Shown: in pieces, positions 1 through 64,000 of the stretch | How the letters are laid out: each line of letters starts with the position of its first letter | How positions within the stretch are numbered: the first letter of the stretch is position 1 | NCBI GenBank assembly: GCA_964611585.1 | Contig: CAZTAK010000001.1 | Coordinates: forward strand, 11,132 to 75,131 | Origin: an uncultured Alphaproteobacteria bacterium | GTDB lineage: Bacteria > Pseudomonadota > Alphaproteobacteria > SHVP01 | Direction: 5' to 3' | Length of the DNA stretch: 64,000 nucleotides | Translations under genes and position numbers: made by a program | The notes under the pieces: generated by a model | Told to the model about the DNA's origin: nothing | What the model saw: the letters and a program-made list of their open reading frames with translations, nothing else | The model's database searches: none

Positions 1-170
1 ATCTACCGGTGCCGGTGATCAACCCGGGTCCGCTGAGCTACAAGATGGCCGAGGCGGTACTGGACCTCGGGTTGACCCATGCGCGCGCCGCCTTCCCGAA
101 TCCAACGGTCTGGAACAAGGATATGACCCACGCGATGATGGACGGCGCCGCTAAAATGGTCGCCAGCTAG
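1..170 (+). CDS. Asp/Glu/hydantoin racemase family protein, C-terminal fragment (5' end lies outside the window)
   Basis: The frame starting at nt 3 reads LPVPVINPGPLSYKMAEAVLDLGLTHARAAFPNPTVWNKDMTHAMMDGAAKMVAS and ends at TAG 168-170. It resembles the C-terminus of Asp/Glu/hydantoin racemases and of the paralog at 32768-33586. Confidence 0.45.
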   Translation, partial: LPVPVINPGPLSYKMAEAVLDLGLTHARAAFPNPTVWNKDMTHAMMDGAAKMVAS

Positions 171-276
171 CGGCCAGGTCTGCGCAACGAAACGCAACGC
201 GGGACCTGAATACTTACGGCAAGGTTCCGCGCTGGCCGGTCTCGGTTGGAGGCGTATACCGGCGAAAGGATCGACA

Positions 277-1260
277 ATGGGCGTGCTGGTGAATGGCATC
301 TGGACCGAAGACGAATCGGCCCTTACCCGTGCGGCCGAAGATGGCCGCTACCGCCGCGCCGGATCGGCGTTCCGAAACTGGGTAACGCCAGACGGCGACG
401 CCGGGCCAAGCGGCGTGGGCGGATTTGCGGCCGCCTCCGGGCGCTACCACCTTTACGTCGCGATCAACTGCCCGTGGGCGCACCGCACCATGATCTTGCG
501 CCGCCTCAAGGGGCTGGAAGAAGTGATCTCGATGTCGGTGGCGCTGCCGAAGCGCGACCCCCGCGGCTGGGTGTTCGGCACCGGCGATCCGGCGTTTGCG
601 GATCATCTGTTCGGCAAGGAAGCGCTCTACGAAATCTATGCCCTCGGGCAGTCCGATTATTCCGGCCGGGTCACGGTGCCGGTCCTGTGGGACAAAGAGC
701 GCGGCGTCATCGTCAACAACGAGTCTTCTGAAATCATCCGAATGCTGAGTACCGCGTTTGTGGAGTTCACCGACGACGCCACCGATTACTACCCCGAAGA
801 TTCGCGCGATACGATCGACGCCTGGAACGAACGAATCTACGAGACCGTCAATAACGGGGTCTATCGCACCGGCTTTGCCCGCAGCCAGTAGGCCTACGAG
901 GAGGCGTTCGAAACGTTGTTAGACACCCTCGATGCGCTCGACGCCCACCTCGCCTCGAACCGCTACATTGCGGGGTCCCGTCTGACCGAGGCCGACTGGC
1001 GCCTGTTCCCGACCCTGGTGCGGTTCGATGCCGCCTATTACGGCGCCTTCAAGTGCAATAAGCGGCGGATCGTCGATTACCCGAATCTGTGGGGCTATAC
1101 CCGCGAGCTCTATCAGACGCCGGGCGTGGCGGAGACCGTCGATACCGAGGTCTACAAGCAGGGCTATTACTCGATCAGCGCGGATCGGAATCCGCTCGGC
1201 ATCGTGCCCAAGGGGTCCGAGATCGACTTCACCGCCCCGCACGGGCGCGAGGGCATCTAG
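277..1260 (+). CDS. yqjG: glutathionyl-hydroquinone reductase (GST Xi class, YqjG-like); reading frame interrupted by an in-frame TAG at 889-891
   Basis: ORFs 277-891 and 916-1260 share one frame. The joined 327-aa product aligns end to end with YqjG (CPWAHRT active-site region, GRVTVPVLWDK, NESSEIIRM, VNNGVYRTGFA..SQ*AYEEA, TEADWRLFPTLVRFD). An RBS (GAAAGGA) is present. Confidence 0.8.
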
Positions 1261-1262
1261 CG

Positions 1263-1536
1263 CGGTCCGGTTTTGATCGGAACCGCTCTCATTTTTTTGT
1301 CGCTCACGGCAACGGACCTAAGGGTCAACGCCTGCGCGCGCGCCGGTCAAGCGGCGGCCCGCCTGGAGCAATATCCGCAGGGATTGAACCGGCGCGGCTC
1401 AAGCCCTTCGGGAAAATTGCTCTACTTTTCAAAAAGTTAGAGCAGCCTTATCCGTACAGGTATCGCCGAAAGCGATTCCACCTGAACGGATGCTGCTCTT
1501 GCGGCCAGAAGCGATTCCAGACGAACTGGAATCGCT
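1263..1536. repeat. intergenic REP/MITE-like repeat element, copy A (includes a ~145-bp internal insertion)
   Basis: About 100 bp plus the terminal 23 bp are near-identical to 12314-12457 (..cggaacc.ctctc.ttttttgtcgctcacggca.cggacc..cgcctgcgcg.gcgc..aagcggcgg.ccgcct..gattccagacgaac.ggaatcgc). It contains a hairpin plus T-run and lies between convergent genes. The extra 1366-1510 segment carries nested inverted repeats and a GGGATTGAACC (tRNA T-arm-like) motif. Confidence 0.6.
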
Positions 1537-2442
1537 TTAGTGCTGCGATTCGATCAGTTCGACCAGCCAGCCTTCCGGGGCGCGGATGGTCAACGCCGCA
1601 CGCCCGTCATAGGGCGCCGCGGCCGGACGCACCGGCGCAGACAAGGCCATTCGCTCGAACGGTTCGACCGACGGCACCGCGAGGCTCGCCAGCGCAAAGC
1701 CGGGCGGCAGCGCCCCCGGAGAGACCGGGCGATCCGCGGCGCGATGCGGATACTCGTCCACCTGAATCAGACTTTGACCGGTCAGTTGAAGTGTCGTCAT
1801 CGACAACGGATTGGCGCGCACATGGCCGTACCTGTCGCCTTCGTGGTAGACGCCGCGCTCATGCGCCGGCCGCGGGGAAATCGCGAATTTCACCGAGAGC
1901 CATTCGAGGGTTTCCTCGAACGAACGGGTCGCCAGCACCGCAATGAAGACCCGGTCCACCAGAGAGGCCGCGGCGGGCAAATCAAACCCCTGCACCGATT
2001 CGGGCAACGTCGTCAGGTAAAGGACTTCGCCGGCGGGCCCGATGGCTTGGGTGGCGCGGATCTCGGGAAAATTCTTGAGGCTTTGCGGCGGACCGATGAT
2101 CTCGAACGGCGAATCGATCAGCCGCGCGGCAACGGCATCGGTATCGCGAACCAGAATCTCGATGGCGGACCAGCCCGGGGTCGCCAGCGGCCGGTAAGCG
2201 GGATCGGCGGGTTGCTCGACCAGCCGGATGCCGCCGGGAGCGCCGCTTGCGGGCTGCATCCACACCGTGGCCGCGCCCGCCGCTTGCGGCGCGCCCCACG
2301 ATTCCGCCAGCTCGACCGGCACCTGTCCGGCGGACGTTTCGACGTAACCGAAGATGCGGGTATAGAGCGCTGCCGCTGCCGCCGCGTCCGGCACAGCGAC
2401 CGTCGCGGCAACGATCGGCCCCGCCCCGGCAACCGAATTCAA
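1537..2442 (-). CDS. VOC (glyoxalase/bleomycin-resistance/dioxygenase) superfamily protein, two-domain
   Basis: 301-aa ORF with GC-biased third positions typical of genes here. It shows two glyoxalase-like halves and no overlap conflict apart from antisense artefacts. Confidence 0.5.
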   Translation of the reverse strand: MNSVAGAGPIVAATVAVPDAAAAAALYTRIFGYVETSAGQVPVELAESWGAPQAAGAATVWMQPASGAPGGIRLVEQPADPAYRPLATPGWSAIEILVRDTDAVAARLIDSPFEIIGPPQSLKNFPEIRATQAIGPAGEVLYLTTLPESVQGFDLPAAASLVDRVFIAVLATRSFEETLEWLSVKFAISPRPAHERGVYHEGDRYGHVRANPLSMTTLQLTGQSLIQVDEYPHRAADRPVSPGALPPGFALASLAVPSVEPFERMALSAPVRPAAAPYDGRAALTIRAPEGWLVELIESQH

Positions 2443-2605
2443 GGGCCGCCCCTTTCAAACGCCGTCATTTCCACTCGTACCCATTGGCGTGGTCCGGCGT
2501 CGATCATTTACCATCGCGCCATCAATTTCAATTCACCGTGAAGATTCGTTGGCTTTGGCCGGAATTTTGCTATCTATCGCCAGGATGTTTAAGGGAAAGG
2601 TATCG

Positions 2606-3013
2606 ATGAAAGTTCTTGGTCTAGCAATCTCGTTCGGCATGGTTCTGTCGATTCTGAATTTCACCGGAGCAACGGCACAAGACGACGCGGAGCCATCGTT
2701 TGGCCAGCCCGGAGACATCGCGTTTGCCACCGAGTTGTGGCGCGAGCTCGAGGCAGCACGCCTGGTCGGGCCGCGGTCGATCATCGCGCAGCCCTACGAA
2801 GGCAGCGATCCGCACGGCGTCATTCTGATCACGCTCGATTCGACGGTCACGATGGAGGGTCGCGAAGACACCGTGATCGTGAAGAAGAACTACGCCGGGG
2901 AGGATATCTCGATTGAATCGGTCGCCACCAAACCGGATCAGTTTCTCGACGCGATCACGGTCATGTTCCGGCGTGAGCAGTCTGGGCGAAATTCTCCGCC
3001 GACGGAACGTTGA
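2606..3013 (+). CDS. secreted hypothetical protein with signal peptide; may continue through TGA 3011-3013 into an in-frame 43-codon segment with a CXXCH motif
   Basis: An RBS (AGGGAAAGG) sits 7 nt before ATG 2606. The product begins MKVLGLAISFGMVLSILNFTGATAQDD (signal peptide). ATG 3014 follows the TGA in the same frame and reads MINPRGLQLAGRVAKNPEDGCIACHRL... Confidence 0.5.
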   Translation: MKVLGLAISFGMVLSILNFTGATAQDDAEPSFGQPGDIAFATELWRELEAARLVGPRSIIAQPYEGSDPHGVILITLDSTVTMEGREDTVIVKKNYAGEDISIESVATKPDQFLDAITVMFRREQSGRNSPPTER

Positions 3014-3174
3014 TGATCAACCCGCGCGGCTTGCAGCTGGCCGGGCGCGTCGCCAAGAATCCTGAAGACGGCTGCATCGCCTGCCACCGCCTCGCCCCGG
3101 GCGAGGATCTCGTCTTTTTGCACGACCGGTTCGCGGTCGAGTAGGGTTTCGACAGACGCAGTGGGGGACAGAGA

Positions 3175-3783
3175 ATGTGGGACCAAACGAAGCCGGTCCG
3201 GCTCGCACTCATTGCCGCATTTCTGACTGCGGCGCTGGTGCCCGGTGCCTGGGCGGCGGATATGATCGACGGGCTGGCCCCGATCTCGCCCCAACCCCAG
3301 GCCGGCCAACTTCAACCCGGTCTCGCCGTCACCTATTATTTTCATATCTTCAATCATGTGAACGAAGTGATCGAGTTCGCCAAGTCGAACCCGGGGCAAA
3401 AAGGCGCGCCGATTCTGGCACTCGATTACAAAGTTGGTTCCGGGCCGATCCTGACCAGCGGGCGCACCAACGGGATCGGAGCGGCGATCAGCGGCCTGAT
3501 CCGCTTTCCCGCGACCGGCCTCTACCGCATGGTGGTGCAGTCGAACGACGGCGTCCGAATCACCATCGACAGCCAGATTGTCCTCTCTGACCCCGACGTC
3601 CACGCCGACCGCTTCTCGAAGATCATTCCGGTCCGCATTGACACGCCCGGCTGGTACCCGATCTCCGTCGATTACTTCGAAAGAAGGAACACCGCAACGC
3701 TCAGGCTCTATTGGCTGCCGCCCATGACCCGCGGTGGCCTGCGCTATGTGCCGGCCGATAATCTGGCCCATCTACCGGAATGA
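3175..3783 (+). CDS. secreted PA14-domain protein
   Basis: An N-terminal signal peptide (LALIAAFLTAALVPGAWA) is followed by a PA14-like pattern (YYFHIFNHV..GLYRMVVQSNDGVRITIDSQIV..GWYPISVDYFER). Confidence 0.55.
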   Translation: MWDQTKPVRLALIAAFLTAALVPGAWAADMIDGLAPISPQPQAGQLQPGLAVTYYFHIFNHVNEVIEFAKSNPGQKGAPILALDYKVGSGPILTSGRTNGIGAAISGLIRFPATGLYRMVVQSNDGVRITIDSQIVLSDPDVHADRFSKIIPVRIDTPGWYPISVDYFERRNTATLRLYWLPPMTRGGLRYVPADNLAHLPE

Positions 3784-3935
3784 CGCCCCTGATTTAGTCC
3801 GCCTGGACGGCGATTCATCAATTCTTAGGCACCCCAGCCGCAAGATTCGCCGCACCCCGCGATTTTTTGTATGGACTGTGGTGGCGACTGTTTCCGGCCC
3901 CGGCCGGACAGGAGTGTCCGCTTTGGGAGGAGCGA

Positions 3936-4370
3936 ATGCCGAACCCCTTCGATTACATGCAATTTATCAGCACCGATCAAGGCCGCGCCAAAGAATTCTA
4001 TTCGTCGTTGTTCGACTGGAGGACCGAAGACACTCCGATCGGAAATGACATGGTGCAGACCGTTATCCGCCAGCCCGACGGACCGTGGGGCGGGATCATG
4101 CCGTCAACCAATCCCAACGCGCCGTCGATGTGGCACGTCTATGTGCAGGTCGTGAACATGGACGAGACGCTGTTGAAAATAGTGCAACTGGGGGGCCAGA
4201 TTATCGTTCCCAAGACGCCGGTGGCAGGATCCGGATATATCGCCTTCATCCAGGACCCGACCGGTGCAATGCTTGGCGTGACCCAGCGCGACGAGATCGC
4301 AATCCATACCGCCAACCAACTGCTCGGCGCGTCGGACGCCGCCGCGCGCCCGCCACCCGGCAGCGACTAA
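3936..4370 (+). CDS. VOC/glyoxalase family protein
   Basis: An RBS (GGGAGGAGCGA) precedes ATG 3936. The product MPNPFDYMQFISTDQGRAKEFYSSLFDWRTED..WHVYVQVVNMDETL..GAMLGVTQ is typical of a small glyoxalase-fold protein. Confidence 0.6.
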   Translation: MPNPFDYMQFISTDQGRAKEFYSSLFDWRTEDTPIGNDMVQTVIRQPDGPWGGIMPSTNPNAPSMWHVYVQVVNMDETLLKIVQLGGQIIVPKTPVAGSGYIAFIQDPTGAMLGVTQRDEIAIHTANQLLGASDAAARPPPGSD

Positions 4371-4401
4371 CCGGAACGCGCTCGCAGCGTAAGGCGGCCC
4401 C

Positions 4402-5079
4402 TCAAAACGCCGGTTTGAAAAGACCGATTGCGGTATTCGCCACCACGATCGCCCAGAACGCCCAAATAACGGGTTTTGACCTGTCGATCGTGCCCTTGAT
4501 AATGGCCTCGACTTCGGGACTCGATCCCTCGCTCAAAAGGCGCGCGAATGCCGGACCGAACGGTGTCAGCATTTTGTTGACGGCGATCAGACCGGCGAAC
4601 GTGAATCCGTAAAGAAGCACTTTGAGCGCAAGCCAGGGTTCGGAAAATGGCTTGCCCGCCACGAACGAGCCGACCGCCGCCGCCAACACGACGACCAGCA
4701 GTACCCAGTTTATCGCCGAATCGAGACCATGCAGTTTCTTTCCCCAGTCGGGCGCCGTGGGACGGTGGATATTCCAGACCAGAAACAGCCACGCCGCCGC
4801 AACCACCCACACCAGGATCAGCCAACCCCCCTCGACCGGCGACAACCCGGTGCGCGCGGCCAGCGTCATGCCGGTCGGCAGCACCAGCACCATCGACAGG
4901 CGCGGAAATATATCAACTCCCTGCATGACGCGCGCCAGGACGGCGCGGGTCTCGGGCGAATACTCGGTGCGCACGAATAACTTCGCCGAATAGTAGGCGC
5001 CCATGTCGCCGCCGAGCCAGAACGCCATCACCAGAACGTGGATAAAGATCCAGAACGTGGTCCAGTCCCAAAAATCCAT
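4402..5079 (-). CDS. integral membrane protein of unknown function (about 5 predicted TM helices)
   Basis: 225-aa ORF with multiple long hydrophobic segments (FWIFIHVLVMAFWLGG, WLILVWVVAAAWLFLVW, VLLVVVLAAAVGSFVAG). Confidence 0.5.
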   Translation of the reverse strand: MDFWDWTTFWIFIHVLVMAFWLGGDMGAYYSAKLFVRTEYSPETRAVLARVMQGVDIFPRLSMVLVLPTGMTLAARTGLSPVEGGWLILVWVVAAAWLFLVWNIHRPTAPDWGKKLHGLDSAINWVLLVVVLAAAVGSFVAGKPFSEPWLALKVLLYGFTFAGLIAVNKMLTPFGPAFARLLSEGSSPEVEAIIKGTIDRSKPVIWAFWAIVVANTAIGLFKPAF

Positions 5080-5266
5080 GCCGCCCCTCCCGCACCGCTT
5101 TAGCCCCCGCCACAGAACCTAGCGCAGGACCCTCGGGCGGCGCAAACTTGGCGGAGGCCGATGCGTCCCTGACTTTCGCGCCACGGCGCCGCCGCGATTG
5201 CCATTGACGCCCATGCGTGCACCCGCGCACAGTGCGCAACGTGCAAGTCAACGTCGAAAAACCGGA

Positions 5267-6094
5267 ATGGACGCGCCAGACATGCCCACCTTGAAAGGAA
5301 AGTGCGCATTGATCACCGGCGGAGGACGCGGCATCGGCCGCGCCATCGCCGAACGCCTCGCTGCCGACGGCGCCGCCGTCGTGATCGTCGATTTCAACGG
5401 AACCACGGCCAGCGAGACCGCCCGGGCCCTCAGCGAATCGGGCGCGCGAGCCGCGTCGTTATGCGCCGATGTCGCTAATCCTGAAGCCGCCGCCGAGGCG
5501 ACGGCCCTTGCGGTAGGCACCTTTGATGGGCTCGACATTCTGGTCAACAACGCCGGCATCGCGCCCAACCGCCGCGTCCTCGACACCACTCTCGAGGAAT
5601 GGGAACGCGTCCTGCGCGTCAACCTGACCGGAACGTTTCTGTTTTCCAAAGCGGCCGCGCCGGCAATGGCTGATCGCGGCGGCGGAAAGATTGTCAATAT
5701 TGCGTCCGTTTCGGGGCAGCGCGGCGGCGTCGGGCGCGGCGCCTATGGAACCTCCAAGGCCGGCATCCTGATGCTGACGCGGATCATGGCGGTCGAATTC
5801 GCGTCCCTGAACATTGCCGTCAACGCCATCGCGCCCGGGCCGATCCGGACCGGCATCACCGATCACAGTGAAGGCACGGTAGCAGGCTACCTCGACCGGA
5901 TACCGATGCGGCGCTACGGCACCACGGACGCGGTGGCCGCCGCTGCCGCCTATCTCGTGTCCGAGGATTGCAGCTATACCACCGGGACGACGCTCAACGT
6001 GGACGGCGGGTTCGACGCCGCCGGGCTGATTTTTTCGCAAGACGAGCTGCGTGCGGCGGACCCGGCGCCGCGCGGCGCGGAAGGGATTCGATGA
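5267..6094 (+). CDS. SDR-family oxidoreductase (FabG-like)
   Basis: It has the TGGGRGIG Rossmann motif, NNAG, and the S...Y..AYGTSK catalytic tetrad. Its stop TGA overlaps the ATG of the next gene (ATGA). Confidence 0.85.
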   Translation: MDAPDMPTLKGKCALITGGGRGIGRAIAERLAADGAAVVIVDFNGTTASETARALSESGARAASLCADVANPEAAAEATALAVGTFDGLDILVNNAGIAPNRRVLDTTLEEWERVLRVNLTGTFLFSKAAAPAMADRGGGKIVNIASVSGQRGGVGRGAYGTSKAGILMLTRIMAVEFASLNIAVNAIAPGPIRTGITDHSEGTVAGYLDRIPMRRYGTTDAVAAAAAYLVSEDCSYTTGTTLNVDGGFDAAGLIFSQDELRAADPAPRGAEGIR

Positions 6095-7782
6095 CCAGCA
6101 AGATCACCGACGAAAATGCATTCTGGCGGACGCCACCGGGGGTTCAACGCGGCTACACGCAGGCGCGCTTCGGGCAGATTCATTACCGTTTCGCCCGCCC
6201 CGCCGAGGCGACCCAAACGCCGCTGATGTGCTTTCACCTGAGCCCGAGTTCGGGCCGGATCTACGCCCGCTTCCTGGCGGAAATGGGCAAGAACCGCCTG
6301 GCGATTGCCCCGGACACGCCGGGCTTCGGCGATTCGGACGTTCCGGCGGAGCCGCCCGAGATTGCCGACTACGCCGCCGCGATGGGCGAGGTTCTGGACG
6401 CGCTGGAAATCGAGACGGTCGATCTGATGGGCTATCACACCGGGTCGAAAATCGCGCTCGAACTCGCCCAACAACGCCCGGCACAGGTTCGCCGCGTGGT
6501 ACTGGTTTCGGCGCCGATCTATTCCGACGAGGAACTCGAAAGCCAGAAATCCCACTACGCCGGGCGCGAGGCCGACGACGCGGGCGATTTTCTCAAAGCG
6601 GCATGGGACGGACAGAAGCGCTGGCGCGCCAAGGACGCCCCCGACATTTTCGTTCACCGCGAGGTGGTGGAGGCGCTGCGGGGCGTCGACCATTCGTGGT
6701 GGGGCCATCGTGCCGCATTCCGCTATCCTCACGCCGACGCCCTGCCCAAGGTGCGCCAGCCGGTAACAATCCTGTGCCCGAAGGACGATCTGTACGAGCA
6801 AACTCTGCGCGCGGCGGATTACATCGACAACGGGCGGCTTCTGGAACTGCCGGACTGGGGCGGCCACGGCATGCTCGACATGCACACGGGCGAGGTCGCG
6901 CAAATCGTGCGGACGGTGCTGGACGGCCCCGAAGAGGCGCACCAACCGGCCGCCGCAAAGCTCGCCCCCGATCCCAGGCCGGGTGCCGACACCGGCTTTC
7001 GCAAGCGGTTCATCGACGGGCCCTACGGGCAGATTCATTTGCGCTATTCCGGGCCCGGAGCGCCCGCAGCGGCACCGCTTTTCTGTTTCCATTCGAGCCC
7101 CAATTCGGGCCTCAAATACAGCGCGATCCTCCGCATGCTGGGGCAGGAACGCACTGTCGTCGCCGTCGATACGCCCGGCTTCGGCGAATCCGAGGCCCCG
7201 GCCAAACCGCCCGAGATCGAGGACTATGCCACCACCATGGCCTACGTCATCGAAACCCTGGGCGCCGGGCCGGTCGACATCATGGGCTATCACACCGGAT
7301 CGGAAACCTGCATCGAGCTCGCGCGCCAGCGCCCCGACCTGGTGCGCAAGATCGTCATGAACTCGGCGCCGATCTTCAGCGATGAAGAACTCCAAGGGTT
7401 CCGCGATCTCTACGCGCCCGATCCGATTGCCGCGGACGGGTCGCACCTTGTCAGGTTCTGGCAACGGATGATCCCGTTCTACGGACCGACGGTGCCGCAC
7501 CCGATTCGGCAACGGAATTTCGCCGAAGGTCTGCGCGGCGGACCGATGTCGCACTGGGGCCACCGGGCCGCATTCAATTATCCGCTGGCGAAGAAGATGG
7601 CGGAGGTCGAAAACGAAATCCTCGTTATCAATCTCGACGACGACTTGAGAGAGCAGACCAAGCAAGCCGAAGGCATATTGCGCAACGGCCGCATTCACAC
7701 CATCGAAAAATACGGTCACGGCTGGTTCGACATCATTCCCGACGAAGCCGCGCGCATCCTGCGCGAATTCCTCGACGCTTGA
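6091..7782 (+). CDS. tandem-duplicated alpha/beta-hydrolase-fold protein (two ~280-aa repeats) with a non-canonical nucleophile elbow
   Basis: There is a clear internal duplication (LMCFHLSPSSG..DTPGFGDSD..DLMGYHTGSKIALELA // LFCFHSSPNSG..DTPGFGESE..DIMGYHTGSETCIELA). The HGXP-like and GxNuxG elbow positions read G-Y-H-T-G, with His where the Ser/Asp nucleophile normally sits. The gene is translationally coupled to the SDR gene. Confidence 0.8.
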   Translation: MTSKITDENAFWRTPPGVQRGYTQARFGQIHYRFARPAEATQTPLMCFHLSPSSGRIYARFLAEMGKNRLAIAPDTPGFGDSDVPAEPPEIADYAAAMGEVLDALEIETVDLMGYHTGSKIALELAQQRPAQVRRVVLVSAPIYSDEELESQKSHYAGREADDAGDFLKAAWDGQKRWRAKDAPDIFVHREVVEALRGVDHSWWGHRAAFRYPHADALPKVRQPVTILCPKDDLYEQTLRAADYIDNGRLLELPDWGGHGMLDMHTGEVAQIVRTVLDGPEEAHQPAAAKLAPDPRPGADTGFRKRFIDGPYGQIHLRYSGPGAPAAAPLFCFHSSPNSGLKYSAILRMLGQERTVVAVDTPGFGESEAPAKPPEIEDYATTMAYVIETLGAGPVDIMGYHTGSETCIELARQRPDLVRKIVMNSAPIFSDEELQGFRDLYAPDPIAADGSHLVRFWQRMIPFYGPTVPHPIRQRNFAEGLRGGPMSHWGHRAAFNYPLAKKMAEVENEILVINLDDDLREQTKQAEGILRNGRIHTIEKYGHGWFDIIPDEAARILREFLDA

Positions 7783-7799
7783 CGGGACAAAGCCGCCCC

Positions 7800-9470
7800 A
7801 TGACACGAATTACCCGCCATTTCGTGACCGTGGGTACGCGCCGGGTGCATTACCGGCGCGCGGGATCGGGGCCCCCGGTAGTGATGCTGCACCCGAGCCC
7901 AAGCTGTTCAGGCAGCCTGACTGGCACCATCGATGTGTTCGCGAAGGCCTTCACCGCCATTGCGCTCGATACGCCCGGTTATGGGCTCTCCGATCTGTTG
8001 CCGATGGAGCAGCCGGAGATCCCCGATTTCGCCGAAGCGCTGGCCGAAACCCTCGATGCGCTGGGCATCGAACGCTGCGGCGTGTTCGGATCGCACACCG
8101 GCGCCTCTATCGCCATCGAATTTATCCGGCGCTATCCCGAACGCGCCTCGATCACGGTGTTCGACGGCTACCCCGGCTATACCGACGACTATCGCGCCGA
8201 CATGCTGGAATCCTACCTGCCGCCCTACGTTCCGAAGTGGGACGGGACTCATCTGTTGACGACGTGGATGAAGTACCGCGAGCAATTCCTCTATTCGCCC
8301 CCCTTCCGGCACCACAAGGAAAACCGCTCCAACGCAGTGCCGCGCGATCCGGTCACGACTCAGGCCGCTGTGACGCCCCGGTTGATGACGGGACGGAACT
8401 ACAACATCGGCTACTCGTCGGTGTTCCGGTACAAGAGCCTTGAGGCGCCGTACGACCTCAAATCTCCCACCTGCTTTGCCGCGCGTGAGGACGATTCGCT
8501 GGTCAGGTCGCTCGGCCTGCTGGACGATTTGCCCGAGGGCTGCTGGAAGGAAGTGCTGGGACGCGACGAGGCCGCCGCCGCCGAACGCTATGCGGAGATC
8601 TTGGCCGAGCGGCTGGAACCGGGCGATACGCCGGCCCCGCCCGACCCGGAAAACCTGCCCGGCCGGGTGCAATACTCCTACACCGATTTTGGCGCCGGCC
8701 AGGTGATGGTGCGCCGCGCCGGCAATGGCGACCGGCCCCTGGTGATGATGCCGCCTCTGCCGGGCACCTCGGACCTTCTCGAGACGCTGATGCTCGCGCT
8801 CGCGCCCGCGCGCGCGGTTATCGCGTTCGACCCGCCGGGCAACGGCGATTCGGACGACTTCCTGCCGCACACGATCGAAGCGTGCGCCGGCGCGCTGGGC
8901 CAGGTTGCAACCAAGCTGGCGGTGGGCGAATTCGACCTCTATGGCCGCAATGCGGGTGCTTCGGTGGCAGCCGCGTTCGCGCACGCCAACCCGGACCGCG
9001 TCGGCAAACTGATTCTCGACGCGCCGCTGGCCCTCGACACTGCCACGGCGGAGGCCTGGCAGGCCGGCTACGCCCCCGCCATCGAACCGAAATGGGACGG
9101 ATCGCACCTGATCGCGCTCTGGCATCAGCTCCGGGCCGAACAATTGTTCTCGCCGTGGTTCAACGAAACAGCCGCAGGCATTCGCGACGTCGAACCCGAA
9201 ATCGACCCCGATTTTCTGTCGCAAAAACTAACCGGCATCCTCAAGCATTACGGCACCTATCACGAATTCTGGGATGTGGCGTTCGAGTATCCAGGGCTCG
9301 ACACGCTGTCTCGTATCGGCCACACGACCCTCGTTTGCGCGCGCAAGAACGACCTGTTCGCCGCCTTCGCCGATGACGCCGCCGAAGCCGTTCCGAAGGC
9401 ATCGCGCGCCACCCTTCCGGCGGAAACACAGGGTGCCGCGCGCGTCATCGCGGAATTCCTGGATTCCTGA
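7800..9470 (+). CDS. tandem-duplicated alpha/beta-hydrolase-fold protein, paralog of the upstream gene
   Basis: It has the same two-repeat architecture (VVMLHPSPSCSG..DTPGYGLSD..FGSHTGASIAIEF // LVMMPPLPGTSD..DPPGNGDSD..LYGRNAGASVAAAF). Alternative TTG start at 7779 overlaps the upstream stop; ATG 7800 was chosen. Confidence 0.75.
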   Translation: MTRITRHFVTVGTRRVHYRRAGSGPPVVMLHPSPSCSGSLTGTIDVFAKAFTAIALDTPGYGLSDLLPMEQPEIPDFAEALAETLDALGIERCGVFGSHTGASIAIEFIRRYPERASITVFDGYPGYTDDYRADMLESYLPPYVPKWDGTHLLTTWMKYREQFLYSPPFRHHKENRSNAVPRDPVTTQAAVTPRLMTGRNYNIGYSSVFRYKSLEAPYDLKSPTCFAAREDDSLVRSLGLLDDLPEGCWKEVLGRDEAAAAERYAEILAERLEPGDTPAPPDPENLPGRVQYSYTDFGAGQVMVRRAGNGDRPLVMMPPLPGTSDLLETLMLALAPARAVIAFDPPGNGDSDDFLPHTIEACAGALGQVATKLAVGEFDLYGRNAGASVAAAFAHANPDRVGKLILDAPLALDTATAEAWQAGYAPAIEPKWDGSHLIALWHQLRAEQLFSPWFNETAAGIRDVEPEIDPDFLSQKLTGILKHYGTYHEFWDVAFEYPGLDTLSRIGHTTLVCARKNDLFAAFADDAAEAVPKASRATLPAETQGAARVIAEFLDS

Positions 9471-9491
9471 CCGCTCGCCGTCGCCACTCCC

Positions 9492-10487
9492 TTGAACGAT
9501 CCCGGGCAACAAGAAGTTCTCGTCATCAAGCACGGTGCGCTCGGCGATATGGTGCTGGCGACCGGCCCCTTCGGCGCCATCCGGGCGCATCACGCGCGCG
9601 CGCACATCACCTTGCTGACGACCAGCGCCTACGCGGAAATGATGCAGGGCTCGGGTTGGTTCGACGAAATCTGGATCGACAGCAAACCCACGCTCTGGCA
9701 ACCCGGCGACTGGTTGCGGCTGAGGCGGATGCTGCGCGGCGGGAACTTCGCGCGGGTCTACGACCTGCAGCACAGCGATCGAACTCATATGTACTACCGC
9801 CTGCTCGGCCGGCCGCGCCCGGAATGGTCGGGGATCGCCAAAGGTGCCTCGCACCCCCACACCAACCCCGACCGCGATTCGATGCACACCATCGAACGCC
9901 AAGCCGAACAACTTGCCCAGGCGGGAATCGCGAAAACCCCGCCGACCGATATTTCTTTTCTTGCCGCCGACCTGACGCGGTTACGGCTCGGGGACCGGTA
10001 CGCGCTGCTGGTCCCCGGCGGCGCCCGCCACCGGCCCCGCAAGCGCTGGCCCGCGGGCCGTTACGCGGCGCTGGCGGGTTGGCTGGCCAATCGCGACGTG
10101 CGGCCGGTGCTGATCGGGACGCTCGAGGAACAGGATGTCCTCGACGAAATCGCCGACCGCGTGCCCGCAACTCTCAACCTGTGCCAGGACACCACCTTCG
10201 CCGAGATTGCCGAACTCGCCCGCCACGCCATCGCCGCCGTCGGCAACGACACCGGCCCGATGCACCTGATCGCGGCCGCCGGATGCCCCACGGTGGTGCT
10301 GTTTTCGGCGGAATCGGTGCCGGCGCAAACCGCGCCGCGCGGCGAGGCCGTGACGATTCTCGAGGCGAAAACGCTGGAAACGATGGCGGTCGCGCGGGTT
10401 CTTGTGGCGCTCAAGGATTTCGATCCGGCCTTTTCGCGCGAAGCCAAACCAGGCGAGACCCTGGGGGAGAGCCCCGAGACCGGCTGA
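9492..10487 (+). CDS. glycosyltransferase family 9 (ADP-heptose:LPS heptosyltransferase-like)
   Basis: VLVIKHGALGDMVLATGPF at the N-terminus and the C-terminal GNDTGPMHLAAAAGCPTVVLF motif are characteristic of GT9. The probable start is TTG, 22 nt after the upstream stop. Confidence 0.8.
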   Translation: MNDPGQQEVLVIKHGALGDMVLATGPFGAIRAHHARAHITLLTTSAYAEMMQGSGWFDEIWIDSKPTLWQPGDWLRLRRMLRGGNFARVYDLQHSDRTHMYYRLLGRPRPEWSGIAKGASHPHTNPDRDSMHTIERQAEQLAQAGIAKTPPTDISFLAADLTRLRLGDRYALLVPGGARHRPRKRWPAGRYAALAGWLANRDVRPVLIGTLEEQDVLDEIADRVPATLNLCQDTTFAEIAELARHAIAAVGNDTGPMHLIAAAGCPTVVLFSAESVPAQTAPRGEAVTILEAKTLETMAVARVLVALKDFDPAFSREAKPGETLGESPETG

Positions 10488-10561
10488 CCCGCCGCTGCGG
10501 CCTTGCGCCCACCGGCTCGCACGGGCCACAATCGGCGCATCAACCGCCGGAGGATTGAACC

Positions 10562-11134
10562 ATGCCGAACCCCGTATTGCCGCGCGTTGCGCGCGAGGAC
10601 ATGCCCGAAGTCTTGCGGCAGGGCTATGACACCGCGAAAGAGGTGCGTGGCGACGCGACCTTCTTCGAGATCGGCGCGCACGCCCCCGAAATCCTGGACT
10701 GGTATCACAACAGCTTCTATTCGCGCGTATTCTACGGCGGCAAGGTGGACGTGAAGATCAAGGAACTTCTGCGCTACCGCCTGTCGATGACCCATGGCTG
10801 CGCGTTCTGCAACAAAGGCAACCGGCTCGCCGCCATCAAGGCGGGCGTAACCGAGGACCAGTTCCACAACATCATGAACGAATCGAGCGATGTGTTTTCG
10901 GACGGCGAGCGTGCGGTGCTGAAACTCGCCGATCAGATCGCCATTCCCAACATGCACGGCAATCTCGACAAGGCGCTCTATGACGCCCTGCGGCCCCACT
11001 TTTCCGACGGTGAAATCTTCGAACTCGGCGTGACCGCGGCGGTTCTCACCGGCATGGCGAAGTTCCTGTTCGTGTTCGATCTGGTCGAAAAGGAAGCAAA
11101 CTGCCCGATCGTGCCGCGCCAGGCGGCGGAATAG
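10562..11134 (+). CDS. carboxymuconolactone decarboxylase / AhpD-like family protein
   Basis: It carries the CMD-family core with a HGCAFCN (CxxC) motif and is about 190 aa. Confidence 0.8.
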   Translation: MPNPVLPRVAREDMPEVLRQGYDTAKEVRGDATFFEIGAHAPEILDWYHNSFYSRVFYGGKVDVKIKELLRYRLSMTHGCAFCNKGNRLAAIKAGVTEDQFHNIMNESSDVFSDGERAVLKLADQIAIPNMHGNLDKALYDALRPHFSDGEIFELGVTAAVLTGMAKFLFVFDLVEKEANCPIVPRQAAE

Positions 11135-11135
11135 A

Positions 11136-11207
11136 CCCGCGCACTCGTAATCCCGCGTACTCGAAAACCCGCGCACGGACACACCCGCGCACAAATAGAC
11201 CCGCGCA
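11136..11207. repeat. five direct repeats of CCCGCG(C/T)A phased at exactly 16 bp (starts 11136, 11152, 11168, 11184, 11200), ending 13 nt before the RidA start codon; candidate operator array
   Basis: The repeats were read directly from the sequence gacCCGCGCActcgtaatCCCGCGTActcgaaaaCCCGCGCAcggacacaCCCGCGCAcaaatagaCCCGCGCAtaggagg. The last repeat abuts the AGGAGG RBS. Confidence 0.7.
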
Positions 11208-11220
11208 TAGGAGGCGCCCC

Positions 11221-11610
11221 ATGAACCGGCATTTCAATCCCGCCACCTCGTTTCCGCCGCAGGGGGCCTATAGCCACGGTGTCGATGTGCCGCCGGGATC
11301 GCGCATGGTGTATGTCGCGGGCCAGGTGGGCGTGGACAAAGACGGCAACACGCCCGAGGATTTCGCATCGGAAGCCGACAACGCCTTCGCCAACGTGGTG
11401 CGCGTTCTGGCGGACGCGGGCATGGAACCGACCGATATCGTCAAGCTCAACACCTACCTGACGCGCCCGGAAGACATGGCAACGCTGCGGCCGATTCGCG
11501 AGAAGCACTTCGGCGATCACGCCCCGGCCGCAACGCTGGTGTACGTCGCCGGCCTCGCCGCGCCGATCTGGCATATCGAGATCGAGGCGGTGGCGGCGAA
11601 GAAGGATTAG
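11221..11610 (+). CDS. RidA/YjgF/TdcF family reactive-intermediate deaminase
   Basis: The 129-aa product has RidA-family motifs (PPQGAYSHGV, YVAGQVGVD, NTYLT, HAPAATLVYVAGL). A strong RBS (AGGAGG) is present. Confidence 0.85.
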   Translation: MNRHFNPATSFPPQGAYSHGVDVPPGSRMVYVAGQVGVDKDGNTPEDFASEADNAFANVVRVLADAGMEPTDIVKLNTYLTRPEDMATLRPIREKHFGDHAPAATLVYVAGLAAPIWHIEIEAVAAKKD

Positions 11611-11632
11611 ACACCGGGCAGTGCCAGCCGCG

Positions 11633-11664
11633 AAGAAAGGCCCCGGTGACGGGGCCTTTCTGCT
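11633..11664. terminator. bidirectional rho-independent terminator hairpin between convergent genes
   Basis: The GC-rich stem AAAGGCCCCG-gtga-CGGGGCCTTT is followed by CTGCTG on the + strand and flanked by an A-run on the - strand side. Confidence 0.45.
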
Positions 11665-11686
11665 GCGCGCGGAAAACTCGCTTTGA

Positions 11687-12118
11687 TTAGCCGTGGTGGA
11701 AGTCGTGCATCTCGGCCATGTCGTTCCAGACCCATTGCTCGGCGAACTTGCCGCCGCGGATCAGGAAGCGGTCGATGTAGCGGATGCCTGAATACGGCGA
11801 TCCGTCGAGCCATTTCCCTTGCAGGGTGCCGATACTGAAAACAACGGTGCCATCGGGTGTCTCGGCCACCTCGAAGCGTTCGAATGTCTTGCTGGTGCCG
11901 GTGTAGCGGCTTTTTGAAAACGCCGCCAGGTCTTCCAGTTTCGTGTAGCGCCGCGCGCCCGGGAAAAGCATCTCGAAGTCCGGCGCCAGCATCGTGCGCG
12001 CGGTGTCGAAATCGCGCGCCTCCATGGTCCGCAAATATGTCGCGACCATGCGTTCCGGCGAGCCTTCGGGCAAATCTTCGGGTTCGAGGGATTTCTGTTT
12101 CAGCGCGGCTTCGGCCAT
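11687..12118 (-). CDS. SnoaL-like / NTF2-like fold protein
   Basis: The 143-aa ORF has an NTF2-like pattern (VATYLRTMEARDFDTARTMLAPDFEMLFPG..RFLIRGGKFAEQWVWND). Confidence 0.55.
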   Translation of the reverse strand: MAEAALKQKSLEPEDLPEGSPERMVATYLRTMEARDFDTARTMLAPDFEMLFPGARRYTKLEDLAAFSKSRYTGTSKTFERFEVAETPDGTVVFSIGTLQGKWLDGSPYSGIRYIDRFLIRGGKFAEQWVWNDMAEMHDFHHG

Positions 12119-12285
12119 GGCGGTTCCTCCCAGTGGGTTGTCGCTTCAGGGTAGCGTCCTTCGCCCCAGAGGTTCAATTCCGACTTTGCGGCGCGGTGAT
12201 ATTGGCGCCAAACACCGATAAAAACTAAACATAATCAGATGGTTAGCCGAATTGTGCGGATCGCCATCGAGGTGCCGAAATGCGC

Positions 12286-12457
12286 GGAATCGAACTGGGG
12301 GGTCGCGCCCCAAGAGCGGTTCCGTTCTAATCGGAACCACTCTCGCTTTTTTGTCGCTCACGGCAGCGGACCGATTGGTCCGCGCCTGCGCGGGCGCGCC
12401 GCACAAGCGGCGGGCCGCCTCGCGGCCACGGGCGATTCCAGACGAACCGGAATCGCC
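12286..12457. repeat. intergenic REP/MITE-like repeat element, copy B
   Basis: It shares about 120 bp with copy A (1263-1536), including a hairpin (GAGCGGTTCCG..CGGAACCACTC) plus T-run and the terminal GATTCCAGACGAACCGGAATCGCC inverted repeat. Short terminal inverted GGAATCG motifs are present. It ends exactly at the stop codon of the minus-strand ORF. Confidence 0.6.
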
Positions 12458-12694
12458 CTAGTCGTCGAGATCGACGCGCAGAAGCCCCATCGACCAGACG
12501 AACAGCCGATACCACACGAACCCCAGTCCAAACAGCGCCGCCAGCACCCCCGGCAACATCACCCAAGCCAGCCCACGCGCCTCGAGCCACGCAAAGCCCT
12601 GGACCTGAAACCACCACAGTCCGCCGACCGCCGCCGCGAAAACGACTGCGCCCGCAAATGCGAGCGAAACCAATATCTTGTAGCGTACCGCCAT
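12458..12694 (-). CDS. small hypothetical membrane protein (2 TM)
   Basis: The 78-aa ORF has two hydrophobic helices. It abuts repeat copy B. Support is weak. Confidence 0.3.
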   Translation of the reverse strand: MAVRYKILVSLAFAGAVVFAAAVGGLWWFQVQGFAWLEARGLAWVMLPGVLAALFGLGFVWYRLFVWSMGLLRVDLDD

Positions 12695-12939
12695 CGCTGC
12701 CTACTGGCCTCCCCTCGGCCCACACGTGGCCGATCGCAAAGCGCCGCCTGGGTGGCCCCTCCCGGAACGGCCCCCTTGGCGCCCCCTGATCCGCCCTTGG
12801 CAGCATTAGCGCGCGGCAGCGCGCGGTCAAGGCGCGCGTATCGAACGGGCTTGTCGCGGTTGCGGGCAGTCTCTAGGTTTGAAGGCGGTGGCGCCAGTCC
12901 GGCGGGCGCCGAACCCGCCACAACCCTAGGGCCCGTTTC

Positions 12940-14217
12940 ATGGGAATGACGCTTTCCGAGAAGATAATCGCCAGGGCCTGCGGGCAGGATTCGGTGCGGC
13001 CGGGTGAAATCGTGACCTGCAAGGTCGATCTCGCCATGACCCACGATTCGAGCGGGCCGCGCCGCCAGGCGCCGCGCCTGAAGGAACTCGGCGTCAAGGT
13101 GTGGGACCCGGACAAGGTGGTGATCCTTACGGATCACTACGTTCCGGCGGTCGATGCGCTGAGCGCGGAGATCCTCAAACTCACACGCGACTGGGTCAAA
13201 GAACAGGGGATAAAGAATTTCTACGACATGCAGGGCATCTGCCATGTCGTGCTGCCCGAGCGCGGCCACCTGCACCCGGGCCAGTTCGCCGTCGGCGGTG
13301 ATTCCCACTCGCCCACCGGGGGCGCGTTCGGGACCTTCATGATCGGGGTCGGCGCCACCGATATGACCGGCGTTCTGGCGACCGGCGAAATCTGGGTCAA
13401 CGTACCGCCGACCATCCTGGTGCGCTGGACCGGCGATCTTCCCGAATACGTCACCGCCAAGGACATGATGCTGCGGCTGTGCGGCGAGATCGGCCTTAAC
13501 GGCGCCAACTACAAGGTCGTTGAGTTCGCCGGCAATGGCGTGAGCGCGCTCTCGATGGACGAACGCATGGTGCTGCCCAACATGACCGCCGAAGTCGGCG
13601 CCAAAACCGGCATCATTGCCCCCGACGCGGTGACGGTGGAATGGCTAAAAGCCGCGGGCGCGGAAACAGCGGGCGCGCTGGACTGGTTTTCGGACGAGGA
13701 CTGCGAGTACGAGAGTGTGTTGGAATTCGATGCCTCCACACTGTCACCACAGGTGGCGGCGCCGCACAGTCCGGCCAATGCCGCGCCGGTAGAGGACTTC
13801 AAGGACGTTGCCGTCGATCAGGCCTACATCGGCGCCTGCACCGGCGCGAAACTCGAAGACCTGCACATGGCGGCCGAGATCGTCCGCGGCCAGACCGTCG
13901 CCGAGGGAACGCGCTTTCTGGTGGCGCCCGCCTCAACGCGAATTACGGCGCAAGCCGCCGCCGACGGGACGCTGGCGACGCTGACCGCGGCAGGTGCAAT
14001 CTTGCTGCCGTCCGGTTGCGGCGCGTGTGCGGGCCTCGGCGCGGGCGTGTTGTCGGCAGGCGAGACCTGCATCTCGTCCACCAACCGTAATTTCAAGGGC
14101 CGCATGGGCCCCTCGGACGCTTCCGTTTATCTGGGATCGCCCTATGCAGTGGCGGCCGCGGCGGTGGCCGGGCACATCGCCGATCCCCGCGACATCAGCA
14201 ACCGGAGGGCATCATGA
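12940..14217 (+). CDS. aconitase-family dehydratase large subunit, archaeal-type LeuC-like (LeuC/homoaconitase/dimethylmaleate hydratase family)
   Basis: The 425-aa product aligns along its length with small-type LeuC (MGMTLSEKI, VDLAMTHD, GGDSHSPTGGAFG, the Fe-S cysteines in SGCGACAG and ISSTNRNFKGRMG). Confidence 0.85.
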   Translation: MGMTLSEKIIARACGQDSVRPGEIVTCKVDLAMTHDSSGPRRQAPRLKELGVKVWDPDKVVILTDHYVPAVDALSAEILKLTRDWVKEQGIKNFYDMQGICHVVLPERGHLHPGQFAVGGDSHSPTGGAFGTFMIGVGATDMTGVLATGEIWVNVPPTILVRWTGDLPEYVTAKDMMLRLCGEIGLNGANYKVVEFAGNGVSALSMDERMVLPNMTAEVGAKTGIIAPDAVTVEWLKAAGAETAGALDWFSDEDCEYESVLEFDASTLSPQVAAPHSPANAAPVEDFKDVAVDQAYIGACTGAKLEDLHMAAEIVRGQTVAEGTRFLVAPASTRITAQAAADGTLATLTAAGAILLPSGCGACAGLGAGVLSAGETCISSTNRNFKGRMGPSDASVYLGSPYAVAAAAVAGHIADPRDISNRRAS

Positions 14218-14720
14218 GCGGTACGGACGGCGGCGGCACCGCCTGGGTCTATGGCGACGACATCGACACGGATTCGCTGGCGCCGGGGCTCTATCTCAAA
14301 GGGTCGATGGAGGAGATGGCGAAGCATTGCCTCGAAGCGATCGACCCCACCTTCGCCGCCGAATCCAAGGAAGGCGACTTCGTGGTGGCGGACGAGAATT
14401 TCGGCATCGGTTCGTCGCGCGAACAGGCGGCGCAGTGCCTGTCGATATTGGGCGTCAATGTGGTGCTGGCCAAGAGTTTCGCGCGTATCTTTTACCGCAA
14501 CGCTTTCAACGTCGGTGTCGTGCCGCTGGTGTTCAAAGACGCGGACAAAATCAAGAAAGGCGACCGCCTGCGGGTCGATGCGGCTGCGGGCACGATCGAA
14601 AATCTTACCAGGAACGAGACCTACACCTGCGAGACCGTACCACCGCACCTGATGGAAATCGTTGCCGACGGCGGCCTGATGCCGCATCTGAAAAAGAAAC
14701 TGAAAGGAAAAACGACGTGA
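14214..14720 (+). CDS. aconitase-family dehydratase small subunit (LeuD-like)
   Basis: ATGA overlap with the upstream stop. The product has the LeuD-like swivel domain (VYGDDIDTD, GIGSSREQA). Confidence 0.85.
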   Translation: MSGTDGGGTAWVYGDDIDTDSLAPGLYLKGSMEEMAKHCLEAIDPTFAAESKEGDFVVADENFGIGSSREQAAQCLSILGVNVVLAKSFARIFYRNAFNVGVVPLVFKDADKIKKGDRLRVDAAAGTIENLTRNETYTCETVPPHLMEIVADGGLMPHLKKKLKGKTT

Positions 14721-15601
14721 CCGATTATCAATCGCTCAAGAGCCAGCTTGCAGGCGATGACATCATCGTCGCGCCCGGCTGCTATGACGCCTATTCGGCA
14801 ATGATGATCGCCAAGGCCGGCTTCAGCGTGGCCTACATCTCCGGCGCCGGCGTGTCGTTTACGCGCATCGGACGTCCCGATATCGGCCTGGTCAGCATGC
14901 ACGAAGTGGCCGAGACCGTGAGCGCGATCGCAGAATTCAACGACATCCCGCTGGTCATCGACGGCGATACCGGATTCGGTAATGCGCTCAACGTAATGCG
15001 CACGGTGCGCCTGTTCGAACGCGCGGGCGCGAGCGCGATTCAGCTCGAAGACCAGACCATGCCCAAGCGCTGCGGTCACCTGAGCGGAAAGTCGCTGGTG
15101 CCGGATGCGGAAATGGTCGGCAAGATCAAGGCCGCGACCGACGCACGGCGCTCGGACCAAACACTGATCATCGGCCGCACCGACGCGATCGCGGTCGAGG
15201 GGTTCGAACGCGCGCTCGAGCGCGCCGAACGCTACGTCGAGGCGGGCGCGGACGTCCTGTTCATCGAGGCGCCGCAGACCGACGATCAGATGAAGGCCCT
15301 GACGGCGCAGTTCAAAGGCCGGGTCCCGCTCCTGGCGAACATGGTCGAGGGCGGCAAGACGCCGCTGAAAAGTGCGGCCGAGTTGCAGGCGCTCGGCTAT
15401 TCGCTGGTGATTTTTCCGGGCGGGCTGATCCGGGCCTATTCGTTCATGGCCGCGGAATACCTGAAGAGTTTACGCGAAAACGGCACCACGGCGCCCTACC
15501 GCAACCGGATGCTGGATTTCGATCAGCTCCAGGAGGTGCTGGGAACGGCCTCGGTGCTGGAGGCGGGCGGGCGCTACGACGCCGAGAACTTCGAGGCCTG
15601 A
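14717..15601 (+). CDS. isocitrate lyase/PEP mutase superfamily lyase (2-methylisocitrate lyase / 2,3-dimethylmalate lyase-like)
   Basis: The GTG start overlaps the LeuD-like stop (GTGA). The product carries the ICL/PEPM signature KRCGH plus DGDTGFG and IEDQ. Confidence 0.8.
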   Translation: MTDYQSLKSQLAGDDIIVAPGCYDAYSAMMIAKAGFSVAYISGAGVSFTRIGRPDIGLVSMHEVAETVSAIAEFNDIPLVIDGDTGFGNALNVMRTVRLFERAGASAIQLEDQTMPKRCGHLSGKSLVPDAEMVGKIKAATDARRSDQTLIIGRTDAIAVEGFERALERAERYVEAGADVLFIEAPQTDDQMKALTAQFKGRVPLLANMVEGGKTPLKSAAELQALGYSLVIFPGGLIRAYSFMAAEYLKSLRENGTTAPYRNRMLDFDQLQEVLGTASVLEAGGRYDAENFEA

Positions 15602-15629
15602 CAAGCGAGGCATACGAAGCGGACGCGCG

Positions 15630-16496
15630 ATGACCGAACGCTTCACGTTTTCGAGCCCGGACGCCCTGGCGGCACGCATCCCTGACGGCGCGCACCTGGC
15701 GATCCCGGCCGACCGGCGCGGCGTGTCGATGGCAACGACGCGCGCCCTTATCCGCCGCAGCGCGCGCGATCTCCGGCTCGTCGCCGTCCCCACCAGCGGG
15801 CTTCAGGCTGATCTCCTGATCGGCGCCGGCGCAGTCGCCGAAATCGAAACATCGGCCGTCTCGCTGGGCGAATACGGCCCGGCGCCGCGGTTTGGCGAGG
15901 CCGTCGAGCAGGGACGCATCGTCATCTTGGACGCTACCTGCCCCGCCATTCACGCCGGATTGCACGCCGCCGAAAAAGGCATCCCGTTCATGCCGCTCAG
16001 GGGAATTCTGGGCTCGGACCTGCTGGTCCACCGCCCCGACTGGACAGTGATCGAAAATCCCCTGGGGCCGGTGCCGGAAGAACGGCCCGGCACCACGGCA
16101 GAGGACTTTGCCGATCCCATCGTCATTCTGCCGGCGATCCGGCCCGATTTCGCGCTCTTTCATGTGCCGCTCGCCGACCGGGCCGGCAATATCTGGGTCG
16201 GGCGCAACCGCGATCTCATTACCATGGCGCATGCGGCGCGCGAGACCCTGGTGACAGTGGAAGCAATCGCCGATCACGATCTCATGGCCGATCGCGAATG
16301 GGCGGCGGGGACGCTTTCGTCGTTCTATGTGAGTGGCATCGCCGTTGCCGAGAAGGGCGCCTGGCCGACGGCGATGCCGGGCACCTACGAAGAAGACGCA
16401 GAGCACATGCGCCGCTACGCCGAACAAGCCCGCAGCGGCGAGGGATTCGCGGCCTACCTCGAGGAATTCGTTTTTCAGGACCTTTCCCTCGGGTAG
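15630..16496 (+). CDS. CoA-transferase family I, subunit A
   Basis: The 288-aa product resembles glutaconate/3-oxoadipate CoA-transferase A subunits. It sits immediately upstream of the B subunit. Confidence 0.7.
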   Translation: MTERFTFSSPDALAARIPDGAHLAIPADRRGVSMATTRALIRRSARDLRLVAVPTSGLQADLLIGAGAVAEIETSAVSLGEYGPAPRFGEAVEQGRIVILDATCPAIHAGLHAAEKGIPFMPLRGILGSDLLVHRPDWTVIENPLGPVPEERPGTTAEDFADPIVILPAIRPDFALFHVPLADRAGNIWVGRNRDLITMAHAARETLVTVEAIADHDLMADREWAAGTLSSFYVSGIAVAEKGAWPTAMPGTYEEDAEHMRRYAEQARSGEGFAAYLEEFVFQDLSLG

Positions 16497-16501
16497 CGCT
16501 C

Positions 16502-17224
16502 ATGGATGCCGGGCCCGAAGAGTTCCTGATCTGCGTCATCGCGCGGCTTCTCGCCGGCACGCGCCATATCGCGGTCGGCGCCCTGTCGCCGATACCCGGA
16601 TCGGCGGCGCTGTTGCACCAGGCTGAGAGCCGCGAGCCGGTTCGCGTCTCGGTTCTCGACAGCCGGCGCAATTTCTGGTCGGACGGCAGCAAGGAACTGT
16701 TCGACTGCGCGGCGCAGGGACGCATCGACGCCTTTTTCCTCGGCGGCGCCCAGATCGACGGCCAGGGCAACGTCAACCTCGTCGGCGTCGGTGGTTATCC
16801 CCGGCCGAAGACGCGCTTTTCGGGATCGTTCGGATCGGCCTATCTCTATTTTCTCGTGCCGAGGGTGATTCTGTTCCGAGAGGAGCACACGCCGCGGACG
16901 CTGGTCGATAAAGTCGATTTCATATCGAGCCCCGGAACGAGCCCGGACAACGTCTATCGCCGCGGCGGGCCCTCGGCGCTGGTGACGGGAAAAGCGCTGT
17001 TCACCTTCGATGAGGCGGGGCGCCGCTTTCGCCTCGCCAGCAGCCATCCGGGATACACCGCGCCGGACATCGAGGCGGCGACAGGATTTGCCTTCGAGAC
17101 GCCTGCCTCGGTCCCGGCAACAGCGGCCCCCGATGCGGCCACGCTCAATCTGTTGCGGGGACCCGTGGCCCGCGAGATCGCCGAGACCTACCCCCGCTTC
17201 GCCGCACGGGTTTTCGGCGACTAA
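16502..17224 (+). CDS. CoA-transferase family I, subunit B
   Basis: The ATG lies 6 nt after the subunit A stop. The B-subunit-like sequence (GGAQIDGQGNVNLVGVG) is present. Confidence 0.65.
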   Translation: MDAGPEEFLICVIARLLAGTRHIAVGALSPIPGSAALLHQAESREPVRVSVLDSRRNFWSDGSKELFDCAAQGRIDAFFLGGAQIDGQGNVNLVGVGGYPRPKTRFSGSFGSAYLYFLVPRVILFREEHTPRTLVDKVDFISSPGTSPDNVYRRGGPSALVTGKALFTFDEAGRRFRLASSHPGYTAPDIEAATGFAFETPASVPATAAPDAATLNLLRGPVAREIAETYPRFAARVFGD

Positions 17225-17377
17225 CCGGCGATTGAGGCAAAAAGTCCCCATTAATTGAGGGTTTTGGCGGCGGGGTACGCGTTCGTCCGGATCGGTCATA
17301 ATGATTCTAATTCTCGTCCCGCGAAAGGAACGTGCGCCATGAGTGAAGCAACCTAGTCCGGATTCGGCGAACACGGC

Positions 17378-18496
17378 ATGCGCGCCGATATGACCCACGA
17401 CGAGACCGCGCAGATGGATTTTATCATGAGCCTCTACCGGCACCTCGGGCGCAACATCGTGCCCGGGCACCGCGAGGTTTATGACGGGCGCGTCAAACCC
17501 GCGTTCGAACGCAAGAACGGCCGGGCGCCGAAAACCCGCCACGAAGTTCGCAAGGCAATGCTGGACGACCCCTACTTTCAGTTCTGGAGCCATCTGCGCC
17601 TTTACAGCCAGGCCAAGAGCTATGACCTGAGGCGCGAGATCGTCGACCGGCAATTGGACGACCTGATCGAGCGCGCCAAACCACGCGCGTCCGACAAGGG
17701 CACGGTGGAACTCGATGCCGATTTCGAGATTCCGAAATATCAGGCGGCGTTCGACATGCACTGGATGCCGGGCAGCTTCTACACCGAATTCGCCGAGGAC
17801 GACGTCGCCGCGGGCGTCATGTATGACACCGGCGGGCTCTATATCGCGCTGTCAGGTTCGATCGGCGCCTACAACGACGGCGCCGGCCATGCGGTGGTGC
17901 ACTGGCTCAACGAAAATCACCCGGATTTCAAACCGAAGCGCGTGCTCGACGAGGGCTGCACCGCAGGCGGCAATACATTGCCCTTCAAGTATGCCTAGCC
18001 CGATGCGGAGATAACCGCCATCGACATCGGCGCACCGGTACTGCGCTATGCCCACCGCCGGGCCGAGAGCCTCGGCTATGAAGTCCATTTCTCGCAGCAG
18101 AATGCCGAAGAAACGAGATATGAAGACGAGAGCTTCGATCTTGTGGTTTCGACCATGTTTTTGCACGAAACCTCGAACAAGGCGGTGCACAACATCGTTG
18201 CCGAATGCCACCGGCTGTTGAAACCGGGCGGGCTGATGGTGCATGTCGAGCAACCGCCGTTCGCGCGCTTCGACGATCCCTTCGATCAGTTCGTGCGCGA
18301 CTGGGACACGCACAACAACAACGAGCCGTTCTGGGGCCCGATGCACGACATGGACCTGCCCCAGGTAGCGGTGAAGGCGGGCTTCGCGCGCGATGACGTC
18401 ATCATGGAAATGGCGAAATATTGCGCCCCCACCAAAGAGAACCCCTACCGCGAGGCGCCGGGCGGCTGGTTCATCTTCGGTGCCTGGAAACGGTAA
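17378..18496 (+). CDS. class I SAM-dependent methyltransferase; reading frame interrupted by an in-frame TAG at 17996-17998
   Basis: ORFs 17378-17998 and 18143-18496 are in the same frame. Methyltransferase motif I (VLDEGCTAGG) is followed by KYA-TAG-PDAEITAIDIG and then by DLVVSTMFLHE and LLKPGGLM (post-I motifs) after the stop. Confidence 0.6.
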
Positions 18497-18518
18497 GGGC
18501 TGCCACAGGATTGAACCA

Positions 18519-18550
18519 AGGCGGGCGCCTCAAGGGGCGCCCGTTTTTGT
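18519..18550 (+). terminator. rho-independent terminator after the methyltransferase gene
   Basis: The stem GGCGGGCGCC-tcaag-GGGCGCCCG is followed by TTTTTGT. Confidence 0.5.
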
Positions 18551-18592
18551 CTGGCCCGCCCCGTTCCGACCGGCGTGCCCGACCGCTTGCGC

Positions 18593-19075
18593 TCAGTAGT
18601 CCTCGGCGTCGTAGACCCGGCCCTTGGCGTCGCCGGGGCTGCGGATCAGGCGCATGCGCGCTTCACCGCGCGGCTTTTCCGACCACGTCGAATAGCCGGG
18701 AACGTATTCGGTGCGGCTCTCGCTGGTCAGGTTCCCTTCCTTGGCACTGCCGGAATAGGTCGTCGTGGTGCGCTCGTAGCCCGGGTGGTAGTCCTCGACG
18801 GTTTCCGACCATGCGTTGAAGAATTCGAACGCGAAATAATCGTAGCCTTCGCCGCGGGCGATCTCGGCGGCGCGGCGGTACAGGTAGCTTTCGATGGTCG
18901 CGACGCTGGTATAGGCGTTGCCATAGGCCTCGATGTAGAAAGTCTGCGGCCCGGTTTGCGAGTGACTGACGCCGCCGAATATCCCCGGCGGCCCGTAGGG
19001 CGTCGCGCAGGCGGCGAGCAACAGAAGAAGCGCGAGGACCGGGGCGGAACGGAAATGCAGCCGGGCAGATGCCAT
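18593..19075 (-). CDS. lipoprotein of unknown function
   Basis: ATG 19075 gives MASARLHFRSAPVLALLLLLAAC (signal peptide plus lipobox Cys). The product is Tyr/Glu-rich. Confidence 0.5.
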   Translation of the reverse strand: MASARLHFRSAPVLALLLLLAACATPYGPPGIFGGVSHSQTGPQTFYIEAYGNAYTSVATIESYLYRRAAEIARGEGYDYFAFEFFNAWSETVEDYHPGYERTTTTYSGSAKEGNLTSESRTEYVPGYSTWSEKPRGEARMRLIRSPGDAKGRVYDAEDY

Positions 19076-19264
19076 AGCTATGGGGCCTCGCTGGCGCCGG
19101 GTGCGGCGTCGGCCGGATCGACCGGCCGCGGCGTCTGCCGGATCGGCCGGGTTCCGCCTCGCGAGGGCGCGCCCCCGCAACCCCGAAGCCTCGATTCGAA
19201 GACTGGGGCGGCCGCCGGTGCCGTGGTTCTAGGGCCGATGCGAAGACAATAGCGATCCGCCCGC

Positions 19265-19490
19265 CGGGCCGTTACGCGGCAAATTGCCGCCCGGCGGCGG
19301 GGCGGCGGCGCCGGCGACGGTCCGATCTCTACGGTTTAGGCGGCGCGCCAAGCGCGCATCAAGTTCGACCGGTTTACGCGGCGCGCCCAGCGCGAATCAT
19401 GTTCGACCGGCTTACGCGGCGCCACAGGCGCCACGGTCCGGTCTCTCGGCTTACGCGGCGCCTCGGGGCGCCACGGTCCGGTCGCTATTG
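19265..19490. repeat. tandem array (about 5 units) of a 38-39 bp GC-rich repeat containing GGCGCC...GGCGCC palindromes
   Basis: The units cggtttaggcggcgcgccaagcgcgcatcaagttcgac, cggtttacgcggcgcgcccagcgcgaatcatgttcgac, cggcttacgcggcgccacaggcgccacggtccggtctct and cggcttacgcggcgcctcggggcgccacggtccggtcgct are contiguous. The array lies between the 3' end of a deacetylase gene and the 5' end of a lipoprotein gene. Confidence 0.7.
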
Positions 19491-20450
19491 CTGGCTCTTC
19501 CAGCTATCGAGGATTTCCGATGCGGTCGCGGTCCACACGCCCGACTTGCTGGTCAAATAGTCGAGCACCTGCTCCAGGAACCGGATGCGGTGCGGCTGGC
19601 CCGACATCCACGGATGAATGGTAAGCGCCATGATGCGCCCGCCCTGGGTCCCGGCCTCGGCATGCAGGGTGTCCAGCTGGTCCTTCACCTGCTGGACGAA
19701 TTCATCGCCCGTCTGCTTGTAGAAGAACAGGATCGTCGCATCCGAAATCCAGTGCTGGTGCGGCATCGCCGTCACCTCGCCCGATTTGGTGCGGAACGGG
19801 TAGGGCATGTCGTCGTTGATCCAGTCGCACAGGTAGTCCACGCCCTCGGCCGCCACCAGGTCCGGTGTCGCCCAGGATTCCGAACGCGCCGGCGAAAGCC
19901 AGCCGCGCACGGGCTGGCCCGACATTTCGCGCAACGTCGATAGCGATTCCTGCACCTGCACCTTTTCTTCCGATTCGTCGAGGCCGGTGTAATGCAGTTT
20001 CGCCATGTTGACACCGTGGGCCATGATTTCCCAGCCGCGCCGGGTCACCTCGTCGACCAGGAACGGGTTGCGTTTGGCAACGTCGGAATTCATCGCCACC
20101 GTCGCCTTGATGCCGCTATCGTCCAAGGCCTTGGCGACGCGGTAGAACCCGACCCGGTTGCCGTAATCGCGCAGCGTATAGTGGCGCAGGTCCGGGTAGG
20201 GCGTCACCATGCTGCCCTGGGCCTTGAACGGTTTTACCGGCGTATCGAGCGGGAAGAATTCCAGCACCGGCGTCACCCACAACGCGATGCGGGCGCCATT
20301 CGGCCAAACGACGGGCTTGCGCCGCGGCAGGATCGACCAGTCGTAACGGTCGTGATCCATGCCGTAACTGCGGTGATCGTAAACGAGATAGCTGTCCGGC
20401 AGCGAATGAGTGTGCTGGTCGTCGCTGGTGGCATCAATCGGCGGGCGCAT
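19485..20450 (-). CDS. polysaccharide-deacetylase-fold hydrolase of the PuuE (allantoinase-like) family
   Basis: The product is paralogous to the upstream gene (WPNGARIALWV..YGNRVGFYR..HG.N). The start is 2 nt after the upstream stop. Confidence 0.7.
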   Translation of the reverse strand: MRPPIDATSDDQHTHSLPDSYLVYDHRSYGMDHDRYDWSILPRRKPVVWPNGARIALWVTPVLEFFPLDTPVKPFKAQGSMVTPYPDLRHYTLRDYGNRVGFYRVAKALDDSGIKATVAMNSDVAKRNPFLVDEVTRRGWEIMAHGVNMAKLHYTGLDESEEKVQVQESLSTLREMSGQPVRGWLSPARSESWATPDLVAAEGVDYLCDWINDDMPYPFRTKSGEVTAMPHQHWISDATILFFYKQTGDEFVQQVKDQLDTLHAEAGTQGGRIMALTIHPWMSGQPHRIRFLEQVLDYLTSKSGVWTATASEILDSWKSQQ

Positions 20451-20452
20451 GG

Positions 20453-21394
20453 TCAGGTCCTCGGCGGGTGTTTCTTGTTGAATTCGCTGGTCGCGTTGAC
20501 CCATTCGTCGTAGCCGTGCTCGAAGAAGTGTTCGGCGATCTGGGTGCCGGTAGTGACCCACACCTTGTCGTGGCCGGTAATGTATTTGAGCGCCTCGTCA
20601 AGGGCGCCGATGCGGTGTGCCTGACCGACCGCATAGGCGTGCAGCGGAATGCACATGATGGTGCCCGAATTCTCACCCTCGGCGTAGAGGCGGTCGAAGT
20701 TGCCCTTGAGCCAGTCGAAATAGACCCGCGGCGGCACGAAGTGCTGGTTGTAAACGATGATGTCGTTCATCTCGAGGGAATAGGGAATCGAGATCAGGCG
20801 GCCTTCCTTGACGTTGACCGGACACGGCTGGTCGTCGTGGAACAGATCGCAGGTGTAAAAAAAATCGTTCTTCGCCAGCAGATCCATCGTGCGCTCGGTG
20901 TGCGTTAGCGCGGGCGCGAGATAGCCGCGGATACGCTGGCCGGTGTGCTGCTGCACCGACTTGATCGAGTCATCGAGGATCGCCTGCTCCTGCGCCTCGT
21001 TCATGTTGTAGGAATAGCGCGTGTTGTAGATGCCGTGGGAATAGAACTCCCACTCGCGCTTGACGCATTCCTCGACGATTTCGGGGTGGTGGTCCAAAAG
21101 CGCCACCGACAGCGAGATCGACCCCCTGACACCGTACCGGTCCAACACCTCCATCAGGCGCCAGTGGCCGACGCGGTTGCCGAAATCGCGTTCGGAATAG
21201 GGCACCAGATCGGGCCGCGGCTTGGGCCACGGCTGTCGTGCCGGGTTGGAGGGCCCGTCGAGTTCGTAATACTCGATGTTGGGCGCTACCCAGAAAGCGA
21301 TGCGCGCACCGTCCGGCCATTCGATCTTGGGACGGTTGATATATGGCAGATAATCGTAAAGCCCGAGGTCGCTTTTCACGGACCGACTCCCCAA
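20453..21394 (-). CDS. polysaccharide-deacetylase-fold hydrolase of the PuuE family (paralog)
   Basis: The 313-aa product has WPDGARIAFWV, DFGNRVGHWR and HGIYN motifs shared with PuuE-type cyclic amide hydrolases. Confidence 0.7.
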   Translation of the reverse strand: MGSRSVKSDLGLYDYLPYINRPKIEWPDGARIAFWVAPNIEYYELDGPSNPARQPWPKPRPDLVPYSERDFGNRVGHWRLMEVLDRYGVRGSISLSVALLDHHPEIVEECVKREWEFYSHGIYNTRYSYNMNEAQEQAILDDSIKSVQQHTGQRIRGYLAPALTHTERTMDLLAKNDFFYTCDLFHDDQPCPVNVKEGRLISIPYSLEMNDIIVYNQHFVPPRVYFDWLKGNFDRLYAEGENSGTIMCIPLHAYAVGQAHRIGALDEALKYITGHDKVWVTTGTQIAEHFFEHGYDEWVNATSEFNKKHPPRT

Positions 21395-21413
21395 TAATTG
21401 ATGACTCGCCCGG

Positions 21414-22088
21414 TCAGTTGACCGGCTGATAGTTGTTCAGATAGTCGCGCACAGTTTCGAACGATTCTATATCGCCGTACTTGAGCTGCATGTCGGCAAG
21501 GTTGGCAAAGTGCGGGATTTCGTGTTTGTCGGCGACGCCTTCTTCGCAGACGATGGTGCGATAGCCGTGCGACAGCCCGTCCACGCAGGTGGCGCGCACG
21601 CAGCCCGAAGTCGAGCCGCCGTTCAGGATCAACGTATCGATACCGTGGTACACCAGCAGCGAGGCCAGCGGCGTTTCATAAAACGCGCTCGCCATACGTT
21701 TGAGGTAGATCAGGTCGCGGCCGCGGTCGATCTTGAGGCGGTCGTCGAATTCGTTCCGCTCCGAGCCGATCTTGATGTTCTGGAGCGAATCCGGGGTATC
21801 GGTGCGCGTGCCCCAGACACCGCAGTCCTCGCCCGAATCGGCATAGCCGACGTGGGTCCACACCACCGGCAGGCCCTTGGATCGGCAGATTTCAGCCAGT
21901 TCGTTGACGTAATCGAGCTGTTTGGGGTCGGTTTCGTAAGCGGTCTTGAACAGGTCGGTGCGGGTGTAGGCCTTTTGCAGGTCGATGTTCACCAAGGCCG
22001 CCTTGCGACCGAATCCGAATCTAGCCCGGTCCGGATTGGCTTTGATGCTGGCGAAATACTCTCGTGGCGTGAGATCCGACGCTTCCAT
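21414..22088 (-). CDS. isochorismatase-family cysteine hydrolase (amidohydrolase)
   Basis: ATG 22088 has an RBS. The product carries the isochorismatase-like fold signature (ALVNIDLQKAY, the catalytic Cys in GGSTSGCV, and TIVCEEG). Confidence 0.7.
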   Translation of the reverse strand: MEASDLTPREYFASIKANPDRARFGFGRKAALVNIDLQKAYTRTDLFKTAYETDPKQLDYVNELAEICRSKGLPVVWTHVGYADSGEDCGVWGTRTDTPDSLQNIKIGSERNEFDDRLKIDRGRDLIYLKRMASAFYETPLASLLVYHGIDTLILNGGSTSGCVRATCVDGLSHGYRTIVCEEGVADKHEIPHFANLADMQLKYGDIESFETVRDYLNNYQPVN

Positions 22089-22187
22089 GGGTTTCCTGCC
22101 TGATTGATCTTTTTGAAAGGACTTTGAGCTAGATTCGGGGAGCGTTCCGGGATTGTCAAGCGGGGTTCGAATCCGGTCGGCGCTGCA

Positions 22188-22538
22188 TTGCAACCCGCGC
22201 GCCCTCTACGAACCGGCGGACCGCCCGGCGGGTTTTCGGTCCGCACCTGCACCTCCGGAGCGGAGGCGCTGACGGCGCTTGATGAATTCAAGCCCGACCT
22301 GGTTCTGCTCGACGTCATGATGCCCGGGATGGACGGCCCGGCGACCCTGCGCGCCATCCACGATATCAAAGGGTACGCCGACCTCCCGGTCGTCTTCTTG
22401 ACGGCGAAATTCCGGCCGCACGAGATCGGGCACTACGTCGATCTCGGCGCCATCGACGTGATCGCCAAACCGATCGACCCCCTGGACCTGCCGGCGCAAC
22501 TACAGGCGATTTGGACGCGCTATCATGCAAACGCCTGA
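22188..22538 (+). CDS. response-regulator receiver domain protein lacking the N-terminal beta1/alpha1 (acidic-pocket DD) region; TTG start
   Basis: It retains the phospho-acceptor region (LVLLDVMMPGMDG), T/K positions (VVFLTAK) and the C-terminal AKPIDPLDL. No upstream frame supplies the missing N-terminal residues. Confidence 0.5.
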   Translation: MQPARPLRTGGPPGGFSVRTCTSGAEALTALDEFKPDLVLLDVMMPGMDGPATLRAIHDIKGYADLPVVFLTAKFRPHEIGHYVDLGAIDVIAKPIDPLDLPAQLQAIWTRYHANA

Positions 22539-22872
22539 AGCCCGCGCCGAACTCTCCGAAGCGCTTGCGCGCCTCAACAAGAAATTTTCCGAATCGCTGC
22601 CGAAACGGATTTTGGCGCTTGAAAACGACCTCGCGGAATCGCGGCGCACCGGCTATGCCGCCGAATCGTTAGGGAAACTCTACCGTGCCGCCCACAGCCT
22701 TGCCGGGGCGGCAGGAACCTTCGGACGACCCCAACTCAGTGCGGTTGCGCAGGTGCTGGCGGAATATCTGAACCGGCACGCCGATGGTGGCGCCGAGTTC
22801 AGGAGCGCCGAGGCGGATCAAATCGATGCCCTGACGGCGAGCGTCATCAAGGTCGCCAACGCCGACCGCTAG
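22525..22872 (+). CDS. Hpt (histidine phosphotransfer) domain protein
   Basis: The HxxxG motif AHSLAGAAGTFG is present. The gene overlaps the upstream receiver gene end by 14 nt. Confidence 0.6.
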   Translation: MQTPEARAELSEALARLNKKFSESLPKRILALENDLAESRRTGYAAESLGKLYRAAHSLAGAAGTFGRPQLSAVAQVLAEYLNRHADGGAEFRSAEADQIDALTASVIKVANADR

Positions 22873-22901
22873 GCCACCTGCTCGGACTGAAGCGTCTTTC
22901 G

Positions 22902-23597
22902 TCAGTTGCGCTCGATCCAAGACCGGGCGCGCTGCACGCCGAGGGCAACCTGTGCCGGCGTCAGGCGTTCGCGCACGGCATCGCGATTGGCCGCAGCTCC
23001 CGGGTACCCGCGCTGCGCCAGGACTTCGAACCAAGTAAAGGATTCGATCATATCCTCGGGAACCCTACTGTTGCCGAGCAGGACGGCGACGATGTACTGC
23101 GAGCCCGCAAAATCTTGATAGGCGGCGAACCGCGCCCAACGCAGGGCCGCGGCCGGATCCTTTTCGACACCATCGCCGCGGAGGTACATCTGGCCGAGCA
23201 GGTGGCGGGCCGCGACGACGCCCTGGCCGGCTGCAAGCCTGAACCAGCGCGCTGCTCCGGAATAATTCTGCGCGACGGCGCCGCCGTTGGTGCCGGTACC
23301 GTTGTAGAGCATGAATCCGAGGCTGAATTGGGCCTCGGCGTAGCCCTGATTCGCAGCTTGGCGATACCATTCCGCGGCTTGGGCGTAGCTGCGCGCCACC
23401 CCCTGCCCGTGATCGTACATGGCGCCAACGATATATTGAGCCTCTGCGTCGCCTCCCTCAGCGAGGCCGCGCAGACTGGACCACGCAGCCGGGTAATCGC
23501 CCCGCAGATAGGCGGCCTGCCCATCGGCGAGGTCGGCGCGGACGCCCGATGCCGTCCCGATCAGGAGTAGTGCCGCCAGCAGGACAAGCTTCTTCAT
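22902..23597 (-). CDS. Sel1-repeat secreted protein
   Basis: A signal peptide (MKKLVLLAALLLIGTASG) is followed by multiple Sel1/TPR-like units (AEAQYIVGAMYDHGQGV, AEAQFSLGFMLYNG). Confidence 0.8.
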   Translation of the reverse strand: MKKLVLLAALLLIGTASGVRADLADGQAAYLRGDYPAAWSSLRGLAEGGDAEAQYIVGAMYDHGQGVARSYAQAAEWYRQAANQGYAEAQFSLGFMLYNGTGTNGGAVAQNYSGAARWFRLAAGQGVVAARHLLGQMYLRGDGVEKDPAAALRWARFAAYQDFAGSQYIVAVLLGNSRVPEDMIESFTWFEVLAQRGYPGAAANRDAVRERLTPAQVALGVQRARSWIERN

Positions 23598-23983
23598 GCC
23601 TGGTCCTCCATTACGGAACCGAACAGCGCCGGCCCGTCTAAAACTGGTTCGCGTATTATATCGTCTGCGGAACCACCGGCGAAGCCGCTAAGACGGCTCG
23701 CGGGTGCGACAAATCGTGGCGGGGCGGGGCAGCGGCTATCGGCCAGCGCCGGACTTGAACGAGTTCAGGGCGTCGGCGGCAGACCCTTGCGGCCAGCGCC
23801 GATTCGCGGTGCGGATGGCGCCGGTGTCCGGAATCCGGCAACCGCACGGTTTGCTCTAGGTCGTGGACTCACAAACAACGCAAGGCATTGAAACGACTTG
23901 TTTCTTCGCCAGCCACAGTTTGTTCCAAACAGGTCAGTAACCCTCTGATCTGTTTTGGTTTTCTGGACCAATGGGTACGTGAC

Positions 23984-24532
23984 CTAATTTGTCCGACTGA
24001 ACTTTTCGATCGCCAGTTCCAGCGCCTCGATCAGTTCGGCGCCCGTCGTGCCGCCGTCGCCCTCGATCCGCTCGCGGATCACGACGTTCATCGTGTCGAT
24101 GTGCGCCTTGACGATTTCGACATGGTCGTCGGTGGTTCCCGCACTGCGCCCGGTAAACTGGTGCAGCGACTTGGCGAACGTTGTAATCAGCGGATACCCG
24201 AAAGTACCGCCCTGCCCGCGCATGTCGTGGGCGATCTCGTTGATCTTGCGATAGGGCCGGTAGCGCTCCTTTTCGGGCGCAGACTGCGCCACCTTGAGGG
24301 CGGCGACGAGTTGATTCACCGAACCGCTGACCCATTCGGGATAGCCTTCCGAGAACTTGGAGATTTCGGCCATCGCCTCTTCCAGGGTTTCGCTGGCAAA
24401 GCCCAGGCTGCCGCCGGCAACGCCGCTGCCTGCCTTGTCCTTGAGCTTGTTGCGCAGCCGGAAATACCGCACCTTGGCCTTTTTCTTGGCTCGCATGCCA
24501 GGTGCGGTCGGGCGCCTGTTTTCGGAGGCCAT
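23984..24532 (-). CDS. Hpt-like domain protein with a basic N-terminal region
   Basis: The motif IAHDMRGQGGTFGYPLITTFA fits the Hpt HxxKG..G pattern. The start is 3 nt downstream of the (readthrough) receiver gene stop. Confidence 0.45.
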   Translation of the reverse strand: MASENRRPTAPGMRAKKKAKVRYFRLRNKLKDKAGSGVAGGSLGFASETLEEAMAEISKFSEGYPEWVSGSVNQLVAALKVAQSAPEKERYRPYRKINEIAHDMRGQGGTFGYPLITTFAKSLHQFTGRSAGTTDDHVEIVKAHIDTMNVVIRERIEGDGGTTGAELIEALELAIEKFSRTN

Positions 24533-24535
24533 CGG

Positions 24536-25093
24536 TCAGAAATTCCCGTCGTCGTAAATGACTTCCGCTTCCTTGTCGGTGATGATGCGGCGCTCGCCTT
24601 TGCTGGTCTCGGCACGGCGGCGCCGCCGGTCCGGACCAAAATATACCGGTGTCAGCACGTACTGACGCGGCCGTTCGATCAACTGGCCAAGTATCCGGGT
24701 CAAACTCTGGATCTAATAGGGCTTGCCAAGAACTTCGGTGGCGCCGAGATCGCGCGCCTCGCGCACCTTTTCCATATCGGCGTGGCCGGTGACGAGGATG
24801 AAGGGCATGAACTTGTCGGGAGAGTCCTTGTGCCGCCGCAGCCACTTCAACAGCATAATGCCGTCGACGGGCGACATCTCCCAGTTCGACATGATGAAAT
24901 CCACGCTGCTGATTCCAGCCTTGCGTGGATCATCTTGCATGAGCTTGAGAAGTTCGATCGCCTCGCCGCCGTCTCCGGCAATTACGACGTTTCCGCTACC
25001 GAGGCGCAACAATATCGAACGCAACAGGTTGCGCATGCACGAATTGTCGTCGACAACGAGAACCGTAAACAGGCTCAGGTTGTAACCATCCAT
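24536..25093 (-). CDS. CheY-like response-regulator receiver; reading frame interrupted by an in-frame TAG at 24713-24715
   Basis: The N-terminal 126 aa form a canonical REC (LVVDDNSCMR, the acceptor Asp in FIMSNWEMSPVDG, FILVTGH, GKPY). The frame continues after the TAG as IQSLTRILGQLIERP (alpha5) for 58 codons to TGA 24536-24538. Confidence 0.65.
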
Positions 25094-25209
25094 CTACAGT
25101 TCAATCCCTTCCCCATCGCGCCCCCAATTGTGGCGTAGGAGAAACGAAGGCTAACATTTTGTTTTCGGCGTGAACAGGCTCGGCGGTCTCGTTGCAGTTG
25201 AATTCGGGT

Positions 25210-26238
25210 TCAGTTTTCTACCGCCCAGGTATGGCCCTGCCGCAGCATGGCGTTGAGACCGGCACTGGATTTGGCCGTGCGGGCGCTGTCGATCTGGGCC
25301 CAGACTTTGGTTTCAAAGCTGGCCGAAGGATCGCAGTACAGGACCCCCAGCGCGACCGGAAATTGCGGCCGCGGCATTGCCGCCAGCAGCGCGGCAAGCG
25401 CGTGGTTGGTCTCGTCGTGAACGAGAAGGTCGTCCTCGGTCATGCCGTTTTCGCCGATGACAACGCTTTCGAGGTCGAGCGTGCCGGGCTTCAGCCTCAG
25501 GCCGCGTTTGCGTTCGGTGCCAAAGATCAGCGGCGCCCCGTGCTCGACGAACAACTGGTTGTCGGCGGCAATATCTTTTTCGATGAAGTCACCAAATACA
25601 TTGTCGTTGTAGACGATGCAGTTTTGAAAAATCTCGACGAAAGATGCCCCGTCATGAGTGTGCGCCCGTTTGAGAATTTCCGGCAAATGAGTCTTGCTGG
25701 TATCGATGGAACGGGCCACGAATTGCGCCCCGCAACCGAGCGCAAAGCTGGCCGGATGCACGGGATTGTCGAGCGAGCCTTCGGGTGTCGAGGGCGACTT
25801 CGTTCCCGGCCGCGAAGTCGGCGAATATTGACCCTTGGTAAGACCGTAAATTTCGTTGTTGAACAGAATGATCTGCAAATCGACGTTGCGGCGCAGGGCG
25901 TGAAACAAGTGATTGCCGCCAATCGATGTGCCGTCGCCGTCGCCGGTAATCACCCACACGTCGAGATTTGGATTGGCGAGGCGGATACCGGTGGCGACCG
26001 CGGGCGCGCGCCCGTGGATGGTATGAAAGCCGTAGGTGGCCATGTAATAGGGAAAGCGCGACGAGCAACCGATACCCGACACAAAGACGGTTTTTTCAGG
26101 GTCGCCCCCGATTTCGGCCATCGTCTTCTGCATCGCCTTGAGAATCGCGTAATCGCCGCAACCGGGACACCAGCGGACTTCCTGGTCGCTGGCGAAGTCC
26201 TTGGCGGTACGCTTCTGCACAGCAGGAACAACGTTCAT
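25210..26238 (-). CDS. korB: 2-oxoglutarate(2-oxoacid):ferredoxin oxidoreductase, beta (TPP-binding) subunit
   Basis: The product has WCPGCGDY and GIGCSSR together with the TPP-binding motif GDGDG..NN.IYGLTKGQ. Confidence 0.85.
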   Translation of the reverse strand: MNVVPAVQKRTAKDFASDQEVRWCPGCGDYAILKAMQKTMAEIGGDPEKTVFVSGIGCSSRFPYYMATYGFHTIHGRAPAVATGIRLANPNLDVWVITGDGDGTSIGGNHLFHALRRNVDLQIILFNNEIYGLTKGQYSPTSRPGTKSPSTPEGSLDNPVHPASFALGCGAQFVARSIDTSKTHLPEILKRAHTHDGASFVEIFQNCIVYNDNVFGDFIEKDIAADNQLFVEHGAPLIFGTERKRGLRLKPGTLDLESVVIGENGMTEDDLLVHDETNHALAALLAAMPRPQFPVALGVLYCDPSASFETKVWAQIDSARTAKSSAGLNAMLRQGHTWAVEN

Positions 26239-26239
26239 G

Positions 26240-28120
<1,881 letters not shown>

Positions 28121-28268
28121 TGTCAGCCTTCTTGACTATTGCCGGAGGGGTCGGAGCCTTCGCAAGGAAAACACTAACCCTGCGGCCAGCACGTACGCCC
28201 AACGGAAATTAGGGCCCTGCCGGCTCCAAAATCAAGGGAATTCCCGGTCTCTCGGGGCGAAAAACCGC

Positions 28269-29615
28269 CTACTCGGGATCGGACCCCGACACCGCCAGCG
28301 CTGGCGCGGCGGGCGCCTCGAGGACCGACAACATGGCCGCCACGGTCTCGAATTTGCGCCGTGGCGCGGGCGGCACGGCGGCAGCAATTTCCGCCGCGTC
28401 GATCGCCTCCCAGTCGGCAAACGACACCGGCCCGACCCCGCGCCCGGCCAGCAACGACCGCAACCGGTGGCCCGCCGGTTTGCCGCTGTCCCGGCAGTCC
28501 GAAACGATGTGACCGGCCACTTTCACGCCGTCCGGACGGTTGGTGCCAATCACGCCGCTGGGGCCGCGCTTGATCCAGCCAACCACGTAGATCCCCGGCT
28601 CAACTCGGCCGTCATGGTTGGGTATGGTGGCCGATTTTTCATCGAAGGGCAGGCCTTCGACCGCTATCGACCGGTAGCCCACTGCCGGAATTACCAGGCC
28701 GCACGGGATCTCAAAAAATTCACCGGTGCCGACGGCGCGGCCCGCGACGACCCGGGTCCGTTCGAGCCGCAGGCCCTCGACCCGGTCGCCGCCAAGGATC
28801 TCGACCGGAGTCGCAAAAAACGCGAAATGGGCCCGCCGCGCTACCTCACGCCCGGCCTGGGCCGCGAACCCCTTGAGCGTGGCGAGATTCTTTTCCTTGA
28901 GACGGCGGTCGCGGCCTTCCGGCAAATCGCCGACGTCGTCTGGAAGTTGGGCCGGGTCCACCACCGCCAGGGCATCTTCCAGGTGCCCCATTTCCCTCAG
29001 TTCGACGTTGGTGAATTTCGCCTCGATGGGGCCCCGCCGCCCGAACATGTAGACATCCCGAAGCGGAGATCGCGCGATCGCGTCGGCGGCATAGGGTGGC
29101 AGGTCCGATTCCGCCATATTCTCGCGAGTCTTGACCAGCACCCGCGCAATGTCGATGGCGACGTTGCCGTTGCCGATGACGGCGGCGGCGGTGCAGCCCA
29201 GGTCGGGGTCGAGGTCCCGCATATCAGGATGGGCGTTGTACCAACCGACGAAACTGGCCGATCCGATGACGCCACCCTTGTCTTCGCCGGGAATCCCGAG
29301 GGAACAGTCGTGGGCCGCCCCGGTGGCGAACACCACGGCGTCATAGGCGGACCGCAGTTCGTCGAGGGTGACGTCGCGGCCGACCTCGACGTTGCCGAAG
29401 AACTCCACTTCCTCGCGGCGCAGAATCTTGGTGTACACCCGGGTAACGCGTTTGGTGGTCTGGTGGTCGGGCGCCACCCCATAGCGAACCAAGCCAAAGG
29501 GCGTCGGCAGCCGGTCGATCATGTCGATGCGACACTCGGCATCGCTCTTGAGCAGGGCCTCGGCAGCGTAAAACCCGGCCGGGCCGGTCCCGACGATGGC
29601 GACCTGAATCGTCAT
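28269..29615 (-). CDS. NADPH:ferredoxin/adrenodoxin reductase (FprA-type)
   Basis: The product has the FAD motif VAIVGTGPAGFYAA and a second NADPH motif VIGNGNVAIDIARVL, typical of the FprA/adrenodoxin reductase family. Confidence 0.8.
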   Translation of the reverse strand: MTIQVAIVGTGPAGFYAAEALLKSDAECRIDMIDRLPTPFGLVRYGVAPDHQTTKRVTRVYTKILRREEVEFFGNVEVGRDVTLDELRSAYDAVVFATGAAHDCSLGIPGEDKGGVIGSASFVGWYNAHPDMRDLDPDLGCTAAAVIGNGNVAIDIARVLVKTRENMAESDLPPYAADAIARSPLRDVYMFGRRGPIEAKFTNVELREMGHLEDALAVVDPAQLPDDVGDLPEGRDRRLKEKNLATLKGFAAQAGREVARRAHFAFFATPVEILGGDRVEGLRLERTRVVAGRAVGTGEFFEIPCGLVIPAVGYRSIAVEGLPFDEKSATIPNHDGRVEPGIYVVGWIKRGPSGVIGTNRPDGVKVAGHIVSDCRDSGKPAGHRLRSLLAGRGVGPVSFADWEAIDAAEIAAAVPPAPRRKFETVAAMLSVLEAPAAPALAVSGSDPE

Positions 29616-29752
29616 GGCATGGCTCCGGAGTGTTCAGATGGAGGGGGCACGGCAAGTTTCTCCGCGCCGCACGTTTGCGACCGCCGGTCCCCGACTAATC
29701 GGTCTCTATATACGCGGTTTGGCCCGGTCTGCAATACCGGACCGCGCGACGG

Positions 29753-30589
29753 TCAGATCAGGTTGAGTCGCATATTCTCGCGCGCGACGATGGCGCCCGA
29801 CCACATGGCGCGGGCTTCGCTCTCGAGTTTCTCCATGAACCCGTCCGCGTGGTCCGGATCGTGGTGGAATATCGCCAGCGTCTTGGCGTTTGCGGCCCGG
29901 CACAACCGCACACCTTCCTCCCATGTCGAATGACCCCAGCCGACCCGCATGGGAAATTCCTTGTCGGTATAGGTGCAATCGTAAATCACGAGATCGGCAC
30001 CTTCGATCAGGCCGAGAATCTTTTCGTCGGATTTGCCGACCACATGTTCGGTATCGGTCACATAGCAAAACGCCTTGCCCGCATGCTCCACCCGGTAGCC
30101 GGTGGCGCCGTTGGGATGATTGAGAGGCACCGTGACCACACGCGTACCCGAAAACGGTGAAAAGGTATCGCCCGCACGGAAGTCCTCGAAATCGAGCCGC
30201 GCGCCCATGAATTCCAGCGGCACCGGAAACGTCGGTTGCGACATCTGCCCGGATATCACTTTTTGGATGCCGCCCTGATCCATAAGGTGCCCGGCGCTAA
30301 TAAGAAAATGGTTGTCTTTGGAAAACGCGGGCGAGAAAAACGGGAAGCCGTCGATGTGGTCCCAGTGGGTATGGGACAGGAAGATCTTGGCGTGCTTTAC
30401 GTTTTTGCGTTTGAGCCAGTGGCCGAGATTCCGCAACCCGGTGCCGGCGTCAAAAATGATGCGATTGCCGCCAAGTGAAACTTCGATGCAGCTGGTATTG
30501 CCGCCAAAAGCAACGTGCCGGGGAGAGGGGCACGCGATGCTACCGCGCACGCCCCAGAACTTGATCTTGAAGCTCATTCGATTTGTCAC
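29753..30589 (-). CDS. MBL-fold metallo-hydrolase
   Basis: The HxHxDH motif (SHTHWDHIDG) and downstream His/Asp ligands are present. Confidence 0.75.
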   Translation of the reverse strand: MTNRMSFKIKFWGVRGSIACPSPRHVAFGGNTSCIEVSLGGNRIIFDAGTGLRNLGHWLKRKNVKHAKIFLSHTHWDHIDGFPFFSPAFSKDNHFLISAGHLMDQGGIQKVISGQMSQPTFPVPLEFMGARLDFEDFRAGDTFSPFSGTRVVTVPLNHPNGATGYRVEHAGKAFCYVTDTEHVVGKSDEKILGLIEGADLVIYDCTYTDKEFPMRVGWGHSTWEEGVRLCRAANAKTLAIFHHDPDHADGFMEKLESEARAMWSGAIVARENMRLNLI

Positions 30590-30742
30590 CCGTTGCGAAC
30601 AAGCGCACTCCCCAAAGTACTATCGGTTGCAGGTATTCAGCAGCAGTGTGTGCAATATCCAGGGTTCAGCGTCAATGGCAAAGACGGGGACCCGGCGGCA
30701 TCCAAACTTTGTTTCTAAAGGGCTTTCGGCGCCCTCGGCCTC

Positions 30743-31567
30743 TCAATGCGACATCAGCACGGGGACGGTCATGTGATGAAGCAAGCTCCGCGTGACGCCA
30801 CCCAGCACCACCTCGCGGAAGCGCGAGTGGCCGTAAGCGCCGAGAACCATCATGTCGGCGCCAATATCGCTGGCGGCATCGAGCAGCACATCGGATACGC
30901 CAATGCCGTCGCTGTCGCGGTTGTGGGTCTCGACCGCGACCCCGTGGCGGGCGATATGGGCCGAAATATCACTGCCCGGAATATAGTCTTTGCTCGGCGC
31001 GTTGACCCCCAGAACCACAACCTTGGTGGCGCGCTTGAGAAAAGGCAGGGCGTCGTGGGTTGCCCGGGCGGCTTCGCGGCTGCCGTTCCAGGCCACCAGG
31101 ATCCGTTCGCCCATGGTCTTGAAATTCCCCGAATAGGGGATCGCCAGGAGCGGGCGCGACGAGCGCAGGGCCAGTTCTTCGGCCAGGTCATATTCGGCGT
31201 CGGCCTCGGGCGAGTCGGGGTCGCGCCGGCTTGCGACAACGAGATCGGCGTACCGAGCCTGGGTGATCACGGCGCCCAGATCGTTTTCACTACTCTCGCG
31301 CCATTCAAACGGGATGTCGGCACCCTCGGCACGGTCTTCGAACATGTCGCGCACCGATGCCATGTCGCGCTGCATCTCGGCGCGGCGCCCCGCCAACATC
31401 TCTTCAGTGAAATAGGTTTTGATGTAGCCGGGCAGCACATGGGCGACCGGAACGAACAAGCCGATCAAATGGGCGTCGAATTTCTGCGCCACCGATATGG
31501 CGGCATCTAGCCGCTGTATTTTGTGGGCGTCGTTGGCAAGATGCACCAGAATATCCTTGATACCCAT
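30743..31567 (-). CDS. universal stress protein with tandem UspA domains
   Basis: Two Usp domains start MGIKDILVHL, each ending with G.YGHSR....GGVT-type ATP-binding motifs. Confidence 0.8.
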   Translation of the reverse strand: MGIKDILVHLANDAHKIQRLDAAISVAQKFDAHLIGLFVPVAHVLPGYIKTYFTEEMLAGRRAEMQRDMASVRDMFEDRAEGADIPFEWRESSENDLGAVITQARYADLVVASRRDPDSPEADAEYDLAEELALRSSRPLLAIPYSGNFKTMGERILVAWNGSREAARATHDALPFLKRATKVVVLGVNAPSKDYIPGSDISAHIARHGVAVETHNRDSDGIGVSDVLLDAASDIGADMMVLGAYGHSRFREVVLGGVTRSLLHHMTVPVLMSH

Positions 31568-31671
31568 GACCGGCCTCGTTTTCGCTTGCGCGGGGCACAC
31601 TGCCCCATACCGGAAAGGTAGTCGGCGCGCCGCTACCGGCAAGGCCGCAATTTGTCGCACCGTTCGGACTT

Positions 31672-32367
31672 CTACTGGCCCGGAATGACGGACTCGCCGA
31701 ACAGCCAAGGGTGAACCCCAAGGAGGATGGCGTACAGAGCCAGGGCGGCGACGATTCGAATCCATCCGATCTCGCCCAGGCTGACCCGGGTACGCCGCCC
31801 GATCAGGGCGGCCAGCGGCACGAAACTCGTCTGGGCGGAAAACTGGGCCCATTGGTAGGGCTTTTCCCGCTTGCGCTTGAGGTCGATCTGCCACGATCCG
31901 ACCATTGCGAGAAACGCCAGGGCGCCAAAGAAAATCAGCGACGGTACGTCGCCGTTGGCGAGCATGTGCGCCCCGGCCCACATCGCGATGCCCCAGTTTA
32001 TCGGGTGGCGGGTAACGTGGACGATGCCGTGGACGGACCGGTCCGCTTCCAGCATCCCGATCTGGCCCACCGACATTGGATTGCGCGTGGTAGAGCCGGC
32101 CACTGCCAGAATCAATGCAAACGGCATCACCACCAGCACGATGTCTTCTAGGAATTGCGCCTCCCACAGGACCGGGCCGGTCACACTGCGGTGGGCCAAC
32201 ACCATCCACAGCAAGCCGAGCGCGGCCAGCACCGAGAACAGGCCCTGGAATGGCCGTTCGCCGGTGACCCGCACAATCGACCGCCGAAGCCCGGTTCCCG
32301 AAAGAACGACGTGAAGGCCGACAAAGAATACCGATGTAGCGACAAGCGTAATCAGACCGGCGGACAC
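31672..32367 (-). CDS. NnrU-family membrane protein (tentative)
   Basis: The 231-aa polytopic membrane protein has an RHPINWG motif. The family assignment is by recollection only. Confidence 0.45.
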   Translation of the reverse strand: MSAGLITLVATSVFFVGLHVVLSGTGLRRSIVRVTGERPFQGLFSVLAALGLLWMVLAHRSVTGPVLWEAQFLEDIVLVVMPFALILAVAGSTTRNPMSVGQIGMLEADRSVHGIVHVTRHPINWGIAMWAGAHMLANGDVPSLIFFGALAFLAMVGSWQIDLKRKREKPYQWAQFSAQTSFVPLAALIGRRTRVSLGEIGWIRIVAALALYAILLGVHPWLFGESVIPGQ

Positions 32368-32400
32368 ATGCAGACCTCTCGCGTGGTTGCGGACGGAAGT

Positions 32401-32649
32401 TCAGGCGGTCGTGGAGCGCCGGCCGGTGACCGCGCGCCGCCCGCCGCCGGTCAACTTGCACACCAACCAATCCGGCTTGATCGGGTTATCGAACCAGGGT
32501 TCCGCCCACCCTTTGAGAATGCAGGCGCGAATGGTTTTGGTGCTGATTTTCTGGCCCTCGCGGTCGAACAAGGGAAGCTTGCCGCCGGGCTGGTCGAGCC
32601 CGCGCTTGAGGTAGCGCGCCTGAGAGGAGGTCGGCCTAGTGTCGCTCAT
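32401..32649 (-). CDS. small hypothetical protein
   Basis: The 82-aa ORF starts MSDTRPTSSQARYLKRG. Codon bias is consistent with coding, but no family was recognised. Confidence 0.3.
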   Translation of the reverse strand: MSDTRPTSSQARYLKRGLDQPGGKLPLFDREGQKISTKTIRACILKGWAEPWFDNPIKPDWLVCKLTGGGRRAVTGRRSTTA

Positions 32650-32767
32650 CGCGAAACTGTAGCCCAAACCGCGGGACTGCGCCACGGCGCAGCCCGAATC
32701 ATGACAAATAGCGCGGCGGTTGGTAGGTTGGCGCCTTGCTTGGACGCACGCCGACAAGGGAGCGGAC

Positions 32768-33586
32768 ATGAGAATTGCCGTTATTGGAACAGGATTCCGG
32801 CGCGAGGGTCACGACACCCCGCCGCAGCAGATTGTCGATATTGCCGGGAGCGGTTTCGATCCCCGATTGTTCGAACAGCGCCTGCCCGCGTTTCCCGTCA
32901 ACCAGATCAATCGAAACTTGTCCGCGGTCAGCAACATCGAAACGGGCCTGAGGGCGGCCGCGGACGGGTTCGACGCCATCTTCATCAATACCGTCGGCGA
33001 CTATGGTCTCGGCTCTTTGCGTTCGGCCTTGACAATTCCGGTCGTCGGGGCAGGCCAGGCGACGATGCACGCGGCGGCGCAACTGGGCGAGCGGTTTTCG
33101 ATCGTTACCATCTGGCCCGAGTCGCTTCGGTTCATCTATTCGAACTTGCTGCGACTCTACGGCATGAACGGGCATTGCGTTTCGGTGCGGTGCGTTTCGC
33201 AGGACGAGGAATTGCCGACTCTCTCGGACGACGAGAACTTCGTTACCGAAATGCGTCGCGGCGAGGCGAGCCAGCAGGACCGTATCGTTGCCGAATGCAT
33301 GAAGGCGATCGAAGAAGACCGGGCCGACACCATCATGTTGGGCTGCACCTGCATGGCTCCGGTCGCGGACGAGATTGCGGCGCGTTGCCCGGCCCCTGTG
33401 CTGAACCCGTTGACGACCGGCTACATGGCGACCGAGATGCAGCTGGCGCTCGGCCTTGGCGCCAGCAACCTCGCCTACCAGGATATCGGCGGCGACCGCC
33501 TCGCCCAGTACGCAGCGATGGCCGATGCCGTTCTGGCGCTGGAAGAGGAAGACGAGTTCCGCGGCACCGCCACAGCCGCCGAATAG
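32768..33586 (+). CDS. Asp/Glu/hydantoin racemase family protein
   Basis: The product MRIAVIGTG...DAIFINTVGDYGL...IMLGCTCM matches the two-cysteine racemase family pattern. It is a paralog of the fragment at 1-170. Confidence 0.65.
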   Translation: MRIAVIGTGFRREGHDTPPQQIVDIAGSGFDPRLFEQRLPAFPVNQINRNLSAVSNIETGLRAAADGFDAIFINTVGDYGLGSLRSALTIPVVGAGQATMHAAAQLGERFSIVTIWPESLRFIYSNLLRLYGMNGHCVSVRCVSQDEELPTLSDDENFVTEMRRGEASQQDRIVAECMKAIEEDRADTIMLGCTCMAPVADEIAARCPAPVLNPLTTGYMATEMQLALGLGASNLAYQDIGGDRLAQYAAMADAVLALEEEDEFRGTATAAE

Positions 33587-33612
33587 GGAATACGTGGTGC
33601 CGGGTGCGCGGC

Positions 33613-34254
33613 TCAGCCGCCGCGGCCCTGCAACGCCTTTTCGCCCTCCTCAAGGGTCCACCGGACCACGTCTTTGAGAACATCACCGAGCGCCTCGTCG
33701 AAGGTTTCGATGATGATCGGCATCGACGTGCCGGGAGCCCGCAACAGCGCCTCGAAGTTCTGCGAGGCGACGATTTCACGGCGCGGCTGGCGGATCAGCT
33801 TGACGTTGAGGCGCACGCGCACATTGGGTGCGCGATCTTGTCCCTCGAAGTATTCGGCCTGAAATTCCCGTAACTCGCTCTTGACGTTGATATCCGACCG
33901 AAGCCCGATCACCTGGCGGCCGACGGCCACGATCTTGCCGGTGTTCTCGAACGATTCGACCAGTAGCGTCTGGACCAGCCGCGTGGCCCGCTCCGTCCAG
34001 CGCGCGCCGGCGAAGTAGGCGAGCTCCAAATGGGTTTCGCGCAGCGCGATACTTTGCGTGTTGAGCCCGCCCGCGGCGACCGGCTCTTCGATCACAAGTT
34101 GCCAGTTCACCCGGGGAAGCGTGCCCGGATAGGTACTTTTCGGCGTCAGCGTATAGAGATCGGGCGGCGGCCCGGTCCCCGGCAAGACACCGGTGCAGGC
34201 GCCGAGCAGACTCGCCAGCACCACGGACAGCAGGATCAGACGTTTTCGTTTCAC
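33613..34254 (-). CDS. ABC-transport auxiliary lipoprotein (PqiC/YmbA-like)
   Basis: A signal peptide plus lipobox (LLGAC) is present. The gene overlaps the upstream MCE gene by 4 nt. Confidence 0.6.
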   Translation of the reverse strand: MKRKRLILLSVVLASLLGACTGVLPGTGPPPDLYTLTPKSTYPGTLPRVNWQLVIEEPVAAGGLNTQSIALRETHLELAYFAGARWTERATRLVQTLLVESFENTGKIVAVGRQVIGLRSDINVKSELREFQAEYFEGQDRAPNVRVRLNVKLIRQPRREIVASQNFEALLRAPGTSMPIIIETFDEALGDVLKDVVRWTLEEGEKALQGRGG

Positions 34255-35270
34255 TTCGCCTCAAACCCCCGTTGGGCGCCCCCGAACAAGAACTGCGCCG
34301 GATCCGATTCGATTTGGTTGGTGAGCCGCGCCAGGCTCCCCATCAATTGGCGCAGGTCGTGGATCAGACCCGAAAACTCATACAAACCATCGGCGGAAAA
34401 ATCGGCGAGCGGTTGCTGGGTGTCGGCGACCAGAATGTTCAGCCGATCCGACACCTGAGTCACCGATTGAGCGGTGCGCTGGGCATCCGTCAGCAACGTC
34501 CGCACATCGTTTTCGACCACCGCATCGACGCCCGAAATCGTACCGCGCAGCGTCGACAAGGTAGCCTCGGCGCCATCGGCCAGCAGCGCAACCTGCGAAT
34601 CGAGACCGACGATCAGGTCGTTGAGCGATTCCGCCGCCTTGCGCATTTCGACCGAAGTGCGGTCGATGTTGGACATGATGCTGCCGAATTCGTCGGCGCG
34701 CGCGCCAAGCTCGCCGGTAACGGCCTGGGTGTCTTCGAGAATCTCGGTGATCGTCAGAATATTGTCGTCGTTGACCAGCGCCGTCACCTGTTCGATCAGT
34801 ATGGTGGCCTGATTCAAGAGCTCGGGCGCGTCGGCGAACAGACGCTGGAACTGCGACGGCGCCGAATCGATCTCCGCAAGCCGTTGGCCGGGCCGCGGGC
34901 GCAACGGCGGGCTGTCGGCACTGCCGCCGGTAATCTGAACCAGCGAGACGCCGGTAATGCCCTGTAGCTGCAAGGTTGCCACCGAATCGGATTTGATCGG
35001 CGTATTGGTGGCAACTTCGATGACAACGCCGACGCGGCTGGGATCGTCCGGATCGAGGGCGATGTCCTGCACGGTGCCAACCGGTATTCCGTTGTAGAGC
35101 ACGCTGGAGGCTGTCGAGAGGCCGGCGACCGAGCCCTCGAAAAAGATCTGATAACGCGTGAACTCACGGTCGATTTCGATCTTGGCGAGCCAGATCACGA
35201 ATCCGAACAGACCGATGATGATTACCAGGACAAAGGTCCCGACCAGCAGATGGTGTGCGCGCGTTTCCAT
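34251..35270 (-). CDS. MCE/MlaD-family protein
   Basis: An N-terminal TM helix is followed by an MCE domain (YQIFFEGSVAGLSTASSVLYNGIPVGTV). Confidence 0.85.
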   Translation of the reverse strand: METRAHHLLVGTFVLVIIIGLFGFVIWLAKIEIDREFTRYQIFFEGSVAGLSTASSVLYNGIPVGTVQDIALDPDDPSRVGVVIEVATNTPIKSDSVATLQLQGITGVSLVQITGGSADSPPLRPRPGQRLAEIDSAPSQFQRLFADAPELLNQATILIEQVTALVNDDNILTITEILEDTQAVTGELGARADEFGSIMSNIDRTSVEMRKAAESLNDLIVGLDSQVALLADGAEATLSTLRGTISGVDAVVENDVRTLLTDAQRTAQSVTQVSDRLNILVADTQQPLADFSADGLYEFSGLIHDLRQLMGSLARLTNQIESDPAQFLFGGAQRGFEAK

Positions 35271-35291
35271 GGTCGATCCTCGGCAGCCGCT

Positions 35292-36050
35292 CTATCCGGC
35301 CAGCGCCGCACGCCCGCGCGGGCCGTGGAAGTATTCCCGAATCCACGGATGATCGCTCTGCAGCATTGCGTCCATCGACCCCACGACCTCAACGCGCTTT
35401 TCCGCCAGAACCGCAATACGGTCGCAGATTGTATGCAGGCTGTCCAGATCGTGGGTCACCATGAAAACGGTGAGACCAAGCGAGCGGTGCAACTGCAGAA
35501 TCAACTGGTCGAAGGCGGCCGCGCCGATCGGATCGAGCCCGGCGGTCGGTTCGTCGAGAAACAGAATGTCCGGATCCATGGCCAGTGCCCGGGCAAGGCC
35601 CGCGCGCTTGCGCATACCGCCCGACAGTTGCGACGGAAACTTGAGTCCGGCGTCGGCGGGCAAACCGACCATCGCCACCTTCAGCGTCGCGATTTCGTCG
35701 AGCAACGCCGGTGACAGTTTGGAATGCTGTTTTAGCGGCGCCTGGATATTTTCAGCGACCGTCAGCGAACTGAACAGCGCCCCGTCCTGAAACAAGACGC
35801 CCCAGTGTTCTTCCAGGCGGTGCAATTGTCGCGACGATACGCCTGTCACCGGATGGCCCAGCACCTCGATCGACCCGCTGGCCGGGCGCTTGAGTCCGAC
35901 TATGGAGCGCAACAACACCGATTTGCCGGTGCCCGATCCGCCGACCACACCCAGAATTTCGCCCCGCATCACGTCGAGATCGAGGTTGTCGTGGACCGCC
36001 TGCAAACCAAACTGGGTGCGCAGGCCGCGAATCCGGATGGCGATGCCGTT
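35292..36050 (-). CDS. ABC transporter ATP-binding protein (MlaF-like)
   Basis: The GTG start has an RBS. The product has Walker A (GGSGTGKS), the signature LSGGMRKR and Walker B (ILFLDEP). Confidence 0.85.
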   Translation of the reverse strand, partial: NGIAIRIRGLRTQFGLQAVHDNLDLDVMRGEILGVVGGSGTGKSVLLRSIVGLKRPASGSIEVLGHPVTGVSSRQLHRLEEHWGVLFQDGALFSSLTVAENIQAPLKQHSKLSPALLDEIATLKVAMVGLPADAGLKFPSQLSGGMRKRAGLARALAMDPDILFLDEPTAGLDPIGAAAFDQLILQLHRSLGLTVFMVTHDLDSLHTICDRIAVLAEKRVEVVGSMDAMLQSDHPWIREYFHGPRGRAALAG

Positions 36051-36070
36051 ATCGTGCGCCACGACCGCCC

Positions 36071-37204
36071 TCAAACGCCGACGATCTGGAAAAAGATCGA
36101 GAACGCCGCATCGACCACGATCACCAGGAAGATCGACTCGACGACCGAACGAGTGGTGCGCTGGCCCACGCTTTCGGCCGAGCCCTCGACTTGCAACCCC
36201 TCGTAGCACCCGACCATCGCGATCAGAAACCCGAAAACCGGCGCCTTGATGATGCCGACCCAGAACGACCACAGGCCGACCGCATCGTTGAGGCGCTCGA
36301 CGAAGGCCGCCGGCGAGATGCCGAGCACGATCCACGACATCAGGCCGCCGCCGAGAAGACCCATGATATCGGAGAAGAACGCCAGCAGCGGTAGCGTTAT
36401 TACCAGCGCCAGGAGGCGCGGCAGCACCAGCACCTCCATCGGATCGAGGCCGAGCGTCTGCATGGCATCGACTTCTTCGTGCACCTTCATCGATCCGATT
36501 TGGGCCGTAAAGGCGCTGCCGGAACGGCCGGCGACAACGATCGCGGTCAGAAGAATCCCGATCTCGCGCAACACCGAGACCGCCACCAGATTGACGACGA
36601 ACACCTCGGCACCGAAGCGGACCAGCTGGCTTGCGCCCTGAAAGGCCATCACGACGCCGATCAGGAACGAAATCAGGGCCACGATAGGGAGCGCGTTCAG
36701 GCCAACCTGCTCGATGTGATAGATCAGCGGCGTCACCCGGAGCCGCCACGGCCGTACCGCAGTGCCCGCCAGTGTCGTCACGATCCGGCCGAAGAATCCC
36801 AGCAACGCCACGCCCTCGCGCGCAACCTCTTCGCTGGCAGCACCGACGTGGGCGATCATTTGCAAAAAGCCGGTGCCCTCGCCAGTTTCCGGTTCGTGCG
36901 GCTTGTCGCTGCGGCTGACGGCGTCGAACAACGATTGCTGATCGGCGGACGCGCCTTCGACGCGCACGGTCGCGCCGGCCGCCGACCAGTCCCGCGCCGT
37001 CCGGTAGAGCACCCATGCGCCGGCGGTATCGAGGCGTTCAAGCCGACTGAGATCGATGCGGACCGACCGCGCTGCCGGAACGCTGACGCGTTTCAGTTCG
37101 CCGTCGAGGCGACCGATGCTGGCAACATCCCAATTGCCACCGGCCGAGAGGACGAATTCGTCCCCCTCGCCGCCCGTTTCCAACCAGCCCTGATCCGCGA
37201 CCAT
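36071..37204 (-). CDS. MlaE-family ABC permease with a fused N-terminal STAS domain
   Basis: The N-terminal 100 aa are STAS-like (anti-sigma antagonist fold). The C-terminal region is the MlaE permease core. Confidence 0.8.
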   Translation of the reverse strand: MVADQGWLETGGEGDEFVLSAGGNWDVASIGRLDGELKRVSVPAARSVRIDLSRLERLDTAGAWVLYRTARDWSAAGATVRVEGASADQQSLFDAVSRSDKPHEPETGEGTGFLQMIAHVGAASEEVAREGVALLGFFGRIVTTLAGTAVRPWRLRVTPLIYHIEQVGLNALPIVALISFLIGVVMAFQGASQLVRFGAEVFVVNLVAVSVLREIGILLTAIVVAGRSGSAFTAQIGSMKVHEEVDAMQTLGLDPMEVLVLPRLLALVITLPLLAFFSDIMGLLGGGLMSWIVLGISPAAFVERLNDAVGLWSFWVGIIKAPVFGFLIAMVGCYEGLQVEGSAESVGQRTTRSVVESIFLVIVVDAAFSIFFQIVGV

Positions 37205-37437
37205 AGTTTCATCTTATTTGGCTGGCAGTGTCGGTATCGGTGCGGTCCTGCCTCGGCGCGGGAAAATCATGACATGGCACGAATTTGTGATCAAGAAGCC
37301 CTAATTGCTCCGAATTCGGCTTTTATTAAGCGGTTTCGGGTATTGCTGCGGTGCCGCATGGTCAGTAATGTCGCCGTCCAACAATTCGGCGCCCCCGGCC
37401 CAAACCCGGGGGGGAACCCCTGATGAAGGAGAAATAA

Positions 37438-37842
37438 ATGAATTTGGCGAAATCCCTTGCACTCAGTACAGCGTTTGCCATCGGCCTCGGTGCGGTCCCG
37501 GCGCTTGCGCAGGATACCGCAAAGGGGAAACGGTTGTTCAAGCGCTGCGCCGCGTGCCACACACTCGAAGAAGGCGGCAAGAACAAGGTTGGGCCCAACC
37601 TGTTCGGCATCCTGGGGCAGCAAATCGCGACTGCCGAGAACTTCCGTTTCTCGAACGCGTTCAAGGAGCTGGATTTCGCATGGGACGAGGCGAAAATGGA
37701 CGAATTCATCCTGGCGCCGAAAAAGATGATTCCGGGCACAAAGATGGCTTTTCCCGGCTTGCGCAAGGAGCAGGACCGGGCGGACCTGATCGCCTACCTC
37801 ATGGAGGCGACGACAACCAGCACGGCGGATGCAACCGACTGA
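37438..37842 (+). CDS. class I c-type cytochrome (c2/c550-like)
   Basis: The product has a signal peptide, the CAACH heme-binding site and a distal Met region (GTKMAFPGL). Confidence 0.85.
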   Translation: MNLAKSLALSTAFAIGLGAVPALAQDTAKGKRLFKRCAACHTLEEGGKNKVGPNLFGILGQQIATAENFRFSNAFKELDFAWDEAKMDEFILAPKKMIPGTKMAFPGLRKEQDRADLIAYLMEATTTSTADATD

Positions 37843-37884
37843 GCCCGTGCCGGCCCGGAAAATCGAATAGCGGCGCCTGCGGGC

Positions 37885-37918
37885 GAAAAACGACGTCTTT
37901 GGACGCCGTTTTCTTTTG
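37885..37918 (+). terminator. rho-independent terminator after the cytochrome c gene
   Basis: The stem AAAACGACGTC-tttg-GACGCCGTTTT is followed by CTTTTG. Confidence 0.5.
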
Positions 37919-38050
37919 CCGCCAATCCGGACTTTTTGACCGACGACCCGGGCGGCGCCCCGTCCCGGCGCGCGGCGCGATTGCGGTCGAGCGCCTTTCG
38001 CCCGTAGGATCGATATCCGCCGCGCGGTACCCAATCCATGCCTTGCTGAT

Positions 38051-39283
38051 ATGAGCCTGGTTCTCGAGTTTCTCGAATTCGTCGAAAAGAAAGCGCCGCC
38101 ATCGGTCTCGGCGCTGTTGGCCCGAATTCTGCTCAAGTGCCGCGAAACGACCGGCGCCGAAGCGGGCACGGTCCATGTGGTGCGCCGGCGCGGGCGCCAG
38201 ACCCTGCTCGAAATGGTGCAACGCCAGAACGACGCGGTTCCGGTGGCCCCGGCAGCAGATGACCGCGCCAGCCCCGTCAATACGGCAACCATCGTCGGAT
38301 TCGCCGCCGCCACCGGCGAGCCCGTGCGCGAGTCCGACGTACGCCGGATTCGCTCGAACAAGCCCTACGCATTCAACCGCAACCTGGACCCGCCCGGTTA
38401 TGTCACGCGCTCGGTTCTGTGCTTGCCGGTAAAGAACTTTCAGGGCGACGTCGTCGCCGTGGTCGAACTGATCAACCGCCGGCTAAAGGGGCGCGAGGTG
38501 CCCGCTGCCTTTACGCGCGACCAGGCCAACCTGCTACTGCCGGTGATGCGGGTGCTGTCTGGATATATCGAACGCACCGACAATCTCGAAAGGATCGCGG
38601 CGCAAAACGTCAAACTTCGCCAGCGCGCGCGCACGCTCGCCAAGCAGCGCGCCAAAGTTGCCGACCTTCAGGAACAGACCGAAGACGCCTTCAAACTTTC
38701 GATCAGCCTGCTGGCGCGAGCCGCAGAAATTCACGACGAAGGCACCGGCAACCACATCGTCCGGGTCAACGAGTACAGCTATTACCTAGCCGACAAGCTG
38801 GGGATGCCGCGCGCGTTCTGCAACGAAATCCGCTACTCGGCACAACTCCACGACGTCGGCAAAATGGTGGTCGATGCCGCCGTGCTCAAGAAGGGCGGCA
38901 AACTGACCAACGACGAGCGTCAGGAAATGAACAAGCATCCGATCTACGGCTATCAGATTCTGTCGCATTCCCACCGCCTCAAACTGGCCGCAGGGATCGC
39001 CCTGTTTCATCATGAAAAATGGGACGGCAGCGGTTACCCCAACCGCGTAAAAGGCGAAGAGATTCCGATTTCGGCGCGTATCGTCGCAGTCGCCGATGCC
39101 TACGACGCGCTGCGCTCGGCGCGTCCCTACAAGCCCGGCTACAGCCACGAACGGACTGTTGAGATCATCGCCAAGGGTGATGAGCGCATCGACCCCAAGG
39201 GCCATTTCGATCCGACGGTGATCGACGTGTTCTCGCAGCATCACCGTGGCATGGCAAAGATCTGCCAGAAGTTTGTCGACTGA
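38051..39283 (+). CDS. GAF-domain / HD-GYP c-di-GMP phosphodiesterase
   Basis: The product has an HD motif (LHDVGK) and HHEKWDGSGYP (HD-GYP) after an N-terminal GAF-like region. Confidence 0.85.
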   Translation: MSLVLEFLEFVEKKAPPSVSALLARILLKCRETTGAEAGTVHVVRRRGRQTLLEMVQRQNDAVPVAPAADDRASPVNTATIVGFAAATGEPVRESDVRRIRSNKPYAFNRNLDPPGYVTRSVLCLPVKNFQGDVVAVVELINRRLKGREVPAAFTRDQANLLLPVMRVLSGYIERTDNLERIAAQNVKLRQRARTLAKQRAKVADLQEQTEDAFKLSISLLARAAEIHDEGTGNHIVRVNEYSYYLADKLGMPRAFCNEIRYSAQLHDVGKMVVDAAVLKKGGKLTNDERQEMNKHPIYGYQILSHSHRLKLAAGIALFHHEKWDGSGYPNRVKGEEIPISARIVAVADAYDALRSARPYKPGYSHERTVEIIAKGDERIDPKGHFDPTVIDVFSQHHRGMAKICQKFVD

Positions 39284-39589
39284 CGGCGCCGTGCCGTTTT
39301 TTTCGGAGAGCCGCCCGACCGGCCGGCGCCCGCACGCCGCAACAGGGATTATCAGCCGCGAAAAACGGCACGGAGTGCAACTGCGTTGACGAAATCGGGC
39401 CGCTTCCCTACGGGAAGGTGCCCGCCCGCCCGGCCCGCCACTGCGGGCTGTAATGACGACGTGCAGCCGCGACGAACGGCATCGGTTACGACCGCGTTGA
39501 CATTCCCTCGGGCATTCTCAATACTTTGGAGGTCGGCTCCTGACACTGGTAGAAATACTAGTCGTTTATTGGCGCCGACCTTTTTTTTA

Positions 39590-39660
39590 TTAATTGCGTT
39601 GACTTGTTTAGTTGCATGGCGATTTCAATAAGTAAAAGTATCAATACTAGGGTGCAAATA
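39590..39660. promoter_or_regulatory. AT-rich segment inside a long structured intergenic region; probable promoter of the downstream ABC importer operon
   Basis: Local AT content is far above the window average. TTGACT (39599-39604) and TATCAAT-like hexamers are present but with ambiguous spacing. Confidence 0.3.
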
Positions 39661-39786
39661 ATGGGCGGCACTATTGTCCAGCCAAGTATTGTGACCGCGA
39701 ATTAGCGCGGGGGAAAGAACGGTCGGTGCGCCGGATTGAATCGTCGCGGGGAACCGTAACGGAGGCGCTAACAGATGGAGGAAACC

Positions 39787-41487
39787 ATGGCGCACACCAA
39801 AGACCCAAAACTACACGCCTACATTCCCGAGCTGATCGAACAGTTTCGGAAACGCGAAATCAGCCGCCGCGAGTTCCTGCGGACGGCAACGCTTCTGGGC
39901 GTCTCGGCGACCGCCGCCTATGCGGTTGCGGGCCGGATCGACGGCCAGACCTTCGTACCGCAGGCCCGCGCCCAGATGAAGAAGATGGGCGGCCACCTGC
40001 GTTTCGGCATGAGCGTTCAGGAAGTCACCGACCCGGCAATCTTCGACTGGACCGAGAAAGGCAACGGCGCACGGCAAATCGTCGAATCGCTGGTTCGAAT
40101 CGGAAACGACAATATCGCCCGCCCCTATCTGGCGGAACGCTGGGAGGCCTCGGAAAACCTTAAGACCTGGACTTTCCATCTTCGGCGCGGCGTCAAATGG
40201 TCGAACGGGGACACCTTCAACGCCGACGACCTGATCTTCAATATGGAACGCTGGCTCGACCCTGCCACCGGTTCGTCGAACCAGTCCCGGTTCGGCACCA
40301 TGACGACGACCGCTGACACCGGCAAGAAGGACGACAACGGCAATCCGGTTATGTCGACGACCATGACCGGGGGCGCAATTGAGCGGATCGACGATCATAC
40401 CGTGCGCTTTCACCTCAATACGCCGAACGTAGCGATCCCGGAAAGTTTCGGCGACTACCCGGCGTTGATTGTGCACCGGCGGTTTTCGGACGAAGGCGGC
40501 GATCTTTCGAAAAACCCGGTCGGGACCGGCCCCTATCGTCTTGCCGAGTACGTCGTCGGCGAAAAGCTGGTGCTGGAAAAGCGTCCGGCCTCGGAATACT
40601 GGGGCGACGAATTCGCCCTCGACAAGATCACCTACATCGATACCGGCGACGATCCGGCGGCCTCTCTGGCGGCGCTTGCCTCGGGGCAGATCGACATCAA
40701 CCACCAGTTCGGCGTCGAACTGATCGACGCGGTGCAGCAAATTCCGACGCTCAACCTCAATGAAACGCCGACCGCGGCAACCGGCGTCGCCCGAATGCAC
40801 GTTACCGAAAAACCGTTCGATGATCCGCGCGTGCGCAAGGCGATCCGGCTGACCGTCGATCATCAGCGCCTGGTCGATATCGTCTTTCGCGGCCATGGGT
40901 TGCCGTCGGAAGACCACGCCGTGGCGCCCATTCACCCCGAATACGCGGCCCTGCCCGAGGTCAAACGCGACATCGAGCAAGCCAAGGCGCTGTTGCACGA
41001 GGCCGGATTTGATAATGGTCTCGACCTGCAAATCAACTGCGTCGCCAACCCGACCTGGGAGCAGAATTCGTGCACGGCGCTGGCCGAGATGGCGAAGCCC
41101 GCGGGCATCAACATCAAAGTCAACGTCATGCCGGGCGGCAGCTATTGGGGCAAGTGGCTGACTTGGCCGTTCGGTTTCACGTCGTGGGGCCACCGGCCGC
41201 TGGGTATTATCAACCTCGGTCTCGGCTACCGGACCGGCGGCAAATGGAACGAAACGGGGCACAACAACCCGGAGTTCGACAAAGCGCTGGATGAAGCGAC
41301 CGGCATTCTCGATCCCAGGGAGCGCAGCGTCGTGATGGCGAAGGTTGAAAAGCTCTTGCAGGACGACTCGGTGATTTCACAGTCGCTGTGGCGGTCGCTG
41401 TTCAACGCCAACAACAAGAAGGTGAAGGGCTGGACACTCGGCAACGCATTGGAGCATCACCTCAACGACGTGTGGATCGACGCCTGA
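39787..41487 (+). CDS. ABC transporter substrate-binding protein, family 5 (DppA/OppA-like), Tat signal
   Basis: An RBS (GGAGGA) is present. The twin-arginine motif SRREFLRTATLLGVSATAAYA is followed by the SBP_bac_5 pattern. Confidence 0.85.
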   Translation: MAHTKDPKLHAYIPELIEQFRKREISRREFLRTATLLGVSATAAYAVAGRIDGQTFVPQARAQMKKMGGHLRFGMSVQEVTDPAIFDWTEKGNGARQIVESLVRIGNDNIARPYLAERWEASENLKTWTFHLRRGVKWSNGDTFNADDLIFNMERWLDPATGSSNQSRFGTMTTTADTGKKDDNGNPVMSTTMTGGAIERIDDHTVRFHLNTPNVAIPESFGDYPALIVHRRFSDEGGDLSKNPVGTGPYRLAEYVVGEKLVLEKRPASEYWGDEFALDKITYIDTGDDPAASLAALASGQIDINHQFGVELIDAVQQIPTLNLNETPTAATGVARMHVTEKPFDDPRVRKAIRLTVDHQRLVDIVFRGHGLPSEDHAVAPIHPEYAALPEVKRDIEQAKALLHEAGFDNGLDLQINCVANPTWEQNSCTALAEMAKPAGINIKVNVMPGGSYWGKWLTWPFGFTSWGHRPLGIINLGLGYRTGGKWNETGHNNPEFDKALDEATGILDPRERSVVMAKVEKLLQDDSVISQSLWRSLFNANNKKVKGWTLGNALEHHLNDVWIDA

Positions 41488-41596
41488 TTGGGCGGATGCG
41501 CGGGGCCGGCACCGGCCGGACCCGCGCACCCCGCGCGCCCGCCGCAAGGCCGAGGCGGCACGCGGCGTCTGACGCCGATCTGGCCGGCACCAAACT

Positions 41597-42529
41597 GTGA
41601 CGCTTTTGCTGCTCAAACGCATCGGCTACCTGGTGCTGACCATGGTGGCGGTGTCGATCCTGGTATTCTTGCTGCTCGAAGTCTCGCCCGGCAGCGTTGC
41701 GGCCAAGGTACTGGGACCCTATTCGACACTGGAACAGCGCGAACTGTGGCTCGCCGCCCACGGCTACAACGAGCCGGTCTTGCAGCGTTATCTCGACTGG
41801 TTGTGGCGGTTCTTCACGGGCGATTTTGGCGAATCGACGCGCTTCAAGGTTCCGGTCGCCGATGTCCTGTGGCGCCGCCTCGGCAACACCGCCATCCTCG
41901 GCCTGACGGCGCTTGCGATCATCGTGCCGCTGTCGCTGGTGCTGGGCGTTCTGGCGGGTATGCGCGAGGGGTCCAAGCTCGACCGCGCAATTTCCATTGG
42001 GAGCATCTTCACCACCTCGATCCCCGAGTTCGCCAGTGCGGTGTTCGTCGCCGCCATCTTCGTCTTCTGGCTGGGCTGGCTGCCGGGAACCTCGGGCATG
42101 ACCAACGGTTGGAATCCGATCGAGCTGATTCTTCCGGCCCTGGTACTGGTGCTCTACGACTTCGGCTATGTCACGCGCATGACCCGCGCCTCGATGGCCG
42201 AGGTGATGACCACGCCCTACATCCGGACCGCGGTTCTAAAAGGTCTGCCCTATCGCCGCATCATTACCCGGCACGCGCTTCGCAATGCGCTGATCGCGCC
42301 GTTCACGATCATCATGTTGCAGATCAACTGGCTTTTGTCGGGAGTGATCGTGGTCGAGTTCTTCTTTGCCTACAAAGGATTTGGCGCGCTTCTGCTCGAG
42401 GCGTCGCTCAACCAGGACATTTTCCTGATCGAAGCGTGCACCATGGTCGCCGTGTTCGTGGCGGTGACCACTCAGACGGTTGCGGACGTGGGGTACACCT
42501 ACCTCAATCCGCGCATCCGGTTCAGTTGA
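41597..42529 (+). CDS. ABC transporter permease (DppB-like)
   Basis: The product is a 6-TM permease with the EAA-like loop (MAEVMTTPYIRTAVLKGL). Confidence 0.85.
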   Translation: MTLLLLKRIGYLVLTMVAVSILVFLLLEVSPGSVAAKVLGPYSTLEQRELWLAAHGYNEPVLQRYLDWLWRFFTGDFGESTRFKVPVADVLWRRLGNTAILGLTALAIIVPLSLVLGVLAGMREGSKLDRAISIGSIFTTSIPEFASAVFVAAIFVFWLGWLPGTSGMTNGWNPIELILPALVLVLYDFGYVTRMTRASMAEVMTTPYIRTAVLKGLPYRRIITRHALRNALIAPFTIIMLQINWLLSGVIVVEFFFAYKGFGALLLEASLNQDIFLIEACTMVAVFVAVTTQTVADVGYTYLNPRIRFS

Positions 42530-42601
42530 GGTACCGGCGATGGCAGACTCACGAAGTGTTCAATCCGCCCCCGCGGGGTGCGCAGGGCGTTGGTGCGAAC
42601 G

Positions 42602-43432
42602 ATGAAGTCGTTCGCGTTGTTGCGGGAATCGCCGGTCGGCATGATCGGCACGGCGATCATCGTGCTGTGGATCGCGATTGCACTGCTGGCGCCGCTGATC
42701 GCGCCCTTTCCTCCCAACGCGCAGATCCTCCCGTTCGCAAGGCCGCTCGCGGCGGCGCCTGACGGCGGTACATTCTGGCTCGGCACCGATAATCTCGGGC
42801 GCGACATTCTCAGCCGCATCATCTGGGGCGCGCAGACGGTGCTGACCTATGCCCCGGCGGCGACCCTCAGCGCCTATGTCGTCGGCGTCGCCATGGGCCT
42901 TGCCGCCGGTTACCTGCGGGGCTGGATCGACGAAGTGCTGTCGCGGTTGAGCGACGTGATTCTGTCGTTCCCGATCCTGGTCCTCTACATCATCATCATC
43001 GCCACCGTCGGCGCTTCGGGCCTCAACATCATTCTCGCCGTCACTTTCGCCAGTACGCCCGGCATCATGCGAATCGTGCGGAGCCTGGTTCTCGACCTGC
43101 GCAACCGCAACTATGTCGCCGCGGCCGAGACCCGGGGCGAATCGACATGGCATATCATGCTGGTCGAGATTCTGCCCAACGCGCGCGGACCGCTCATCGT
43201 CGACGGCTGCCTGCGGCTCGGTTACGTCACGATAACCATTGGCGCGCTCGGTTTTCTCGGGCTTGGGCTTCCGCCGCCCGATCCCGACTGGGGCACCATG
43301 GTGAATCAGGGACGGCCGATGGCGATGGTATTCCCGCACATGGTGCTTTACCCGTGCGCCGCGATTACCTCATTGGTGCTGGGCTTTAACCTGTTGGCCG
43401 ACGGCCTGCGGGAAATCTCGCTCAAGGATTGA
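42602..43432 (+). CDS. ABC transporter permease (DppC-like)
   Basis: The binding-protein-dependent permease signature is present. An alternative GTG start lies at 42578. Confidence 0.8.
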   Translation: MKSFALLRESPVGMIGTAIIVLWIAIALLAPLIAPFPPNAQILPFARPLAAAPDGGTFWLGTDNLGRDILSRIIWGAQTVLTYAPAATLSAYVVGVAMGLAAGYLRGWIDEVLSRLSDVILSFPILVLYIIIIATVGASGLNIILAVTFASTPGIMRIVRSLVLDLRNRNYVAAAETRGESTWHIMLVEILPNARGPLIVDGCLRLGYVTITIGALGFLGLGLPPPDPDWGTMVNQGRPMAMVFPHMVLYPCAAITSLVLGFNLLADGLREISLKD

Positions 43433-43434
43433 CG

Positions 43435-45534
43435 ATGGACGCGAAGGCTTCCAGGGCAACAGCGGAACCGCTTCTCGACATACGCGATCTGTGCGTGTCG
43501 TACTTCACGCGCGCGGGCGAGGTTCCCGCGGTCGAAGATTTTTCGCTGTCTCTGGCGCCGGGCGAAGCGGTCGGCCTGGTCGGCGAATCGGGGTGCGGCA
43601 AGACCACCGTCGCCATGGCGATCATGCGGTATCTGGGCCGCAACGGCCGCACGGTCGGCGGTGAAATCCGGTTCGGCGGGCGCAACATGGAAAGCCTCGC
43701 GCCGCTTGAGTTGCGCGCCGTCCGCGGCGGTAAGATCGCGATGGTGTATCAGGAGCCGATGTCGGCGCTCAACCCCAGCATGCCGCTCGGCCAACAGCTT
43801 GCCGAGGTGCCGCGATACCACGATTCGGTTGACGATGCCGAGGCGCGCGACCGCGTGCTGGAGGTGCTGATCGACGTCAAATTGGCCGATCCGGAACGTG
43901 TTTTCGACGCCTACCCGCACCAGATTTCGGGCGGGCAACAGCAGCGTGCCGTCATCGCCATGGCTCTGCTGGGACGGCCGTCGCTATTGCTGCTGGACGA
44001 GCCGACCACCGCCCTTGACGTCACGATCGAAGCCGGCATCGTCGATCTGATCGCCGAGATTCGCGCCAAGTACGGAACCAGCATTCTGTACATTTCGCAC
44101 AACCTCGGCCTCATTCTCGAAACCTGCGATCGAATCAGCGTGATGTACTCGGGTGAGGTGGTGGAAGAGGGATTGGTGCGCGATGTTTTCTCGGCCCCCC
44201 GCCATCCCTATACACAGGGTCTGTTCCGCTGCATTCCGACAGTCGCCGCCGATAAGTCCGAGCGGCCGTTGCGGCCGATCCGGGGCCAGCTTCCGTTGCC
44301 GCACGAGCGCCCCGCGGGATGCAATTTCGGCCCCCGGTGCGATTTTTTCTCGCCAGGTCTGTGCAATACGCCCGATCTGCCGCTGCAAACCACCACCGCA
44401 GACGGCGGGGCGCCCCGTGTGCGCTGCCGTCGCTGGCAGGATGTTGCCGCCGACGAAGCGGTCCTGCCGGCCCGGGCGCGCGGTTTACGCTCCGGCGAGG
44501 GCCCCGCGCCAATCCTCGACGTCCGCGGCCTTCACAAGCGCTATCCCGTTCAGGACCGCACCCTGGGAGCGCTCCTTTCCGGCCAAGGAAAGCGGTACGT
44601 CCAAGCCAACGAAGGCCTGACCTTCAGCGCGCGGCGCGGCGAGACGCTGGCCGTGGTCGGCGAATCCGGATGTGGCAAATCGACCTTCGCCAAGGTTCTG
44701 ATGGGGCTGGAAACGGCGACCGCGGGCGAGGCCCGGTTCAATGGCGAGGAGATCGGGACACGCCCCGTCCGCCGCCGCCAGCCCGAACAACTGGCGGCCA
44801 TGCAAATGGTGTTTCAGGATCCGAGCGAAACCCTGAATCCCAGCCACACCGTCGGCGGCCAAATTGGGCGCGTCGTCCGGCGGCTGGGCGGGCGCACCGA
44901 CCGCAGCGAAATCCGGGCCGAGGTCGCACGTCTGCTCGATCTGGTGAAGCTGCCGCAGAACATGGCGAATCGGCTGCCGCGACAATTATCGGGTGGGCAG
45001 AAGCAGCGAATCGGAATTGCGCGCGCCTTTGCCGGCAGTCCCGGTCTGGTGGTTGCCGACGAGCCGGTGTCGGCACTCGACGTCTCGGTTCAGGCGGCGG
45101 TGACTGAACTGCTGATCGACATTCAACGCGAATTCGGAACCACGCTCTTGTACATCAGCCACGATCTCGGTGTGGTGCGATATCTTGCCGACCAGGTCGT
45201 GGTGTTGTACCTCGGGCAAGTGATGGAAACCGGGACGACCGATCAGGTGTTCGGTCCGCCACATCACCCCTACACCGAGGCACTGTTGTCGGCGGTACCG
45301 GTGACCGACCCGCAAGCGGAACGCCGCCGTATCGTCCTTGAGGGAAGCCCGCCCAGCGCTCTCGATCCGCCACACGGTTGTCCTTTTCACACCCGGTGCC
45401 CGCGAAAAGTGGGAGCCCAATGCGAAACCGGGCGGCCCGCCGAACAGTTGGCCGCGTCGGGACACCGGATCGCCTGTCATATCCCCGTCGAAGAGCTGGC
45501 CGAGGTCCGGCCGTTGAGGAAGCGCGGTTTCTAG
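43435..45534 (+). CDS. ABC transporter ATP-binding protein with two fused ATPase domains (DppD-DppF fusion)
   Basis: There are two complete Walker A, signature and Walker B sets (GESGCGKTT/LSGGQQQR and GESGCGKST/LSGGQKQR). Each half has the oligopeptide-type C-terminal extension. Confidence 0.85.
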   Translation: MDAKASRATAEPLLDIRDLCVSYFTRAGEVPAVEDFSLSLAPGEAVGLVGESGCGKTTVAMAIMRYLGRNGRTVGGEIRFGGRNMESLAPLELRAVRGGKIAMVYQEPMSALNPSMPLGQQLAEVPRYHDSVDDAEARDRVLEVLIDVKLADPERVFDAYPHQISGGQQQRAVIAMALLGRPSLLLLDEPTTALDVTIEAGIVDLIAEIRAKYGTSILYISHNLGLILETCDRISVMYSGEVVEEGLVRDVFSAPRHPYTQGLFRCIPTVAADKSERPLRPIRGQLPLPHERPAGCNFGPRCDFFSPGLCNTPDLPLQTTTADGGAPRVRCRRWQDVAADEAVLPARARGLRSGEGPAPILDVRGLHKRYPVQDRTLGALLSGQGKRYVQANEGLTFSARRGETLAVVGESGCGKSTFAKVLMGLETATAGEARFNGEEIGTRPVRRRQPEQLAAMQMVFQDPSETLNPSHTVGGQIGRVVRRLGGRTDRSEIRAEVARLLDLVKLPQNMANRLPRQLSGGQKQRIGIARAFAGSPGLVVADEPVSALDVSVQAAVTELLIDIQREFGTTLLYISHDLGVVRYLADQVVVLYLGQVMETGTTDQVFGPPHHPYTEALLSAVPVTDPQAERRRIVLEGSPPSALDPPHGCPFHTRCPRKVGAQCETGRPAEQLAASGHRIACHIPVEELAEVRPLRKRGF

Positions 45535-45705
45535 GTCGCGGAATCCGTCGAACTCTTTCACCAGTTCTTTACTTTCACAGGTTCTAATGCATCCCGAAAT
45601 TGTGCCATCTCGGGTGCAGTTCCGGCGCCGGACGTTGGGCCCGAACTCAAGCCGGATACGCAGGTTCCGGCGGAGCAAGCAAAATAGATTCGAGGCGGTC
45701 CAAAC

Positions 45706-47478
45706 GTGGACAAAGAAGAACTGAAGATTCTAGTTGCAGTCCCCGCCGTCGACATTAGGGCGGTCGCCCAGGCATTGACCGAGGCAGGTTTCCGGTATTC
45801 CCTCCATACTGCGAATACCGCCGAGGCTGCGAGCGACGGTTTAGGCCAGATCGGGTTCGATTTTGCGATTCTCGGTGAAACCCTGCCGGACGACGGGGGC
45901 GAAGCCTTACTTCCCCACATTATCGGGCACGGGATCGAAGTGCCCGTCATCTTCATTTTCGACGGCGACATGGACTTGTCGCGCGCGACGAATGTAGTTC
46001 GCTTGGGTGTCGCCGACTGTTTTCACCAGTCGGAGCTCTCGTCCGAGCGGTTGGAGCGTGCCGCACTGACGGCGCTCCGGTTTTACCGCGCCCAGTCGAA
46101 AGCGATCCGAGCCCAGAAGCAGCTGACCATGCGGGCTTTGTTCGACCCCCTGACCGATTTGCCGAACCGGGGCTTGTTCTTCGCCCGGGTGAACCGGGCG
46201 CTGGCGTTGTCGGAGAAAGATAATCGCGAAGTCGCCATACTGGCGATCGATCTGAACCGGTTTCGAGACGTAAATAACGTGTTGAGCCATGCTGCCGGTG
46301 ACGAACTGTTGCGGCTGGTAACGACACGCCTCAATAATGTGGTCCGCACGACCGATACACTGGCGCGCCTGGGTGCCGACGAGTTCGCGATCCTGATGCC
46401 GAAGAACGCATCGATTCCAGCGGCCGAGAGCATGGCGCGACGTGTGCACGACGCGATGCTCCCGCCCTATACCATCGAGCGCCAGAACCTCGGCGTCGGT
46501 TCAAGTATCGGTATTGCCGTATCGCCCCATCACGGATCGGACAGTTCGGCGTTGTTGCGCCATGCCGATCTGGCCCGCCTCGCGGCCAAACGGGGCAAAC
46601 AAGCGTTCGTCGTATTTGCTGGCGACGATACGAATCTGACACTCCACTCGATGTCGCTCGCCAGCGATCTCCGCAACGCCGTTCCCGAGAAACAACTGGT
46701 TCTCTATTACCAGCCGAAGATCAGCACCGAGGACGGAACCGTCTGCGGCGTCGAGGCGTTGACGCGCTGGAACCATCCCGAACACGGCATGGTACCGCCC
46801 GACACCTTTATCCCGTTGGCCGAGCAAACCGGTCTGATTGAACCGCTAACGCAGTGGCTTCTTGAAGAGGCCGCCGCCCAACACCGGTCCTGGAAGCGGA
46901 CCGGTAACCACATCCCGATTGCGGTCAATATTTCTGCCATCACGCTGCAAAATTCGAACTTTCCCCAAGTAGTCGGCGAACTGCTGGGGAGGCACTCGCT
47001 GTCGGGCGGCAGCGTCATGCTGGAGATCACCGAAAGCGCGATCATGTCCGATGTCGCCCAGGCCGCGCGGACGGTGAATGAACTCGCTGAAATGGGCGTT
47101 GGATTCTCGATCGACGATTTCGGAACCGGCTATACGTCGTTTTCCTACATCGGCAAACTGCCGATCCGCGAGATCAAGGTCGACAAATCGTTCGTCTTCA
47201 ACATGCTCAAAATCAACGACGACGCCGCCATCGTCCGGACCATCGTCGAAATGGGCAAGAACCTGGGCGTCAACGTGGTCGCCGAAGGGGTCGAGGACGA
47301 AGAGACCTGGAATGCCTTGGGGACACTTGGCTGCGACACCTGCCAAGGATACTTTTTCAGCAAGCCGGTGCCGCCGGATGAACTGGTGACGTGGCTGGAT
47401 ACGGCGCCCTGGCCGGTGCGCCCGCGGACCAAAATGATTGACGATGGCCTGCTCCGCGCCGACGGCACTACCGGCTGA
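45706..47478 (+). CDS. GGDEF (degenerate, GADEF) - EAL domain protein with an N-terminal receiver-like domain
   Basis: GTG start. The GGDEF A-site reads RLGADEF. The EAL motifs (EALTRW, DDFGTGYTSF, EGVE) are intact. Confidence 0.8.
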   Translation: MDKEELKILVAVPAVDIRAVAQALTEAGFRYSLHTANTAEAASDGLGQIGFDFAILGETLPDDGGEALLPHIIGHGIEVPVIFIFDGDMDLSRATNVVRLGVADCFHQSELSSERLERAALTALRFYRAQSKAIRAQKQLTMRALFDPLTDLPNRGLFFARVNRALALSEKDNREVAILAIDLNRFRDVNNVLSHAAGDELLRLVTTRLNNVVRTTDTLARLGADEFAILMPKNASIPAAESMARRVHDAMLPPYTIERQNLGVGSSIGIAVSPHHGSDSSALLRHADLARLAAKRGKQAFVVFAGDDTNLTLHSMSLASDLRNAVPEKQLVLYYQPKISTEDGTVCGVEALTRWNHPEHGMVPPDTFIPLAEQTGLIEPLTQWLLEEAAAQHRSWKRTGNHIPIAVNISAITLQNSNFPQVVGELLGRHSLSGGSVMLEITESAIMSDVAQAARTVNELAEMGVGFSIDDFGTGYTSFSYIGKLPIREIKVDKSFVFNMLKINDDAAIVRTIVEMGKNLGVNVVAEGVEDEETWNALGTLGCDTCQGYFFSKPVPPDELVTWLDTAPWPVRPRTKMIDDGLLRADGTTG

Positions 47479-47481
47479 GAC

Positions 47482-48006
47482 TCAGATATCCTCCCAACTG
47501 CACTCGAGCTGAAGCTGTTGCGCCGTATTCGACACCGCGGCCAGGCACGCCTCGGCCCGGTCCGGATTGAGAGCGACATCGAAGTGGGTCGTATAGATCT
47601 GCCGGCCGCCGGCAACATGATGCTGTGAATTGAGGCGGACGATGTTGGCGTCGAATTCGACGAACGCTTCAGTAAGTCGCGCGATCAGACCCGGCTGATC
47701 GCCGCCGGAAACCCGGATCCGGTGGGTCCGCCGTGCCGTTGCAGTGTGGCGCGTGTCGTACCGGAATTCAGAAACGTCAAGCGTGCAACCTTGCAATTCG
47801 TCGAGCGTCTCGAGGGCTGCGGCTACATCCGCATTTTGAATGTCGGTTGAAGTTTCGGCGATGGCGTTGAATTCGAACGCGGTACCCAGGACGGCAAACG
47901 AGGTGTCGCCCAGATTGAGACCGAGATCGAACAGCCGCCCGGTCAGGGCCGCGACGACGCCGACCCGGTCGGGGCCGCTACAGGAAATCAACAAGGTTCG
48001 TGTCAT
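47482..48006 (-). CDS. ACT-domain protein (GcvR-like, two ACT domains)
   Basis: The product has two repeats of the ACT fold (LLISCSGPDRVGVVAALTG / IRVSGGDQPGLIARLTEA). Confidence 0.6.
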   Translation of the reverse strand: MTRTLLISCSGPDRVGVVAALTGRLFDLGLNLGDTSFAVLGTAFEFNAIAETSTDIQNADVAAALETLDELQGCTLDVSEFRYDTRHTATARRTHRIRVSGGDQPGLIARLTEAFVEFDANIVRLNSQHHVAGGRQIYTTHFDVALNPDRAEACLAAVSNTAQQLQLECSWEDI

Positions 48007-48146
48007 CCGGCCCTCCTGGCGGCGATGGTTCCAGCGTCTCTATCACGGCTCGCGCGCGCCGCAAACCGTCGGCGCCTGATTGCCCGAATCGGGTTGGGCC
48101 GGTATGTTCGGGCGCCCCAACCCTTCGCACCCAAAATCACGCCATG

Positions 48147-49343
48147 GACGATCTCAAAACCCTCGATGATCTCGACGTTGAGGGACGGACAGCGCTGGTC
48201 CGCGTCGATCTCAACGTGCCGATGGAGGAATTGACCCTTCTCGACGGACTGCGGATTGAACGCCTCAAGCCGACGGTAATGGAACTTCTTTCGCGCGGCG
48301 CCCGGGTCGTCCTCCTTTCGCACTTCGGCCGGCCCGGCGGATCGTTTCAGGCAGACCTGTCTTTGAGGCGCGTCAACGAAGTGTTTGGCGAAGCGCTGGG
48401 ACGCCCGCCGCTGCCGTTCGCCGAGGATTGCATCGGCCCCGAAGCCGCGCGCGTGGTTGCGGACCTGGAACTGGGCGAGGTCGCCCTGCTGGAGAATCTT
48501 CGGTTCCATCCCGGCGAGACCACCAACGACACCGAATTTGCAGCCGCGCTTGCCGCGTTGGGTGATGTATACGTCAACGACGCCTTCAGTTGCGCCCACC
48601 GGGCACACGCTTCGATCGAGGCGATCGCGCACCTGCTGCCCAGCGCCGCCGGCCGCGGCATGGCGGCCGAGCTGATGGCCCTCGGACAGGTGCTGGACAC
48701 ACCCGAGCGCCCCCTCGCCGCGGTCATCGGCGGTGCCAAGGTATCTTCCAAGCTGGCGCTCTTGTCGACGCTGGTCAAACAGGTGCAGGTCCTGGCGGTC
48801 GGCGGCGCCATGGCGAATACGTTCCTGCTCGCCAAAGGGATCGGCATCGGAAGCAGTTTATGCGAACCGGACCTGATGGACATTGCCGGCGGGATTCTCG
48901 CCACCGCGGGGGTCGCAGGATGCGAGATCGTGCTGCCTGAGGACGTCGTGGTCGCGGCCGAGCTAGTTCCGGGCACCGCCACCCGGACGGTCGGCGTCAC
49001 CGCAATTCCAGACGGGATGATGGTTCTCGACGTCGGGCCGAAATCGGCAGATGCCCTCGCCCGGCGCCTGGCCGACTGCCGTACGCTGGTGTGGAACGGG
49101 CCCTTGGGCGCCTTCGAAACCGAGCCCTTCGACCGGGGCACCTGTTCCGTTGCCCTGGCGGCGGCCAAACTGACGCGCGGGGGCAAAATGATCAGCGTCG
49201 CCGGCGGTGGCGACACCATGGCAGCACTGGCGCACGCGGGCGCCGCCCAAGATTTCACTTATGTCTCGGCGGCAGGCGGCGCGTTCTTGGAATGGCTGGA
49301 AGGAAAACGCCTACCCGGGGTCGAGGTGCTGCGGAAACGCTGA
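48147..49343 (+). CDS. pgk: phosphoglycerate kinase
   Basis: The 398-aa product shows full-length Pgk similarity (RVDLNVP, SHFGRP, GGAKVSSK, GGGD). Confidence 0.9.
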   Translation, partial: DDLKTLDDLDVEGRTALVRVDLNVPMEELTLLDGLRIERLKPTVMELLSRGARVVLLSHFGRPGGSFQADLSLRRVNEVFGEALGRPPLPFAEDCIGPEAARVVADLELGEVALLENLRFHPGETTNDTEFAAALAALGDVYVNDAFSCAHRAHASIEAIAHLLPSAAGRGMAAELMALGQVLDTPERPLAAVIGGAKVSSKLALLSTLVKQVQVLAVGGAMANTFLLAKGIGIGSSLCEPDLMDIAGGILATAGVAGCEIVLPEDVVVAAELVPGTATRTVGVTAIPDGMMVLDVGPKSADALARRLADCRTLVWNGPLGAFETEPFDRGTCSVALAAAKLTRGGKMISVAGGGDTMAALAHAGAAQDFTYVSAAGGAFLEWLEGKRLPGVEVLRKR

Positions 49344-49399
49344 CCGCCGCGGCACGCCGGCGCGCGCCAGGAACCCTGCGCCAACCCTTTCCCTGAAGT

Positions 49400-51775
49400 C
49401 TATTTCGAGGTCATCACCCAGACGCCCTCCCAGTCGTCGCCTGGCGGTTCTTTCTTCAGGTGCTCGCAGCGTCCGATGTACGTCTGCGAAAGGGCGTCGT
49501 CGGGATTGAGCGCGAGACATTCCTTGAACGATTTAACCCCCTTGTCGAAGGCGCCCTTGCGGTAATGATCGACGCCCGCCTTAAAGTAATTCACCGCCTC
49601 CATCAGATTGGGAAAGGTCTCGTCGGTGTGATAGTCGAGCACCTCGTAGACACCCACCGGTTGGGTCTTGCCCTTGACGACGACCCTGTCGATGTCGCGC
49701 ATCCGATAGGTTCCGCGCAGCTTCTTCACCGTGTTCTCGCTGATAAGGATGCGCGCCGAATACTGTTTGCAGGCACTCTCGAGCCGCGCCGCCAGGTTCA
49801 CGCCGTCACCGATGATGGTGTAGTCCATGCGTTTGGGCGATCCGATGTTGCCCGACACCACCACGTCGGTATTGAGGCCGATGCCCATATCGACCGGAGG
49901 CAGGCCGTGGGCCTGGCGGTCGGCGTTCCAAACCCGGAGAGACGAGATCATGTTGATTGCTGCACGGACGCCGCGGTCTTCATCGTCGTCGTGGGCGACC
50001 GGTATTCCGAACGCCGCCATAATGGCGTCGCCGATAAACTTGTCGAGCATCCCTTCCTCGGCGGAAATACAATCGACCATCAACGTGAAGTATTCGTTGA
50101 GCAGGCTGACTGTGCCCTGGGCGCCGAGTCCCTCGGTGAGCGTGGTGAAGCCACGAATATCCGAGAACAGCACTGTCGATTCCGTGGATTGACCGCCAAG
50201 CAGGTCTTCACCACCGCCCAATACCTGATCGGCGAGGCCCGGATCCATGTAGCGCGCCATCGTCGATTTGACGCGCTTTTCACTTGAGATGTCTTCCATC
50301 ATCAACAGCGTGCCGAGTTGTTTGGCCTCGCCGCTCATCAGCGGCATGACCGTGAGATTGACCGACACCGTTTCGCCGCCGAATGCCATTTCGGCATCCA
50401 TGGTGATGTCGTGTTCCTGGGTCTCAGCGACCCACCCGATCTTTTCGAGCAGGAACATGTTATCGCTTTCAAAGAATTCCTGGGCCTTCTTGTCGATGAT
50501 TTCGTCTACAGATACCTTCATGATGCGCAGTCCAGCCGCGTTGCAAGTAACGATCTTGCCGTCTTCATCCGTTGTGACAACCGCATTCGACATGCTTTCC
50601 AGCATGCTTTCGTTGTAGTTCTTCATTTGCTGAACGTCGTCGAACAGCTTCGAGTTTTCGAGCGCGATCGAAACCTGCGCCGTAAACGCCTTGAGGCGCG
50701 ATTCGTCCTCGTCGGTAAACGGCCCGCCGCGCCGGTTCAGCACTTGGGTAACACCGATGGTCTTGCCGTTCTTGTTGACCACCGGCACGCACAAGATCGA
50801 ACGCGTAAAATAGCCGGTCTGCTTGTCGAACGAGGGATTGAAGCGCAAGTCGGCATAGGCGTGCGGGATGTTGACGGATCGCCCCGAAGTGAAAACCGCG
50901 CCGGCAATACCGGCATTGTTGGGCAGCCGGATTTCGCCGATCGACTCGCCCATGGCGACCCGGGAGAACAATTCGCTGGTCTTTTCGTCGTACAGAAACA
51001 GTGTCGAGCGGTCGGCCTGAAGCATCCGCGTGGCTTCGGTCATGACCCGCTGCAGCAGCGTCCCGAGTTCGAGCTCGGAGGTCACGTCGGAGACAATGTC
51101 GAGGAACTCCATCTCCTTTTCGCGGGTTTTCTTCATGCGCTCGACGAACTGGGTGCTTTGCAGTGCCACCGCGGCCTGCGACGTCATCGCCTCGATCAGC
51201 GCCAGATCGTCCTTGGTGAACCGGCCCTTCTTCTTGTTGAGGACCTGCGACACGCCGATGACTTCGCCTTTGACGGTGCGCACCGGGCAGCAGACGATAC
51301 TTTTGGTGTGAAAGCCGGTCTGCTGATCGACATTGGGGTTGAAGCGTTCGTCTGAATAGGCGTCATGGATGATGGCACCCTCGCCGTTGCTGAACACCCA
51401 GCCGGCAACGCCGCTGTCGTTGAGGATGCGGATTTCGCGTTTGAAGTTGCCTTGGGCGACCCGGGAATAGAGTTCGCCCGAGGCTGAATCGTTGAGGAAC
51501 AAGGTGCCGCGCTCGGCCCCCAGTTCCCAGGTTGTCATCTCGACCAGGGTTTCGAGAATCTCGTCGAGCGATTCGATCGCCACGCACCGCCGCGACACGT
51601 TGAGAAGCATCTCCGCCTGACGCAACCGTTGCTCGAGCTGGTGCTGCGAGGGCGCGCGGCCGGTGCCTTTTTTGCCTTTTTTTGTCCCGGCGGCGCTCGC
51701 TCGTCCGCGGGTTTCACCGGCCCGCCGTCCCGCCTGTCCGCTCCGCGCCAACCTGCCGCTACCTTCGCTAGCCAT
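49400..51775 (-). CDS. class III adenylate/guanylate cyclase with GAF-GAF-PAS sensor region
   Basis: There are two GAF-like segments (FLNDSASGELYSR.. / FLYDEKTSELFSR..), a PAS-like region, and a C-terminal CHD catalytic domain (LFSDIRGFT, FIGDAIMAAFG). Confidence 0.85.
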   Translation of the reverse strand: MASEGSGRLARSGQAGRRAGETRGRASAAGTKKGKKGTGRAPSQHQLEQRLRQAEMLLNVSRRCVAIESLDEILETLVEMTTWELGAERGTLFLNDSASGELYSRVAQGNFKREIRILNDSGVAGWVFSNGEGAIIHDAYSDERFNPNVDQQTGFHTKSIVCCPVRTVKGEVIGVSQVLNKKKGRFTKDDLALIEAMTSQAAVALQSTQFVERMKKTREKEMEFLDIVSDVTSELELGTLLQRVMTEATRMLQADRSTLFLYDEKTSELFSRVAMGESIGEIRLPNNAGIAGAVFTSGRSVNIPHAYADLRFNPSFDKQTGYFTRSILCVPVVNKNGKTIGVTQVLNRRGGPFTDEDESRLKAFTAQVSIALENSKLFDDVQQMKNYNESMLESMSNAVVTTDEDGKIVTCNAAGLRIMKVSVDEIIDKKAQEFFESDNMFLLEKIGWVAETQEHDITMDAEMAFGGETVSVNLTVMPLMSGEAKQLGTLLMMEDISSEKRVKSTMARYMDPGLADQVLGGGEDLLGGQSTESTVLFSDIRGFTTLTEGLGAQGTVSLLNEYFTLMVDCISAEEGMLDKFIGDAIMAAFGIPVAHDDDEDRGVRAAINMISSLRVWNADRQAHGLPPVDMGIGLNTDVVVSGNIGSPKRMDYTIIGDGVNLAARLESACKQYSARILISENTVKKLRGTYRMRDIDRVVVKGKTQPVGVYEVLDYHTDETFPNLMEAVNYFKAGVDHYRKGAFDKGVKSFKECLALNPDDALSQTYIGRCEHLKKEPPGDDWEGVWVMTSK

Positions 51776-52565
51776 TACCCTTCTCCAACCGTTCGCGTAG
51801 TTCCTCGATCATAGCCTGCAAATGCGCATTTTCATTGCGGGTATCGCGTTCGAGAGTCTGAATTCGTTCCTCGTACCGGACCGTGGTGCGGTCGAGTTCG
51901 TCGCGCAAGGCGCCCACCGTGCTGCGTAATTGGGCAAGTTCGTCGGCCGAGGCCGCAATCGTCGCCTGAACTTCCGCTTCTTTGTCGAATCGCAGTTGTT
52001 CGAGTTCAGCGCGCAGCGACGAAGCGGTTTGCTTGAGTTGCCGGATTTCGTCACTGGCCGCCGCCACCGCCGCCTGAACGGCGGCTGCTTTGTCATAGCG
52101 CAGTTTTTCGAGTTCGTCGCGCAATGTCGAGGCGGTCGCCTTGAGTTGCACGATCTCGTCGTTGGCCGCCGCCACCGCGGCTTGTACCGCCGCTTCCTTT
52201 TCATAACCGAGTTTTTCAAGTTCCGAGCGCAGCGTGGCTACCGTCCCCTTGAGCTGAACAATCTCGTCGTTGGCCAAGGCGACCGCTGCCTGTATCGCCG
52301 CCTCATTTTCGAAGCGCATCTTCTCGAGTTCACCGCGAAGAACCGCCGCAGTCTTGCGAAGCTGCATGGTTTCGTCGGTGGATTCGGCAACGGCGCGCTG
52401 CACGTCCGCTTCCTGCCCGTACTGGGTCGCTTCGAGTTGTTCGCGTAGGGCGGCGATGGTGTTCTTGAGGTGGCGCACCTCCGTTTCGGCCGCGAGCAGG
52501 CGGCCCGGTGTCTGCGGTTCGGCCAAGTCCGGGGTCCCGGCGAGATCCGTCATCGCCGCCGCCAC
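51768..52565 (-). CDS. coiled-coil protein with about 5 tandem 38-aa repeats; translationally coupled to the cyclase gene
   Basis: The repeat unit is IVQLK.TVATLRSELEKL.YEKEAAVQAAVAAANDE. The underlying DNA carries 114-bp tandem repeats. The stop overlaps the cyclase start by 8 nt. Confidence 0.55.
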   Translation of the reverse strand: MAAAMTDLAGTPDLAEPQTPGRLLAAETEVRHLKNTIAALREQLEATQYGQEADVQRAVAESTDETMQLRKTAAVLRGELEKMRFENEAAIQAAVALANDEIVQLKGTVATLRSELEKLGYEKEAAVQAAVAAANDEIVQLKATASTLRDELEKLRYDKAAAVQAAVAAASDEIRQLKQTASSLRAELEQLRFDKEAEVQATIAASADELAQLRSTVGALRDELDRTTVRYEERIQTLERDTRNENAHLQAMIEELRERLEKGNG

Positions 52566-52743
52566 GGCGGCACCGGCTGGCCGGTATCAGAGAAATAGGC
52601 AATTTCGTTCATGTCCCCACCGCAGTCCGGGCACAGCCAATTTCCCGCAAGCCGGCCGCGCCCAAGCGTACCATGACCGGGAGGGTTTTCGGGAAGTCGG
52701 AAATCGCGCCTCCCGCAAGCCCCGACCCCGGCCCGTAAGGCCG

Positions 52744-53790
52744 CTAGCGGTGGATTAGCGCGAGCGTCCTGTCTTCCAGCCCGACCGCGATTGCGGGCCA
52801 CCGTGAATCGCCCGGAAGGGGCACCAGCGCCGTCTGCACGCGGGCCGGCAACGGCAACCTGGCGATCTCGGCGAAGACGCCGCCGGCAAAGGTGACGATC
52901 CGGATCGCGCGGCGCCGGGCGTCCGGCACCATCATATCGGGCACGCCGTCGCCGTTGGCATCGACAATGGCCGAAAGCCCCAGTTCGCGAGAGCCGATGG
53001 CGTGATTCGAGAAGCCTGGCGCTGCGCCCATTTCGACCAGAACTGCGCCACGCAGCGCGTAGATTTTGAGAACCCCGCCGATGTGCAGCGTGATGACCGC
53101 GGCCGCCTCGGGCGCCCCGTCGCCGTCGAAATCGGCGACGCCGACCGGGTTGAGCCAACGGCTCGGCCGCCCGATGGGCGGCGCCTCGGCGATCCGGACC
53201 AGCGCCCCGCCGCGGACCCCATAGACGCTCAACGCCGCTCCGGCCGAGAGATAGGACCGAACGATCATGATCTCGTCTTCGCCGTCGCCCGTAAGGTCGG
53301 CAAGCCGCGCGAGCCGGTCCTCGAAGACGGATTCGGTATCGAGGACCGCTTCAAGCGTGCCGCCGCTGGCCGTGGTGACGCGCACGCCCGAGCCTTCGAT
53401 GGCGTCGCCGAGGACGCCATGGCCATAGCGCCCCGTCGGCCCAATCAGCCACGCCTCGCGAATGACGCCCTCGCCATGAGAGACCACCGCATCCGGCAGG
53501 CTATCCGGGCGCGGCTCGGGGGCCGGCCGGGCAAACCCCGGCACCAGGCCGAACCGGACATTGCCGTTCGAAATCGACACACCGAGAAAGTGCCCGGCGC
53601 CGGTTTCCAGAACCAGACGCCGCCCCAACTCTGTTGCGGCGATGAACAGGCTGGTGGTTTCGTCGCCGGCAGCGAAAGTGTCGACTCGCCAGACCGGTTC
53701 CGATTGCGCCGGCGCGCCCGCAACGGCAAGGAGGCCCGCAGCCGCCAACGCGGCCGGGCGCCGAAACAGGACAGAACGCAGTCGAACCAT
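52744..53790 (-). CDS. FG-GAP / VCBS-repeat secreted protein
   Basis: A signal peptide is followed by multiple DxDGDG calcium-binding-like repeats (DLTGDGEDE, DFDGDGAPE, DANGDGVPD). Confidence 0.6.
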   Translation of the reverse strand: MVRLRSVLFRRPAALAAAGLLAVAGAPAQSEPVWRVDTFAAGDETTSLFIAATELGRRLVLETGAGHFLGVSISNGNVRFGLVPGFARPAPEPRPDSLPDAVVSHGEGVIREAWLIGPTGRYGHGVLGDAIEGSGVRVTTASGGTLEAVLDTESVFEDRLARLADLTGDGEDEIMIVRSYLSAGAALSVYGVRGGALVRIAEAPPIGRPSRWLNPVGVADFDGDGAPEAAAVITLHIGGVLKIYALRGAVLVEMGAAPGFSNHAIGSRELGLSAIVDANGDGVPDMMVPDARRRAIRIVTFAGGVFAEIARLPLPARVQTALVPLPGDSRWPAIAVGLEDRTLALIHR

Positions 53791-54056
53791 GAACAACTCG
53801 GCGAAGGGAATCCGGGGCACGGGTTGCTGGCGCCGGGCCCGAGGAAAAGTGCGATTGGGAAGTGCGATTAGAAGGACCGTGGCGCCCGCCCGCAACCGCC
53901 TTGGCGACACGATTGCGTGGGCCCGGCAATCACCGGGAGGGGAGTTAAAGGGGTGTGGAGTAGCGTCGAGGAACGCACCTCACGCTGCGGGTTTGCAGTG
54001 CGGCCAGTGCGGGCGCGCAGGCATTGTCGCCCGCATTGCCCCGGCGAGCCCGGATC

Positions 54057-54998
54057 TTATCCGCCGTCCGGCGGAATCGCGCCGGTGCGTTCGACGATCA
54101 GGCCATAATGCTCGGGCCGGCGGTGTTTATCGAAGGCGAACCAGGTCTCCTTATAGGAACGGCACAGATCGAGGTCGCATTTGGCGACGATCAGCTCGTC
54201 GTCCATGGTCGAGGTCATGGCGGTGATTTCGCCCGACGGCGCGATAATCGAACTCTGCCCCAACAGGTCGCAGCCTTCCTCGCGCCCCGCCTTGGCCACG
54301 CCTACCATCCAGGTCGCGTTCTGGTACGCGCCCGCCTGCATCGAGAGATGGTTGTGAAACGACGTCAGGTGGTCGTGTTGCGGCGCGGGCGGATTGTGGA
54401 CCGGCGAATTGTAGCCGCACATCACCAGTTCCACGTCCTGCAGGCCCATGACGCGGTAGGTTTCGGGCCAGCGGCGGTCGTTGCAGATGCACATACCCAT
54501 GTTGCCGTCCATGGTGCGCCACACCGGAAAGCCGAGGTCGCCGACCTCGAAATAGCGTTTTTCAAGATGCTGGAAAGGACGGTAGTTTTCGTATTCGGCG
54601 TGACCCGGCAGATGGACCTTGCGGTATTTTCCGGCCAGATTGCCCGCCTTGTCGATAAGGATCGACGTATTGAAGTGCCGCGTGCGGCCGTTTTCTTCGA
54701 CCAGTTCCGCGTAGCCGAGATAGAACCCGATGCCGAGGCGCCTGGCCTCGTCGAACAGCGGTTGCGTCGCCGGGTTCGGCATCTCGCGCTCGAAATAGGC
54801 GTCAATCTCTGCCTGGTTCTCCATAAACCAGCGCGGGAAGAAACTGGTCAGCGTGAGTTCGGGAAAGACGACGATGTCGCACTTCATCGACGCCGCCTCG
54901 CGCAAAAGCTCCAGCAGACGCGCGACCACCGTCTGCCGCGATTCCGCGCGCGCGATGGGGCCCATTTGCGCGGCGCCGAGGGTGAGGATACGGGTCAT
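54057..54998 (-). CDS. N-carbamoyl-D-amino-acid hydrolase (nitrilase superfamily)
   Basis: The product has near full-length similarity to D-carbamoylase (VFPELTLTSFFPRW, GKYRKVHLPGH, the catalytic Cys in GMCICNDRRWPE). Confidence 0.85.
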   Translation of the reverse strand: MTRILTLGAAQMGPIARAESRQTVVARLLELLREAASMKCDIVVFPELTLTSFFPRWFMENQAEIDAYFEREMPNPATQPLFDEARRLGIGFYLGYAELVEENGRTRHFNTSILIDKAGNLAGKYRKVHLPGHAEYENYRPFQHLEKRYFEVGDLGFPVWRTMDGNMGMCICNDRRWPETYRVMGLQDVELVMCGYNSPVHNPPAPQHDHLTSFHNHLSMQAGAYQNATWMVGVAKAGREEGCDLLGQSSIIAPSGEITAMTSTMDDELIVAKCDLDLCRSYKETWFAFDKHRRPEHYGLIVERTGAIPPDGG

Positions 54999-56257
54999 GA
55001 CGACTCCTCGTTCGCAAGGGCAACCAGTGCTTCGGCGAGAACCCGGGCGCCGGCGGCAAGGTCCTCGGGTGTCGCGCTTTCGGCCTCGTTGTGGCTGAGA
55101 CCACGGGCACACGGGACGAAGATCATCCCCGACGGCGCAATGTCGTTCATGTATTTGGCATCGTGCAGCGCGCCCGAGATCATATCCATGTTGGGCAGCG
55201 CGAGCTCGGTGGCGGCTGCGCGGACGCGCGCGACGACGCTGGTATCGAAGGTGGTCGGCGGCACCGAATAGGTCTCTTTCACCGTCAACGGCAGGCCGCC
55301 CGCATGGCGCTCGCAAATGCCTTTGATGGCATCCCCCTTCCCGGTCAGCACGGCGAGATCCGGATGCCGGAAATCGACCGTAAAGAAGGCGCGCGCCGGC
55401 ACCGTGTTGGGTGAATTGGGCGATACCTCGAGGCGCCCGATGGTGAACCGCAGCACGTCGGTTTCGTCAGCCATCAGGTCGTGCATTTCGCTAATCATCG
55501 CCAGTGCAGCCTTCAGCGCATCCTTGCGCGCCGCGTTCGGCGTGGTGCCGGCGTGCGCCTCCTCGCCCAGAACCTCGACCGCAAACCAGCGGCAACCTTG
55601 AATGCCGGTGACGACGCCGACGGTCTTGTCTTCGTTTTCGAGACGCGGGCCCTGTTCAATGTGGGCCTCGATGTATGCCGCGACGGGGCTCCCGAAGGCG
55701 CGCGGCGTGGCGCCGGGCGTCGCCGCCAGCGATTGCGGCAGGGCGTCGCCGACCCGCACCCCGTCCCGGTCGCGTACGTCCAGCATTTCGGCAAAGTCCA
55801 TATTGCCCGCATACACGCCCGAGCCCATGGTCGCCGGCTGGAAACGCCCGCCTTCCTCGTTCATCCAGGCGACAAATTCGAGTGGCCGTCTGGTTTTTAG
55901 GCCGATGTCCTCGCACGCCTCAAGGACTTCAAGTCCCGCCATCACGCCGTAGGCGCCGTCGAACTTGCCGCCAGTCGGTTGGCTGTCGATGTGGCTGCCG
56001 GTGACGACCGGCGCCGCGTTCGGGTCTTCGCCCGCGCGGCGGAAAAAGAGATTGCCGATTTCGTCGATGTGGGTCGTAAAGCCACGCGCCTCGGCCCAGC
56101 CGCGGATCAACGCCCGCGCCTCGGCATCCTCGGGCGTCAGTGCCTCGCGGTTGACCCCGCCCTTTTTGGTGGCACCGATGGTGGCCAGGTCCATCAGGCG
56201 CTGCCACAGGCGGTCCTGCTGGACCGCCAGCGAAATCGGGCGATTGGATGGGGACAT
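54995..56257 (-). CDS. M20-family Zn-dependent amidohydrolase (N-carbamoyl-L-amino-acid hydrolase / allantoate amidohydrolase / beta-ureidopropionase type)
   Basis: The AmaB/AllC-like pattern is present (GSHIDSQPTGGKFDG, the His/Glu metal ligands). A 4-nt overlap links it to the downstream D-carbamoylase gene. Confidence 0.8.
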   Translation of the reverse strand: MSPSNRPISLAVQQDRLWQRLMDLATIGATKKGGVNREALTPEDAEARALIRGWAEARGFTTHIDEIGNLFFRRAGEDPNAAPVVTGSHIDSQPTGGKFDGAYGVMAGLEVLEACEDIGLKTRRPLEFVAWMNEEGGRFQPATMGSGVYAGNMDFAEMLDVRDRDGVRVGDALPQSLAATPGATPRAFGSPVAAYIEAHIEQGPRLENEDKTVGVVTGIQGCRWFAVEVLGEEAHAGTTPNAARKDALKAALAMISEMHDLMADETDVLRFTIGRLEVSPNSPNTVPARAFFTVDFRHPDLAVLTGKGDAIKGICERHAGGLPLTVKETYSVPPTTFDTSVVARVRAAATELALPNMDMISGALHDAKYMNDIAPSGMIFVPCARGLSHNEAESATPEDLAAGARVLAEALVALANEESS

Positions 56258-56510
56258 AAACGGACGACCTTTCGTGGACTTGGTGCCGCGCGGCACAGAA
56301 AACCGCCGCACCCCGGCAGAGCAGACAAGCTCCACCCGTTTCTGGACGCGGTAAGAGTGGGTCCCTATTATTCCGCCCCAAGGCGTGTTGTCCACCGCCA
56401 AACCCGGAAGCCGGAGCCGCATCGGCGCTCGTCCTTCCGGGCTGCCGTTTCCGGGCGCTACCGGAACACAGGCCCGGGTCGGGGCCGCGCCGCCAGGGAG
56501 GAATCAGTCG

Positions 56511-58589
56511 ATGCAATTGGTTGGTGTCGATGTCGGGGGCACGTTTACCGACATCGTCTATACGGATACGGACGATAACCGGACCATCATCCACAAGGTC
56601 CCGACGACACCCGAGGACCCGTCGAAGAGCGTCATGCAGGGGCTTTACGAATTGTGCGAGCGCAATGGGATCGACCGCAACGGGGTCGATCATGTGCTAC
56701 ATGGCACCACCATTGCCACCAATGCCGTGCTCGAAAATGACGGCGCGCATACCGGCATGATCACCACCAAGGGCTACCGCGATATTCTGCACATCGGCCG
56801 GCATCAGCGCCCACAGCACTATTCGATCATGCAGGAAATCCCCTGGCAGAACCGGCCTCTGATCCGGCGCCGCCACCGCAAGACCGTGACCGAACGTATT
56901 GCGGCGCGGGGCGACGTGCTGGCGCCGCTGAACGAAGACGAAGTGCGTATCGCCGCCCGCGCGCTGAAGGACGAAGGCGTCGAGTCGATTGCGGTGTGTT
57001 TCCTGTTTTCCTATATCGACCCCGGCCACGAAGAGCGCGCCGCCGAGATCGTGCGCGAGGTGTACCCCGAAGCCTTCGTCACGACCTCGTCCTCGGTGAC
57101 GCCCCAGTTCCGCGAGTTCGAGCGCTTTACCACCGCGGCGATGAACGCCTTTGTCGGCCCCAAGGTACGGACCTACGTCTCGAAACTCGCGAACAGCATC
57201 CGCGACGGCGGGATGAAGGCCGATCTGCATATCATGGGCTCGAACGGCGGGATCGCAACGGCGGGCCTTGTCGCCGAACGCCCGGTGCTGACGCTGCTGT
57301 CGGGACCGGCGGCGGGCGTCCTTGGCGGGGCGTGGTGCGGCGAGGTCGCGACACGCGAAAAACTCATCACCTTCGATGTCGGTGGAACTTCGGCCGACAT
57401 CGGTATCGTCACCGAAGGGCGGTTCGGCGAAGCGACCGCGCGCGATACCTGGATCGCAGGATTTCCGTTGATGGTGCCGATGATCGACGTTCATTCGATC
57501 GGCGCCGGCGGCGGCTCGATCGCGTGGCGCGATTCGGGCGGCACCTTCCGGGTCGGCCCGCGCAGCGCCGGATCGCAACCGGGCCCCGCCGCCTACGGGC
57601 GCGGCGGCAAGTTGCCGACGGTAACCGACGCCAACGTGGTTCTGGGACGGCTCAGCGCCGACAATTTTCTGGGCGGCGAAATGGACCTCGATGTCGAGGC
57701 GGCGACGCGGGTGATTTCCGCCTTCGCGAAGGAACTCGATCTCGGACTGCATGACTGCGCCGAAGGAATATTGACAATCCTCAACGCCAATATGGCGAAC
57801 GCGATCCGCTCGCGTACCGTTCAGAAGGGTATTGACCCGCGCGACTATGCGCTGGTCGCCTTCGGCGGCGCGGGGCCCTTGCATGGGGTGGCGGTGGCGG
57901 CGGAAATGGGAATCCAGGAAGTTTTGATTCCGCCTTACCCGGGTATCACCTCCGCGGTCGGCCTGTTGACGACCGATCACAAGTACGATGCGATTCGTAC
58001 CGAATTCCAAGTCCAGGGCGAAGTCGATACCGCCCGCCTCATGCGCGACTTTGAGGCGATGGAATCGGGGCTCGCCAACCAGTTCCGCGAAGAGGGCCTC
58101 GATGCCGATCAGGTAAGCTTCCTCCGTTCGGGCGATTTGCGCTATCTCGGCCAGGGCTATGAGCTCCGGATCGACCTTTCCGAAGGCGACCTCGACGCGG
58201 CCGCCCTAAAGGCCCTGTGGGCACAGTTTCATGGCTCCCATCTCAAGGACTACGGCCACAACTACCCCGATACGGAAATCGAAATCGTCAATATCCGCGT
58301 TTCGGGCGTCGGCACCATGCCCAAGATCGGAACCCCCTCGCTCGATGGTGCGAAACGGTCATTCGAGGCGGCGCTGGTCAAGCGCGATGCCTGCCACTTC
58401 CGCGTGGACGGCGTGCTCGACAGTTTCGAGACCGCGTTCTACCAGCGCGAGACCCTGCCGCTGGAACAGGACATCGCCGGCCCCGCCATCATTTTGCAAA
58501 AAGACACCACCACCGTAGTGCCGCCTGGCGCCACCGCCCGCGCCGATACCGGCGGCAACCTGTTCATTCGCCTGGGAGGAACACCATGA
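56511..58589 (+). CDS. hyuA: hydantoinase/oxoprolinase family, subunit A (ATP-dependent N-methylhydantoinase A-like)
   Basis: An RBS (GGGAGGAA) is present. The product begins [16 protein letters not shown] and has the hydantoinase_A domain. Confidence 0.85.
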
Positions 58590-60388
58590 CCGGCCCAAGC
58601 CCCGTCGCCGGGCGCGGCGACAACGGCCCTGCCGTCGATCCGATCACGGCGTCGGTAATTCAGGGCGCGCTTGAAAGCATCGCCATCGAGATGGGCTACA
58701 AGCTGATGCGTATGGCGTATTCGTCGATCATCCGGGAATCGGAAGACTTCGGCGCCGCGCTCGTCGATACCAAGTGCCGCCAGTTGTGCGAAAGCAAGCA
58801 GTCGACGCCGCTGCAATCGGGTCCGATCCCGGGTTACATCAAGGGCATTCTGAAAACCCTGAAGGCGCGCGGCGAAGCGATCGAGCCCGGCGACGTCATC
58901 ATGCACAATGACCCCTACGGTGGTTCGTCCCACGGCCCGGACGTGCTGTTCGCAGTGCCGGTGTTTCACGACGGTTCCCTGATCGGATTTGCGGCCACGA
59001 CCGCGCATCATCTGGATATCGGCGCGCTGTCACCCGGCAGTTGCGGCATCGTCGATGCGATGGACGTCTATGCCGAGGGCCTGCAGTTCAAGGCGATCAA
59101 GGTGTACGACCAGGGCGTCAAGAACGACATGGTGTGGCACATGTTGCGCGACAATATCCGCGCCTCGCACCTGGTGGTAGACGACATGGAAGCGCAGATC
59201 GCCGCCGCTCGAATCGGTGGCGAGCGGTTCCTGGAACTTGCGAACCGATATGGCATCGACACCGTCAACGCCGCCGCCGAGGCATTGATGGATGCATCCG
59301 AGCGCATGATGCGCGACGCCATCGCCAAGATTCCGGACGGAACCTATTCGGCCACCGGCCATATCGACGGTTACGAACTGAGTGACAATCCGAAAGAAAA
59401 GGAACTTCCCATCGTCGTCACCGTCACCGTCGAGGGCAATGATATGACCGTCGACCTGACCGGCACGGCGGATCAGATCGACCTGCCGATCAACATGCCG
59501 CTCGAGGGCACGGTCGATGTCGCGATCTGGCTGACGGTGCGCTCGATCCTGGTGGATACTGCCGTCTACGGCCATGTTCCGCAAAATTCAGGACTTACCC
59601 GGCCGATCAAGATCATCGTGCCGCCGGCGACGCTGGCCAACCCGGAATTTCCGGCGCCGGTCATCGCGCGTTTCTCGCCCGGCGTCATCATTGCCGACAC
59701 CCTGATGCGGGCGTTGGCGCAAGCCGTGCCGCGACAAGTCTCGGCGGGGGTCGGAAATCTCAAGGTGATCGCGTTCTCGGGCCTCGAAAAGGGGCGCCAC
59801 TGGGTCCACATGGAAATCTTCGAGGGCGCCTACGGCGGGCGCCATGGCATGGACGGGATGGATGCGGTCGATACGCTCTATGCCAACACTCGCAACAACC
59901 CGATCGAAGACATTGAGACCCACCTGCCGCTGCGGGTGGATCGCTATGAACTGCGCGAGAACATGGTGCCGGCCGGCGAATGGCGGGGCGGCATTGGTGC
60001 GATCCGCGAGTTTTCGTTCAAGGCCGACGGCGGCTATTCGGTCGAGGGCGAAGGCCACATGTTCAGGCCTTGGGGCTTTTCAGGCGGCGCCGAAGGCGAT
60101 CCGGCTGAACTTCAGTTCCGCACCGCGGCCGGGGTGGCGTCGGATCTGCCCTCGAAGCTCCCCTACCAGCCGGCTACCACCGGCGATACCTTCCTCGCGG
60201 TCGGGCCCTGCGGTGGCGGCTACGGCGACCCGCTGGCGCGCGACCCGGAGAAGGTCCGCGACGACGTGCTCGACGGGTATATCGGGACCGAGACCGCGCT
60301 TGCCGATTATGGCGTTGTCCTGACCGAGGCGCTTGAAGTCGACGCCGCCGCCACCGAAACGACCCGCAGCGAACGCCGCGCCGCGTGA
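58586..60388 (+). CDS. hyuB: hydantoinase/oxoprolinase family, subunit B
   Basis: ATGA overlap with the hyuA stop. An RBS (GGAGGA) is present. The hydantoinase_B domain is present ([12 protein letters not shown]). Confidence 0.85.
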
Positions 60389-60518
60389 ATCATGGGCGGC
60401 CCGGCGGGGGGGGCGGGAGGCAGGGGATAATCCTGCTGCTGGAAGGTAGAATCGCCGGGCTCTTGCGTTCGGCCCATCTTGTCCTTCATGGTTCCCACAC
60501 CCGGGCTCCCGGGCCGGA

Positions 60519-62315
60519 TTGGCTTGCCGAACGATGACCTTCGATCAAACCGCAATATTCGTCATTCTTGCGCTCGCCCTCGCCGGATTCATCTGGGGGC
60601 GGTGGCGCTATGACGTCGTCGCCTTTGCGGCCCTGATCGCCGCGGTTCTGGTGGGGGTGGTGCCGTCGGGCGAGGCCTTTCTCGGTTTCGGCCATCCCGC
60701 CACAATCACCGTGATCGGTGTGCTGATCATGAGCCGGGCCCTGCTGAATTCAGGCGCGGTCGATCTTCTGGCCGACCGCCTGACCCCGGGGACCCGGACC
60801 CCGGCGACGCATATCGGCACCCTGATCGGGATTGGCGCGCCGTTGTCGGCGATCATGAACAACGTCGGGGCGCTGTCGCTGCTGATGCCGGTGGCGGTGC
60901 AGTCGGCGATCAAGGCCAAGCGGTCGCCTGCGGTCATCCTGATGCCGCTGTCGTTCGGAACCATCCTCGGCGGGCTGGTAACGCTCATCGGGACGCCGCC
61001 CAACATTATCGTCGCCACCTACCGTGGCCGGGTCGCGGATGCGCCGTTCGGCATGTTCGACTTTACGCCGGCCGGTGCGGCGGTGGCGGTGGCGGGCGGG
61101 CTGTTTGTGGCATTGATCGGCTGGCGGCTGATTCCGAAATCGCGCCGCGCCGCACCGCCGCCGGGCGAACTGTTCCACATCGAGGACTACGTTGCCGAGG
61201 CCAAGGTGCCCGCCGGGTCGCCCTCAATCGGCAAATCGTTGGGCGAAATCGACGATGACGCCCGCGAGCAGGACGTCGTTGTCATCGGCCTGATTCGGGA
61301 CCGCATGCGCATTTTCGCCGCCGCACGCCACCAGCACATTCAGGAAGGCGACATTGTGGTGCTCGAGGCGGCGGCCAAACGAATCGACAAGTTCGTCACC
61401 GAAAGCGGGTTGGAACTGGTCGGCACCGAAGAGGAAGCGACCGCGTTCCTGAAAGCCGAACACATGACCGTCGGCGAGGTGGTGGTTTCGCCGGGCGCCC
61501 GCATCGAAGGCCGCAACGCCCGGGACCTGCGTCTTGCGGGCCGTTATGGGGTCAACCTGCTGGCGATTTCGCGCCAGGGCCAGCCCATTACCGCCCGCCT
61601 CAATTCGGTTCGATTCCGGGCCGGCGATGTGCTCCTGTTTCAGGGCGAACCCGAGCGCCTCAATCAGGTGAACTCGGCACTGGGATTGCTGCCGCTGGCG
61701 GAGCGGTCGTTGCAGATCGGCCGCGCCCCGCAGGCGGGCCTGACGGTGGCGATCTTTGCCGCCGCCATTCTGGCCGCAACATTCGGGGTGATGTCATTGC
61801 AGATTGCCTTGGGCCTTTCGTCGATTGCGGTCGTGGTGCTGCGGATCGTTCCGCTGACGCAACTCTACGAGGCGATTGACTGGCCGGTAGTGGTTCTGCT
61901 GGGGGCGATGATGCCGATTGGCGAAGCGCTGGAAACCACCGGCGCCACCCAAATGATGGTGGGCGCGATCGGCGGCCTGTCGGAGGGGGTTTCGCCCCTG
62001 CTGATTCTCGCGCTCCTGTTGATCGTCACCATGACGCTTTCGGATGTGATGAACAATGCGGCGACAGCCGTGGTCGCGGCGCCCATTGCCTTCGGCGTCG
62101 CGCAATTGCTGGGACTCAACCCGGACGCCTTCCTGATGGCGGTTGCGATCGGCGCGAGTTGCGCGTTCCTGACCCCGATCGGCCATCAGAACAATGCGCT
62201 GATCCTCGGCCCCGGCGGCTATCATTTCGGCGACTACTGGCGCATGGGGCTGCCGCTGGAGGTGCTGATCGTGGTCGTCGCGGTGCCGATGATCGCCTGG
62301 GTGTTCCCGCTCTAG
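60519..62315 (+). CDS. SLC13/DASS-family anion permease with two internal TrkA-C domains
   Basis: Two membrane halves with SLC13-type hairpins (NNVGALSLLMP / NNAATAVVAAP) flank two TrkA_C-like regulatory domains. Confidence 0.8.
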   Translation: MACRTMTFDQTAIFVILALALAGFIWGRWRYDVVAFAALIAAVLVGVVPSGEAFLGFGHPATITVIGVLIMSRALLNSGAVDLLADRLTPGTRTPATHIGTLIGIGAPLSAIMNNVGALSLLMPVAVQSAIKAKRSPAVILMPLSFGTILGGLVTLIGTPPNIIVATYRGRVADAPFGMFDFTPAGAAVAVAGGLFVALIGWRLIPKSRRAAPPPGELFHIEDYVAEAKVPAGSPSIGKSLGEIDDDAREQDVVVIGLIRDRMRIFAAARHQHIQEGDIVVLEAAAKRIDKFVTESGLELVGTEEEATAFLKAEHMTVGEVVVSPGARIEGRNARDLRLAGRYGVNLLAISRQGQPITARLNSVRFRAGDVLLFQGEPERLNQVNSALGLLPLAERSLQIGRAPQAGLTVAIFAAAILAATFGVMSLQIALGLSSIAVVVLRIVPLTQLYEAIDWPVVVLLGAMMPIGEALETTGATQMMVGAIGGLSEGVSPLLILALLLIVTMTLSDVMNNAATAVVAAPIAFGVAQLLGLNPDAFLMAVAIGASCAFLTPIGHQNNALILGPGGYHFGDYWRMGLPLEVLIVVVAVPMIAWVFPL

Positions 62316-62348
62316 CCAGCGTCACCGCGGCGAAGACGACGCCCCCGG

Positions 62349-62975
62349 TCACAGATCGATAGTGCGGCGCGCCAGCGCCCGGTCCCATTTCGAATCGATT
62401 GCCGGGTCGAAAAGGAATTCGGCGTCCCCCGGCAGGACGAACCAGCCGCCTTGGTCCAGTTCGCGTTCGAGTTGGCCCGGCCCCCAGCCCGAAAACCCGA
62501 ACGCCAGCAGACGGTCCCGCGGCCCCTCGCCGCGAGCGATCGCTTCGAATATTTCGCGCCGCGAGGTCATGGAAACCGCCTCGCTCACCTCGACGGTCCC
62601 GTCCTGAATGTAGTCGGTCGAATGGATCACGAACGCCGCCTCCGGCTCGACCGGTCCGCCGTAGTGAACCCGAACGATTTCCCGGTTGTCGCCGGCATCG
62701 ATCCCGAGATTCCGCATCACCTCGGCGACGGGCCAGCGGCCGACCGAGCGGTTGATGACAATCCCCATCGCACCGCCCGCGTCATGGCGCACCATGTAAA
62801 TTATGGTGTGAAAAAAATTGGCGTCCCGCAGTTCGGGCTCCGCCACCAGAAAACGCCCGCGCAAACTCTCGGGTGCCTCCTGCGCAGGGGCGGGCTCCGG
62901 TGCCGACAGCAGGACGGCAAGGCCAAGACCGAGAACGGCGGCGAGACGACGCCATCGGATGCGCCCAGTGATCAT
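62349..62975 (-). CDS. YqgE/AlgH (UPF0301) family protein with signal peptide
   Basis: The product LRGRFLVAEPELRDANFFHTIIYMVRHDAGGAMGIVINR is characteristic of the family. Confidence 0.75.
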   Translation of the reverse strand: MITGRIRWRRLAAVLGLGLAVLLSAPEPAPAQEAPESLRGRFLVAEPELRDANFFHTIIYMVRHDAGGAMGIVINRSVGRWPVAEVMRNLGIDAGDNREIVRVHYGGPVEPEAAFVIHSTDYIQDGTVEVSEAVSMTSRREIFEAIARGEGPRDRLLAFGFSGWGPGQLERELDQGGWFVLPGDAEFLFDPAIDSKWDRALARRTIDL

Positions 62976-64000
62976 GGCACAGCGTTAGACCAGCCCCGGG
63001 ACCAGCACAAGGCGCACTGACGCGGTCCACCGGGCAAAAGCGGCGCAGCCCCTTCCAGACCCGCCAATCCGAGGCGGCGATACCGACAACCTGGCACCGC
63101 AGTCAGCGTTCCACCGGCCCAATCCACAACATGTTGGGTAGATATCCCGAGAGAACACAAAAATCGGTTGCAGGTCCGATTCGGGGCGGGTAGGATTCGT
63201 ACAAGCTGAACGCCAGGGCTGCACAGGTAATGGGACCCTGCGCACTGACCTCCCGCGAGAGGCACACCCTGACGTTCTGGAGCCGCTCAAGCCCCTGACA
63301 CGCGCAAGTGGACGGGGTTTTTCCGTTTCAGGGCCCCGCGGCGCCGTTGCCGGTACCGCACAACCCCTTGCGGGAGCCTGCCAAAGACCGCCCTCCCAAC
63401 CCGTGGCCGCAGTCGCCCGAAGACAACGCCGACCCAGACCCGGAAAGGTAGCCCGCCCGACCGCCTGCCGCCCGAACCCGGCCCCCGAAAGAGTCGGACC
63501 CCGGCACAGGCCCCGTTGCGTCCGCCCGGCTGGCGGCCGGACCTTCCCGAAGGAAGGGCCGAACCGGTCACCGAACCCGAAACCCTGCCCCGGCCCCAGC
63601 AACTGGCGCCCGAAGGCGTCCAAGACTGAAACCCGGACCCGGATCCCGGCCGACGGGCCCGACCGGCCAGCGTACGCTCCAAAGGAGGGACCTCCCCAGA
63701 AACGCACGACCAAGCGTTCGAAGCACCATCGCGGTGGAGACCCACCGGTCCCCGAACGAACATTCCACCTAGCAGCGAAGTCGTCCCCTCGGAAACCTCC
63801 CCGATCCGCGCGGCCGCCAAATTCCCCGAAAGAAACCCGCCGACCACTCCGAACCAAGGACCGTCACGCTCACGCGTGCATGGAAAGTGTGCAGAAGCGA
63901 AGCCGCGCTGGCAACGAAATTCGTCATTCTGGGTGAAAAAAACTGTGTAAAACCAACGGCTTATATCACATAACACAAACAATTTTTCCACAGCCTTGTA

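Follow-up and report, generated by a model that had tools for sequence, protein, structure and literature searches.

Disrupted genes in the window

About 63 genes lie in the window (by which we mean the whole stretch of 64,000 nucleotides that was analysed) and five of them are disrupted, three by a nonsense codon (Table 1). The in-frame TAG codons that the initial annotation had reported in yqjG, in a methyltransferase gene and in the gene of a CheY-like receiver were all three present in the sequence. Every one of the lesions lies within the first 25 kb of the window and the other 39 kb has none, a clustering for which the accessory nature of the affected genes is the only explanation at hand. 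The nonsense mutations had been considered unusually dense for a free-living genome; five disrupted genes out of about 63 is indeed on the high side for free-living bacteria, but it still falls within the normal range. The recurrence of the alleles was followed in assembled contigs taken from ENA re-assemblies, NCBI submitter assemblies, Logan and JGI, the covering contigs coming from several BioSamples, different assemblers and the study labels FUCH17-1 and FUCH22-1.

Table 1. Genes disrupted in the window, with their coordinates and lesions
Feature	Position	Strand	Lesion and length
YqjG-like Xi-class GST / glutathionyl-hydroquinone reductase	277..1260	+	TAG at 889-891 (codon 205); 328 codons
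Cytochrome P460-family gene ("CXXCH protein")	2606..3144	+	Split into ORFs of 135 aa and 43 aa
Class I SAM-dependent methyltransferase	17378..18496	+	TAG at 17996-17998 (codon 206)
Response-regulator receiver, upstream of Hpt	22188..22538	+	5'-truncated by a polymorphic 204-bp deletion
CheY-like single-domain receiver	24536..25093	-	TAG at 24715-24713 (codon 127), before helix alpha-5

The TAG codon of yqjG leaves the Pfam domains GST_N_2 and GST_C_2 on opposite sides, with the CPWAHR catalytic motif of YqjG-like GST intact, and it aligns to Glu in three structures (PDB 3r3e, 6gzf and 4fqu). All 12 contigs covering the site carry TAG, no intact allele above 73% identity was found in the protein database, and the GST gene is whole (325 aa) in the syntenic relative L119. 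We also observed that this TAG stands exactly at the boundary between the N- and C-domains and that a TTG codon follows at 916, eight codons downstream.

In the methyltransferase gene, whose family assignment comes from PF13649 and related families, the stop lies directly past motif I (LDEGCTAGGN), and the Methyltransf_25 match around it takes in the model from end to end (residues 189-285, TAG being residue 206). Homologs have a near-invariant Trp at this site, replaced by Tyr in one. TAG was found in 8 of 8 contigs, the sole near-identical database entry is a fragment of 206 aa, and the syntenic relative L120 has the gene whole (387 aa). The sequences downstream of the TAG codons in yqjG and in the methyltransferase gene bear no extra decay, the identity of the methyltransferase to its homolog being 76% in the part after the TAG and 70% in the part before it, and the divergence of the population is only about 0.3%. 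Relative-rate counts for the halves before and after the methyltransferase TAG were not significant and lack the power to date the lesion.

The remaining TAG affects a receiver whose intact form has 185 aa and a conserved FGPDRRRR tail; the Response_reg match of the gene in the window runs over residues 11-133, with the TAG as residue 127. This codon is polymorphic: eight contigs have TAG and two (L011 and L012, with a called gene of 185 aa) have TCG, encoding Ser, with the TCG allele linked to a distinct SNP haplotype. Homologs share both the Ser at this site and the 185-aa architecture, and the receiver is intact in L120. One nonsense change was counted among about 30 nonsynonymous SNPs, which fits the 3.9% expected under random mutation. 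Two other peculiarities of this gene were considered and rejected. The Asn at its phospho-acceptor position, taken as a candidate for extra decay, is a subfamily trait because the nearest homologs have Asn too. The TGA at 24538-24536, which separates the receiver from a downstream Hpt-like ORF all in one frame and was considered as a recoded stop, is an old gene split instead, since in the closest relative the receiver and Hpt-like genes occupy different frames and overlap; longer homologs fuse the receiver and Hpt-like domains.

The other receiver lacks its start codon and acidic pocket because 204 bp between 8-bp direct repeats (CCGGCGGG; junction 22225-22232) have been deleted, so that it matches only positions 22-110 of the Pfam Response_reg model, against 1-110 in the intact form. 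Three contigs (L019-L021) retain the extra 204 bp with an intact ORF of 138 aa, the deletion was found in L011 and L012 too, and the window haplotype, which combines the deletion with the CheY-like TAG, was seen in no other single contig. The receivers of this one RR-Hpt-Sel1-RR cluster hence carry two independent lesions, both at appreciable frequency.

The cytochrome P460-like gene, for which an in-frame TGA had been proposed, is disrupted differently. Its alignment to full-length homologs (66% identity) revealed that about 28 nt have been deleted out of frame near 2975-2979, the window having 5 nt where the homologs have 11 conserved residues (GYDxxNQxWF). The N-terminal part (2606..3013) and the CXXCH-bearing C-terminal part (3013..3144) do not share a frame, and one more stop lies in the frame ahead of the supposed TGA. 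The proposed in-frame TGA was therefore mistaken, as was, given the frameshifting deletion, the statement that frameshifts are absent. The Pfam P460 match crosses the repaired junction with a score below the cut-off, and a PDB sequence search with the protein gave nothing useful. The same deletion junction was present in 12 of 12 contigs, and L119 has an intact P460 gene.

All same-frame ORF pairs in the window were screened under a model in which TAG is a sense codon. The pairs at 22208, 33584, 52446 and 62313 were rejected, with non-coding-like sequence on one side, and those at 35294 and 32403 are adjoining operon genes. An indel of 25 bp at 19103-19127 was rejected as a frameshift, being upstream of the start codon of a lipoprotein gene.

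Origin of the lesions

Three of the five lesions (those of yqjG, the methyltransferase and the P460-like gene) are fixed among the sampled contigs and the other two segregate with an intact allele; for the nonsense codons in particular, an intact allele was found inside the population for the CheY-like gene and none for yqjG and the methyltransferase. In the syntenic relatives, at 66-73% identity, all affected genes are intact, and the domain or protein broken by each TAG is continuous in the homologs, with Pfam domains that span or flank the site and alignments on both sides of it. The ancestral codons are GAG (Glu), TGG (Trp) and TCG (Ser), each of them one substitution away from TAG, and all three changes go from G/C to A/T.

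Very recent nonsense mutation was one of four options that the initial annotation had left unranked, and it is the one favoured by the ancestral codons, the polymorphism and the intact relatives. The best reading of our results is that the disrupted genes are very probably young ordinary pseudogenes of dispensable genes in a population of an uncultured marine alphaproteobacterium. In such a scenario, single substitutions would have converted GAG in the GST gene, TGG in the methyltransferase gene and TCG in the CheY-like gene to TAG, and ribosomes would terminate at the three codons, leaving the genes lost or crippled. The cause may be relaxed selection on dispensable accessory genes, and the same relaxation would have let through the out-of-frame deletion in the P460-like gene and the 204-bp deletion in the receiver.

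Bacterial pseudogenes usually have a single lesion and have not decayed beyond it (PMC11017572). The genes described here resemble unitary bacterial pseudogenes in having one inactivating lesion per otherwise intact ORF, with the sense codon one step away, in having intact orthologs in syntenic relatives, in being polymorphic among strains and in mixing nonsense, frameshift and deletion lesions. Nothing essential differs, although the local density is somewhat high for a presumably free-living planktonic bacterium. The affected genes should accordingly be flagged as pseudogenes and not as separate ORFs or recoding candidates, which has little import beyond annotation. The two lesions segregating in one phosphorelay cluster offer in addition a small snapshot of ongoing gene loss in a wild population.

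It is unlikely that truncated or split products have kept a function or that the losses are adaptive, for example through N- and C-domains of the GST made separately by re-initiation at the TTG at 916, or through selection for the loss of the phosphorelay. The location of the GST stop at the domain boundary, eight codons ahead of that TTG, agrees with such a possibility, as do the two independent lesions reaching appreciable frequency in the receivers of one cluster. However, the TAG of the methyltransferase interrupts the Rossmann fold beyond motif I, that of the CheY-like receiver takes away alpha-5 and the conserved FGPDRRRR tail, and a parallel loss observed at two loci only is statistically indistinguishable from drift.

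TAG usage and the genetic code

The genuine TAG terminators listed in the initial annotation were correct and its view that a wholesale change of the genetic code is unlikely was borne out, TAG being an abundant normal terminator that ends 18 of 60 genes in the window (30%). TAG and TGA terminators are alike in their +4 base and in how far off the next in-frame stop lies; neither avoidance of TAG nor back-up stops were seen, and in-frame TAG codons number only three in about 18,700 codons. TAG is neither a rare terminator nor aligned to one amino acid, as a reassigned codon would be.

Partial amber suppression or programmed read-through, in which full-length GST, methyltransferase and receiver would be made with the help of a suppressor tRNA(CUA) or through leaky termination and the TAG alleles would thereby be tolerated or even regulatory, is very unlikely, even though the TAG codons of yqjG and the methyltransferase occur in every sampled contig with intact motifs downstream and the premature stops are TAG in three of three cases. 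The absence of extra decay downstream of TAG is predicted by read-through and is equally expected of a young lesion in a population of such low divergence. From the codon usage, TAG should arise in about 55% of random nonsense mutations, and the chance of finding it in all three premature stops is not significantly small (P ~0.17); the only reason for the predominance of TAG is that codons one step from it abound in this GC3-rich genome. Moreover, the residues replaced by the three codons differ (Glu, a near-invariant Trp, and Ser), and the relatives have no TAG at the interrupted sites but sense codons instead. A TCG allele segregates at one of these sites, and suppression cannot rescue the frameshift and deletion lesions found alongside. 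The comparison of stop contexts, proposed as a check for suppression, gave no such signal, the interrupting TAG codons having no common context (+4 bases G, C and A; upstream codons CAG, GCC and TAT) and the terminators being ordinary. Scans of the 64-kb window and of the flanking and other fetched loci found no tRNA, tRNA-CUA included, and no Rfam match, and in a scan of genome contigs with PGK the best of the matches listed were about 60% identical. We consider it highly improbable that a natural low-level amber suppressor or leaky UAG termination keeps the GST and the methyltransferase partly functional; if true, it would explain why the TAG alleles persist unchanged and without decay across the metagenomes of separate studies.

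Pyrrolysine decoding of UAG depends on pylTSBCD and serves the methylamine methyltransferases MtmB, MtbB and MttB. The likeness to our case consists of a UAG within a gene called methyltransferase in an organism that also stops at UAG. In contrast to the pyrrolysine enzymes, the methyltransferase in the window is a class I SAM-dependent and not a corrinoid-dependent methylamine methyltransferase, its homologs have Trp at the site and the other TAG codons replace Glu and Ser; its UAG is hence not at the conserved position of a methylamine methyltransferase. Pyl-related Pfam families were absent from the gene scans of the window and from the gene tables of overlapping loci. TAG-recoded phages and systems with suppressor tRNAs likewise have in-frame TAG codons within conserved genes, whereas here there are three such codons per about 18,700, TAG makes up 30% of the terminators and one of the three is polymorphic with a sense codon. 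The case may serve as a control for genome scans: most random nonsense mutations in GC3-rich genomes give TAG, and a run of in-frame TAG codons therefore does not point to suppression.

Recurrence of the lesions across assemblies

Spurious internal stops produced by sequencing or assembly substitution errors are extremely improbable as an explanation for these genes. Pseudogenes with internal stops are a known artefact, many of those in RefSeq being assembly errors (Cooley & Wright 2024, PMC11017572), and as in those cases internal stops here split real genes in an assembly; the absence of the window haplotype from any other single contig would also fit an error. Here, however, the three TAG codons and the P460 junction are each repeated in 8-12 contigs from different samples, studies and assemblers, and the alternative CheY-like allele sits on its own SNP haplotype. 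Because identical alleles recur across independent assemblies and samples, the lesions are not assembly errors. Deliberate strain engineering, also among the options raised, is contradicted because the identical lesions recur in wild metagenome populations.

The recurrence of lesions across independent metagenome assemblies can be used as a quick separator of real pseudogenes from artefacts. Literature searches for the accessions of the samples gave no match, whereas BioProject PRJNA350692, which may be linked to them, occurs in papers on oxygen-deficient zones. Such a zone is probably the habitat of this wild population.

Disrupted genes and their recurrence across assemblies

Codon-usage gene calling on the window (G+C about 63%) gave about 63 genes, of which five are disrupted, all inside the first 25 kb; nonsense mutations account for three of them, a frameshifting deletion for one and a 5' deletion for one. 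The three in-frame TAGs reported by the initial annotation are real on direct translation, and Pfam domains flank the stop in the GST (GST_N_2 and GST_C_2) or span it in the methyltransferase (Methyltransf_25, residues 189-285) and the CheY-like receiver (Response_reg, residues 11-133). The TGA that it had placed in the CXXCH protein was not borne out: the two pieces lie in different frames and, since an 11-residue block (GYDxxNQxWF) conserved in full-length cytochrome P460-family homologs (identity up to 66%) is represented by only 5 nt, the gene has lost about 28 nt out of frame. In the repaired translation the P460 Pfam match crosses the junction, yet it stays under the curated cut-off. In the case of the 5'-deleted receiver, three other contigs covering the locus (L019-L021) are 204 bp longer than the window at 22225-22232, where the 8-bp direct repeat CCGGCGGG borders the extra segment, and they encode an intact receiver of 138 aa. 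When the window was re-read with TAG as sense and each TAG checked for coding-like flanks on either side, no further TAG-interrupted genes emerged, and the genes of 28 to 64 kb are complete by Pfam coverage.

Disrupted genes of the window and the position of each lesion
Feature	Coordinates	Strand	Lesion
YqjG-type GST, 328 codons	277..1260	+	in-frame TAG 889-891
P460-like N-terminal ORF, with signal peptide	2606..3013	+	frame differs from C-terminal piece
P460-like C-terminal CXXCH piece	3013..3144	+	frame differs from N-terminal ORF
Class I SAM methyltransferase	17378..18496	+	in-frame TAG 17996-17998
Receiver upstream of Hpt gene	22188..22538	+	5' deletion; first ~21 model positions, including acidic pocket, missing
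CheY-like receiver	25093..24536	-	in-frame TAG 24715-24713

Sequencing or assembly error is often the source of internal-stop "pseudogenes" (PMC11017572). Exact-sequence look-up of the truncated products in public assemblies (ENA re-assemblies labelled FUCH22-1 and FUCH17-1, NCBI submitter assemblies, Logan run assemblies and one JGI metagenome) found the 204-aa GST fragment in 11 contigs, the 206-aa methyltransferase fragment in 8, the 126-aa receiver fragment in 8 and the 135-aa P460 fragment in 17, with contigs 99.1-100% identical to the window. The yqjG TAG and the P460 deletion junction were each present in 12/12 covering contigs and the methyltransferase TAG in 8/8; at the CheY-like site eight contigs have TAG and two (L011 and L012, a separate SNP haplotype) have TCG (Ser), the gene being called there at its full 185 aa. 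Three of the lesions were the only form met in the population; the remaining two segregate there still. Probably some samples are represented by both an ENA and an NCBI assembly; this still leaves six or seven distinct BioSamples at a minimum, and the recurrence of identical lesions among them rules out both random sequencing or assembly error and deliberate strain engineering, two of the origins initially proposed.

Ancestral residues and the use of TAG

In place of the GST TAG, E. coli YqjG and two other solved homologs have Glu (motif SQ-E-AY; GAG to TAG); the methyltransferase TAG aligns with Trp in 17 of the 18 aligned homologs covering the site and Tyr in the other (DA-W-PDAE; TGG to TAG), and the CheY-like TAG with TCG in the sister haplotype and mostly Ser in homologs (KP[FY]-S; TCG to TAG). 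Three different amino acids were thus replaced, each through one G/C-to-A/T substitution, and bacterial mutation bias usually runs from G/C to A/T. The nearest intact homologs of the lesion genes are only 66-73% identical, and between these and the window the databases gave nothing but truncated fragments of the same population. Two syntenic relatives retain intact copies: L119 of the GST (325 aa) and the P460 gene (202 aa), L120 of the receiver (185 aa) and the methyltransferase (387 aa).

TAG is not special in the window. The genuine terminators comprise 36 TGA, 18 TAG and 6 TAA, an abundance of TAG that excludes the genetic code change already thought unlikely. Comparison of stop contexts found TAG and TGA terminators alike in the base after the stop and in how far downstream the next in-frame stop lies. 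The bases following the three internal TAGs are G, C and A, and the codons before them CAG, GCC and TAT. The RidA/L-PSP gene (stop at 11608-11610) ends with TAG in the window but with TAA in L011, a synonymous stop-codon polymorphism showing that TAG is an ordinary terminator in this population. The codon usage of the window predicts that 54-56% of random nonsense changes at a single base would yield TAG, so that three TAGs out of three nonsense lesions have P ~0.17.

Probable pseudogene formation and alternative explanations

The simplest account fitting all these results, and in our view very probably the correct one, is that these genes became pseudogenes in the ordinary way. The accessory genes concerned (a GST, a P460-like haem protein, a methyltransferase without assigned role and a pair of receivers from one RR-Hpt-Sel1-RR cluster) would be dispensable, and each would have taken a single, recent hit. 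The sequences themselves, their reproducibility, the residues replaced, the polymorphism and the use of TAG as a normal stop are direct observations; from these we infer that translation terminates at the TAGs and that relaxed selection was the cause. On this reading the window lesions belong with the single-lesion pseudogenes already known from bacteria. Very recent nonsense mutation, among the options first raised, is the one supported for the three TAGs. A lack of other signs of decay, as remarked on at first, is normal for bacterial pseudogenes (PMC11017572, Background). The methyltransferase is as well conserved after its TAG as before it (76% and 70% identity to the nearest homolog), and relative-rate counts are not significant; at only ~0.3% population divergence, this says no more than that the lesion is young. 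Between the sampled haplotypes we counted ~38 synonymous and ~30 nonsynonymous SNPs, one of the latter being the CheY nonsense change, which is of the expected order of magnitude given that nonsense makes up 3.9% of random nonsynonymous changes.

That the fragments are functional split proteins, or that loss of the phosphorelay was adaptive, are side-readings that we consider improbable. Still less credible is amber suppression or read-through of the TAGs, which has nothing positive in its favour and could not rescue the frameshift and deletion lesions beside them; the search for a suppressor tRNA covered the window together with a few flanking kb and found no tRNA genes there, nor were there Rfam matches in the window. 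Pyrrolysine decoding is excluded in practice because the methyltransferase is SAM-dependent and homologs have Trp at the site.

Haplotypes and genomic neighbourhood

The lesions at 22225-22232 and 24714, 2.5 kb apart, occur in three haplotypes: the 204-bp deletion with the CheY TAG (the window, and no other contig), the deletion with TCG (L011 and L012), and TAG without the deletion (L019-L021). Either the population recombines, or the deletion has recurred between the 8-bp repeats, or the window consensus is chimeric.

The CheY-like receiver has Asn rather than Asp at the phospho-acceptor position (FIMSNWEM vs FVISDWNM in CheY), as do its two closest homologs, more distant ones having Asp. 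In many homologs of ~360 aa this receiver and its FGPDRRRR tail are fused to an Hpt-like domain, encoded in the window by a separate downstream gene (24532..23984, minus strand).

Among the GTDB species representatives listed (L031-L110), none has a phosphoglycerate kinase more than ~61% identical to that of the window (48144..49343), the best of these matches (~60%) being Rhodospirillales-like genomes (Terasakiella, Thalassospiraceae and various Rhodospirillales MAGs), and the organism looks like a deep branch of the Alphaproteobacteria without a close reference genome among the matches listed. Directly upstream of the broken methyltransferase lies an operon-like cluster (12940-17224) that resembles a module for organic acid catabolism; it encodes the large and small subunits of an aconitase-family enzyme, a PEP-mutase/isocitrate-lyase-family protein and both subunits (A and B) of a CoA-transferase.

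A 25-bp imperfect tandem duplication at 19103-19127 (GCGGCGTCGGCCGGATCGACCGGCC then GCGGCGTCTGCCGGATCGGCCGGGT), carried by the window but not by L011, L012 or L015, is non-coding and lies upstream of the start of a lipoprotein gene (18593..19075, minus strand). Other length differences are an intergenic 1-bp indel at 19447 and ~24 nt between window 1565-1606 and L001 6548-6565, where a short intergenic stretch separates the GST from a minus-strand 301-aa gene.

Follow-up and report, generated by a model that had tools for sequence, protein, structure and literature searches.

Histidine in place of the nucleophile in alpha/beta-hydrolase-fold proteins encoded in a probably mosaic gene string of an uncultured alphaproteobacterium

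We analyzed a 64,000-nucleotide stretch of DNA from an uncultured alphaproteobacterium (the window) around a string of five tightly packed genes. The notable part of this locus is a subfamily of alpha/beta-hydrolase (ABH) proteins with histidine at the nucleophile position, rather than the operon itself. In the reading that we favor as the probable one, three units, probably co-transcribed, make up the string as a lineage-specific mosaic, and they do not form one pathway. The features concerned are the following.

4402-5079, minus strand: gene for an integral membrane protein of 225 aa, in divergent orientation to the SDR gene
5267-6094, plus strand: SDR oxidoreductase gene, first of the five
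6091-7782, plus strand: dABH1, type-1 double ABH gene with two Abhydrolase_1 stretches
7800-9470, plus strand: dABH2, type-2 double ABH gene with two Abhydrolase_1 stretches
9492-10487, plus strand: GT9 heptosyltransferase-like gene (PF01075, 81.4 bits)
10562-11134, plus strand: AhpD-like CMD-family gene (PF02627, 41.2 bits)
11221-11610, plus strand: RidA-family gene, sixth co-directional gene (PF01042, 86 bits)
17378-18496, plus strand: interrupted homolog of a ~370- to 397-aa methyltransferase (tblastn, 39 to 43% identity)

All five products exceed the Pfam gathering score for their stated families, and GC3 values of 0.78 to 0.82 identify the plus-strand frames as the coding ones; long minus-strand open reading frames (ORFs) (e.g., 5974-7806) are high-GC shadow ORFs. 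The original prediction of five same-strand genes with overlapping or very short junctions holds: the SDR stop overlaps the dABH1 start as ATGA (6091-6094), and the next gaps are 17 nt (TGA 7780-7782 to ATG 7800), 21 nt (TGA 9468-9470 to TTG 9492), and 74 nt (TGA 10485-10487 to ATG 10562), followed by 86 nt between the CMD and RidA genes. No plus-strand terminator-like site was found in any intergenic gap of the string, and the total of 10 such sites was at shuffle level (8.8 ± 3.6 expected). As short same-strand junctions are ordinary in bacteria, the string itself is statistically unremarkable. The gene order reappears with gaps of 3 to 60 nt in the diverged relatives L014, L011, and L093, and the order dABH1-dABH2-GT9-CMD is kept in relatives at 56 to 69% protein identity. 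The dABH2-GT9 gap, 21 nt here, is 3 nt in L011 and L093, and such spacing makes it very likely that GT9 and the ABH genes share a transcript. The five genes form a tight, probably co-transcribed string, and co-transcription is a classical hint of shared function. As the original prediction had suspected, we found no described locus of such composition.

The GT9 product scores 81.4 bits against Glyco_transf_9 (gathering cut-off, 22). Its D253-T-G-P-M-H258 sequence fits the heptosyltransferase signature D(T/S)(G/A)XXH, and D19, K184, and E213 are conserved and correspond, by eye, to the WaaC key residues D13, K192, and E222 (PMC3559599). Residues N252-D253-T254-G255-P256-M257-H258 are invariant in 25 orthologs. 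In its domain, signature, and key residues, the protein resembles WaaC and WaaF, the LPS core heptosyltransferases of CAZy family GT9, and its nearest solved structures are WaaF (1psw) and a GT9 protein (3tov). Unlike WaaC and WaaF, however, it reaches PDB E-values of only ~1e-8, scores far below the characterized equivalog cut-offs (WaaC, 65.7 versus 134.6 bits; WaaF, 64.3 versus 185.3; WaaQ, 40.4 versus 170.2), and is usually accompanied by GT4 and thrS-infC, with no waa cluster. GT9 is orthologous to a gene that is widespread in Alphaproteobacteria; it has 5540 homologs, of which the best 120 are 54 to 69% identical.

The linkage of GT9 to the other genes is confined to one clade. Among 80 species-level ortholog loci (50 to 69% identity), an SDR, ABH, or CMD gene lay near GT9 in one only, the closest (L014). 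The other 79 have a conserved single ABH gene (ABH261) upstream in 57 cases and thrS-infC downstream in 50, with a GT4 gene immediately upstream of GT9 in the usual GT4-GT9-thrS-infC setting. Viewed from the ABH side, GT9 occurs in only 5 of 88 loci, all of one clade. In the tree, the cluster-linked GT9s form a single clade of nine tips, three of them without the cluster. Clade-wide synteny extends from a glyoxalase gene as far as CoA-transferase and methyltransferase genes over the entire block, plainly unrelated genes included. In a JGI contig and in each of the six sequenced cluster loci, CMD is found downstream of GT9 at a distance of one or two genes, a closeness that speaks against the independence of GT9. 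In L094, a Wzy_C (O-antigen-ligase-family) gene is inserted between GT9 and CMD, and the double ABH gene lies 9 kb away from GT9; in L012 and the JGI contig, a class II aldolase gene is inserted around GT9. Besides GT9, no gene for the biosynthesis of LPS or another envelope polysaccharide was found among the annotated ORFs of the window. A Mla lipid-transport system lies at 33.6 to 37.2 kb.

Lack of conserved linkage was one of the refuting conditions named in the original prediction, and outside the one clade the linkage does fail. A functionally coupled operon that includes GT9 is thus not supported, as the linkage does not extend beyond close relatives, and the proposal that GT9 sets an LPS- or envelope-directed chemistry for the operon runs against its usual partners, which are not the cluster genes. 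For LPS biology the impact is small, and the operon gives no pointer to a new core modification. The case serves rather as a worked example of a tight, conserved-looking adjacency that misleads. The embedding of what appears to be a housekeeping GT9 in one clade's syntenic block argues for testing linkage from each gene's own perspective. If the genomes of the clade had a second GT9 in the GT4-GT9-thrS context, the cluster copy would be a specialized paralog.

The two ABH proteins (each ~560 aa; 27% identity over the full length) have AlphaFold2 (AF2) models of high confidence (pLDDT of 94.2 for dABH1 and 94.7 for dABH2). Each model comprises two complete eight-stranded alpha/beta domains, with a Foldseek probability of 1.0 to many ABH structures, although no solved structure spans both domains (TM-score normalized to the query, ≤0.41). 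A solved structure of a close relative was not found (best PDB sequence match, E = 3.5e-11). The elbow residues occupy canonical positions in both models (pLDDT, 94 to 95), His116 and His401 of dABH1 lying between strand beta5 and the next helix. Both dABH1 elbows read GYHTG; in dABH2, the N-domain elbow is GSHTG (His99), and that of the C-domain is a degenerate GRNAG. In an alignment with AidH, the Ser of its GWSLG elbow falls on the His of dABH1 GYHTG. A Ser, Cys, or Asp nucleophile in a Sm-X-Nu-X-Sm elbow is absent from all four domains, in line with the earlier suspicion that these proteins are noncanonical. A Ser-His-Asp triad exists in none of the four. An acid after beta7 and a His after beta8 are present in both dABH1 domains (D232/H259 and D517/H543); dABH2 has the acid (D232, D518) and no His after beta8 in either domain.

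Collected at an E-value of ≤1e-30, the compact subfamily with His at the nucleophile position, in which the elbow reads G-x-H-T-G, is now defined by 326 representative clusters (50% identity) that occur in single-domain, tandem, and fused forms. The type-1 elbow His is present in both domains of all 121 members and the Asp after beta7 in 120 of them, with the canonical beta8-loop His less conserved (98/121 and 101/121). In type 2, the N-domain His99 is kept in 118 of 119 members, and the C-domain position varies (N, G, Q, or H). Among single-domain relatives (<450 aa; fragments included), 86 of 106 have GxHTG. Tandem genes, including unfused single-domain pairs, were found in 19 of 81 loci, and one 5.18-Mb genome has three type-1 paralogs, just one of which adjoins GT9. 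Members share only 42 to 68% overall identity, yet the elbow His-Thr, the beta7 Asp, the HxSP motif, and a number of Arg and His residues do not vary among them. This invariance of polar active-site residues argues for catalytic ABH domains. We found no description of the subfamily in the searched literature.

Among the closest known enzymes are the Asp-nucleophile group of epoxide hydrolases and haloalkane and fluoroacetate dehalogenases, which share the Abhydrolase_1 fold, a helical cap, and an H-x-x-P turn after beta3 (HxSP here); the best matches in sequence and fold include dehalogenases, Cif, and enol-lactonases. These Asp-nucleophile enzymes have an elbow of the GHDWG type, whereas the elbow residue here is His and the dABH proteins are tandem two-domain proteins. 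EphD, an ABH-SDR fusion (NF004514), is comparable in that SDR is the immediate ABH partner here. The PcaD/PcaC systems, including PcaDC fusions, likewise combine an ABH and a CMD-family protein in one gene string, and PcaD and PcaDC are the top NCBIfam partial matches of dABH1. The match is nevertheless only 91 bits against a cut-off of 256, His replaces Ser, GT9 stands between the ABH and CMD genes, and the CMD protein has an AhpD-type CxxC. That motif lies in HGCAFCNKG. Beyond its family match (PF02627 cut-off, 23), the best NCBIfam matches of the CMD protein are YciW-related or peroxidase-related and all below their cut-offs (the best, YciW-related, at 40.8 bits versus 310); the PcaC equivalog model is not among them.

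Across the 88 ABH-family loci, neighbors were a methyltransferase in 13, an SDR in 11, a membrane protein in 10, a CMD protein in 7, and GT9 in 5. The commonest, a methyltransferase of about 390 aa, has a homolog in the window that aligns over 353 to 393 residues in one frame and is broken by an in-frame TAG (17996-17998). Marine contigs L096 and L097 carry the membrane protein gene (minus strand), SDR, double ABH, and methyltransferase without GT9, and L095 carries the first three, also without GT9. The 225-aa membrane protein is hydrophobic throughout its translation and has only a weak Pfam match (DUF2269); its homologs, found in 10 loci in all, take the same divergent position in L011, L012, L014, L093, and the independent marine contigs L095 to L097. 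The SDR is of the classical, FabG/glucose-1-dehydrogenase-like type (adh_short_C2, PF13561, 220 bits; NF005559, 234 bits, above the cut-off of 215), and the motifs TGxxxGxG, NNAG, and S...YxxxK read ITGGGRGIG, VNNAG, and S...YGTSK in its translation. An ATG at 5282 is a possible alternative to the start at 5267. Further ABH partners are luciferase-like monooxygenase, aldolase II, UbiX, SnoaL, FAD oxidases, and GntR plus an ABC importer; in a Humitalea isolate, aldolase II-double ABH genes adjoin those for a methyltransferase, an FAD oxidase, a GntR regulator, and an ABC importer. The conserved partners look like soluble small-molecule metabolism.

We suggest that the first unit of the mosaic, SDR with dABH1 and dABH2, is a small-molecule-metabolism module whose wider conserved partners would be the divergent membrane protein and the SAM methyltransferase. 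The two ABH proteins may act together as a heteromer in which three sites have the His elbow and the fourth domain is degenerate and structural. Judging from conservation, the elbow His with the invariant beta7 Asp could act as a general base or ligand rather than through an acyl- or alkyl-enzyme. The reaction would likely be hydrolysis, hydration, isomerization, or decarboxylation of a small substrate, possibly a carboxylated one because of the invariant Arg residues, and the SDR would provide a neighboring alcohol/ketone redox step. GT9, the second unit, would be this clade's version of a heptosyltransferase-like housekeeping enzyme of the envelope, a passenger that presumably works without its neighbors on LPS core or some other glycan of the envelope. 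The third unit, the AhpD-like CMD protein and RidA, may consist of small redox or reactive-intermediate-quenching proteins that travel with the syntenic block. A bolder version, which we put forward tentatively, is that the G-x-H-T-G proteins are a new catalytic class within the fold, in which His and the beta7 Asp replace the Ser, Cys, or Asp nucleophile as general base or metal/cofactor ligand, and that they work as obligate multidomain heteromers, either fused or encoded by tandem genes, in a conserved pathway of SDR, ABH, and methyltransferase for a metabolite of marine and soil Alphaproteobacteria.

That all five genes serve one envelope-glycoconjugate pathway seems very unlikely. In it, GT9 would attach a heptose-type sugar to the LPS core or to a different lipid or glycan; tailoring of the product (e.g., deacylation, O-acyl transfer, or sugar oxidation), or its binding, would fall to the SDR and ABH proteins. 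The dABH2-GT9 gaps of 3 to 21 nt in four diverged genomes and the ABH-GT9-CMD order kept at 56 to 69% identity would fit this, and the Wzy_C gene of L094 shows that envelope genes can occupy the block. However, none of the other genes is present in 79 of the 80 GT9 ortholog loci, the ABH partners look like soluble metabolism, and no other LPS or polysaccharide biosynthesis gene was found in the window. ABH-family loci outside the one clade are never accompanied by GT9, which also speaks against the suggested role of the SDR and ABH proteins as LPS-tailoring enzymes. We also doubt a further reading, in which GT9 is an unrelated insert and the SDR, both ABH proteins, the AhpD-like protein, and RidA handle reactive intermediates as a single functional unit. 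Its models would be the Rut pyrimidine pathway (RutD, ABH; RutC, RidA family; YdfG, SDR) or the lactone chemistry of PcaD/PcaC: an enamine, enol-lactone, or peracid-derived intermediate would be hydrolyzed by the ABH proteins, leaving reduction of a hydroperoxide to AhpD, quenching of an imine to RidA, and reduction of the aldehyde so formed to the SDR. The ABH domains do partially match RutD (67 and 56 bits) as well as PcaD and PcaDC, and CMD adjoins RidA here, in L014, and in L094. L012, the JGI contig, and Humitalea have a luciferase-like monooxygenase (the RutA enzyme class) in their extended clusters, isochorismatase genes (the RutB class) occur in L001 and at 21.4 kb of the window, and a CMD gene adjoins a single-domain ABH member in the independent contig L134. 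But the matches are far below family cut-offs (RutD, 67 bits versus 238), CMD goes with the block of this one clade (6 of 7 CMD loci) and not with the ABH family generally, no luciferase-like monooxygenase was found in the window, and the analogy is drawn from family names, not orthology.

It is likewise improbable that the double ABH proteins are pseudoenzymes, i.e., noncatalytic ligand-binding or scaffold proteins for sensing or sequestering a metabolite, which would make the SDR the module's sole enzyme. NDRG proteins and ABH-fold hormone receptors would be the precedents; the NDRG family, a noncatalytic ABH fold, has also lost the canonical nucleophile and is weakly matched (Ndr, PF03096). 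The lack of a Ser, Asp, or Cys nucleophile throughout, the missing beta8-loop His of dABH2, and its variable C-domain elbow would agree with this. Unlike in NDRG, however, the substituted site here is itself invariant (His-Thr) and ringed by invariant polar residues. The elbow is conserved more strongly than the canonical His, a pattern typical of a catalytic site, and the family is located in enzyme-rich, catabolic-looking clusters. If catalytic, as in the reading that we favor, the His-elbow subfamily would broaden what is known of the chemistry of a fold that ranks among the best studied in enzymes. Humitalea sp. 24SJ18S-53 is a cultured carrier of an ABH-family gene.

The five + strand open reading frames (ORFs) that the original prediction had grouped are present as it described them, and their families are confirmed by Pfam above gathering scores. 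A sixth co-directional gene prolongs the string 86 nt past the last of them.

5267-6094, + strand, SDR reductase
6091-7782, + strand, dABH1, type-1 double alpha/beta-hydrolase (ABH), 563 aa, two Abhydrolase_1 stretches
7800-9470, + strand, dABH2, type-2 double ABH, 556 aa, two Abhydrolase_1 stretches
9492-10487, + strand, GT9, heptosyltransferase-like gene
10562-11134, + strand, CMD, AhpD-like protein of the CMD family
11221-11610, + strand, RidA

Read directly from the sequence, the junctions from SDR to CMD are ATGA, 17, 21, and 74 nt. A GC3 of about 0.8 identifies the + strand frames of the string as coding; the long ORFs on the opposite strand are shadows. The terminator scan placed no + strand terminator-like site in the gaps of the string, but as a whole it stayed at background level, and so did the promoter scan, GT9 included. 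GT9 is in frame with dABH2, from which it is separated by TGA plus 7 codons (window 9468-9494); no evidence of read-through or fusion was found at this junction. The five-gene string is real and is kept in one clade, and its form is ordinary.

GT9 is conserved far above the neighbouring genes in the string. The best 120 cluster representatives of its 5540 homologs, including one from Paramagnetospirillum marisnigri, are 54 to 69% identical to it. To place the gene in context, we scanned one genome per GTDB species for orthologs, which gave 80 loci (50 to 69% identity), and ran all window proteins against them by tblastn. SDR, dABH1, dABH2, CMD, RidA, and an aconitase-like gene were found only in L014, the closest relative. 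In the loci other than L014, the direct upstream neighbour of GT9 is a GT4 glycosyltransferase; thrS and infC lie immediately downstream in 50 of these 79, a 261-aa single ABH gene stands about 1.3 kb upstream on the opposite strand in 57, and a gene of ∼300 aa with no Pfam match is found farther upstream in 41. This arrangement (∼300-aa gene, ABH, GT4, GT9, thrS, infC; loci L016-L092) is strongly conserved over many alphaproteobacterial orders, and our literature search on alphaproteobacterial GT9 genes returned no description of it.

The heptosyltransferase signature D(T/S)(G/A)XXH (PMC3559599) is present in GT9 as D253-T-G-P-M-H258, and conserved residues match the WaaC key residues D13, K192, and E222 from the same source, a correspondence judged by eye. 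GT9 scores well under the equivalog cut-offs for WaaC, WaaF, and WaaQ; among PDB entries it is closest to WaaF and to a GT9 with no assigned function (E of ∼1e-8). A Wzy_C (O-antigen-ligase-family) gene adjoins the ortholog in L094 (10001-12218), and in L045 (7073-9183) the ortholog overlaps the called ORF of such a gene, which supports an envelope role for GT9. The protein therefore looks like a competent, uncharacterised envelope GT9 of the housekeeping type.

We looked up homologs on long contigs to examine the linkage of GT9 to the ABH genes. The order dABH1-dABH2-GT9-CMD is kept in L014 and in loci L011 and L093 (dABH2-GT9 gap of 3 nt in the latter two); the link of dABH1 and dABH2 to GT9 is absent from 79 of the 80 GT9 loci. 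In the four closest loci (the window, L014, L011, and L093), the entire block is syntenic, plainly unrelated genes included: it begins with a glyoxalase gene and a 225-aa membrane protein and ends with a LeuC/LeuD-like dehydratase, a PrpB-like lyase, two CoA-transferase subunits, and a methyltransferase. Locus L012 and a JGI contig carry four double ABH genes and a single ABH gene on the opposite strand, followed by GT9, a class II aldolase, and CMD. The four double ABH genes (L012 2140-12884) form a type-1 tandem pair and a type-2 tandem pair, between which lie a luciferase-like monooxygenase, a methyltransferase, a 114-aa ORF, and an ABM protein. The single ABH gene in L012 was considered as the canonical 261-aa neighbour of GT9 and ruled out, as it has no tblastn match. 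In L094, the order is GT9-Wzy_C-CMD-RidA, and signalling genes separate this group from a double ABH gene that lies 9 kb upstream. What precedes GT9 there is a 412-aa gene for a cyclase-like protein, not the canonical GT4.

A neighbour-joining tree built from 85 GT9 sequences groups the six cluster-linked copies, without exception, within a single clade of nine tips. The remaining three tips (L013, L017, and L028) have neither the ABH cluster nor the thrS context, and an MFS transporter and an NMT1-like binding protein are the GT9 neighbours in L017 and L028. The simplest account is a single departure of GT9 from its thrS setting, in the ancestor that the clade members share, after which the gene would have travelled within the conserved block.

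The ABH family was characterized from its own side. The best 120 of 223 word-indexed dABH1 homologs are 42 to 68% identical to it, and an exhaustive HMMER search of 1.84 billion representatives recovered 326 relatives (E ≤ 1e-30), a mixture of single-domain (∼270-aa) and double-domain (∼560-aa) proteins. One 5.18-Mb genome holds three type-1 paralogs. The first, P0019, lies within the GT9 block and is identical to the L093 gene at 510 of 511 positions. The other two have no GT9 nearby: P0003 (68% identical to dABH1) neighbours an FAD oxidoreductase, an acetoacetate-decarboxylase-family gene, an RraA-like gene, and two single-domain family members, and P0040 adjoins a divergent SDR and an acyl-CoA dehydrogenase. 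Clustering the neighbours at 88 loci, of which 80 are metagenome contigs, 7 are loci from the preceding steps, and one is the window, gave as recurrent partners a ∼390-aa methyltransferase (13 loci), SDR (11), and the 225-aa membrane protein (10); CMD occurs in 7. The reading of the string as a lipopolysaccharide-tailoring operon, which was drawn from the heptosyltransferase, is not supported, as GT9 accompanies the family in 5 of the 88 loci, all from one clade. On marine contigs, the arrangement of membrane protein (− strand), SDR, and double ABH recurs with GT9 absent (L095), in two cases with the methyltransferase following (L096 and L097). Humitalea sp. 24SJ18S-53, which is in culture, has a type-2 gene downstream of a class II aldolase and an acyl-CoA-synthetase-like gene, with a methyltransferase, an FAD oxidase, a GntR regulator, and an ABC importer next to it, and the extended L012 and JGI clusters also hold a UbiX flavin prenyltransferase, SnoaL-like proteins, and a second methyltransferase. 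These neighbours look like soluble small-molecule metabolism rather than envelope assembly. SnoaL, ABM, methyltransferase, and SDR genes hinted at a polyketide or other biosynthetic cluster, a candidate we rejected, since the Pfam-annotated window ORFs (0.3-62 kb) comprise only metabolic, transport, and signalling genes, with no PKS or NRPS. The description that fits the string best is a mosaic: a relocated housekeeping GT9 with an SDR/His-elbow ABH module on one side and an AhpD-like/RidA pair on the other.

The sole unusual element is the ABH subfamily itself, defined by the motif GxHTG at the nucleophile elbow, for which we found no description in a literature of which our searches covered part. 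In an alignment with the lactonase AidH, GWSLG corresponds to GYHTG in dABH1, so the nucleophilic Ser is swapped for His. Among 121 type-1 proteins, the elbow His is present in every N- and C-terminal domain (121/121 each), the following Thr in 118 and 120, and the Asp after beta7 in 120 of each; the His of the HxSP turn is found in 116/116 aligned N-terminal and 121/121 C-terminal domains. The canonical His after beta8 (98/121 and 101/121) thus ranks below the substituted elbow in conservation. Of 119 type-2 proteins, 118 have GxHTGA as the N-terminal elbow; the C-terminal elbow residue is N, G, Q, or H, with the HxSP His often replaced by Pro. GxHTG also occurs in 86 of 106 single-domain relatives (<450 aa, fragments included), and the canonical GxS/D/CxG elbow is nearly missing (6/148).

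AlphaFold2 predicts two complete ABH domains in each of dABH1 and dABH2 (pLDDT, 94.2 and 94.7), and the models place His116, His401, His99, and Asn384 exactly between beta5 and the next helix. In both modelled dABH2 domains, a helix begins directly after beta8 and the His is absent. The catalytic triad whose formation had been left to structure prediction is not there: by alignments and models, Ser-His-Asp occurs in none of the four domains, three of which instead combine the elbow His with an Asp in an arrangement that is highly conserved, the fourth being degenerate. Foldseek against the PDB returned only generic single-domain ABH enzymes (query-normalised TM-score of ≤0.41), the best PDB sequence match has an E value of 3.5e-11, and neither search found a solved structure of the subfamily or of the tandem architecture. 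Literature searches, of partial coverage and hence weak evidence of novelty, turned up no account of a His in the elbow position and not a single paper on a GXHXG motif.

Conservation leads us to infer a catalytic role for the GxHTG domains: the elbow site and R56, R190, E194, and H206 (dABH1 numbering) are invariant at 42 to 68% overall identity. As the usual acyl- or alkyl-enzyme should be out of reach for these domains, the most economical proposal is one in which the elbow His and the Asp would act as a general base, or else in ligand binding. The conserved arginines suggest an anionic substrate. ABH-family genes occur in tandem in 19 of 81 loci, unfused single-domain pairs among them, and therefore the two-domain proteins look like fusions of subunits working together. 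Two such pairs of GxHTG genes look like the unfused form: the genes overlap by 4 nt in L112 (4072-5795) and stand 2 nt apart in L126 (4894-6677). The two window proteins probably act jointly, with an adjacent hydroxyl/keto step as the probable task of the SDR, which has intact catalytic motifs and passes the NF005559 cut-off. Analogies to Rut-like and PcaD/PcaC-like systems serve as leads only, as all scores are far under the family cut-offs. That the GxHTG proteins represent a novel catalytic class within the ABH fold seems to us rather unlikely.

The window holds a homolog (17378-18496, + strand; SAM motif I, VLDEGCTAG) of the ∼370- to 397-aa methyltransferase that is the most frequent companion of the ABH family. 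This homolog is broken by one in-frame TAG (17996-17998) that aligns with a Phe in another homolog, and L006, an independent assembly of the same organism, agrees in calling a 206-aa product, so it is likely a pseudogene. A GST-like gene (277-1260, + strand; GST_N_2 and GST_C_2, 328 codons) also has an in-frame TAG (889-891). Stop-codon recoding was rejected at both sites: TAG terminates 16 of 48 genes, among them CMD, which has the length of its homologs, so the GST-like gene is a probable pseudogene or assembly variant. Downstream of the string, an operon conserved in the GT9 clade (12940-17224, + strand) encodes the large and small subunits of a LeuC/HacA-like dehydratase, a PrpB-like lyase of the PEP-mutase/isocitrate-lyase family (297 bits, under the cut-off of 354), and two CoA-transferase subunits; we take it to resemble organic-acid catabolism of the dimethylmalate dehydratase/lyase type. 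Between CMD/RidA and this operon lie, on the − strand, a SnoaL/DUF4440-like gene (11687-12118) and, farther along, a conserved 77- to 79-aa ORF with no Pfam match (12458-12694), both also present there in L011, L093, and L094.

Follow-up and report, generated by a model that had tools for sequence, protein, structure and literature searches.

The alpha/beta-hydrolase fold is among the largest and most engineered of enzyme scaffolds, and Ser, Cys and Asp are the nucleophiles recognised at its elbow. The haloperoxidase, aryl-esterase and enol-lactonase group (chloroperoxidase F, 1a8s; the P. fluorescens esterase; PcaD, 2xua) consists of single-domain proteins with a Ser nucleophile, and the haloalkane dehalogenases, fluoroacetate dehalogenase and the Cif-like epoxide hydrolases provide a precedent for a non-Ser elbow, the residue in these enzymes being Asp. 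The dehalogenases and Cif-like epoxide hydrolases, many of which are dimers, hold the leaving group through the variable residue of an HG-x-P motif (position 51 below), the residue after the nucleophile (nuc+1), and a His or Tyr of the cap. The first two of these positions are halide-stabilising in haloalkane dehalogenases. E. coli RutD, an aminoacrylate hydrolase (PDB 3v48), is a single-domain protein that aligns with His at nuc-1 and Ala at the nucleophile position. The Ndr/NDRG family is not known to have a catalytic triad, and ABHD5 has Asn at the nucleophile position. The absence of a catalytic Ser from ABHD5 has been described (PMC11878206).

Here, two adjacent genes, g1 and g2, were analysed in a 64,000-nucleotide stretch of DNA (the window) from an uncultured alphaproteobacterium. 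The two genes belong to a distinct, uncharacterised alpha/beta-hydrolase clade of uncultured aquatic bacteria.

Gene organization and domain architecture

The genes lie downstream of an SDR gene (Table 1) for which the NCBIfam matches are generic (SDR or the glucose 1-dehydrogenase subfamily). The g1 ATG overlaps the SDR stop codon as ATGA (4 nt) and is preceded by a GGAAGGG ribosome-binding site, and both g1 and g2 may be co-transcribed with the SDR gene. The preliminary description of this DNA had implied a g2 start at TTG 7779; the gene callers use ATG 7800, which is probably the start. The g1-g2 pair is present on four independent assemblies, which excludes an assembly artefact.

Table 1. 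Positions in the window of the SDR, g1 and g2 genes and of their domains and motifs.
Feature	Position	Strand	Description
SDR gene	5282..6094	+	Classical SDR oxidoreductase, first in apparent operon; Pfam adh_short_C2, 220 bits
g1	6091..7782	+	563 aa, two fused alpha/beta-hydrolase domains (F1 type); His-Asp-His at triad positions of both domains
g1 N-domain (g1N)	6091..6948	+	aa 1-286; domain HMM, alignment, DSSP topology
g1N b3 motif H49-L-S51-P	6235..6246	+	HG-x-P oxyanion motif position
g1N nucleophile elbow G-Y-H116-T-G	6430..6444 (His codon 6436..6438)	+	Translation; strand 110-115, helix 117-128
g1N cap motif W-W-G-H206-R	6697..6711	+	Translation, alignment
g1N D232-D233	6784..6789	+	Loop past b7 (225-229), canonical acid position; aligns to RutD DD
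g1N His259	6865..6867	+	Loop past b8, canonical catalytic His position; aligns to RutD GGH
g1 C-domain (g1C)	7003..7779	+	aa about 305-563; domain HMM, alignment, DSSP topology
g1C nucleophile elbow G-Y-H401-T-G	7285..7299 (His codon 7291..7293)	+	Translation; strand 395-400, helix 402-413
g1C D517-D518	7639..7644	+	Acid position past b7
g1C His543	7717..7719	+	b8-loop His
g2	7800..9470	+	556 aa, two fused alpha/beta-hydrolase domains (F2 type)
g2N nucleophile elbow G-S-H99-T-G	8088..8102 (His codon 8094..8096)	+	Translation; strand 93-98, helix 100-111
g2C degenerate elbow G-R-N384-A-G	8943..8957	+	Translation

As had been proposed in the preliminary description, the two genes encode four homologous alpha/beta-hydrolase domains, two in each. 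Pairwise BLASTP gave 42% identity between g1N and g1C (E 3e-71), 31% between g2N and g2C (E 2e-22), and 24-29% between domains of different genes (E 1e-21 to 4e-12). A Pfam search found two Abhydrolase_1/6 stretches in each protein, and the PF00561 scores of 90 bits for g1 and 53 bits for g2, against a cut-off of 25.8, place both in the superfamily. The AlphaFold models (pLDDT 95.3 and pTM 0.93 for g1; pLDDT 95.7 and pTM 0.93 for g2) contain the eight-stranded sheet and the strand-turn-helix nucleophile elbow of the fold, and the packing of the two domains is confidently predicted in both.

No curated family (specific Pfam or NCBIfam model), solved structure or solved relative, or paper was found for the clade, and on these searches it is not a well-characterised enzyme class. 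The best PDB sequence match was the lactonase AidH (E 1e-10), and the dehalogenase/Cif-like group was among the best that followed (E 1e-7, over b1-b6). Several specific assignments were rejected. The model for PcaD 3-oxoadipate enol-lactonase (TIGR02427) scored 91 bits against 255.85 and matched residues 30-140 only, and the elbow has no Ser. The haloalkane dehalogenase models NF002873 and NF002938 scored 81 bits against 466 and 71 against 241, respectively, and the elbow has His instead of Asp. RutD (TIGR03611) scored 67 bits against 238.5; the elbow reads GYHTG rather than GHALG, with the His one position later, and rutA, rutB, rutC, rutE and rutF are not adjacent. Current annotations label the family 'pimeloyl-ACP methyl ester carboxylesterase' or 'alpha/beta hydrolase', and the first of these labels is almost certainly misleading.

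Register of the nucleophile elbow

His116 and His401 of g1 and His99 of g2 occupy the true Ser/Asp nucleophile position, and Asn384 occupies it in the fourth domain, so that none of the four has the canonical Ser, Cys or Asp. When the sequences were compared with solved enzymes by phmmer, the elbow His fell on the Ser of AidH (GWSLG), PhaZ (GWSMG) and CesB (GLSLG), and on the Asp of haloalkane dehalogenases (HDWG). BLASTP against RutD aligned the elbow, the DD acid motif and the GGH loop in a full-length match. DSSP of the AlphaFold models left one residue between b5 and aC, at 116 and 401 in g1 and at 99 and 384 in g2, which puts the three His residues at the apex of the turn that leads from strand b5 into helix aC. 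Because the three approaches agree, the elbow register is secure, and the reading of His in three domains and GRNAG in the fourth, first made in the preliminary description, holds in translation, alignments and DSSP alike. That description had also considered that careful alignment might reveal an ordinary Ser/Asp hydrolase with the elbow misread out of register. Such an error is extremely improbable and is refuted by the alignments: the three registers are independent, the G-x-Nu-x-G pentapeptide has no Ser, Cys or Asp nucleophile in any of the four domains, and no support for a misreading was found.

Conservation of the elbow and the surrounding polar residues

The searches gave 120 homologues of g1 (about 560 aa, 42-100% identity) and 619 homologues of g2. 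H116 and H401 were each present in 120/120 g1 homologues (240/240 g1-type domains), and the g2N elbow His was present in 118/120 homologues and, in the count by domain class, in 117/118 g2 N-domains. Of the 185 domains in the best 148 clusters (50% identity), 149 had the elbow His, and only one had Ser and one Asp. Across the family, the g2C position was Asn in 78 cases, Gly in 14, Gln in 13 and His in 9.

The elbow His is accompanied by other polar residues. In the 572 elbow-His domains, position 51 was Ser or Thr in 546, position 117 (nuc+1) was Thr in 552, and cap position 206 was His or Tyr in 534 (93%), while domains without the His had a hydrophobic residue (Ala/Leu/Val/Ile), Gly or Ala, and Trp, respectively. 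Several Arg, His and Glu residues are conserved in the cap. In some relatives the elbow residue is Gln, Arg or Asn although Ser51 and Thr117 are retained. The His-elbow tandem clade, as defined here rather than by a curated model, has a G-x-H-T-G elbow, H-x-S/T-P in b3, DG(S/T)HL in the cap, and an Asp past b7. All of these were found in g1C and g2N, and also in g1N except that Phe replaces the consensus cap His167.

In g2C, the equivalents of Ser51 and Thr117 and the cap His/Tyr are lost together, and only DGSHL and the Asp are kept. The loss of the whole constellation identifies g2C as a pseudo-site, and its strong co-conservation in the other three domains argues that these are functional sites. 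Counting against the latter argument, the Asp past b7 and the b3 His are structurally conserved in ordinary members of the fold as well. The preliminary description had offered either non-canonical catalysts or pseudo-enzymes, and this choice is now sharpened, with functional-looking sites in three domains and a pseudo-site in one.

It is unlikely that all four domains lack catalytic activity and act instead as ligand sensors, scaffolds or enzyme partners. Such a reading would agree with the lack of a canonical nucleophile throughout, with the absence of the b8 His from both g2 domains and the clear degeneracy of g2C, and with the well-known occurrence of non-catalytic members in this fold (PMC3531081). 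There is also a weak match of g2 to Ndr (PF03096, 27 bits against 23.3), which covers profile positions 58-132 of 283 only and lies beneath a stronger Abhydrolase_1 match; g1 scored 18 bits, below the cut-off. However, the elbow residue drifts among Asn, Gly, Gln and His in the degenerate g2C, yet His is 98-100% fixed in the other three domains, where it accompanies the polar constellation and the Asp/His triad positions. The expansion of paralogues and the catabolic and redox neighbours also look enzymatic.

The acid Asp is retained by 99% of homologues, with D232 and D517 each found in 119/120 g1 homologues. Among F1 domains, 81-83% retain the b8 His (position 259, His in 97/120 and Met in 17; position 543, His in 100/120 and Tyr in 12); it is absent from F2. 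Both g1 domains therefore have the acid together with the b8 His (D232/H259 and D517/H543), and g2 has the Asp (D232, D518) without the b8 His in either domain. In g2N the His-Asp pair is kept. Overall, the b8 His is missing from 249 of the 572 elbow-His domains (~44%), the whole F2N class included, which could mean that those members are non-catalytic.

These patterns bear on whether the elbow His could itself act as a covalent nucleophile, with the b8 His and the Asp activating it and the oxyanion hole holding a phospho-, sulfo- or acyl-histidine. The residues His-Asp-His lie exactly at the triad positions of both g1 domains, and a tetrahedral oxyanion would be well served by the hydroxyls at 51 and 117 together with the conserved Arg/His of the cap. 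In addition, His-His-Asp triads are described as the usual catalytic mechanism of the unrelated LPT lipid phosphotransferases (PMC13133130). We nevertheless consider covalent His catalysis quite unlikely, as the elbow His is invariant while so many domains have lost the b8 His, Gln, Arg or Asn replaces the elbow His in some relatives with the rest of the site intact, and phosphatase-type neighbours were not seen among the related loci. It is rather improbable that the clade forms a fourth nucleophile class, with a His-His-Asp triad, a covalent His intermediate, and tandem domains acting as an obligate pseudo-dimer.

With four or five conserved His residues and an Asp in each F1 domain, a metal site formed by the elbow, b8 and cap His (DGSHL, WGHR) and the Asp was also considered, in which case the proteins would be metallo-hydrolases or oxygenases. 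The DGSHL His is kept in 128/130 degenerate domains and is therefore probably structural, and F2N has Tyr in place of cap His206 and no b8 His. We know of no precedent for a metal site on this fold, and consider the proposal very doubtful.

Family extent and evolutionary history

The clade runs to thousands of sequences, in at least 272 clusters at 50% identity, nearly all of them from MAGs. Six or more paralogues are found together in some aquatic Alpha- and Gammaproteobacterial MAGs. Relatives with the same signature occur as single-domain genes, as translationally coupled overlapping gene pairs, and as fusions. An intragenic duplication followed by a gene duplication, as put forward in the preliminary description, does not fit, because the halves of each gene are mutual closest relatives (42% and 31% within g1 and g2, exceeding 24-29% across genes). 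The corresponding family means were 0.43 versus 0.25-0.27. The data fit a history of tandem gene pairs whose fusion took place independently, or at different times, in the two lineages. The closest relatives have the gene order SDR-F1a-F1b-HtpX-MT...F2a-F2b, which indicates that the adjacency of g1 and g2 here is a condensed arrangement and that the genes are not a direct duplicate pair. The series from single gene to coupled pair to fused pseudo-dimer, with one paralogue half-degenerate, is useful for studying how pseudo-sites originate.

An SDR gene adjoins or lies near the genes in 24 related loci, and FAD_binding_2, acyl-CoA-dehydrogenase-like and NmrA-like genes also recur. The neighbourhood varies across the family, with at least five contexts, and since it is not conserved it gives no clue to the substrate. 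In view of the apparent SDR co-transcription and the redox and catabolic neighbours found family-wide, the proteins are likely to carry out a step of hydrolase, lyase or isomerase type in the catabolism of small molecules.

Discussion

The reading that we prefer, to which we give roughly an even chance, is that g1N, g1C and g2N are active or ligand sites in which the elbow imidazole is most likely non-covalent, and that g2C is a pseudo-site. The putative ligand would be small and polar, and is probably anionic or carries a carbonyl group. The imidazole would serve as a general acid/base or as a hydrogen-bond or charge partner, relayed in g1 through the His259-Asp232 pair, and the hydroxyls of Ser51 and Thr117 with backbone amides may form an enlarged oxyanion or anion pocket. 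A classical acyl-enzyme would not be expected. The geometry of His116-His259-Asp232 and the orientation of Ser51, Thr117 and His206 are inferred from fold homology. A non-covalent role is favoured by the frequent loss of the b8 His from elbow-His domains, by the elbow substitutions in relatives that retain Ser51 and Thr117, and by the conserved Arg, His and Glu of the cap. The fused domain pairs may mimic the dimers that are common in the fold, and in g2, which would be a half-degenerate paralogue, one site would be a variant and the other a structural pseudo-site. Either the clade widens the range of catalysis on this fold, or it represents a new use of the fold in ligand binding.

In comparison with known systems, the clade shares 16-24% identity with the haloperoxidase, esterase and lactonase group, and its invariant His stands where those enzymes have Ser. 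In contrast to RutD, the clade has its His at the central elbow position, and g1 has two domains. The G-R-N-A-G elbow of g2C resembles CGI-58/ABHD5; specific homology to CGI-58/ABHD5 or NDRG was not found, and the other three domains are not degenerate.

In the LPT/PAP2 lipid phosphotransferases, one His is the nucleophile. Their His-His-Asp triad matches the g1 triad positions in residue type (PMC13133130), but they have an unrelated membrane fold and the analogy would be mechanistic only. Relative to the dehalogenase and Cif-like enzymes, the clade lacks the Asp nucleophile and does not have the halide-binding Trp/Asn or ring-opening Tyr pair as such. The leaving-group residues of these enzymes correspond to Ser51, Thr117 and His/Tyr206 in the clade, and Ser51 of g1N lies where haloalkane dehalogenases have their halide-binding Asn.

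Gene and domain organization

The whole interval is occupied by two co-directional genes, g1 and g2. GGAAGGG precedes the ATG of g1, which overlaps the TGA of the upstream short-chain dehydrogenase (SDR) gene as ATGA. For g2, which ends at 9470, the TTG start at 7779 implied by the preliminary description was replaced by the ATG at 7800 that gene callers use on four independent assemblies of the locus. Two Arg/Ala/Gly-rich ORFs lie opposite g1 and g2. Their conservation is a mere mirror of that of the sense genes, and they are shadow ORFs typical of 64% G+C DNA, not genes. Scans of the window detected no tRNA genes, no Rfam matches and no copies of the domain beyond g1 and g2, and the promoter and terminator scan gave background level only.

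Coordinates of the genes and neighboring features (window positions unless a locus is named)
Feature	Coordinates	Strand	Remarks
c15 family copy	1537..2442	-	~300 aa family
SDR gene	5282..6094		generic SDR
Antisense ORF opposite g1	5974..7806	-	610 aa
g1	6091..7782	+	563 aa
g2	7800..9470	+	556 aa; ATG start
Antisense ORF opposite g2	7908..9224	-	438 aa
Aconitase-like cluster	about 12940..17200	+	aconitase-like large and small subunits, PEP-mutase/isocitrate-lyase family protein, CoA-transferase subunits A and B
SAM-dependent methyltransferase sites	about 17378 and 18143	+	
SAM-dependent methyltransferase at related locus L088	9897..10973	-	

Pfam matches to Abhydrolase_1/6 covered two stretches in each protein. 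Pairwise BLASTP of the halves gave 42% identity between the N- and C-domains of g1 (g1N and g1C; E 3e-71), 31% between those of g2 (g2N and g2C; E 2e-22), and 24-29% between halves of g1 and halves of g2 (E 1e-21 to 4e-12). The AlphaFold2 two-domain models built with family alignments were of very high confidence, with a pLDDT of 95.3 for g1 and 95.7 for g2 and a pTM of 0.93 for both, and the order of strands and helices was canonical. The four homologous alpha/beta-hydrolase domains, two in each gene, that had been proposed are thus confirmed.

Register of the nucleophile elbow

In phmmer alignments to solved enzymes, the elbow His of g1 aligned with the Ser of AidH (GWSLG), PhaZ (GWSMG) and CesB (GLSLG), with the Ala of the S98A mutant of XhpG, and with the Asp of haloalkane dehalogenases (HDWG). 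Full-length BLASTP against E. coli RutD matched the elbow, the DD that follows strand b7 and the GGH in the loop behind b8 all at once. In the models, exactly one residue lies between strand b5 and helix aC, at positions 116 and 401 in g1 and 99 and 384 in g2, and the translated elbows read GYHTG and GYHTG in g1, and GSHTG and GRNAG in g2. A mis-registered elbow was ruled out by three independent alignments together with the secondary structure of the models. His therefore occupies the nucleophile position in three domains and Asn in the fourth, and the original structural reading of hydrolase-fold repeats with a His elbow is correct by alignment, model and translation.

Extent of the family

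When g1N was used as a phmmer query against 1.84 billion cluster representatives, 272 clusters were recovered at E <= 1e-30 and 2000 at E <= 1e-10. The elbow residue was His in 149 of the 185 domains from the 148 best clusters, with the remainder carrying G, Q, R, A or N, and with only one Ser and one Asp. With one genome scanned per GTDB species, at least 488 relatives were recovered, nearly all in MAGs, from Alphaproteobacteria (mainly Rhodospirillaceae-like), Steroidobacteraceae/Acidibacter, Nevskiaceae, Woeseiaceae and some Chloroflexota. At least six paralogues are present in each of several MAGs, and Humitalea sp. 24SJ18S-53 was the only cultured carrier met.

Haloalkane dehalogenase, PcaD, RutD, PHA depolymerase, AcoC, HsaD, MenH, BioH and other assignments were rejected, as all scored far under the curated cut-offs, and the matches to curated families were mostly limited to b1-b6. 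Three homologue searches returned generic names and no informative ones. Neither Pfam nor NCBIfam holds a model specific to the His-elbow family, the best NCBIfam scores being far under their cut-offs, and a literature search that included His nucleophiles and tandem hydrolase domains returned nothing on the family. In summary, g1 and g2 are new members of a sizeable, unrecognised His-elbow clade of the alpha/beta-hydrolase fold.

Conservation of the elbow and co-varying residues

For the g1-type family (F1), 221 matches were obtained and 120 were analysed, all of ~560 aa with two domains and 42-100% identity. His116 and His401 were each present in 120/120, and the Asp after b7 in 119/120 for each domain. 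The b8 His was found in 97/120 (g1N) and 100/120 (g1C), and was elsewhere replaced by Met, Tyr or Asn. For the g2-type family (F2; 619 matches, residues counted over 120), the N-domain (F2N) had the elbow His in 118/120 and the Asp in 120/120, and the b8 His was never present in the 120 homologues examined. The elbow of the F2 C-domain varied (N 78, G 14, Q 13, H 9). At eight loci with three-gene arrays of two fused members and one single-domain member (L031-L033, L035, L037-L040), Met, Tyr, Val or Arg stands in place of the b8 His, Gly takes the place of the second Asp, and the elbow His is always kept.

Approximately 700 domains were placed on one HMM, and the 572 with the elbow His were compared with the 130 without it. 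Residue 51 (g1N numbering throughout), the x of HG-x-P, was Ser/Thr in 546/572 of the former but Ala/Leu/Val/Ile in the latter; residue 117, directly after the elbow centre, was Thr in 552/572 but Gly/Ala in the non-His domains; and cap position 206 was His/Tyr in 534/572 but Trp in 97/130. From this His-linked pattern, three of the four window domains possess a coherent, co-evolving polar constellation, which is entirely gone from g2C. The His of the cap motif DG(S/T)HL and Trp172 are kept in degenerate domains too, and are therefore probably structural; g1N itself has Phe in place of the consensus cap His167.

Origin of the tandem domains

Single-domain relatives of ~270 aa carry the same H-H-D-D-H signature, and occur as lone genes or as adjacent genes with 4-nt overlaps. 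The overlapping pairs are often F1N-like followed by F1C-like (e.g. L043, L045, L053, L058, L059, L063, L068, L070). Mean identity across the family was 0.43 for F1N-F1C, 0.27 for F2N-F2C and 0.25-0.27 for F1 versus F2, so the halves of each gene are each other's closest relatives. This does not support the earlier proposal of an intragenic duplication followed by gene duplication. The sequence comparisons instead fit either the fusion of tandem gene pairs, in separate events or at different times for F1 and F2, or concerted evolution.

The order of the locus in the closest genomes is c15(-) ... SDR-F1a-F1b-HtpX-MT ... F2a-F2b. Because F1a is orthologous to g1 (58% identity) and F2a to g2 (52-54%), the window represents a condensed version of this locus.

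Gene context

Neighbor clustering over 83 loci revealed at least five different contexts, and the inference of function from context was rejected. The window SDR is generic. The most frequent neighbor of a family member was another member on the same strand. Other recurring neighbors were SDRs (24 loci), FAD_binding_2 oxidoreductases and acyl-CoA-dehydrogenase-like flavoproteins, joined by an NmrA-like NAD(P)-binding protein and a SAM methyltransferase of 360-400 aa; the SDR, FAD and methyltransferase genes recurred loosely. These neighbors point to redox-linked metabolism of small molecules, with no substrate indicated. In Humitalea (L088), the F2-type gene belongs to an operon in which it comes after genes for an AMP-binding ligase and class II aldolase.

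Rhodospirillaceae MAGs contain a conserved, syntenic core block in which acetyl-CoA synthetase ... HtpX is followed by a single-domain His-elbow gene or overlapping pair, the NmrA-like gene (whose representative has a signal peptide-like N-terminus) and an RsmB-like methyltransferase gene (L053, L058, L059, L065, L068, L070, L074, L075, L083, L086, L087). This suggests that the family has a core copy passed on by vertical inheritance. The c15 family, also present at L009, L011, L012, L024, L078, L047 and L061, had no Pfam match and no PDB sequence relative; it recurs upstream of SDR-F1 loci and in arrays adjoining methyltransferases in other MAGs. The SAM-dependent methyltransferase (Methyltransf_25/11/31), whose N-terminal extension is uncharacterised, lies within a few kb of His-elbow genes at 15 or more related loci, including that of the cultured Humitalea sp.; this proximity could hint at methyl-ester chemistry, and the link is loose. 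The aconitase-like cluster, with GT9 heptosyltransferase-like, CMD/AhpD-like and RidA-family genes ahead of it, is separate, and no tie to g1 or g2 was seen.

Possible role of the elbow histidine and comparison with known enzymes

Residue 51 and the residue after the elbow centre are the two halide-holding positions of haloalkane dehalogenases. In epoxide hydrolases, cap residues ~50 and 90-100 positions past the nucleophile hold the epoxide oxygen, and in Cif-like enzymes this is done by a His/Tyr pair. By fold homology to these enzymes, Ser51, Thr117 and His/Tyr206 should surround the imidazole of His116 and form a polar pocket.

From the residue patterns, we favour a non-covalent role, in which the elbow His would serve as a general acid/base or as a charge or hydrogen-bond partner, and would be relayed through His259-Asp232 where that pair exists. 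In the alternative, which is the more novel of the two, the His would be a covalent nucleophile within a His-His-Asp relay; by analogy, this has a precedent in the LPT/PAP2 phosphotransferases. The non-covalent role is favoured because the elbow His is invariant in domains that lack the b8 His (all F2N and ~18% of F1 domains), and because some relatives keep Ser51 and Thr117 where Gln, Arg or Asn takes the place of the elbow His. A metal site is also possible, as is a pure binding or pseudo-enzyme role. Judging from residue conservation, three of the four sites are probably functional and one, g2C, is a pseudo-site.

The ESTHER paper (PMC3531081) describes E. coli RutD, whose elbow is GHALG, as having a His in place of the canonical Ser. 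This lead, the only one from the literature, is not applicable to the His-elbow family, because in the alignment the central residue of RutD (PDB 3v48) is Ala, which occupies the nucleophile position, with the His one residue before it, whereas in the g1 family His itself is at the centre.

Follow-up and report, generated by a model that had tools for sequence, protein, structure and literature searches.

A 16-bp direct-repeat array between a CMD/AhpD-like gene and a RidA-family gene in an uncultured alphaproteobacterium: a probable species-specific minisatellite

Mycobacterial MIRU loci are the textbook example of intergenic minisatellites, with units of 46–100 nt lying between the genes of operons. 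Known iteron and operator direct-repeat systems have periods of 10–11 or 21–22 bp, and rut sites are usually described with C residues spaced roughly 11–13 nt apart. The array described here lies in a 64 kb stretch of DNA from an uncultured alphaproteobacterium (the window, to which all coordinates refer unless another contig is named), in the spacer between a carboxymuconolactone decarboxylase (CMD)/AhpD-like gene and a gene of the RidA family.

With intergenic minisatellites and VNTRs within operons, such as MIRU, the array shares the presence of tandem repeats in an untranslated spacer between co-directional genes, a start at the upstream stop codon, an end at the downstream ribosome-binding site and, presumably, an origin by slippage. 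The units of MIRU are 46–100 nt long, compared with 16 nt here, and MIRU forms a dispersed family whereas the present array is a single locus; in addition, no copy-number polymorphism was seen here, the spacers between the cores have diverged and no small ORF bridges the two genes. By analogy, the array is best filed with the intergenic minisatellites between operon genes, but not as a member of the MIRU family. Iteron and operator arrays (plasmid iterons, response-regulator repeats) are similar in that short conserved cores alternate with variable spacers in strict phase, but they differ from the present locus in its 16-bp period, in that Pfam gave no DNA-binding domain among its 16 scanned neighbours (three without any match), in its lack of conservation in relatives and in the absence of other copies in 64 kb. 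Contingency loci also place a tandem repeat by a gene start, but the units here are imperfect and invariant in number, and their position is neutral to reading frame and promoter spacing. Finally, relatives carry GC stem-loops at the same position between the same two genes, and the array cores resemble the CCGCGG arms of these stem-loops, although the window sequence is unable to form the hairpin and folds no better than shuffled sequence.

On balance, the array is rather likely to be a species-specific and partly decayed minisatellite that would have originated by slippage across the CMD stop codon, replaced a hairpin and become a passive leader carrying the ribosome-binding site of RidA.

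Structure and setting of the array

The array was read from the sequence, and its units were compared with one another and recovered with TRF and a direct-repeat search. It comprises five units on the + strand, spanning 11135–11207, which are listed here with the core before the hyphen and the 7-nt spacer after it.

Unit 1, start 11135, + strand: ACCCGCGCA-CTCGTAA
Unit 2, start 11151, + strand: TCCCGCGTA-CTCGAAA
Unit 3, start 11167, + strand: ACCCGCGCA-CGGACAC
Unit 4, start 11183, + strand: ACCCGCGCA-CAAATAG
Unit 5, start 11199, + strand: ACCCGCGCA-TAGGAGG

The period is exactly 16 bp in all four intervals, with 8-mer cores starting at 11136, 11152, 11168, 11184 and 11200. TRF detected the array with a period of 16 (score 65/54) and the direct-repeat search returned four copies with spacings of 16, 16 and 16, and the exact phasing of five cores reported in the initial annotation was borne out. 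The 8-mer CCCGCGCA is found in four of the five units, and unit 2 reads CCCGCGTA, with one mismatch. The conserved block is really 9–10 nt long, ACCCGCGCA(C), and the 9-nt core of the degenerate unit 2, TCCCGCGTA, is two bases off this sequence. Pairwise identity among units is 89 % for the cores and 43 % for the spacers, and the longest exact repeat shared by neighbouring units is 10 nt. The repeat search gave no notable inverted repeats around the array.

The array fills the 86-bp gap from the CMD/AhpD-like gene to the RidA gene. Its first base directly follows the TAG stop codon of the CMD gene, and core 5 ends at 11207, one nucleotide short of the AGGAGG Shine–Dalgarno sequence; the last repeat had been described as ending at this motif, which it adjoins but actually stops one base before. 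If the units are instead counted as GGAATAG-ACCCGCGCA, five complete copies of 16 nt are present, and the first takes in the last 7 nt of the CMD gene. A longer exact repeat was also read from the sequence.

11130–11143, + strand: 14-mer AATAGACCCGCGCA, copy 1, spanning the CMD stop codon and core 1
11194–11207, + strand: 14-mer AATAGACCCGCGCA, copy 2, 64 nt (four units) downstream of copy 1

The array is genuine, confined to this one place in the window and statistically robust. Phased core pairs with up to two mismatches numbered five in the 64 kb, four of them belonging to the array, against 0.6 expected, and none of 100 shuffles reached five; this excess over the expectation and over every shuffle argues against a chance origin. 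The core 8-mer itself occurs at chance frequency in the window (13 seen, 11.3 expected), there is no enrichment of the motif outside the array within the 64 kb, and no other exact 8-mer recurs at a constant period of 10–40 nt in at least three copies anywhere in the window. Since the 8-mer is not over-represented, phased pairs are, and no other phased array exists in the window, the suggestion that the motif might be ubiquitous at random phasing does not apply to these 64 kb.

The only other place at which the core is found on both strands close together is 41494–41530 (TGCGCGGGGCCGG-CACC-GGCCGGACCCGCGCA), a long GC hairpin just past the stop codon of a gene ending at 41487, which is probably a terminator unrelated to the array. 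A second duplication-prone spacer, at 19097–19483, holds intergenic tandem repeats of 25 nt × 2.2, 38 nt × 2.4 and 39 nt × 1.9, the units of which contain GC palindromes (e.g. GGCGCC-ACA-GGCGCC) and look like tandemly duplicated hairpins.

The features that flank the array are as follows.

10562–11134, + strand: CMD/AhpD-like gene, 190 aa (Pfam PF02627, E=1.6e-10), with the TAG stop codon at 11132–11134
11209–11214, + strand: AGGAGG Shine–Dalgarno sequence of the RidA gene, 6 nt before the ATG and occupying the spacer position of unit 5, read from the sequence
11221–11610, + strand: RidA/YjgF/L-PSP family gene, 129 aa (Pfam PF01042, E=2.2e-24), with the ATG at 11221
11635–11660, no strand assigned: GC stem-loop GAAAGGCCCCG-GTGA-CGGGGCCTTTC between the convergent RidA and SnoaL-like genes, read from the sequence

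Upstream of the array, two α/β-hydrolase genes, a family-9 glycosyltransferase gene and the CMD gene all lie on the + strand and form a run with short gaps (21, 74 and 86 nt), and no promoter-like or terminator-like sites were predicted between these genes. No promoter-like site was predicted in 10300–12400, the array included, and no terminator-like site was predicted at the array. The stem-loop at 11635–11660 probably acts as a bidirectional terminator at the end of the transcription unit; its T run is short, so that a simple terminator scan missed it. Given the same-strand genes, the short gaps, the absence of predicted promoter-like or terminator-like sites and the stem-loop after RidA, the array is most likely part of an mRNA, in which it forms an untranslated spacer between cistrons, and the CMD and RidA genes would be co-transcribed. 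Pfam found no DNA-binding domain among the 16 flanking proteins, three of which had no Pfam match of any kind. Near the start of the window, two consecutive ORFs (277–891 and 916–1260) encode the N- and C-terminal domains of a glutathione S-transferase (GST), the gene for which may be split or frameshifted.

No significant folding was seen for the window spacer: alone it gave z=-1.35, with 17 of 200 shuffles folding equally well, and with its flanks z=0.06. Neither folding nor terminator prediction revealed in it a stable GC-rich stem-loop of the intrinsic-terminator or intercistronic type, and CCCGCGCA self-pairs over 4 bp only, so the hairpin of the relatives cannot form. Of its 86 nt, 37 are C (43 %) and 20 are G (23 %), and its C–G skew of 0.30 ranks at the 98.9th percentile among 86-nt windows of the same strand; a stretch of roughly 80 nt of C-rich, G-poor, unstructured and untranslated RNA, the composition looked for in rut sites, is thus present.

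Several element classes were considered and rejected or dropped. A known structured RNA element was rejected because no Rfam covariance model matched 10500–12950 on either strand at E≤1 and the fold is not significant, and a mobile or plasmid origin because no plasmid match was found for the spacer and there are no notable inverted repeats around the array. With a core of 9–10 nt and spacers of 6–7 nt, the array differs from CRISPR arrays, which have repeats of at least 23 nt and unique spacers of similar length. A promoter inside the array was rejected because none was predicted; CsrA-type GGA sites (CACGGACAC and the Shine–Dalgarno sequence) were dropped since GGA is universal in Shine–Dalgarno sequences, as was a G-quadruplex or i-motif built from the five CCC/GGG runs, the loops of which would be 13 nt.

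The spacer within the species and in relatives

Exact-protein look-ups in ENA, NCBI and Logan yielded the same-species locus in 11 independent metagenome assemblies, which are 99.7–99.9 % identical to the window over 4–6.5 kb. In their consensus sequences, the 86-bp spacer with five units was present in all 11 assemblies and was identical in 10, which argues that the array is not an assembly artefact. The remaining assembly (SRR28208100) differs by one SNP, a G-to-A change that converts CCCGCGTA of unit 2 to CCCGCATA, so that the sole polymorphism of the spacer erodes a core that is already degenerate. The comparison of copy number among strains that had been proposed at the outset therefore gave an invariant number, five in 11 assemblies. 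Because the assemblies are very close to one another, this is evidence against high-frequency switching and says little on long-term constraint. Elsewhere in these assemblies, ERZ23491384 (contig L058, at about 6204) lacks 72 bp, in frame, of a LeuD-like aconitase small-subunit gene in the region corresponding to 14425–14495. The short sequences on either side of this deletion, CGCGAAC and CCGCAAC, resemble each other, and the remaining assemblies agree with the window.

Relatives were gathered by a genome scan with the CMD protein, which gave CMD orthologues at 57 genome loci, together with two protein searches and context look-ups; RidA orthologues from the protein search were 77–82 % identical. 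The collections searched contained no relatives of between 81 % and 99.7 % identity. The nearest relatives by CMD identity (80.5 %, compared with 70–74 % for other groups) are three independent assemblies, L001, L078 and L079, which represent a sister species with the same gene order as the window. Their CMD–RidA spacer is 89 nt long and does not align with that of the window, although the flanking coding DNA does. It holds a different tandem repeat (31 nt × 2.6), in which the terminal 31 nt of the CMD gene, including the stop codon, have been copied twice (…CCGCGGGTTGCTGCGGAATAG / …CCGCGCGTCGCCGCGCAATCG / …CCGCGGGTTGCCGCGGAATAA); the pentamers AATAG and AATAA, which mark this duplication of the CMD 3′ end, are 62 nt apart in L078. 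The sister-species RidA orthologue (L078 3148–3536; also in L001 and L079) is split into 79 and 50 aa by a 1-nt deletion, and is probably a pseudogene given that the deletion is common to three independent assemblies.

In five further relatives, with RidA at ~80 % identity and spacers of 66–80 nt, the CMD–RidA spacer carries a conserved stem-loop, AAGGCCGCGG-YTCGY-CCGCGGCCTTT, followed by GGGAGG.

L206, 2422–2500: stem-loop spacer
L211, 299–364: stem-loop spacer
L212, 299–365: stem-loop spacer
L213, 71–137: stem-loop spacer
L214, 25–91: stem-loop spacer

Ten pairs of this hairpin are kept in all five sequences, the fold z-scores were -4.5 and -3.4, and a short T tract accompanies it. With the hairpin in place, a promoter would not fit ahead of the RidA ribosome-binding site, and the hairpin is therefore probably an intra-operon attenuator or stabiliser. 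Among more distant loci, L009, L017, L021 and L025 have a RidA that is 41 % identical and unrelated spacers without repeats, and in L081–L086 there is no RidA at this position, a flavoprotein gene on the other strand being found instead. The array was absent from the orthologous spacers of L001/L078, L206, L210–L214, L009, L017, L021 and L025. Phased arrays of an 8-mer in three copies numbered eight in 465 kb of the relatives' loci (~once per 58 kb), some in coding sequence and several in intergenic spacers around the CMD orthologue, so that such arrays are no rarity in this group. Tandem arrays of 12–13 nt (× 3) also flank the CMD orthologue in L020 (3887–3922 and 4606–4640) and in L015 (3841–3879).

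Metagenomes were scanned with the pattern ACCCGCGCAC-N6-ACCCGCGCAC, which also matches the 8-bp microsatellite (GCGCACCC)n. At least 119 stretches were found, dominated by (GCGCACCC)n; true 16-bp arrays among the matches listed (L096, L132, L136, L118, L110/L126, L124/L140 and L160) were all in unrelated contexts, and none of the matches listed was homologous to the present array, the search being swamped by the microsatellites. Simple repeats of the CCCGCGCAC type are very common in GC-rich metagenomic DNA, which shows that the GC-rich core readily forms simple repeats. Within contigs L087–L166, (GCGCACCC)n was very common (e.g. L093 2601–2722, L155 812–933, L103, L114, L130, L142 and L156), and in several contigs oppositely oriented arrays flank a terminator-like hairpin, in the arrangement (GCGGGTGC)n – hairpin – (GCACCCGC)n. 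An origin of the array from an 8-bp (ACCCGCGC)n microsatellite was rejected, as it leaves the alternation of core and spacer unexplained; by hand count, the alternate octamers agree with the core at 17 positions out of 40, where roughly 11 would be expected, which is suggestive at most. A topical literature search returned nothing relevant.

Origin of the array and competing explanations

The initial annotation had suggested that the repeats might be a polymerase-slippage hot spot able to phase-vary expression. As an account of origin, this idea gains from the 31-nt × 2.6 repeat of the sister species and from the 14-mer found twice in the window, but as a present-day switch it is not supported. 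The spacer is a hot spot for tandem duplication, since the sister species has an independent duplication at the same place and AATAGACCCGCGCA occurs twice in the window, and the presence of this 14-mer at both 11130 and 11194 indicates that the CMD stop codon was part of what was duplicated. Duplications taking in this codon are seen in both sister lineages. CCGCGG is its own reverse complement, the hairpin arms of the relatives are also direct repeats ~11 nt apart, and the coding tail of CMD (…GCCGCGCCAAGCCGCGGAGTAA) carries the CCGCGG motif again; the arms as direct repeats, together with the motif in the tail, would offer a ready substrate for slipped-strand mispairing.

We propose that the ancestral spacer held a GC stem-loop, the palindromic CCGCGG arms of which acted as a built-in direct repeat favouring slippage, and that the common ancestor of the sister species may already have duplicated the gene end and the hairpin. 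The window lineage would then have expanded a 16-nt piece straddling the CMD stop codon by slipped-strand tandem duplication, and the repeats would have supplanted the intercistronic hairpin. The window core CCCGCGCA resembles the 3′ arm CCCGCGGC of the hairpin, and CCGCGCACTCG of the window resembles CCGCGCAATCG of L078, a likeness that fits a duplication in the ancestor followed by expansion of 16 nt with loss of the hairpin; the strings compared are short and GC-rich, and they suggest rather than prove that the cores are descended from the hairpin arms. The predicted outcome is an 86-nt, C-rich and essentially unstructured untranslated spacer on a CMD–RidA co-transcript, in which the last unit would provide the context for the RidA Shine–Dalgarno sequence. 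The consequence would be passive, in that a hairpin (attenuator or stabiliser) is lost and an open C/A-rich leader precedes RidA. Expression of RidA is then probably coupled more directly to the upstream genes, and the array probably has no dedicated regulator and performs no switching. The short phased arrays in the relatives' loci, the tandem repeats at 19.1–19.5 kb of the window, the chance frequency of the core outside the array and the commonness of CCCGCGCAC-type repeats in metagenomic DNA also speak for a minisatellite.

One aspect of the array is at odds with this account. Deviations from the consensus were found at two of 45 core cells, both in unit 2, compared with 16 of 35 spacer cells (Fisher P=1.7e-5; offset-corrected P ~2e-4 for five units and 3e-3 for units 1–4), and this core-sparing pattern of substitution is not predicted by simple neutral decay of a 16-nt duplication. 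The exact 16-nt spacing kept in all four intervals also counts against a neutral minisatellite. At four-fold degenerate sites of CMD, 49 % differ between the window and L078 (JC distance 0.79), so that an array arising after the split had time for neutral sites to approach saturation; the spacers are near saturation, with 43 % pairwise identity, and the cores are not. Either the cores are constrained, or cores and spacers differ in their history, the cores deriving from the arms of the hairpin and the tail of the gene and the spacers from unrelated segments of loop or linker. Both of these fit the pattern, and an array of binding sites is for this reason retained as a rival.

According to that rival, a putative factor, either a DNA-binding regulator or a protein that binds the intercistronic mRNA, would recognise ACCCGCGCA and bind cooperatively at five sites 16 nt apart, every second site (32 bp or ~3 turns further on) facing the same side of the helix, and would control the transcription or translation of RidA next to its Shine–Dalgarno sequence. 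The conservation of the cores far beyond that of the spacers, the exact phasing, the position of the last site beside the Shine–Dalgarno sequence and the fixed copy number in the 11 assemblies all speak for such an operator, which we nevertheless regard as unlikely, since the array is absent from every orthologous CMD–RidA spacer examined, the motif occurs at chance elsewhere in the 64 kb with no second array, none of the 16 flanking proteins has a DNA-binding domain by Pfam (three being without any match) and promoter prediction gave no candidate site within the array or close to it. Unit 2 is moreover decaying by GC-to-AT changes, including the segregating SNP in its core, and a literature text search for the 8-mer gave only primers and other incidental sequence strings. 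We know of no characterised regulator with a 9-mer direct repeat at a 16-bp period. The cooperative binding of a regulator envisaged in the initial annotation thus found no positive support, the array being absent in orthologous spacers, the motif unused elsewhere in the window and no DNA-binding domain having been found by Pfam in the 16 flanking proteins, three of them without any match. That the five ACCCGCGCA cores are under selection, bound by an undescribed putative factor controlling RidA, and form a recent operator that took the place of the hairpin attenuator is more doubtful still; if true, the array would represent a regulatory site at a very early stage of its existence and be moderately interesting for the evolution of gene regulation.

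The composition of the spacer could also be read as a rut-like, Rho-loading tract between the genes, which would make RidA transcription dependent on ribosome traffic and functionally replace the hairpin attenuator of the relatives. Its C content and skew, the lack of significant structure, its untranslated position within an apparent operon and the hairpin and short T tract that relatives have at this position are all consistent with such a role, but this evidence is compositional as far as the array itself is concerned, C-richness follows automatically from repeating a C-rich core and the 16-nt period does not match the C spacing of ~11–13 nt, and a rut function is accordingly quite improbable. 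Least likely of the readings, and barely credible, is a phase-variable contingency locus in which frequent slippage would alter the count of 16-bp units and thereby switch RidA expression. The tandem structure and the evident proneness of the spacer to duplication over evolutionary time speak for it, yet exactly five units were present in 11 of 11 assemblies from different samples, the units are imperfect, with spacers only 43 % identical and no exact repeat between neighbours beyond 10 nt, and the array lies between a stop codon and a Shine–Dalgarno sequence, outside reading frames and predicted promoters, where a change of 16 nt alters the length of the spacer only and affects no frame or predicted promoter spacing.

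A slippage-derived minisatellite with a passive role remains the explanation that we favour. As it stands, the array matters little, being one more lineage-specific intergenic tandem repeat. It would also be a tidy example of the turnover of an intercistronic spacer, in which a hairpin with palindromic arms seeds tandem duplications that take different forms in two sister species; in one of these lineages the duplications would have erased the hairpin, probably changing the coupling of the downstream to the upstream gene.
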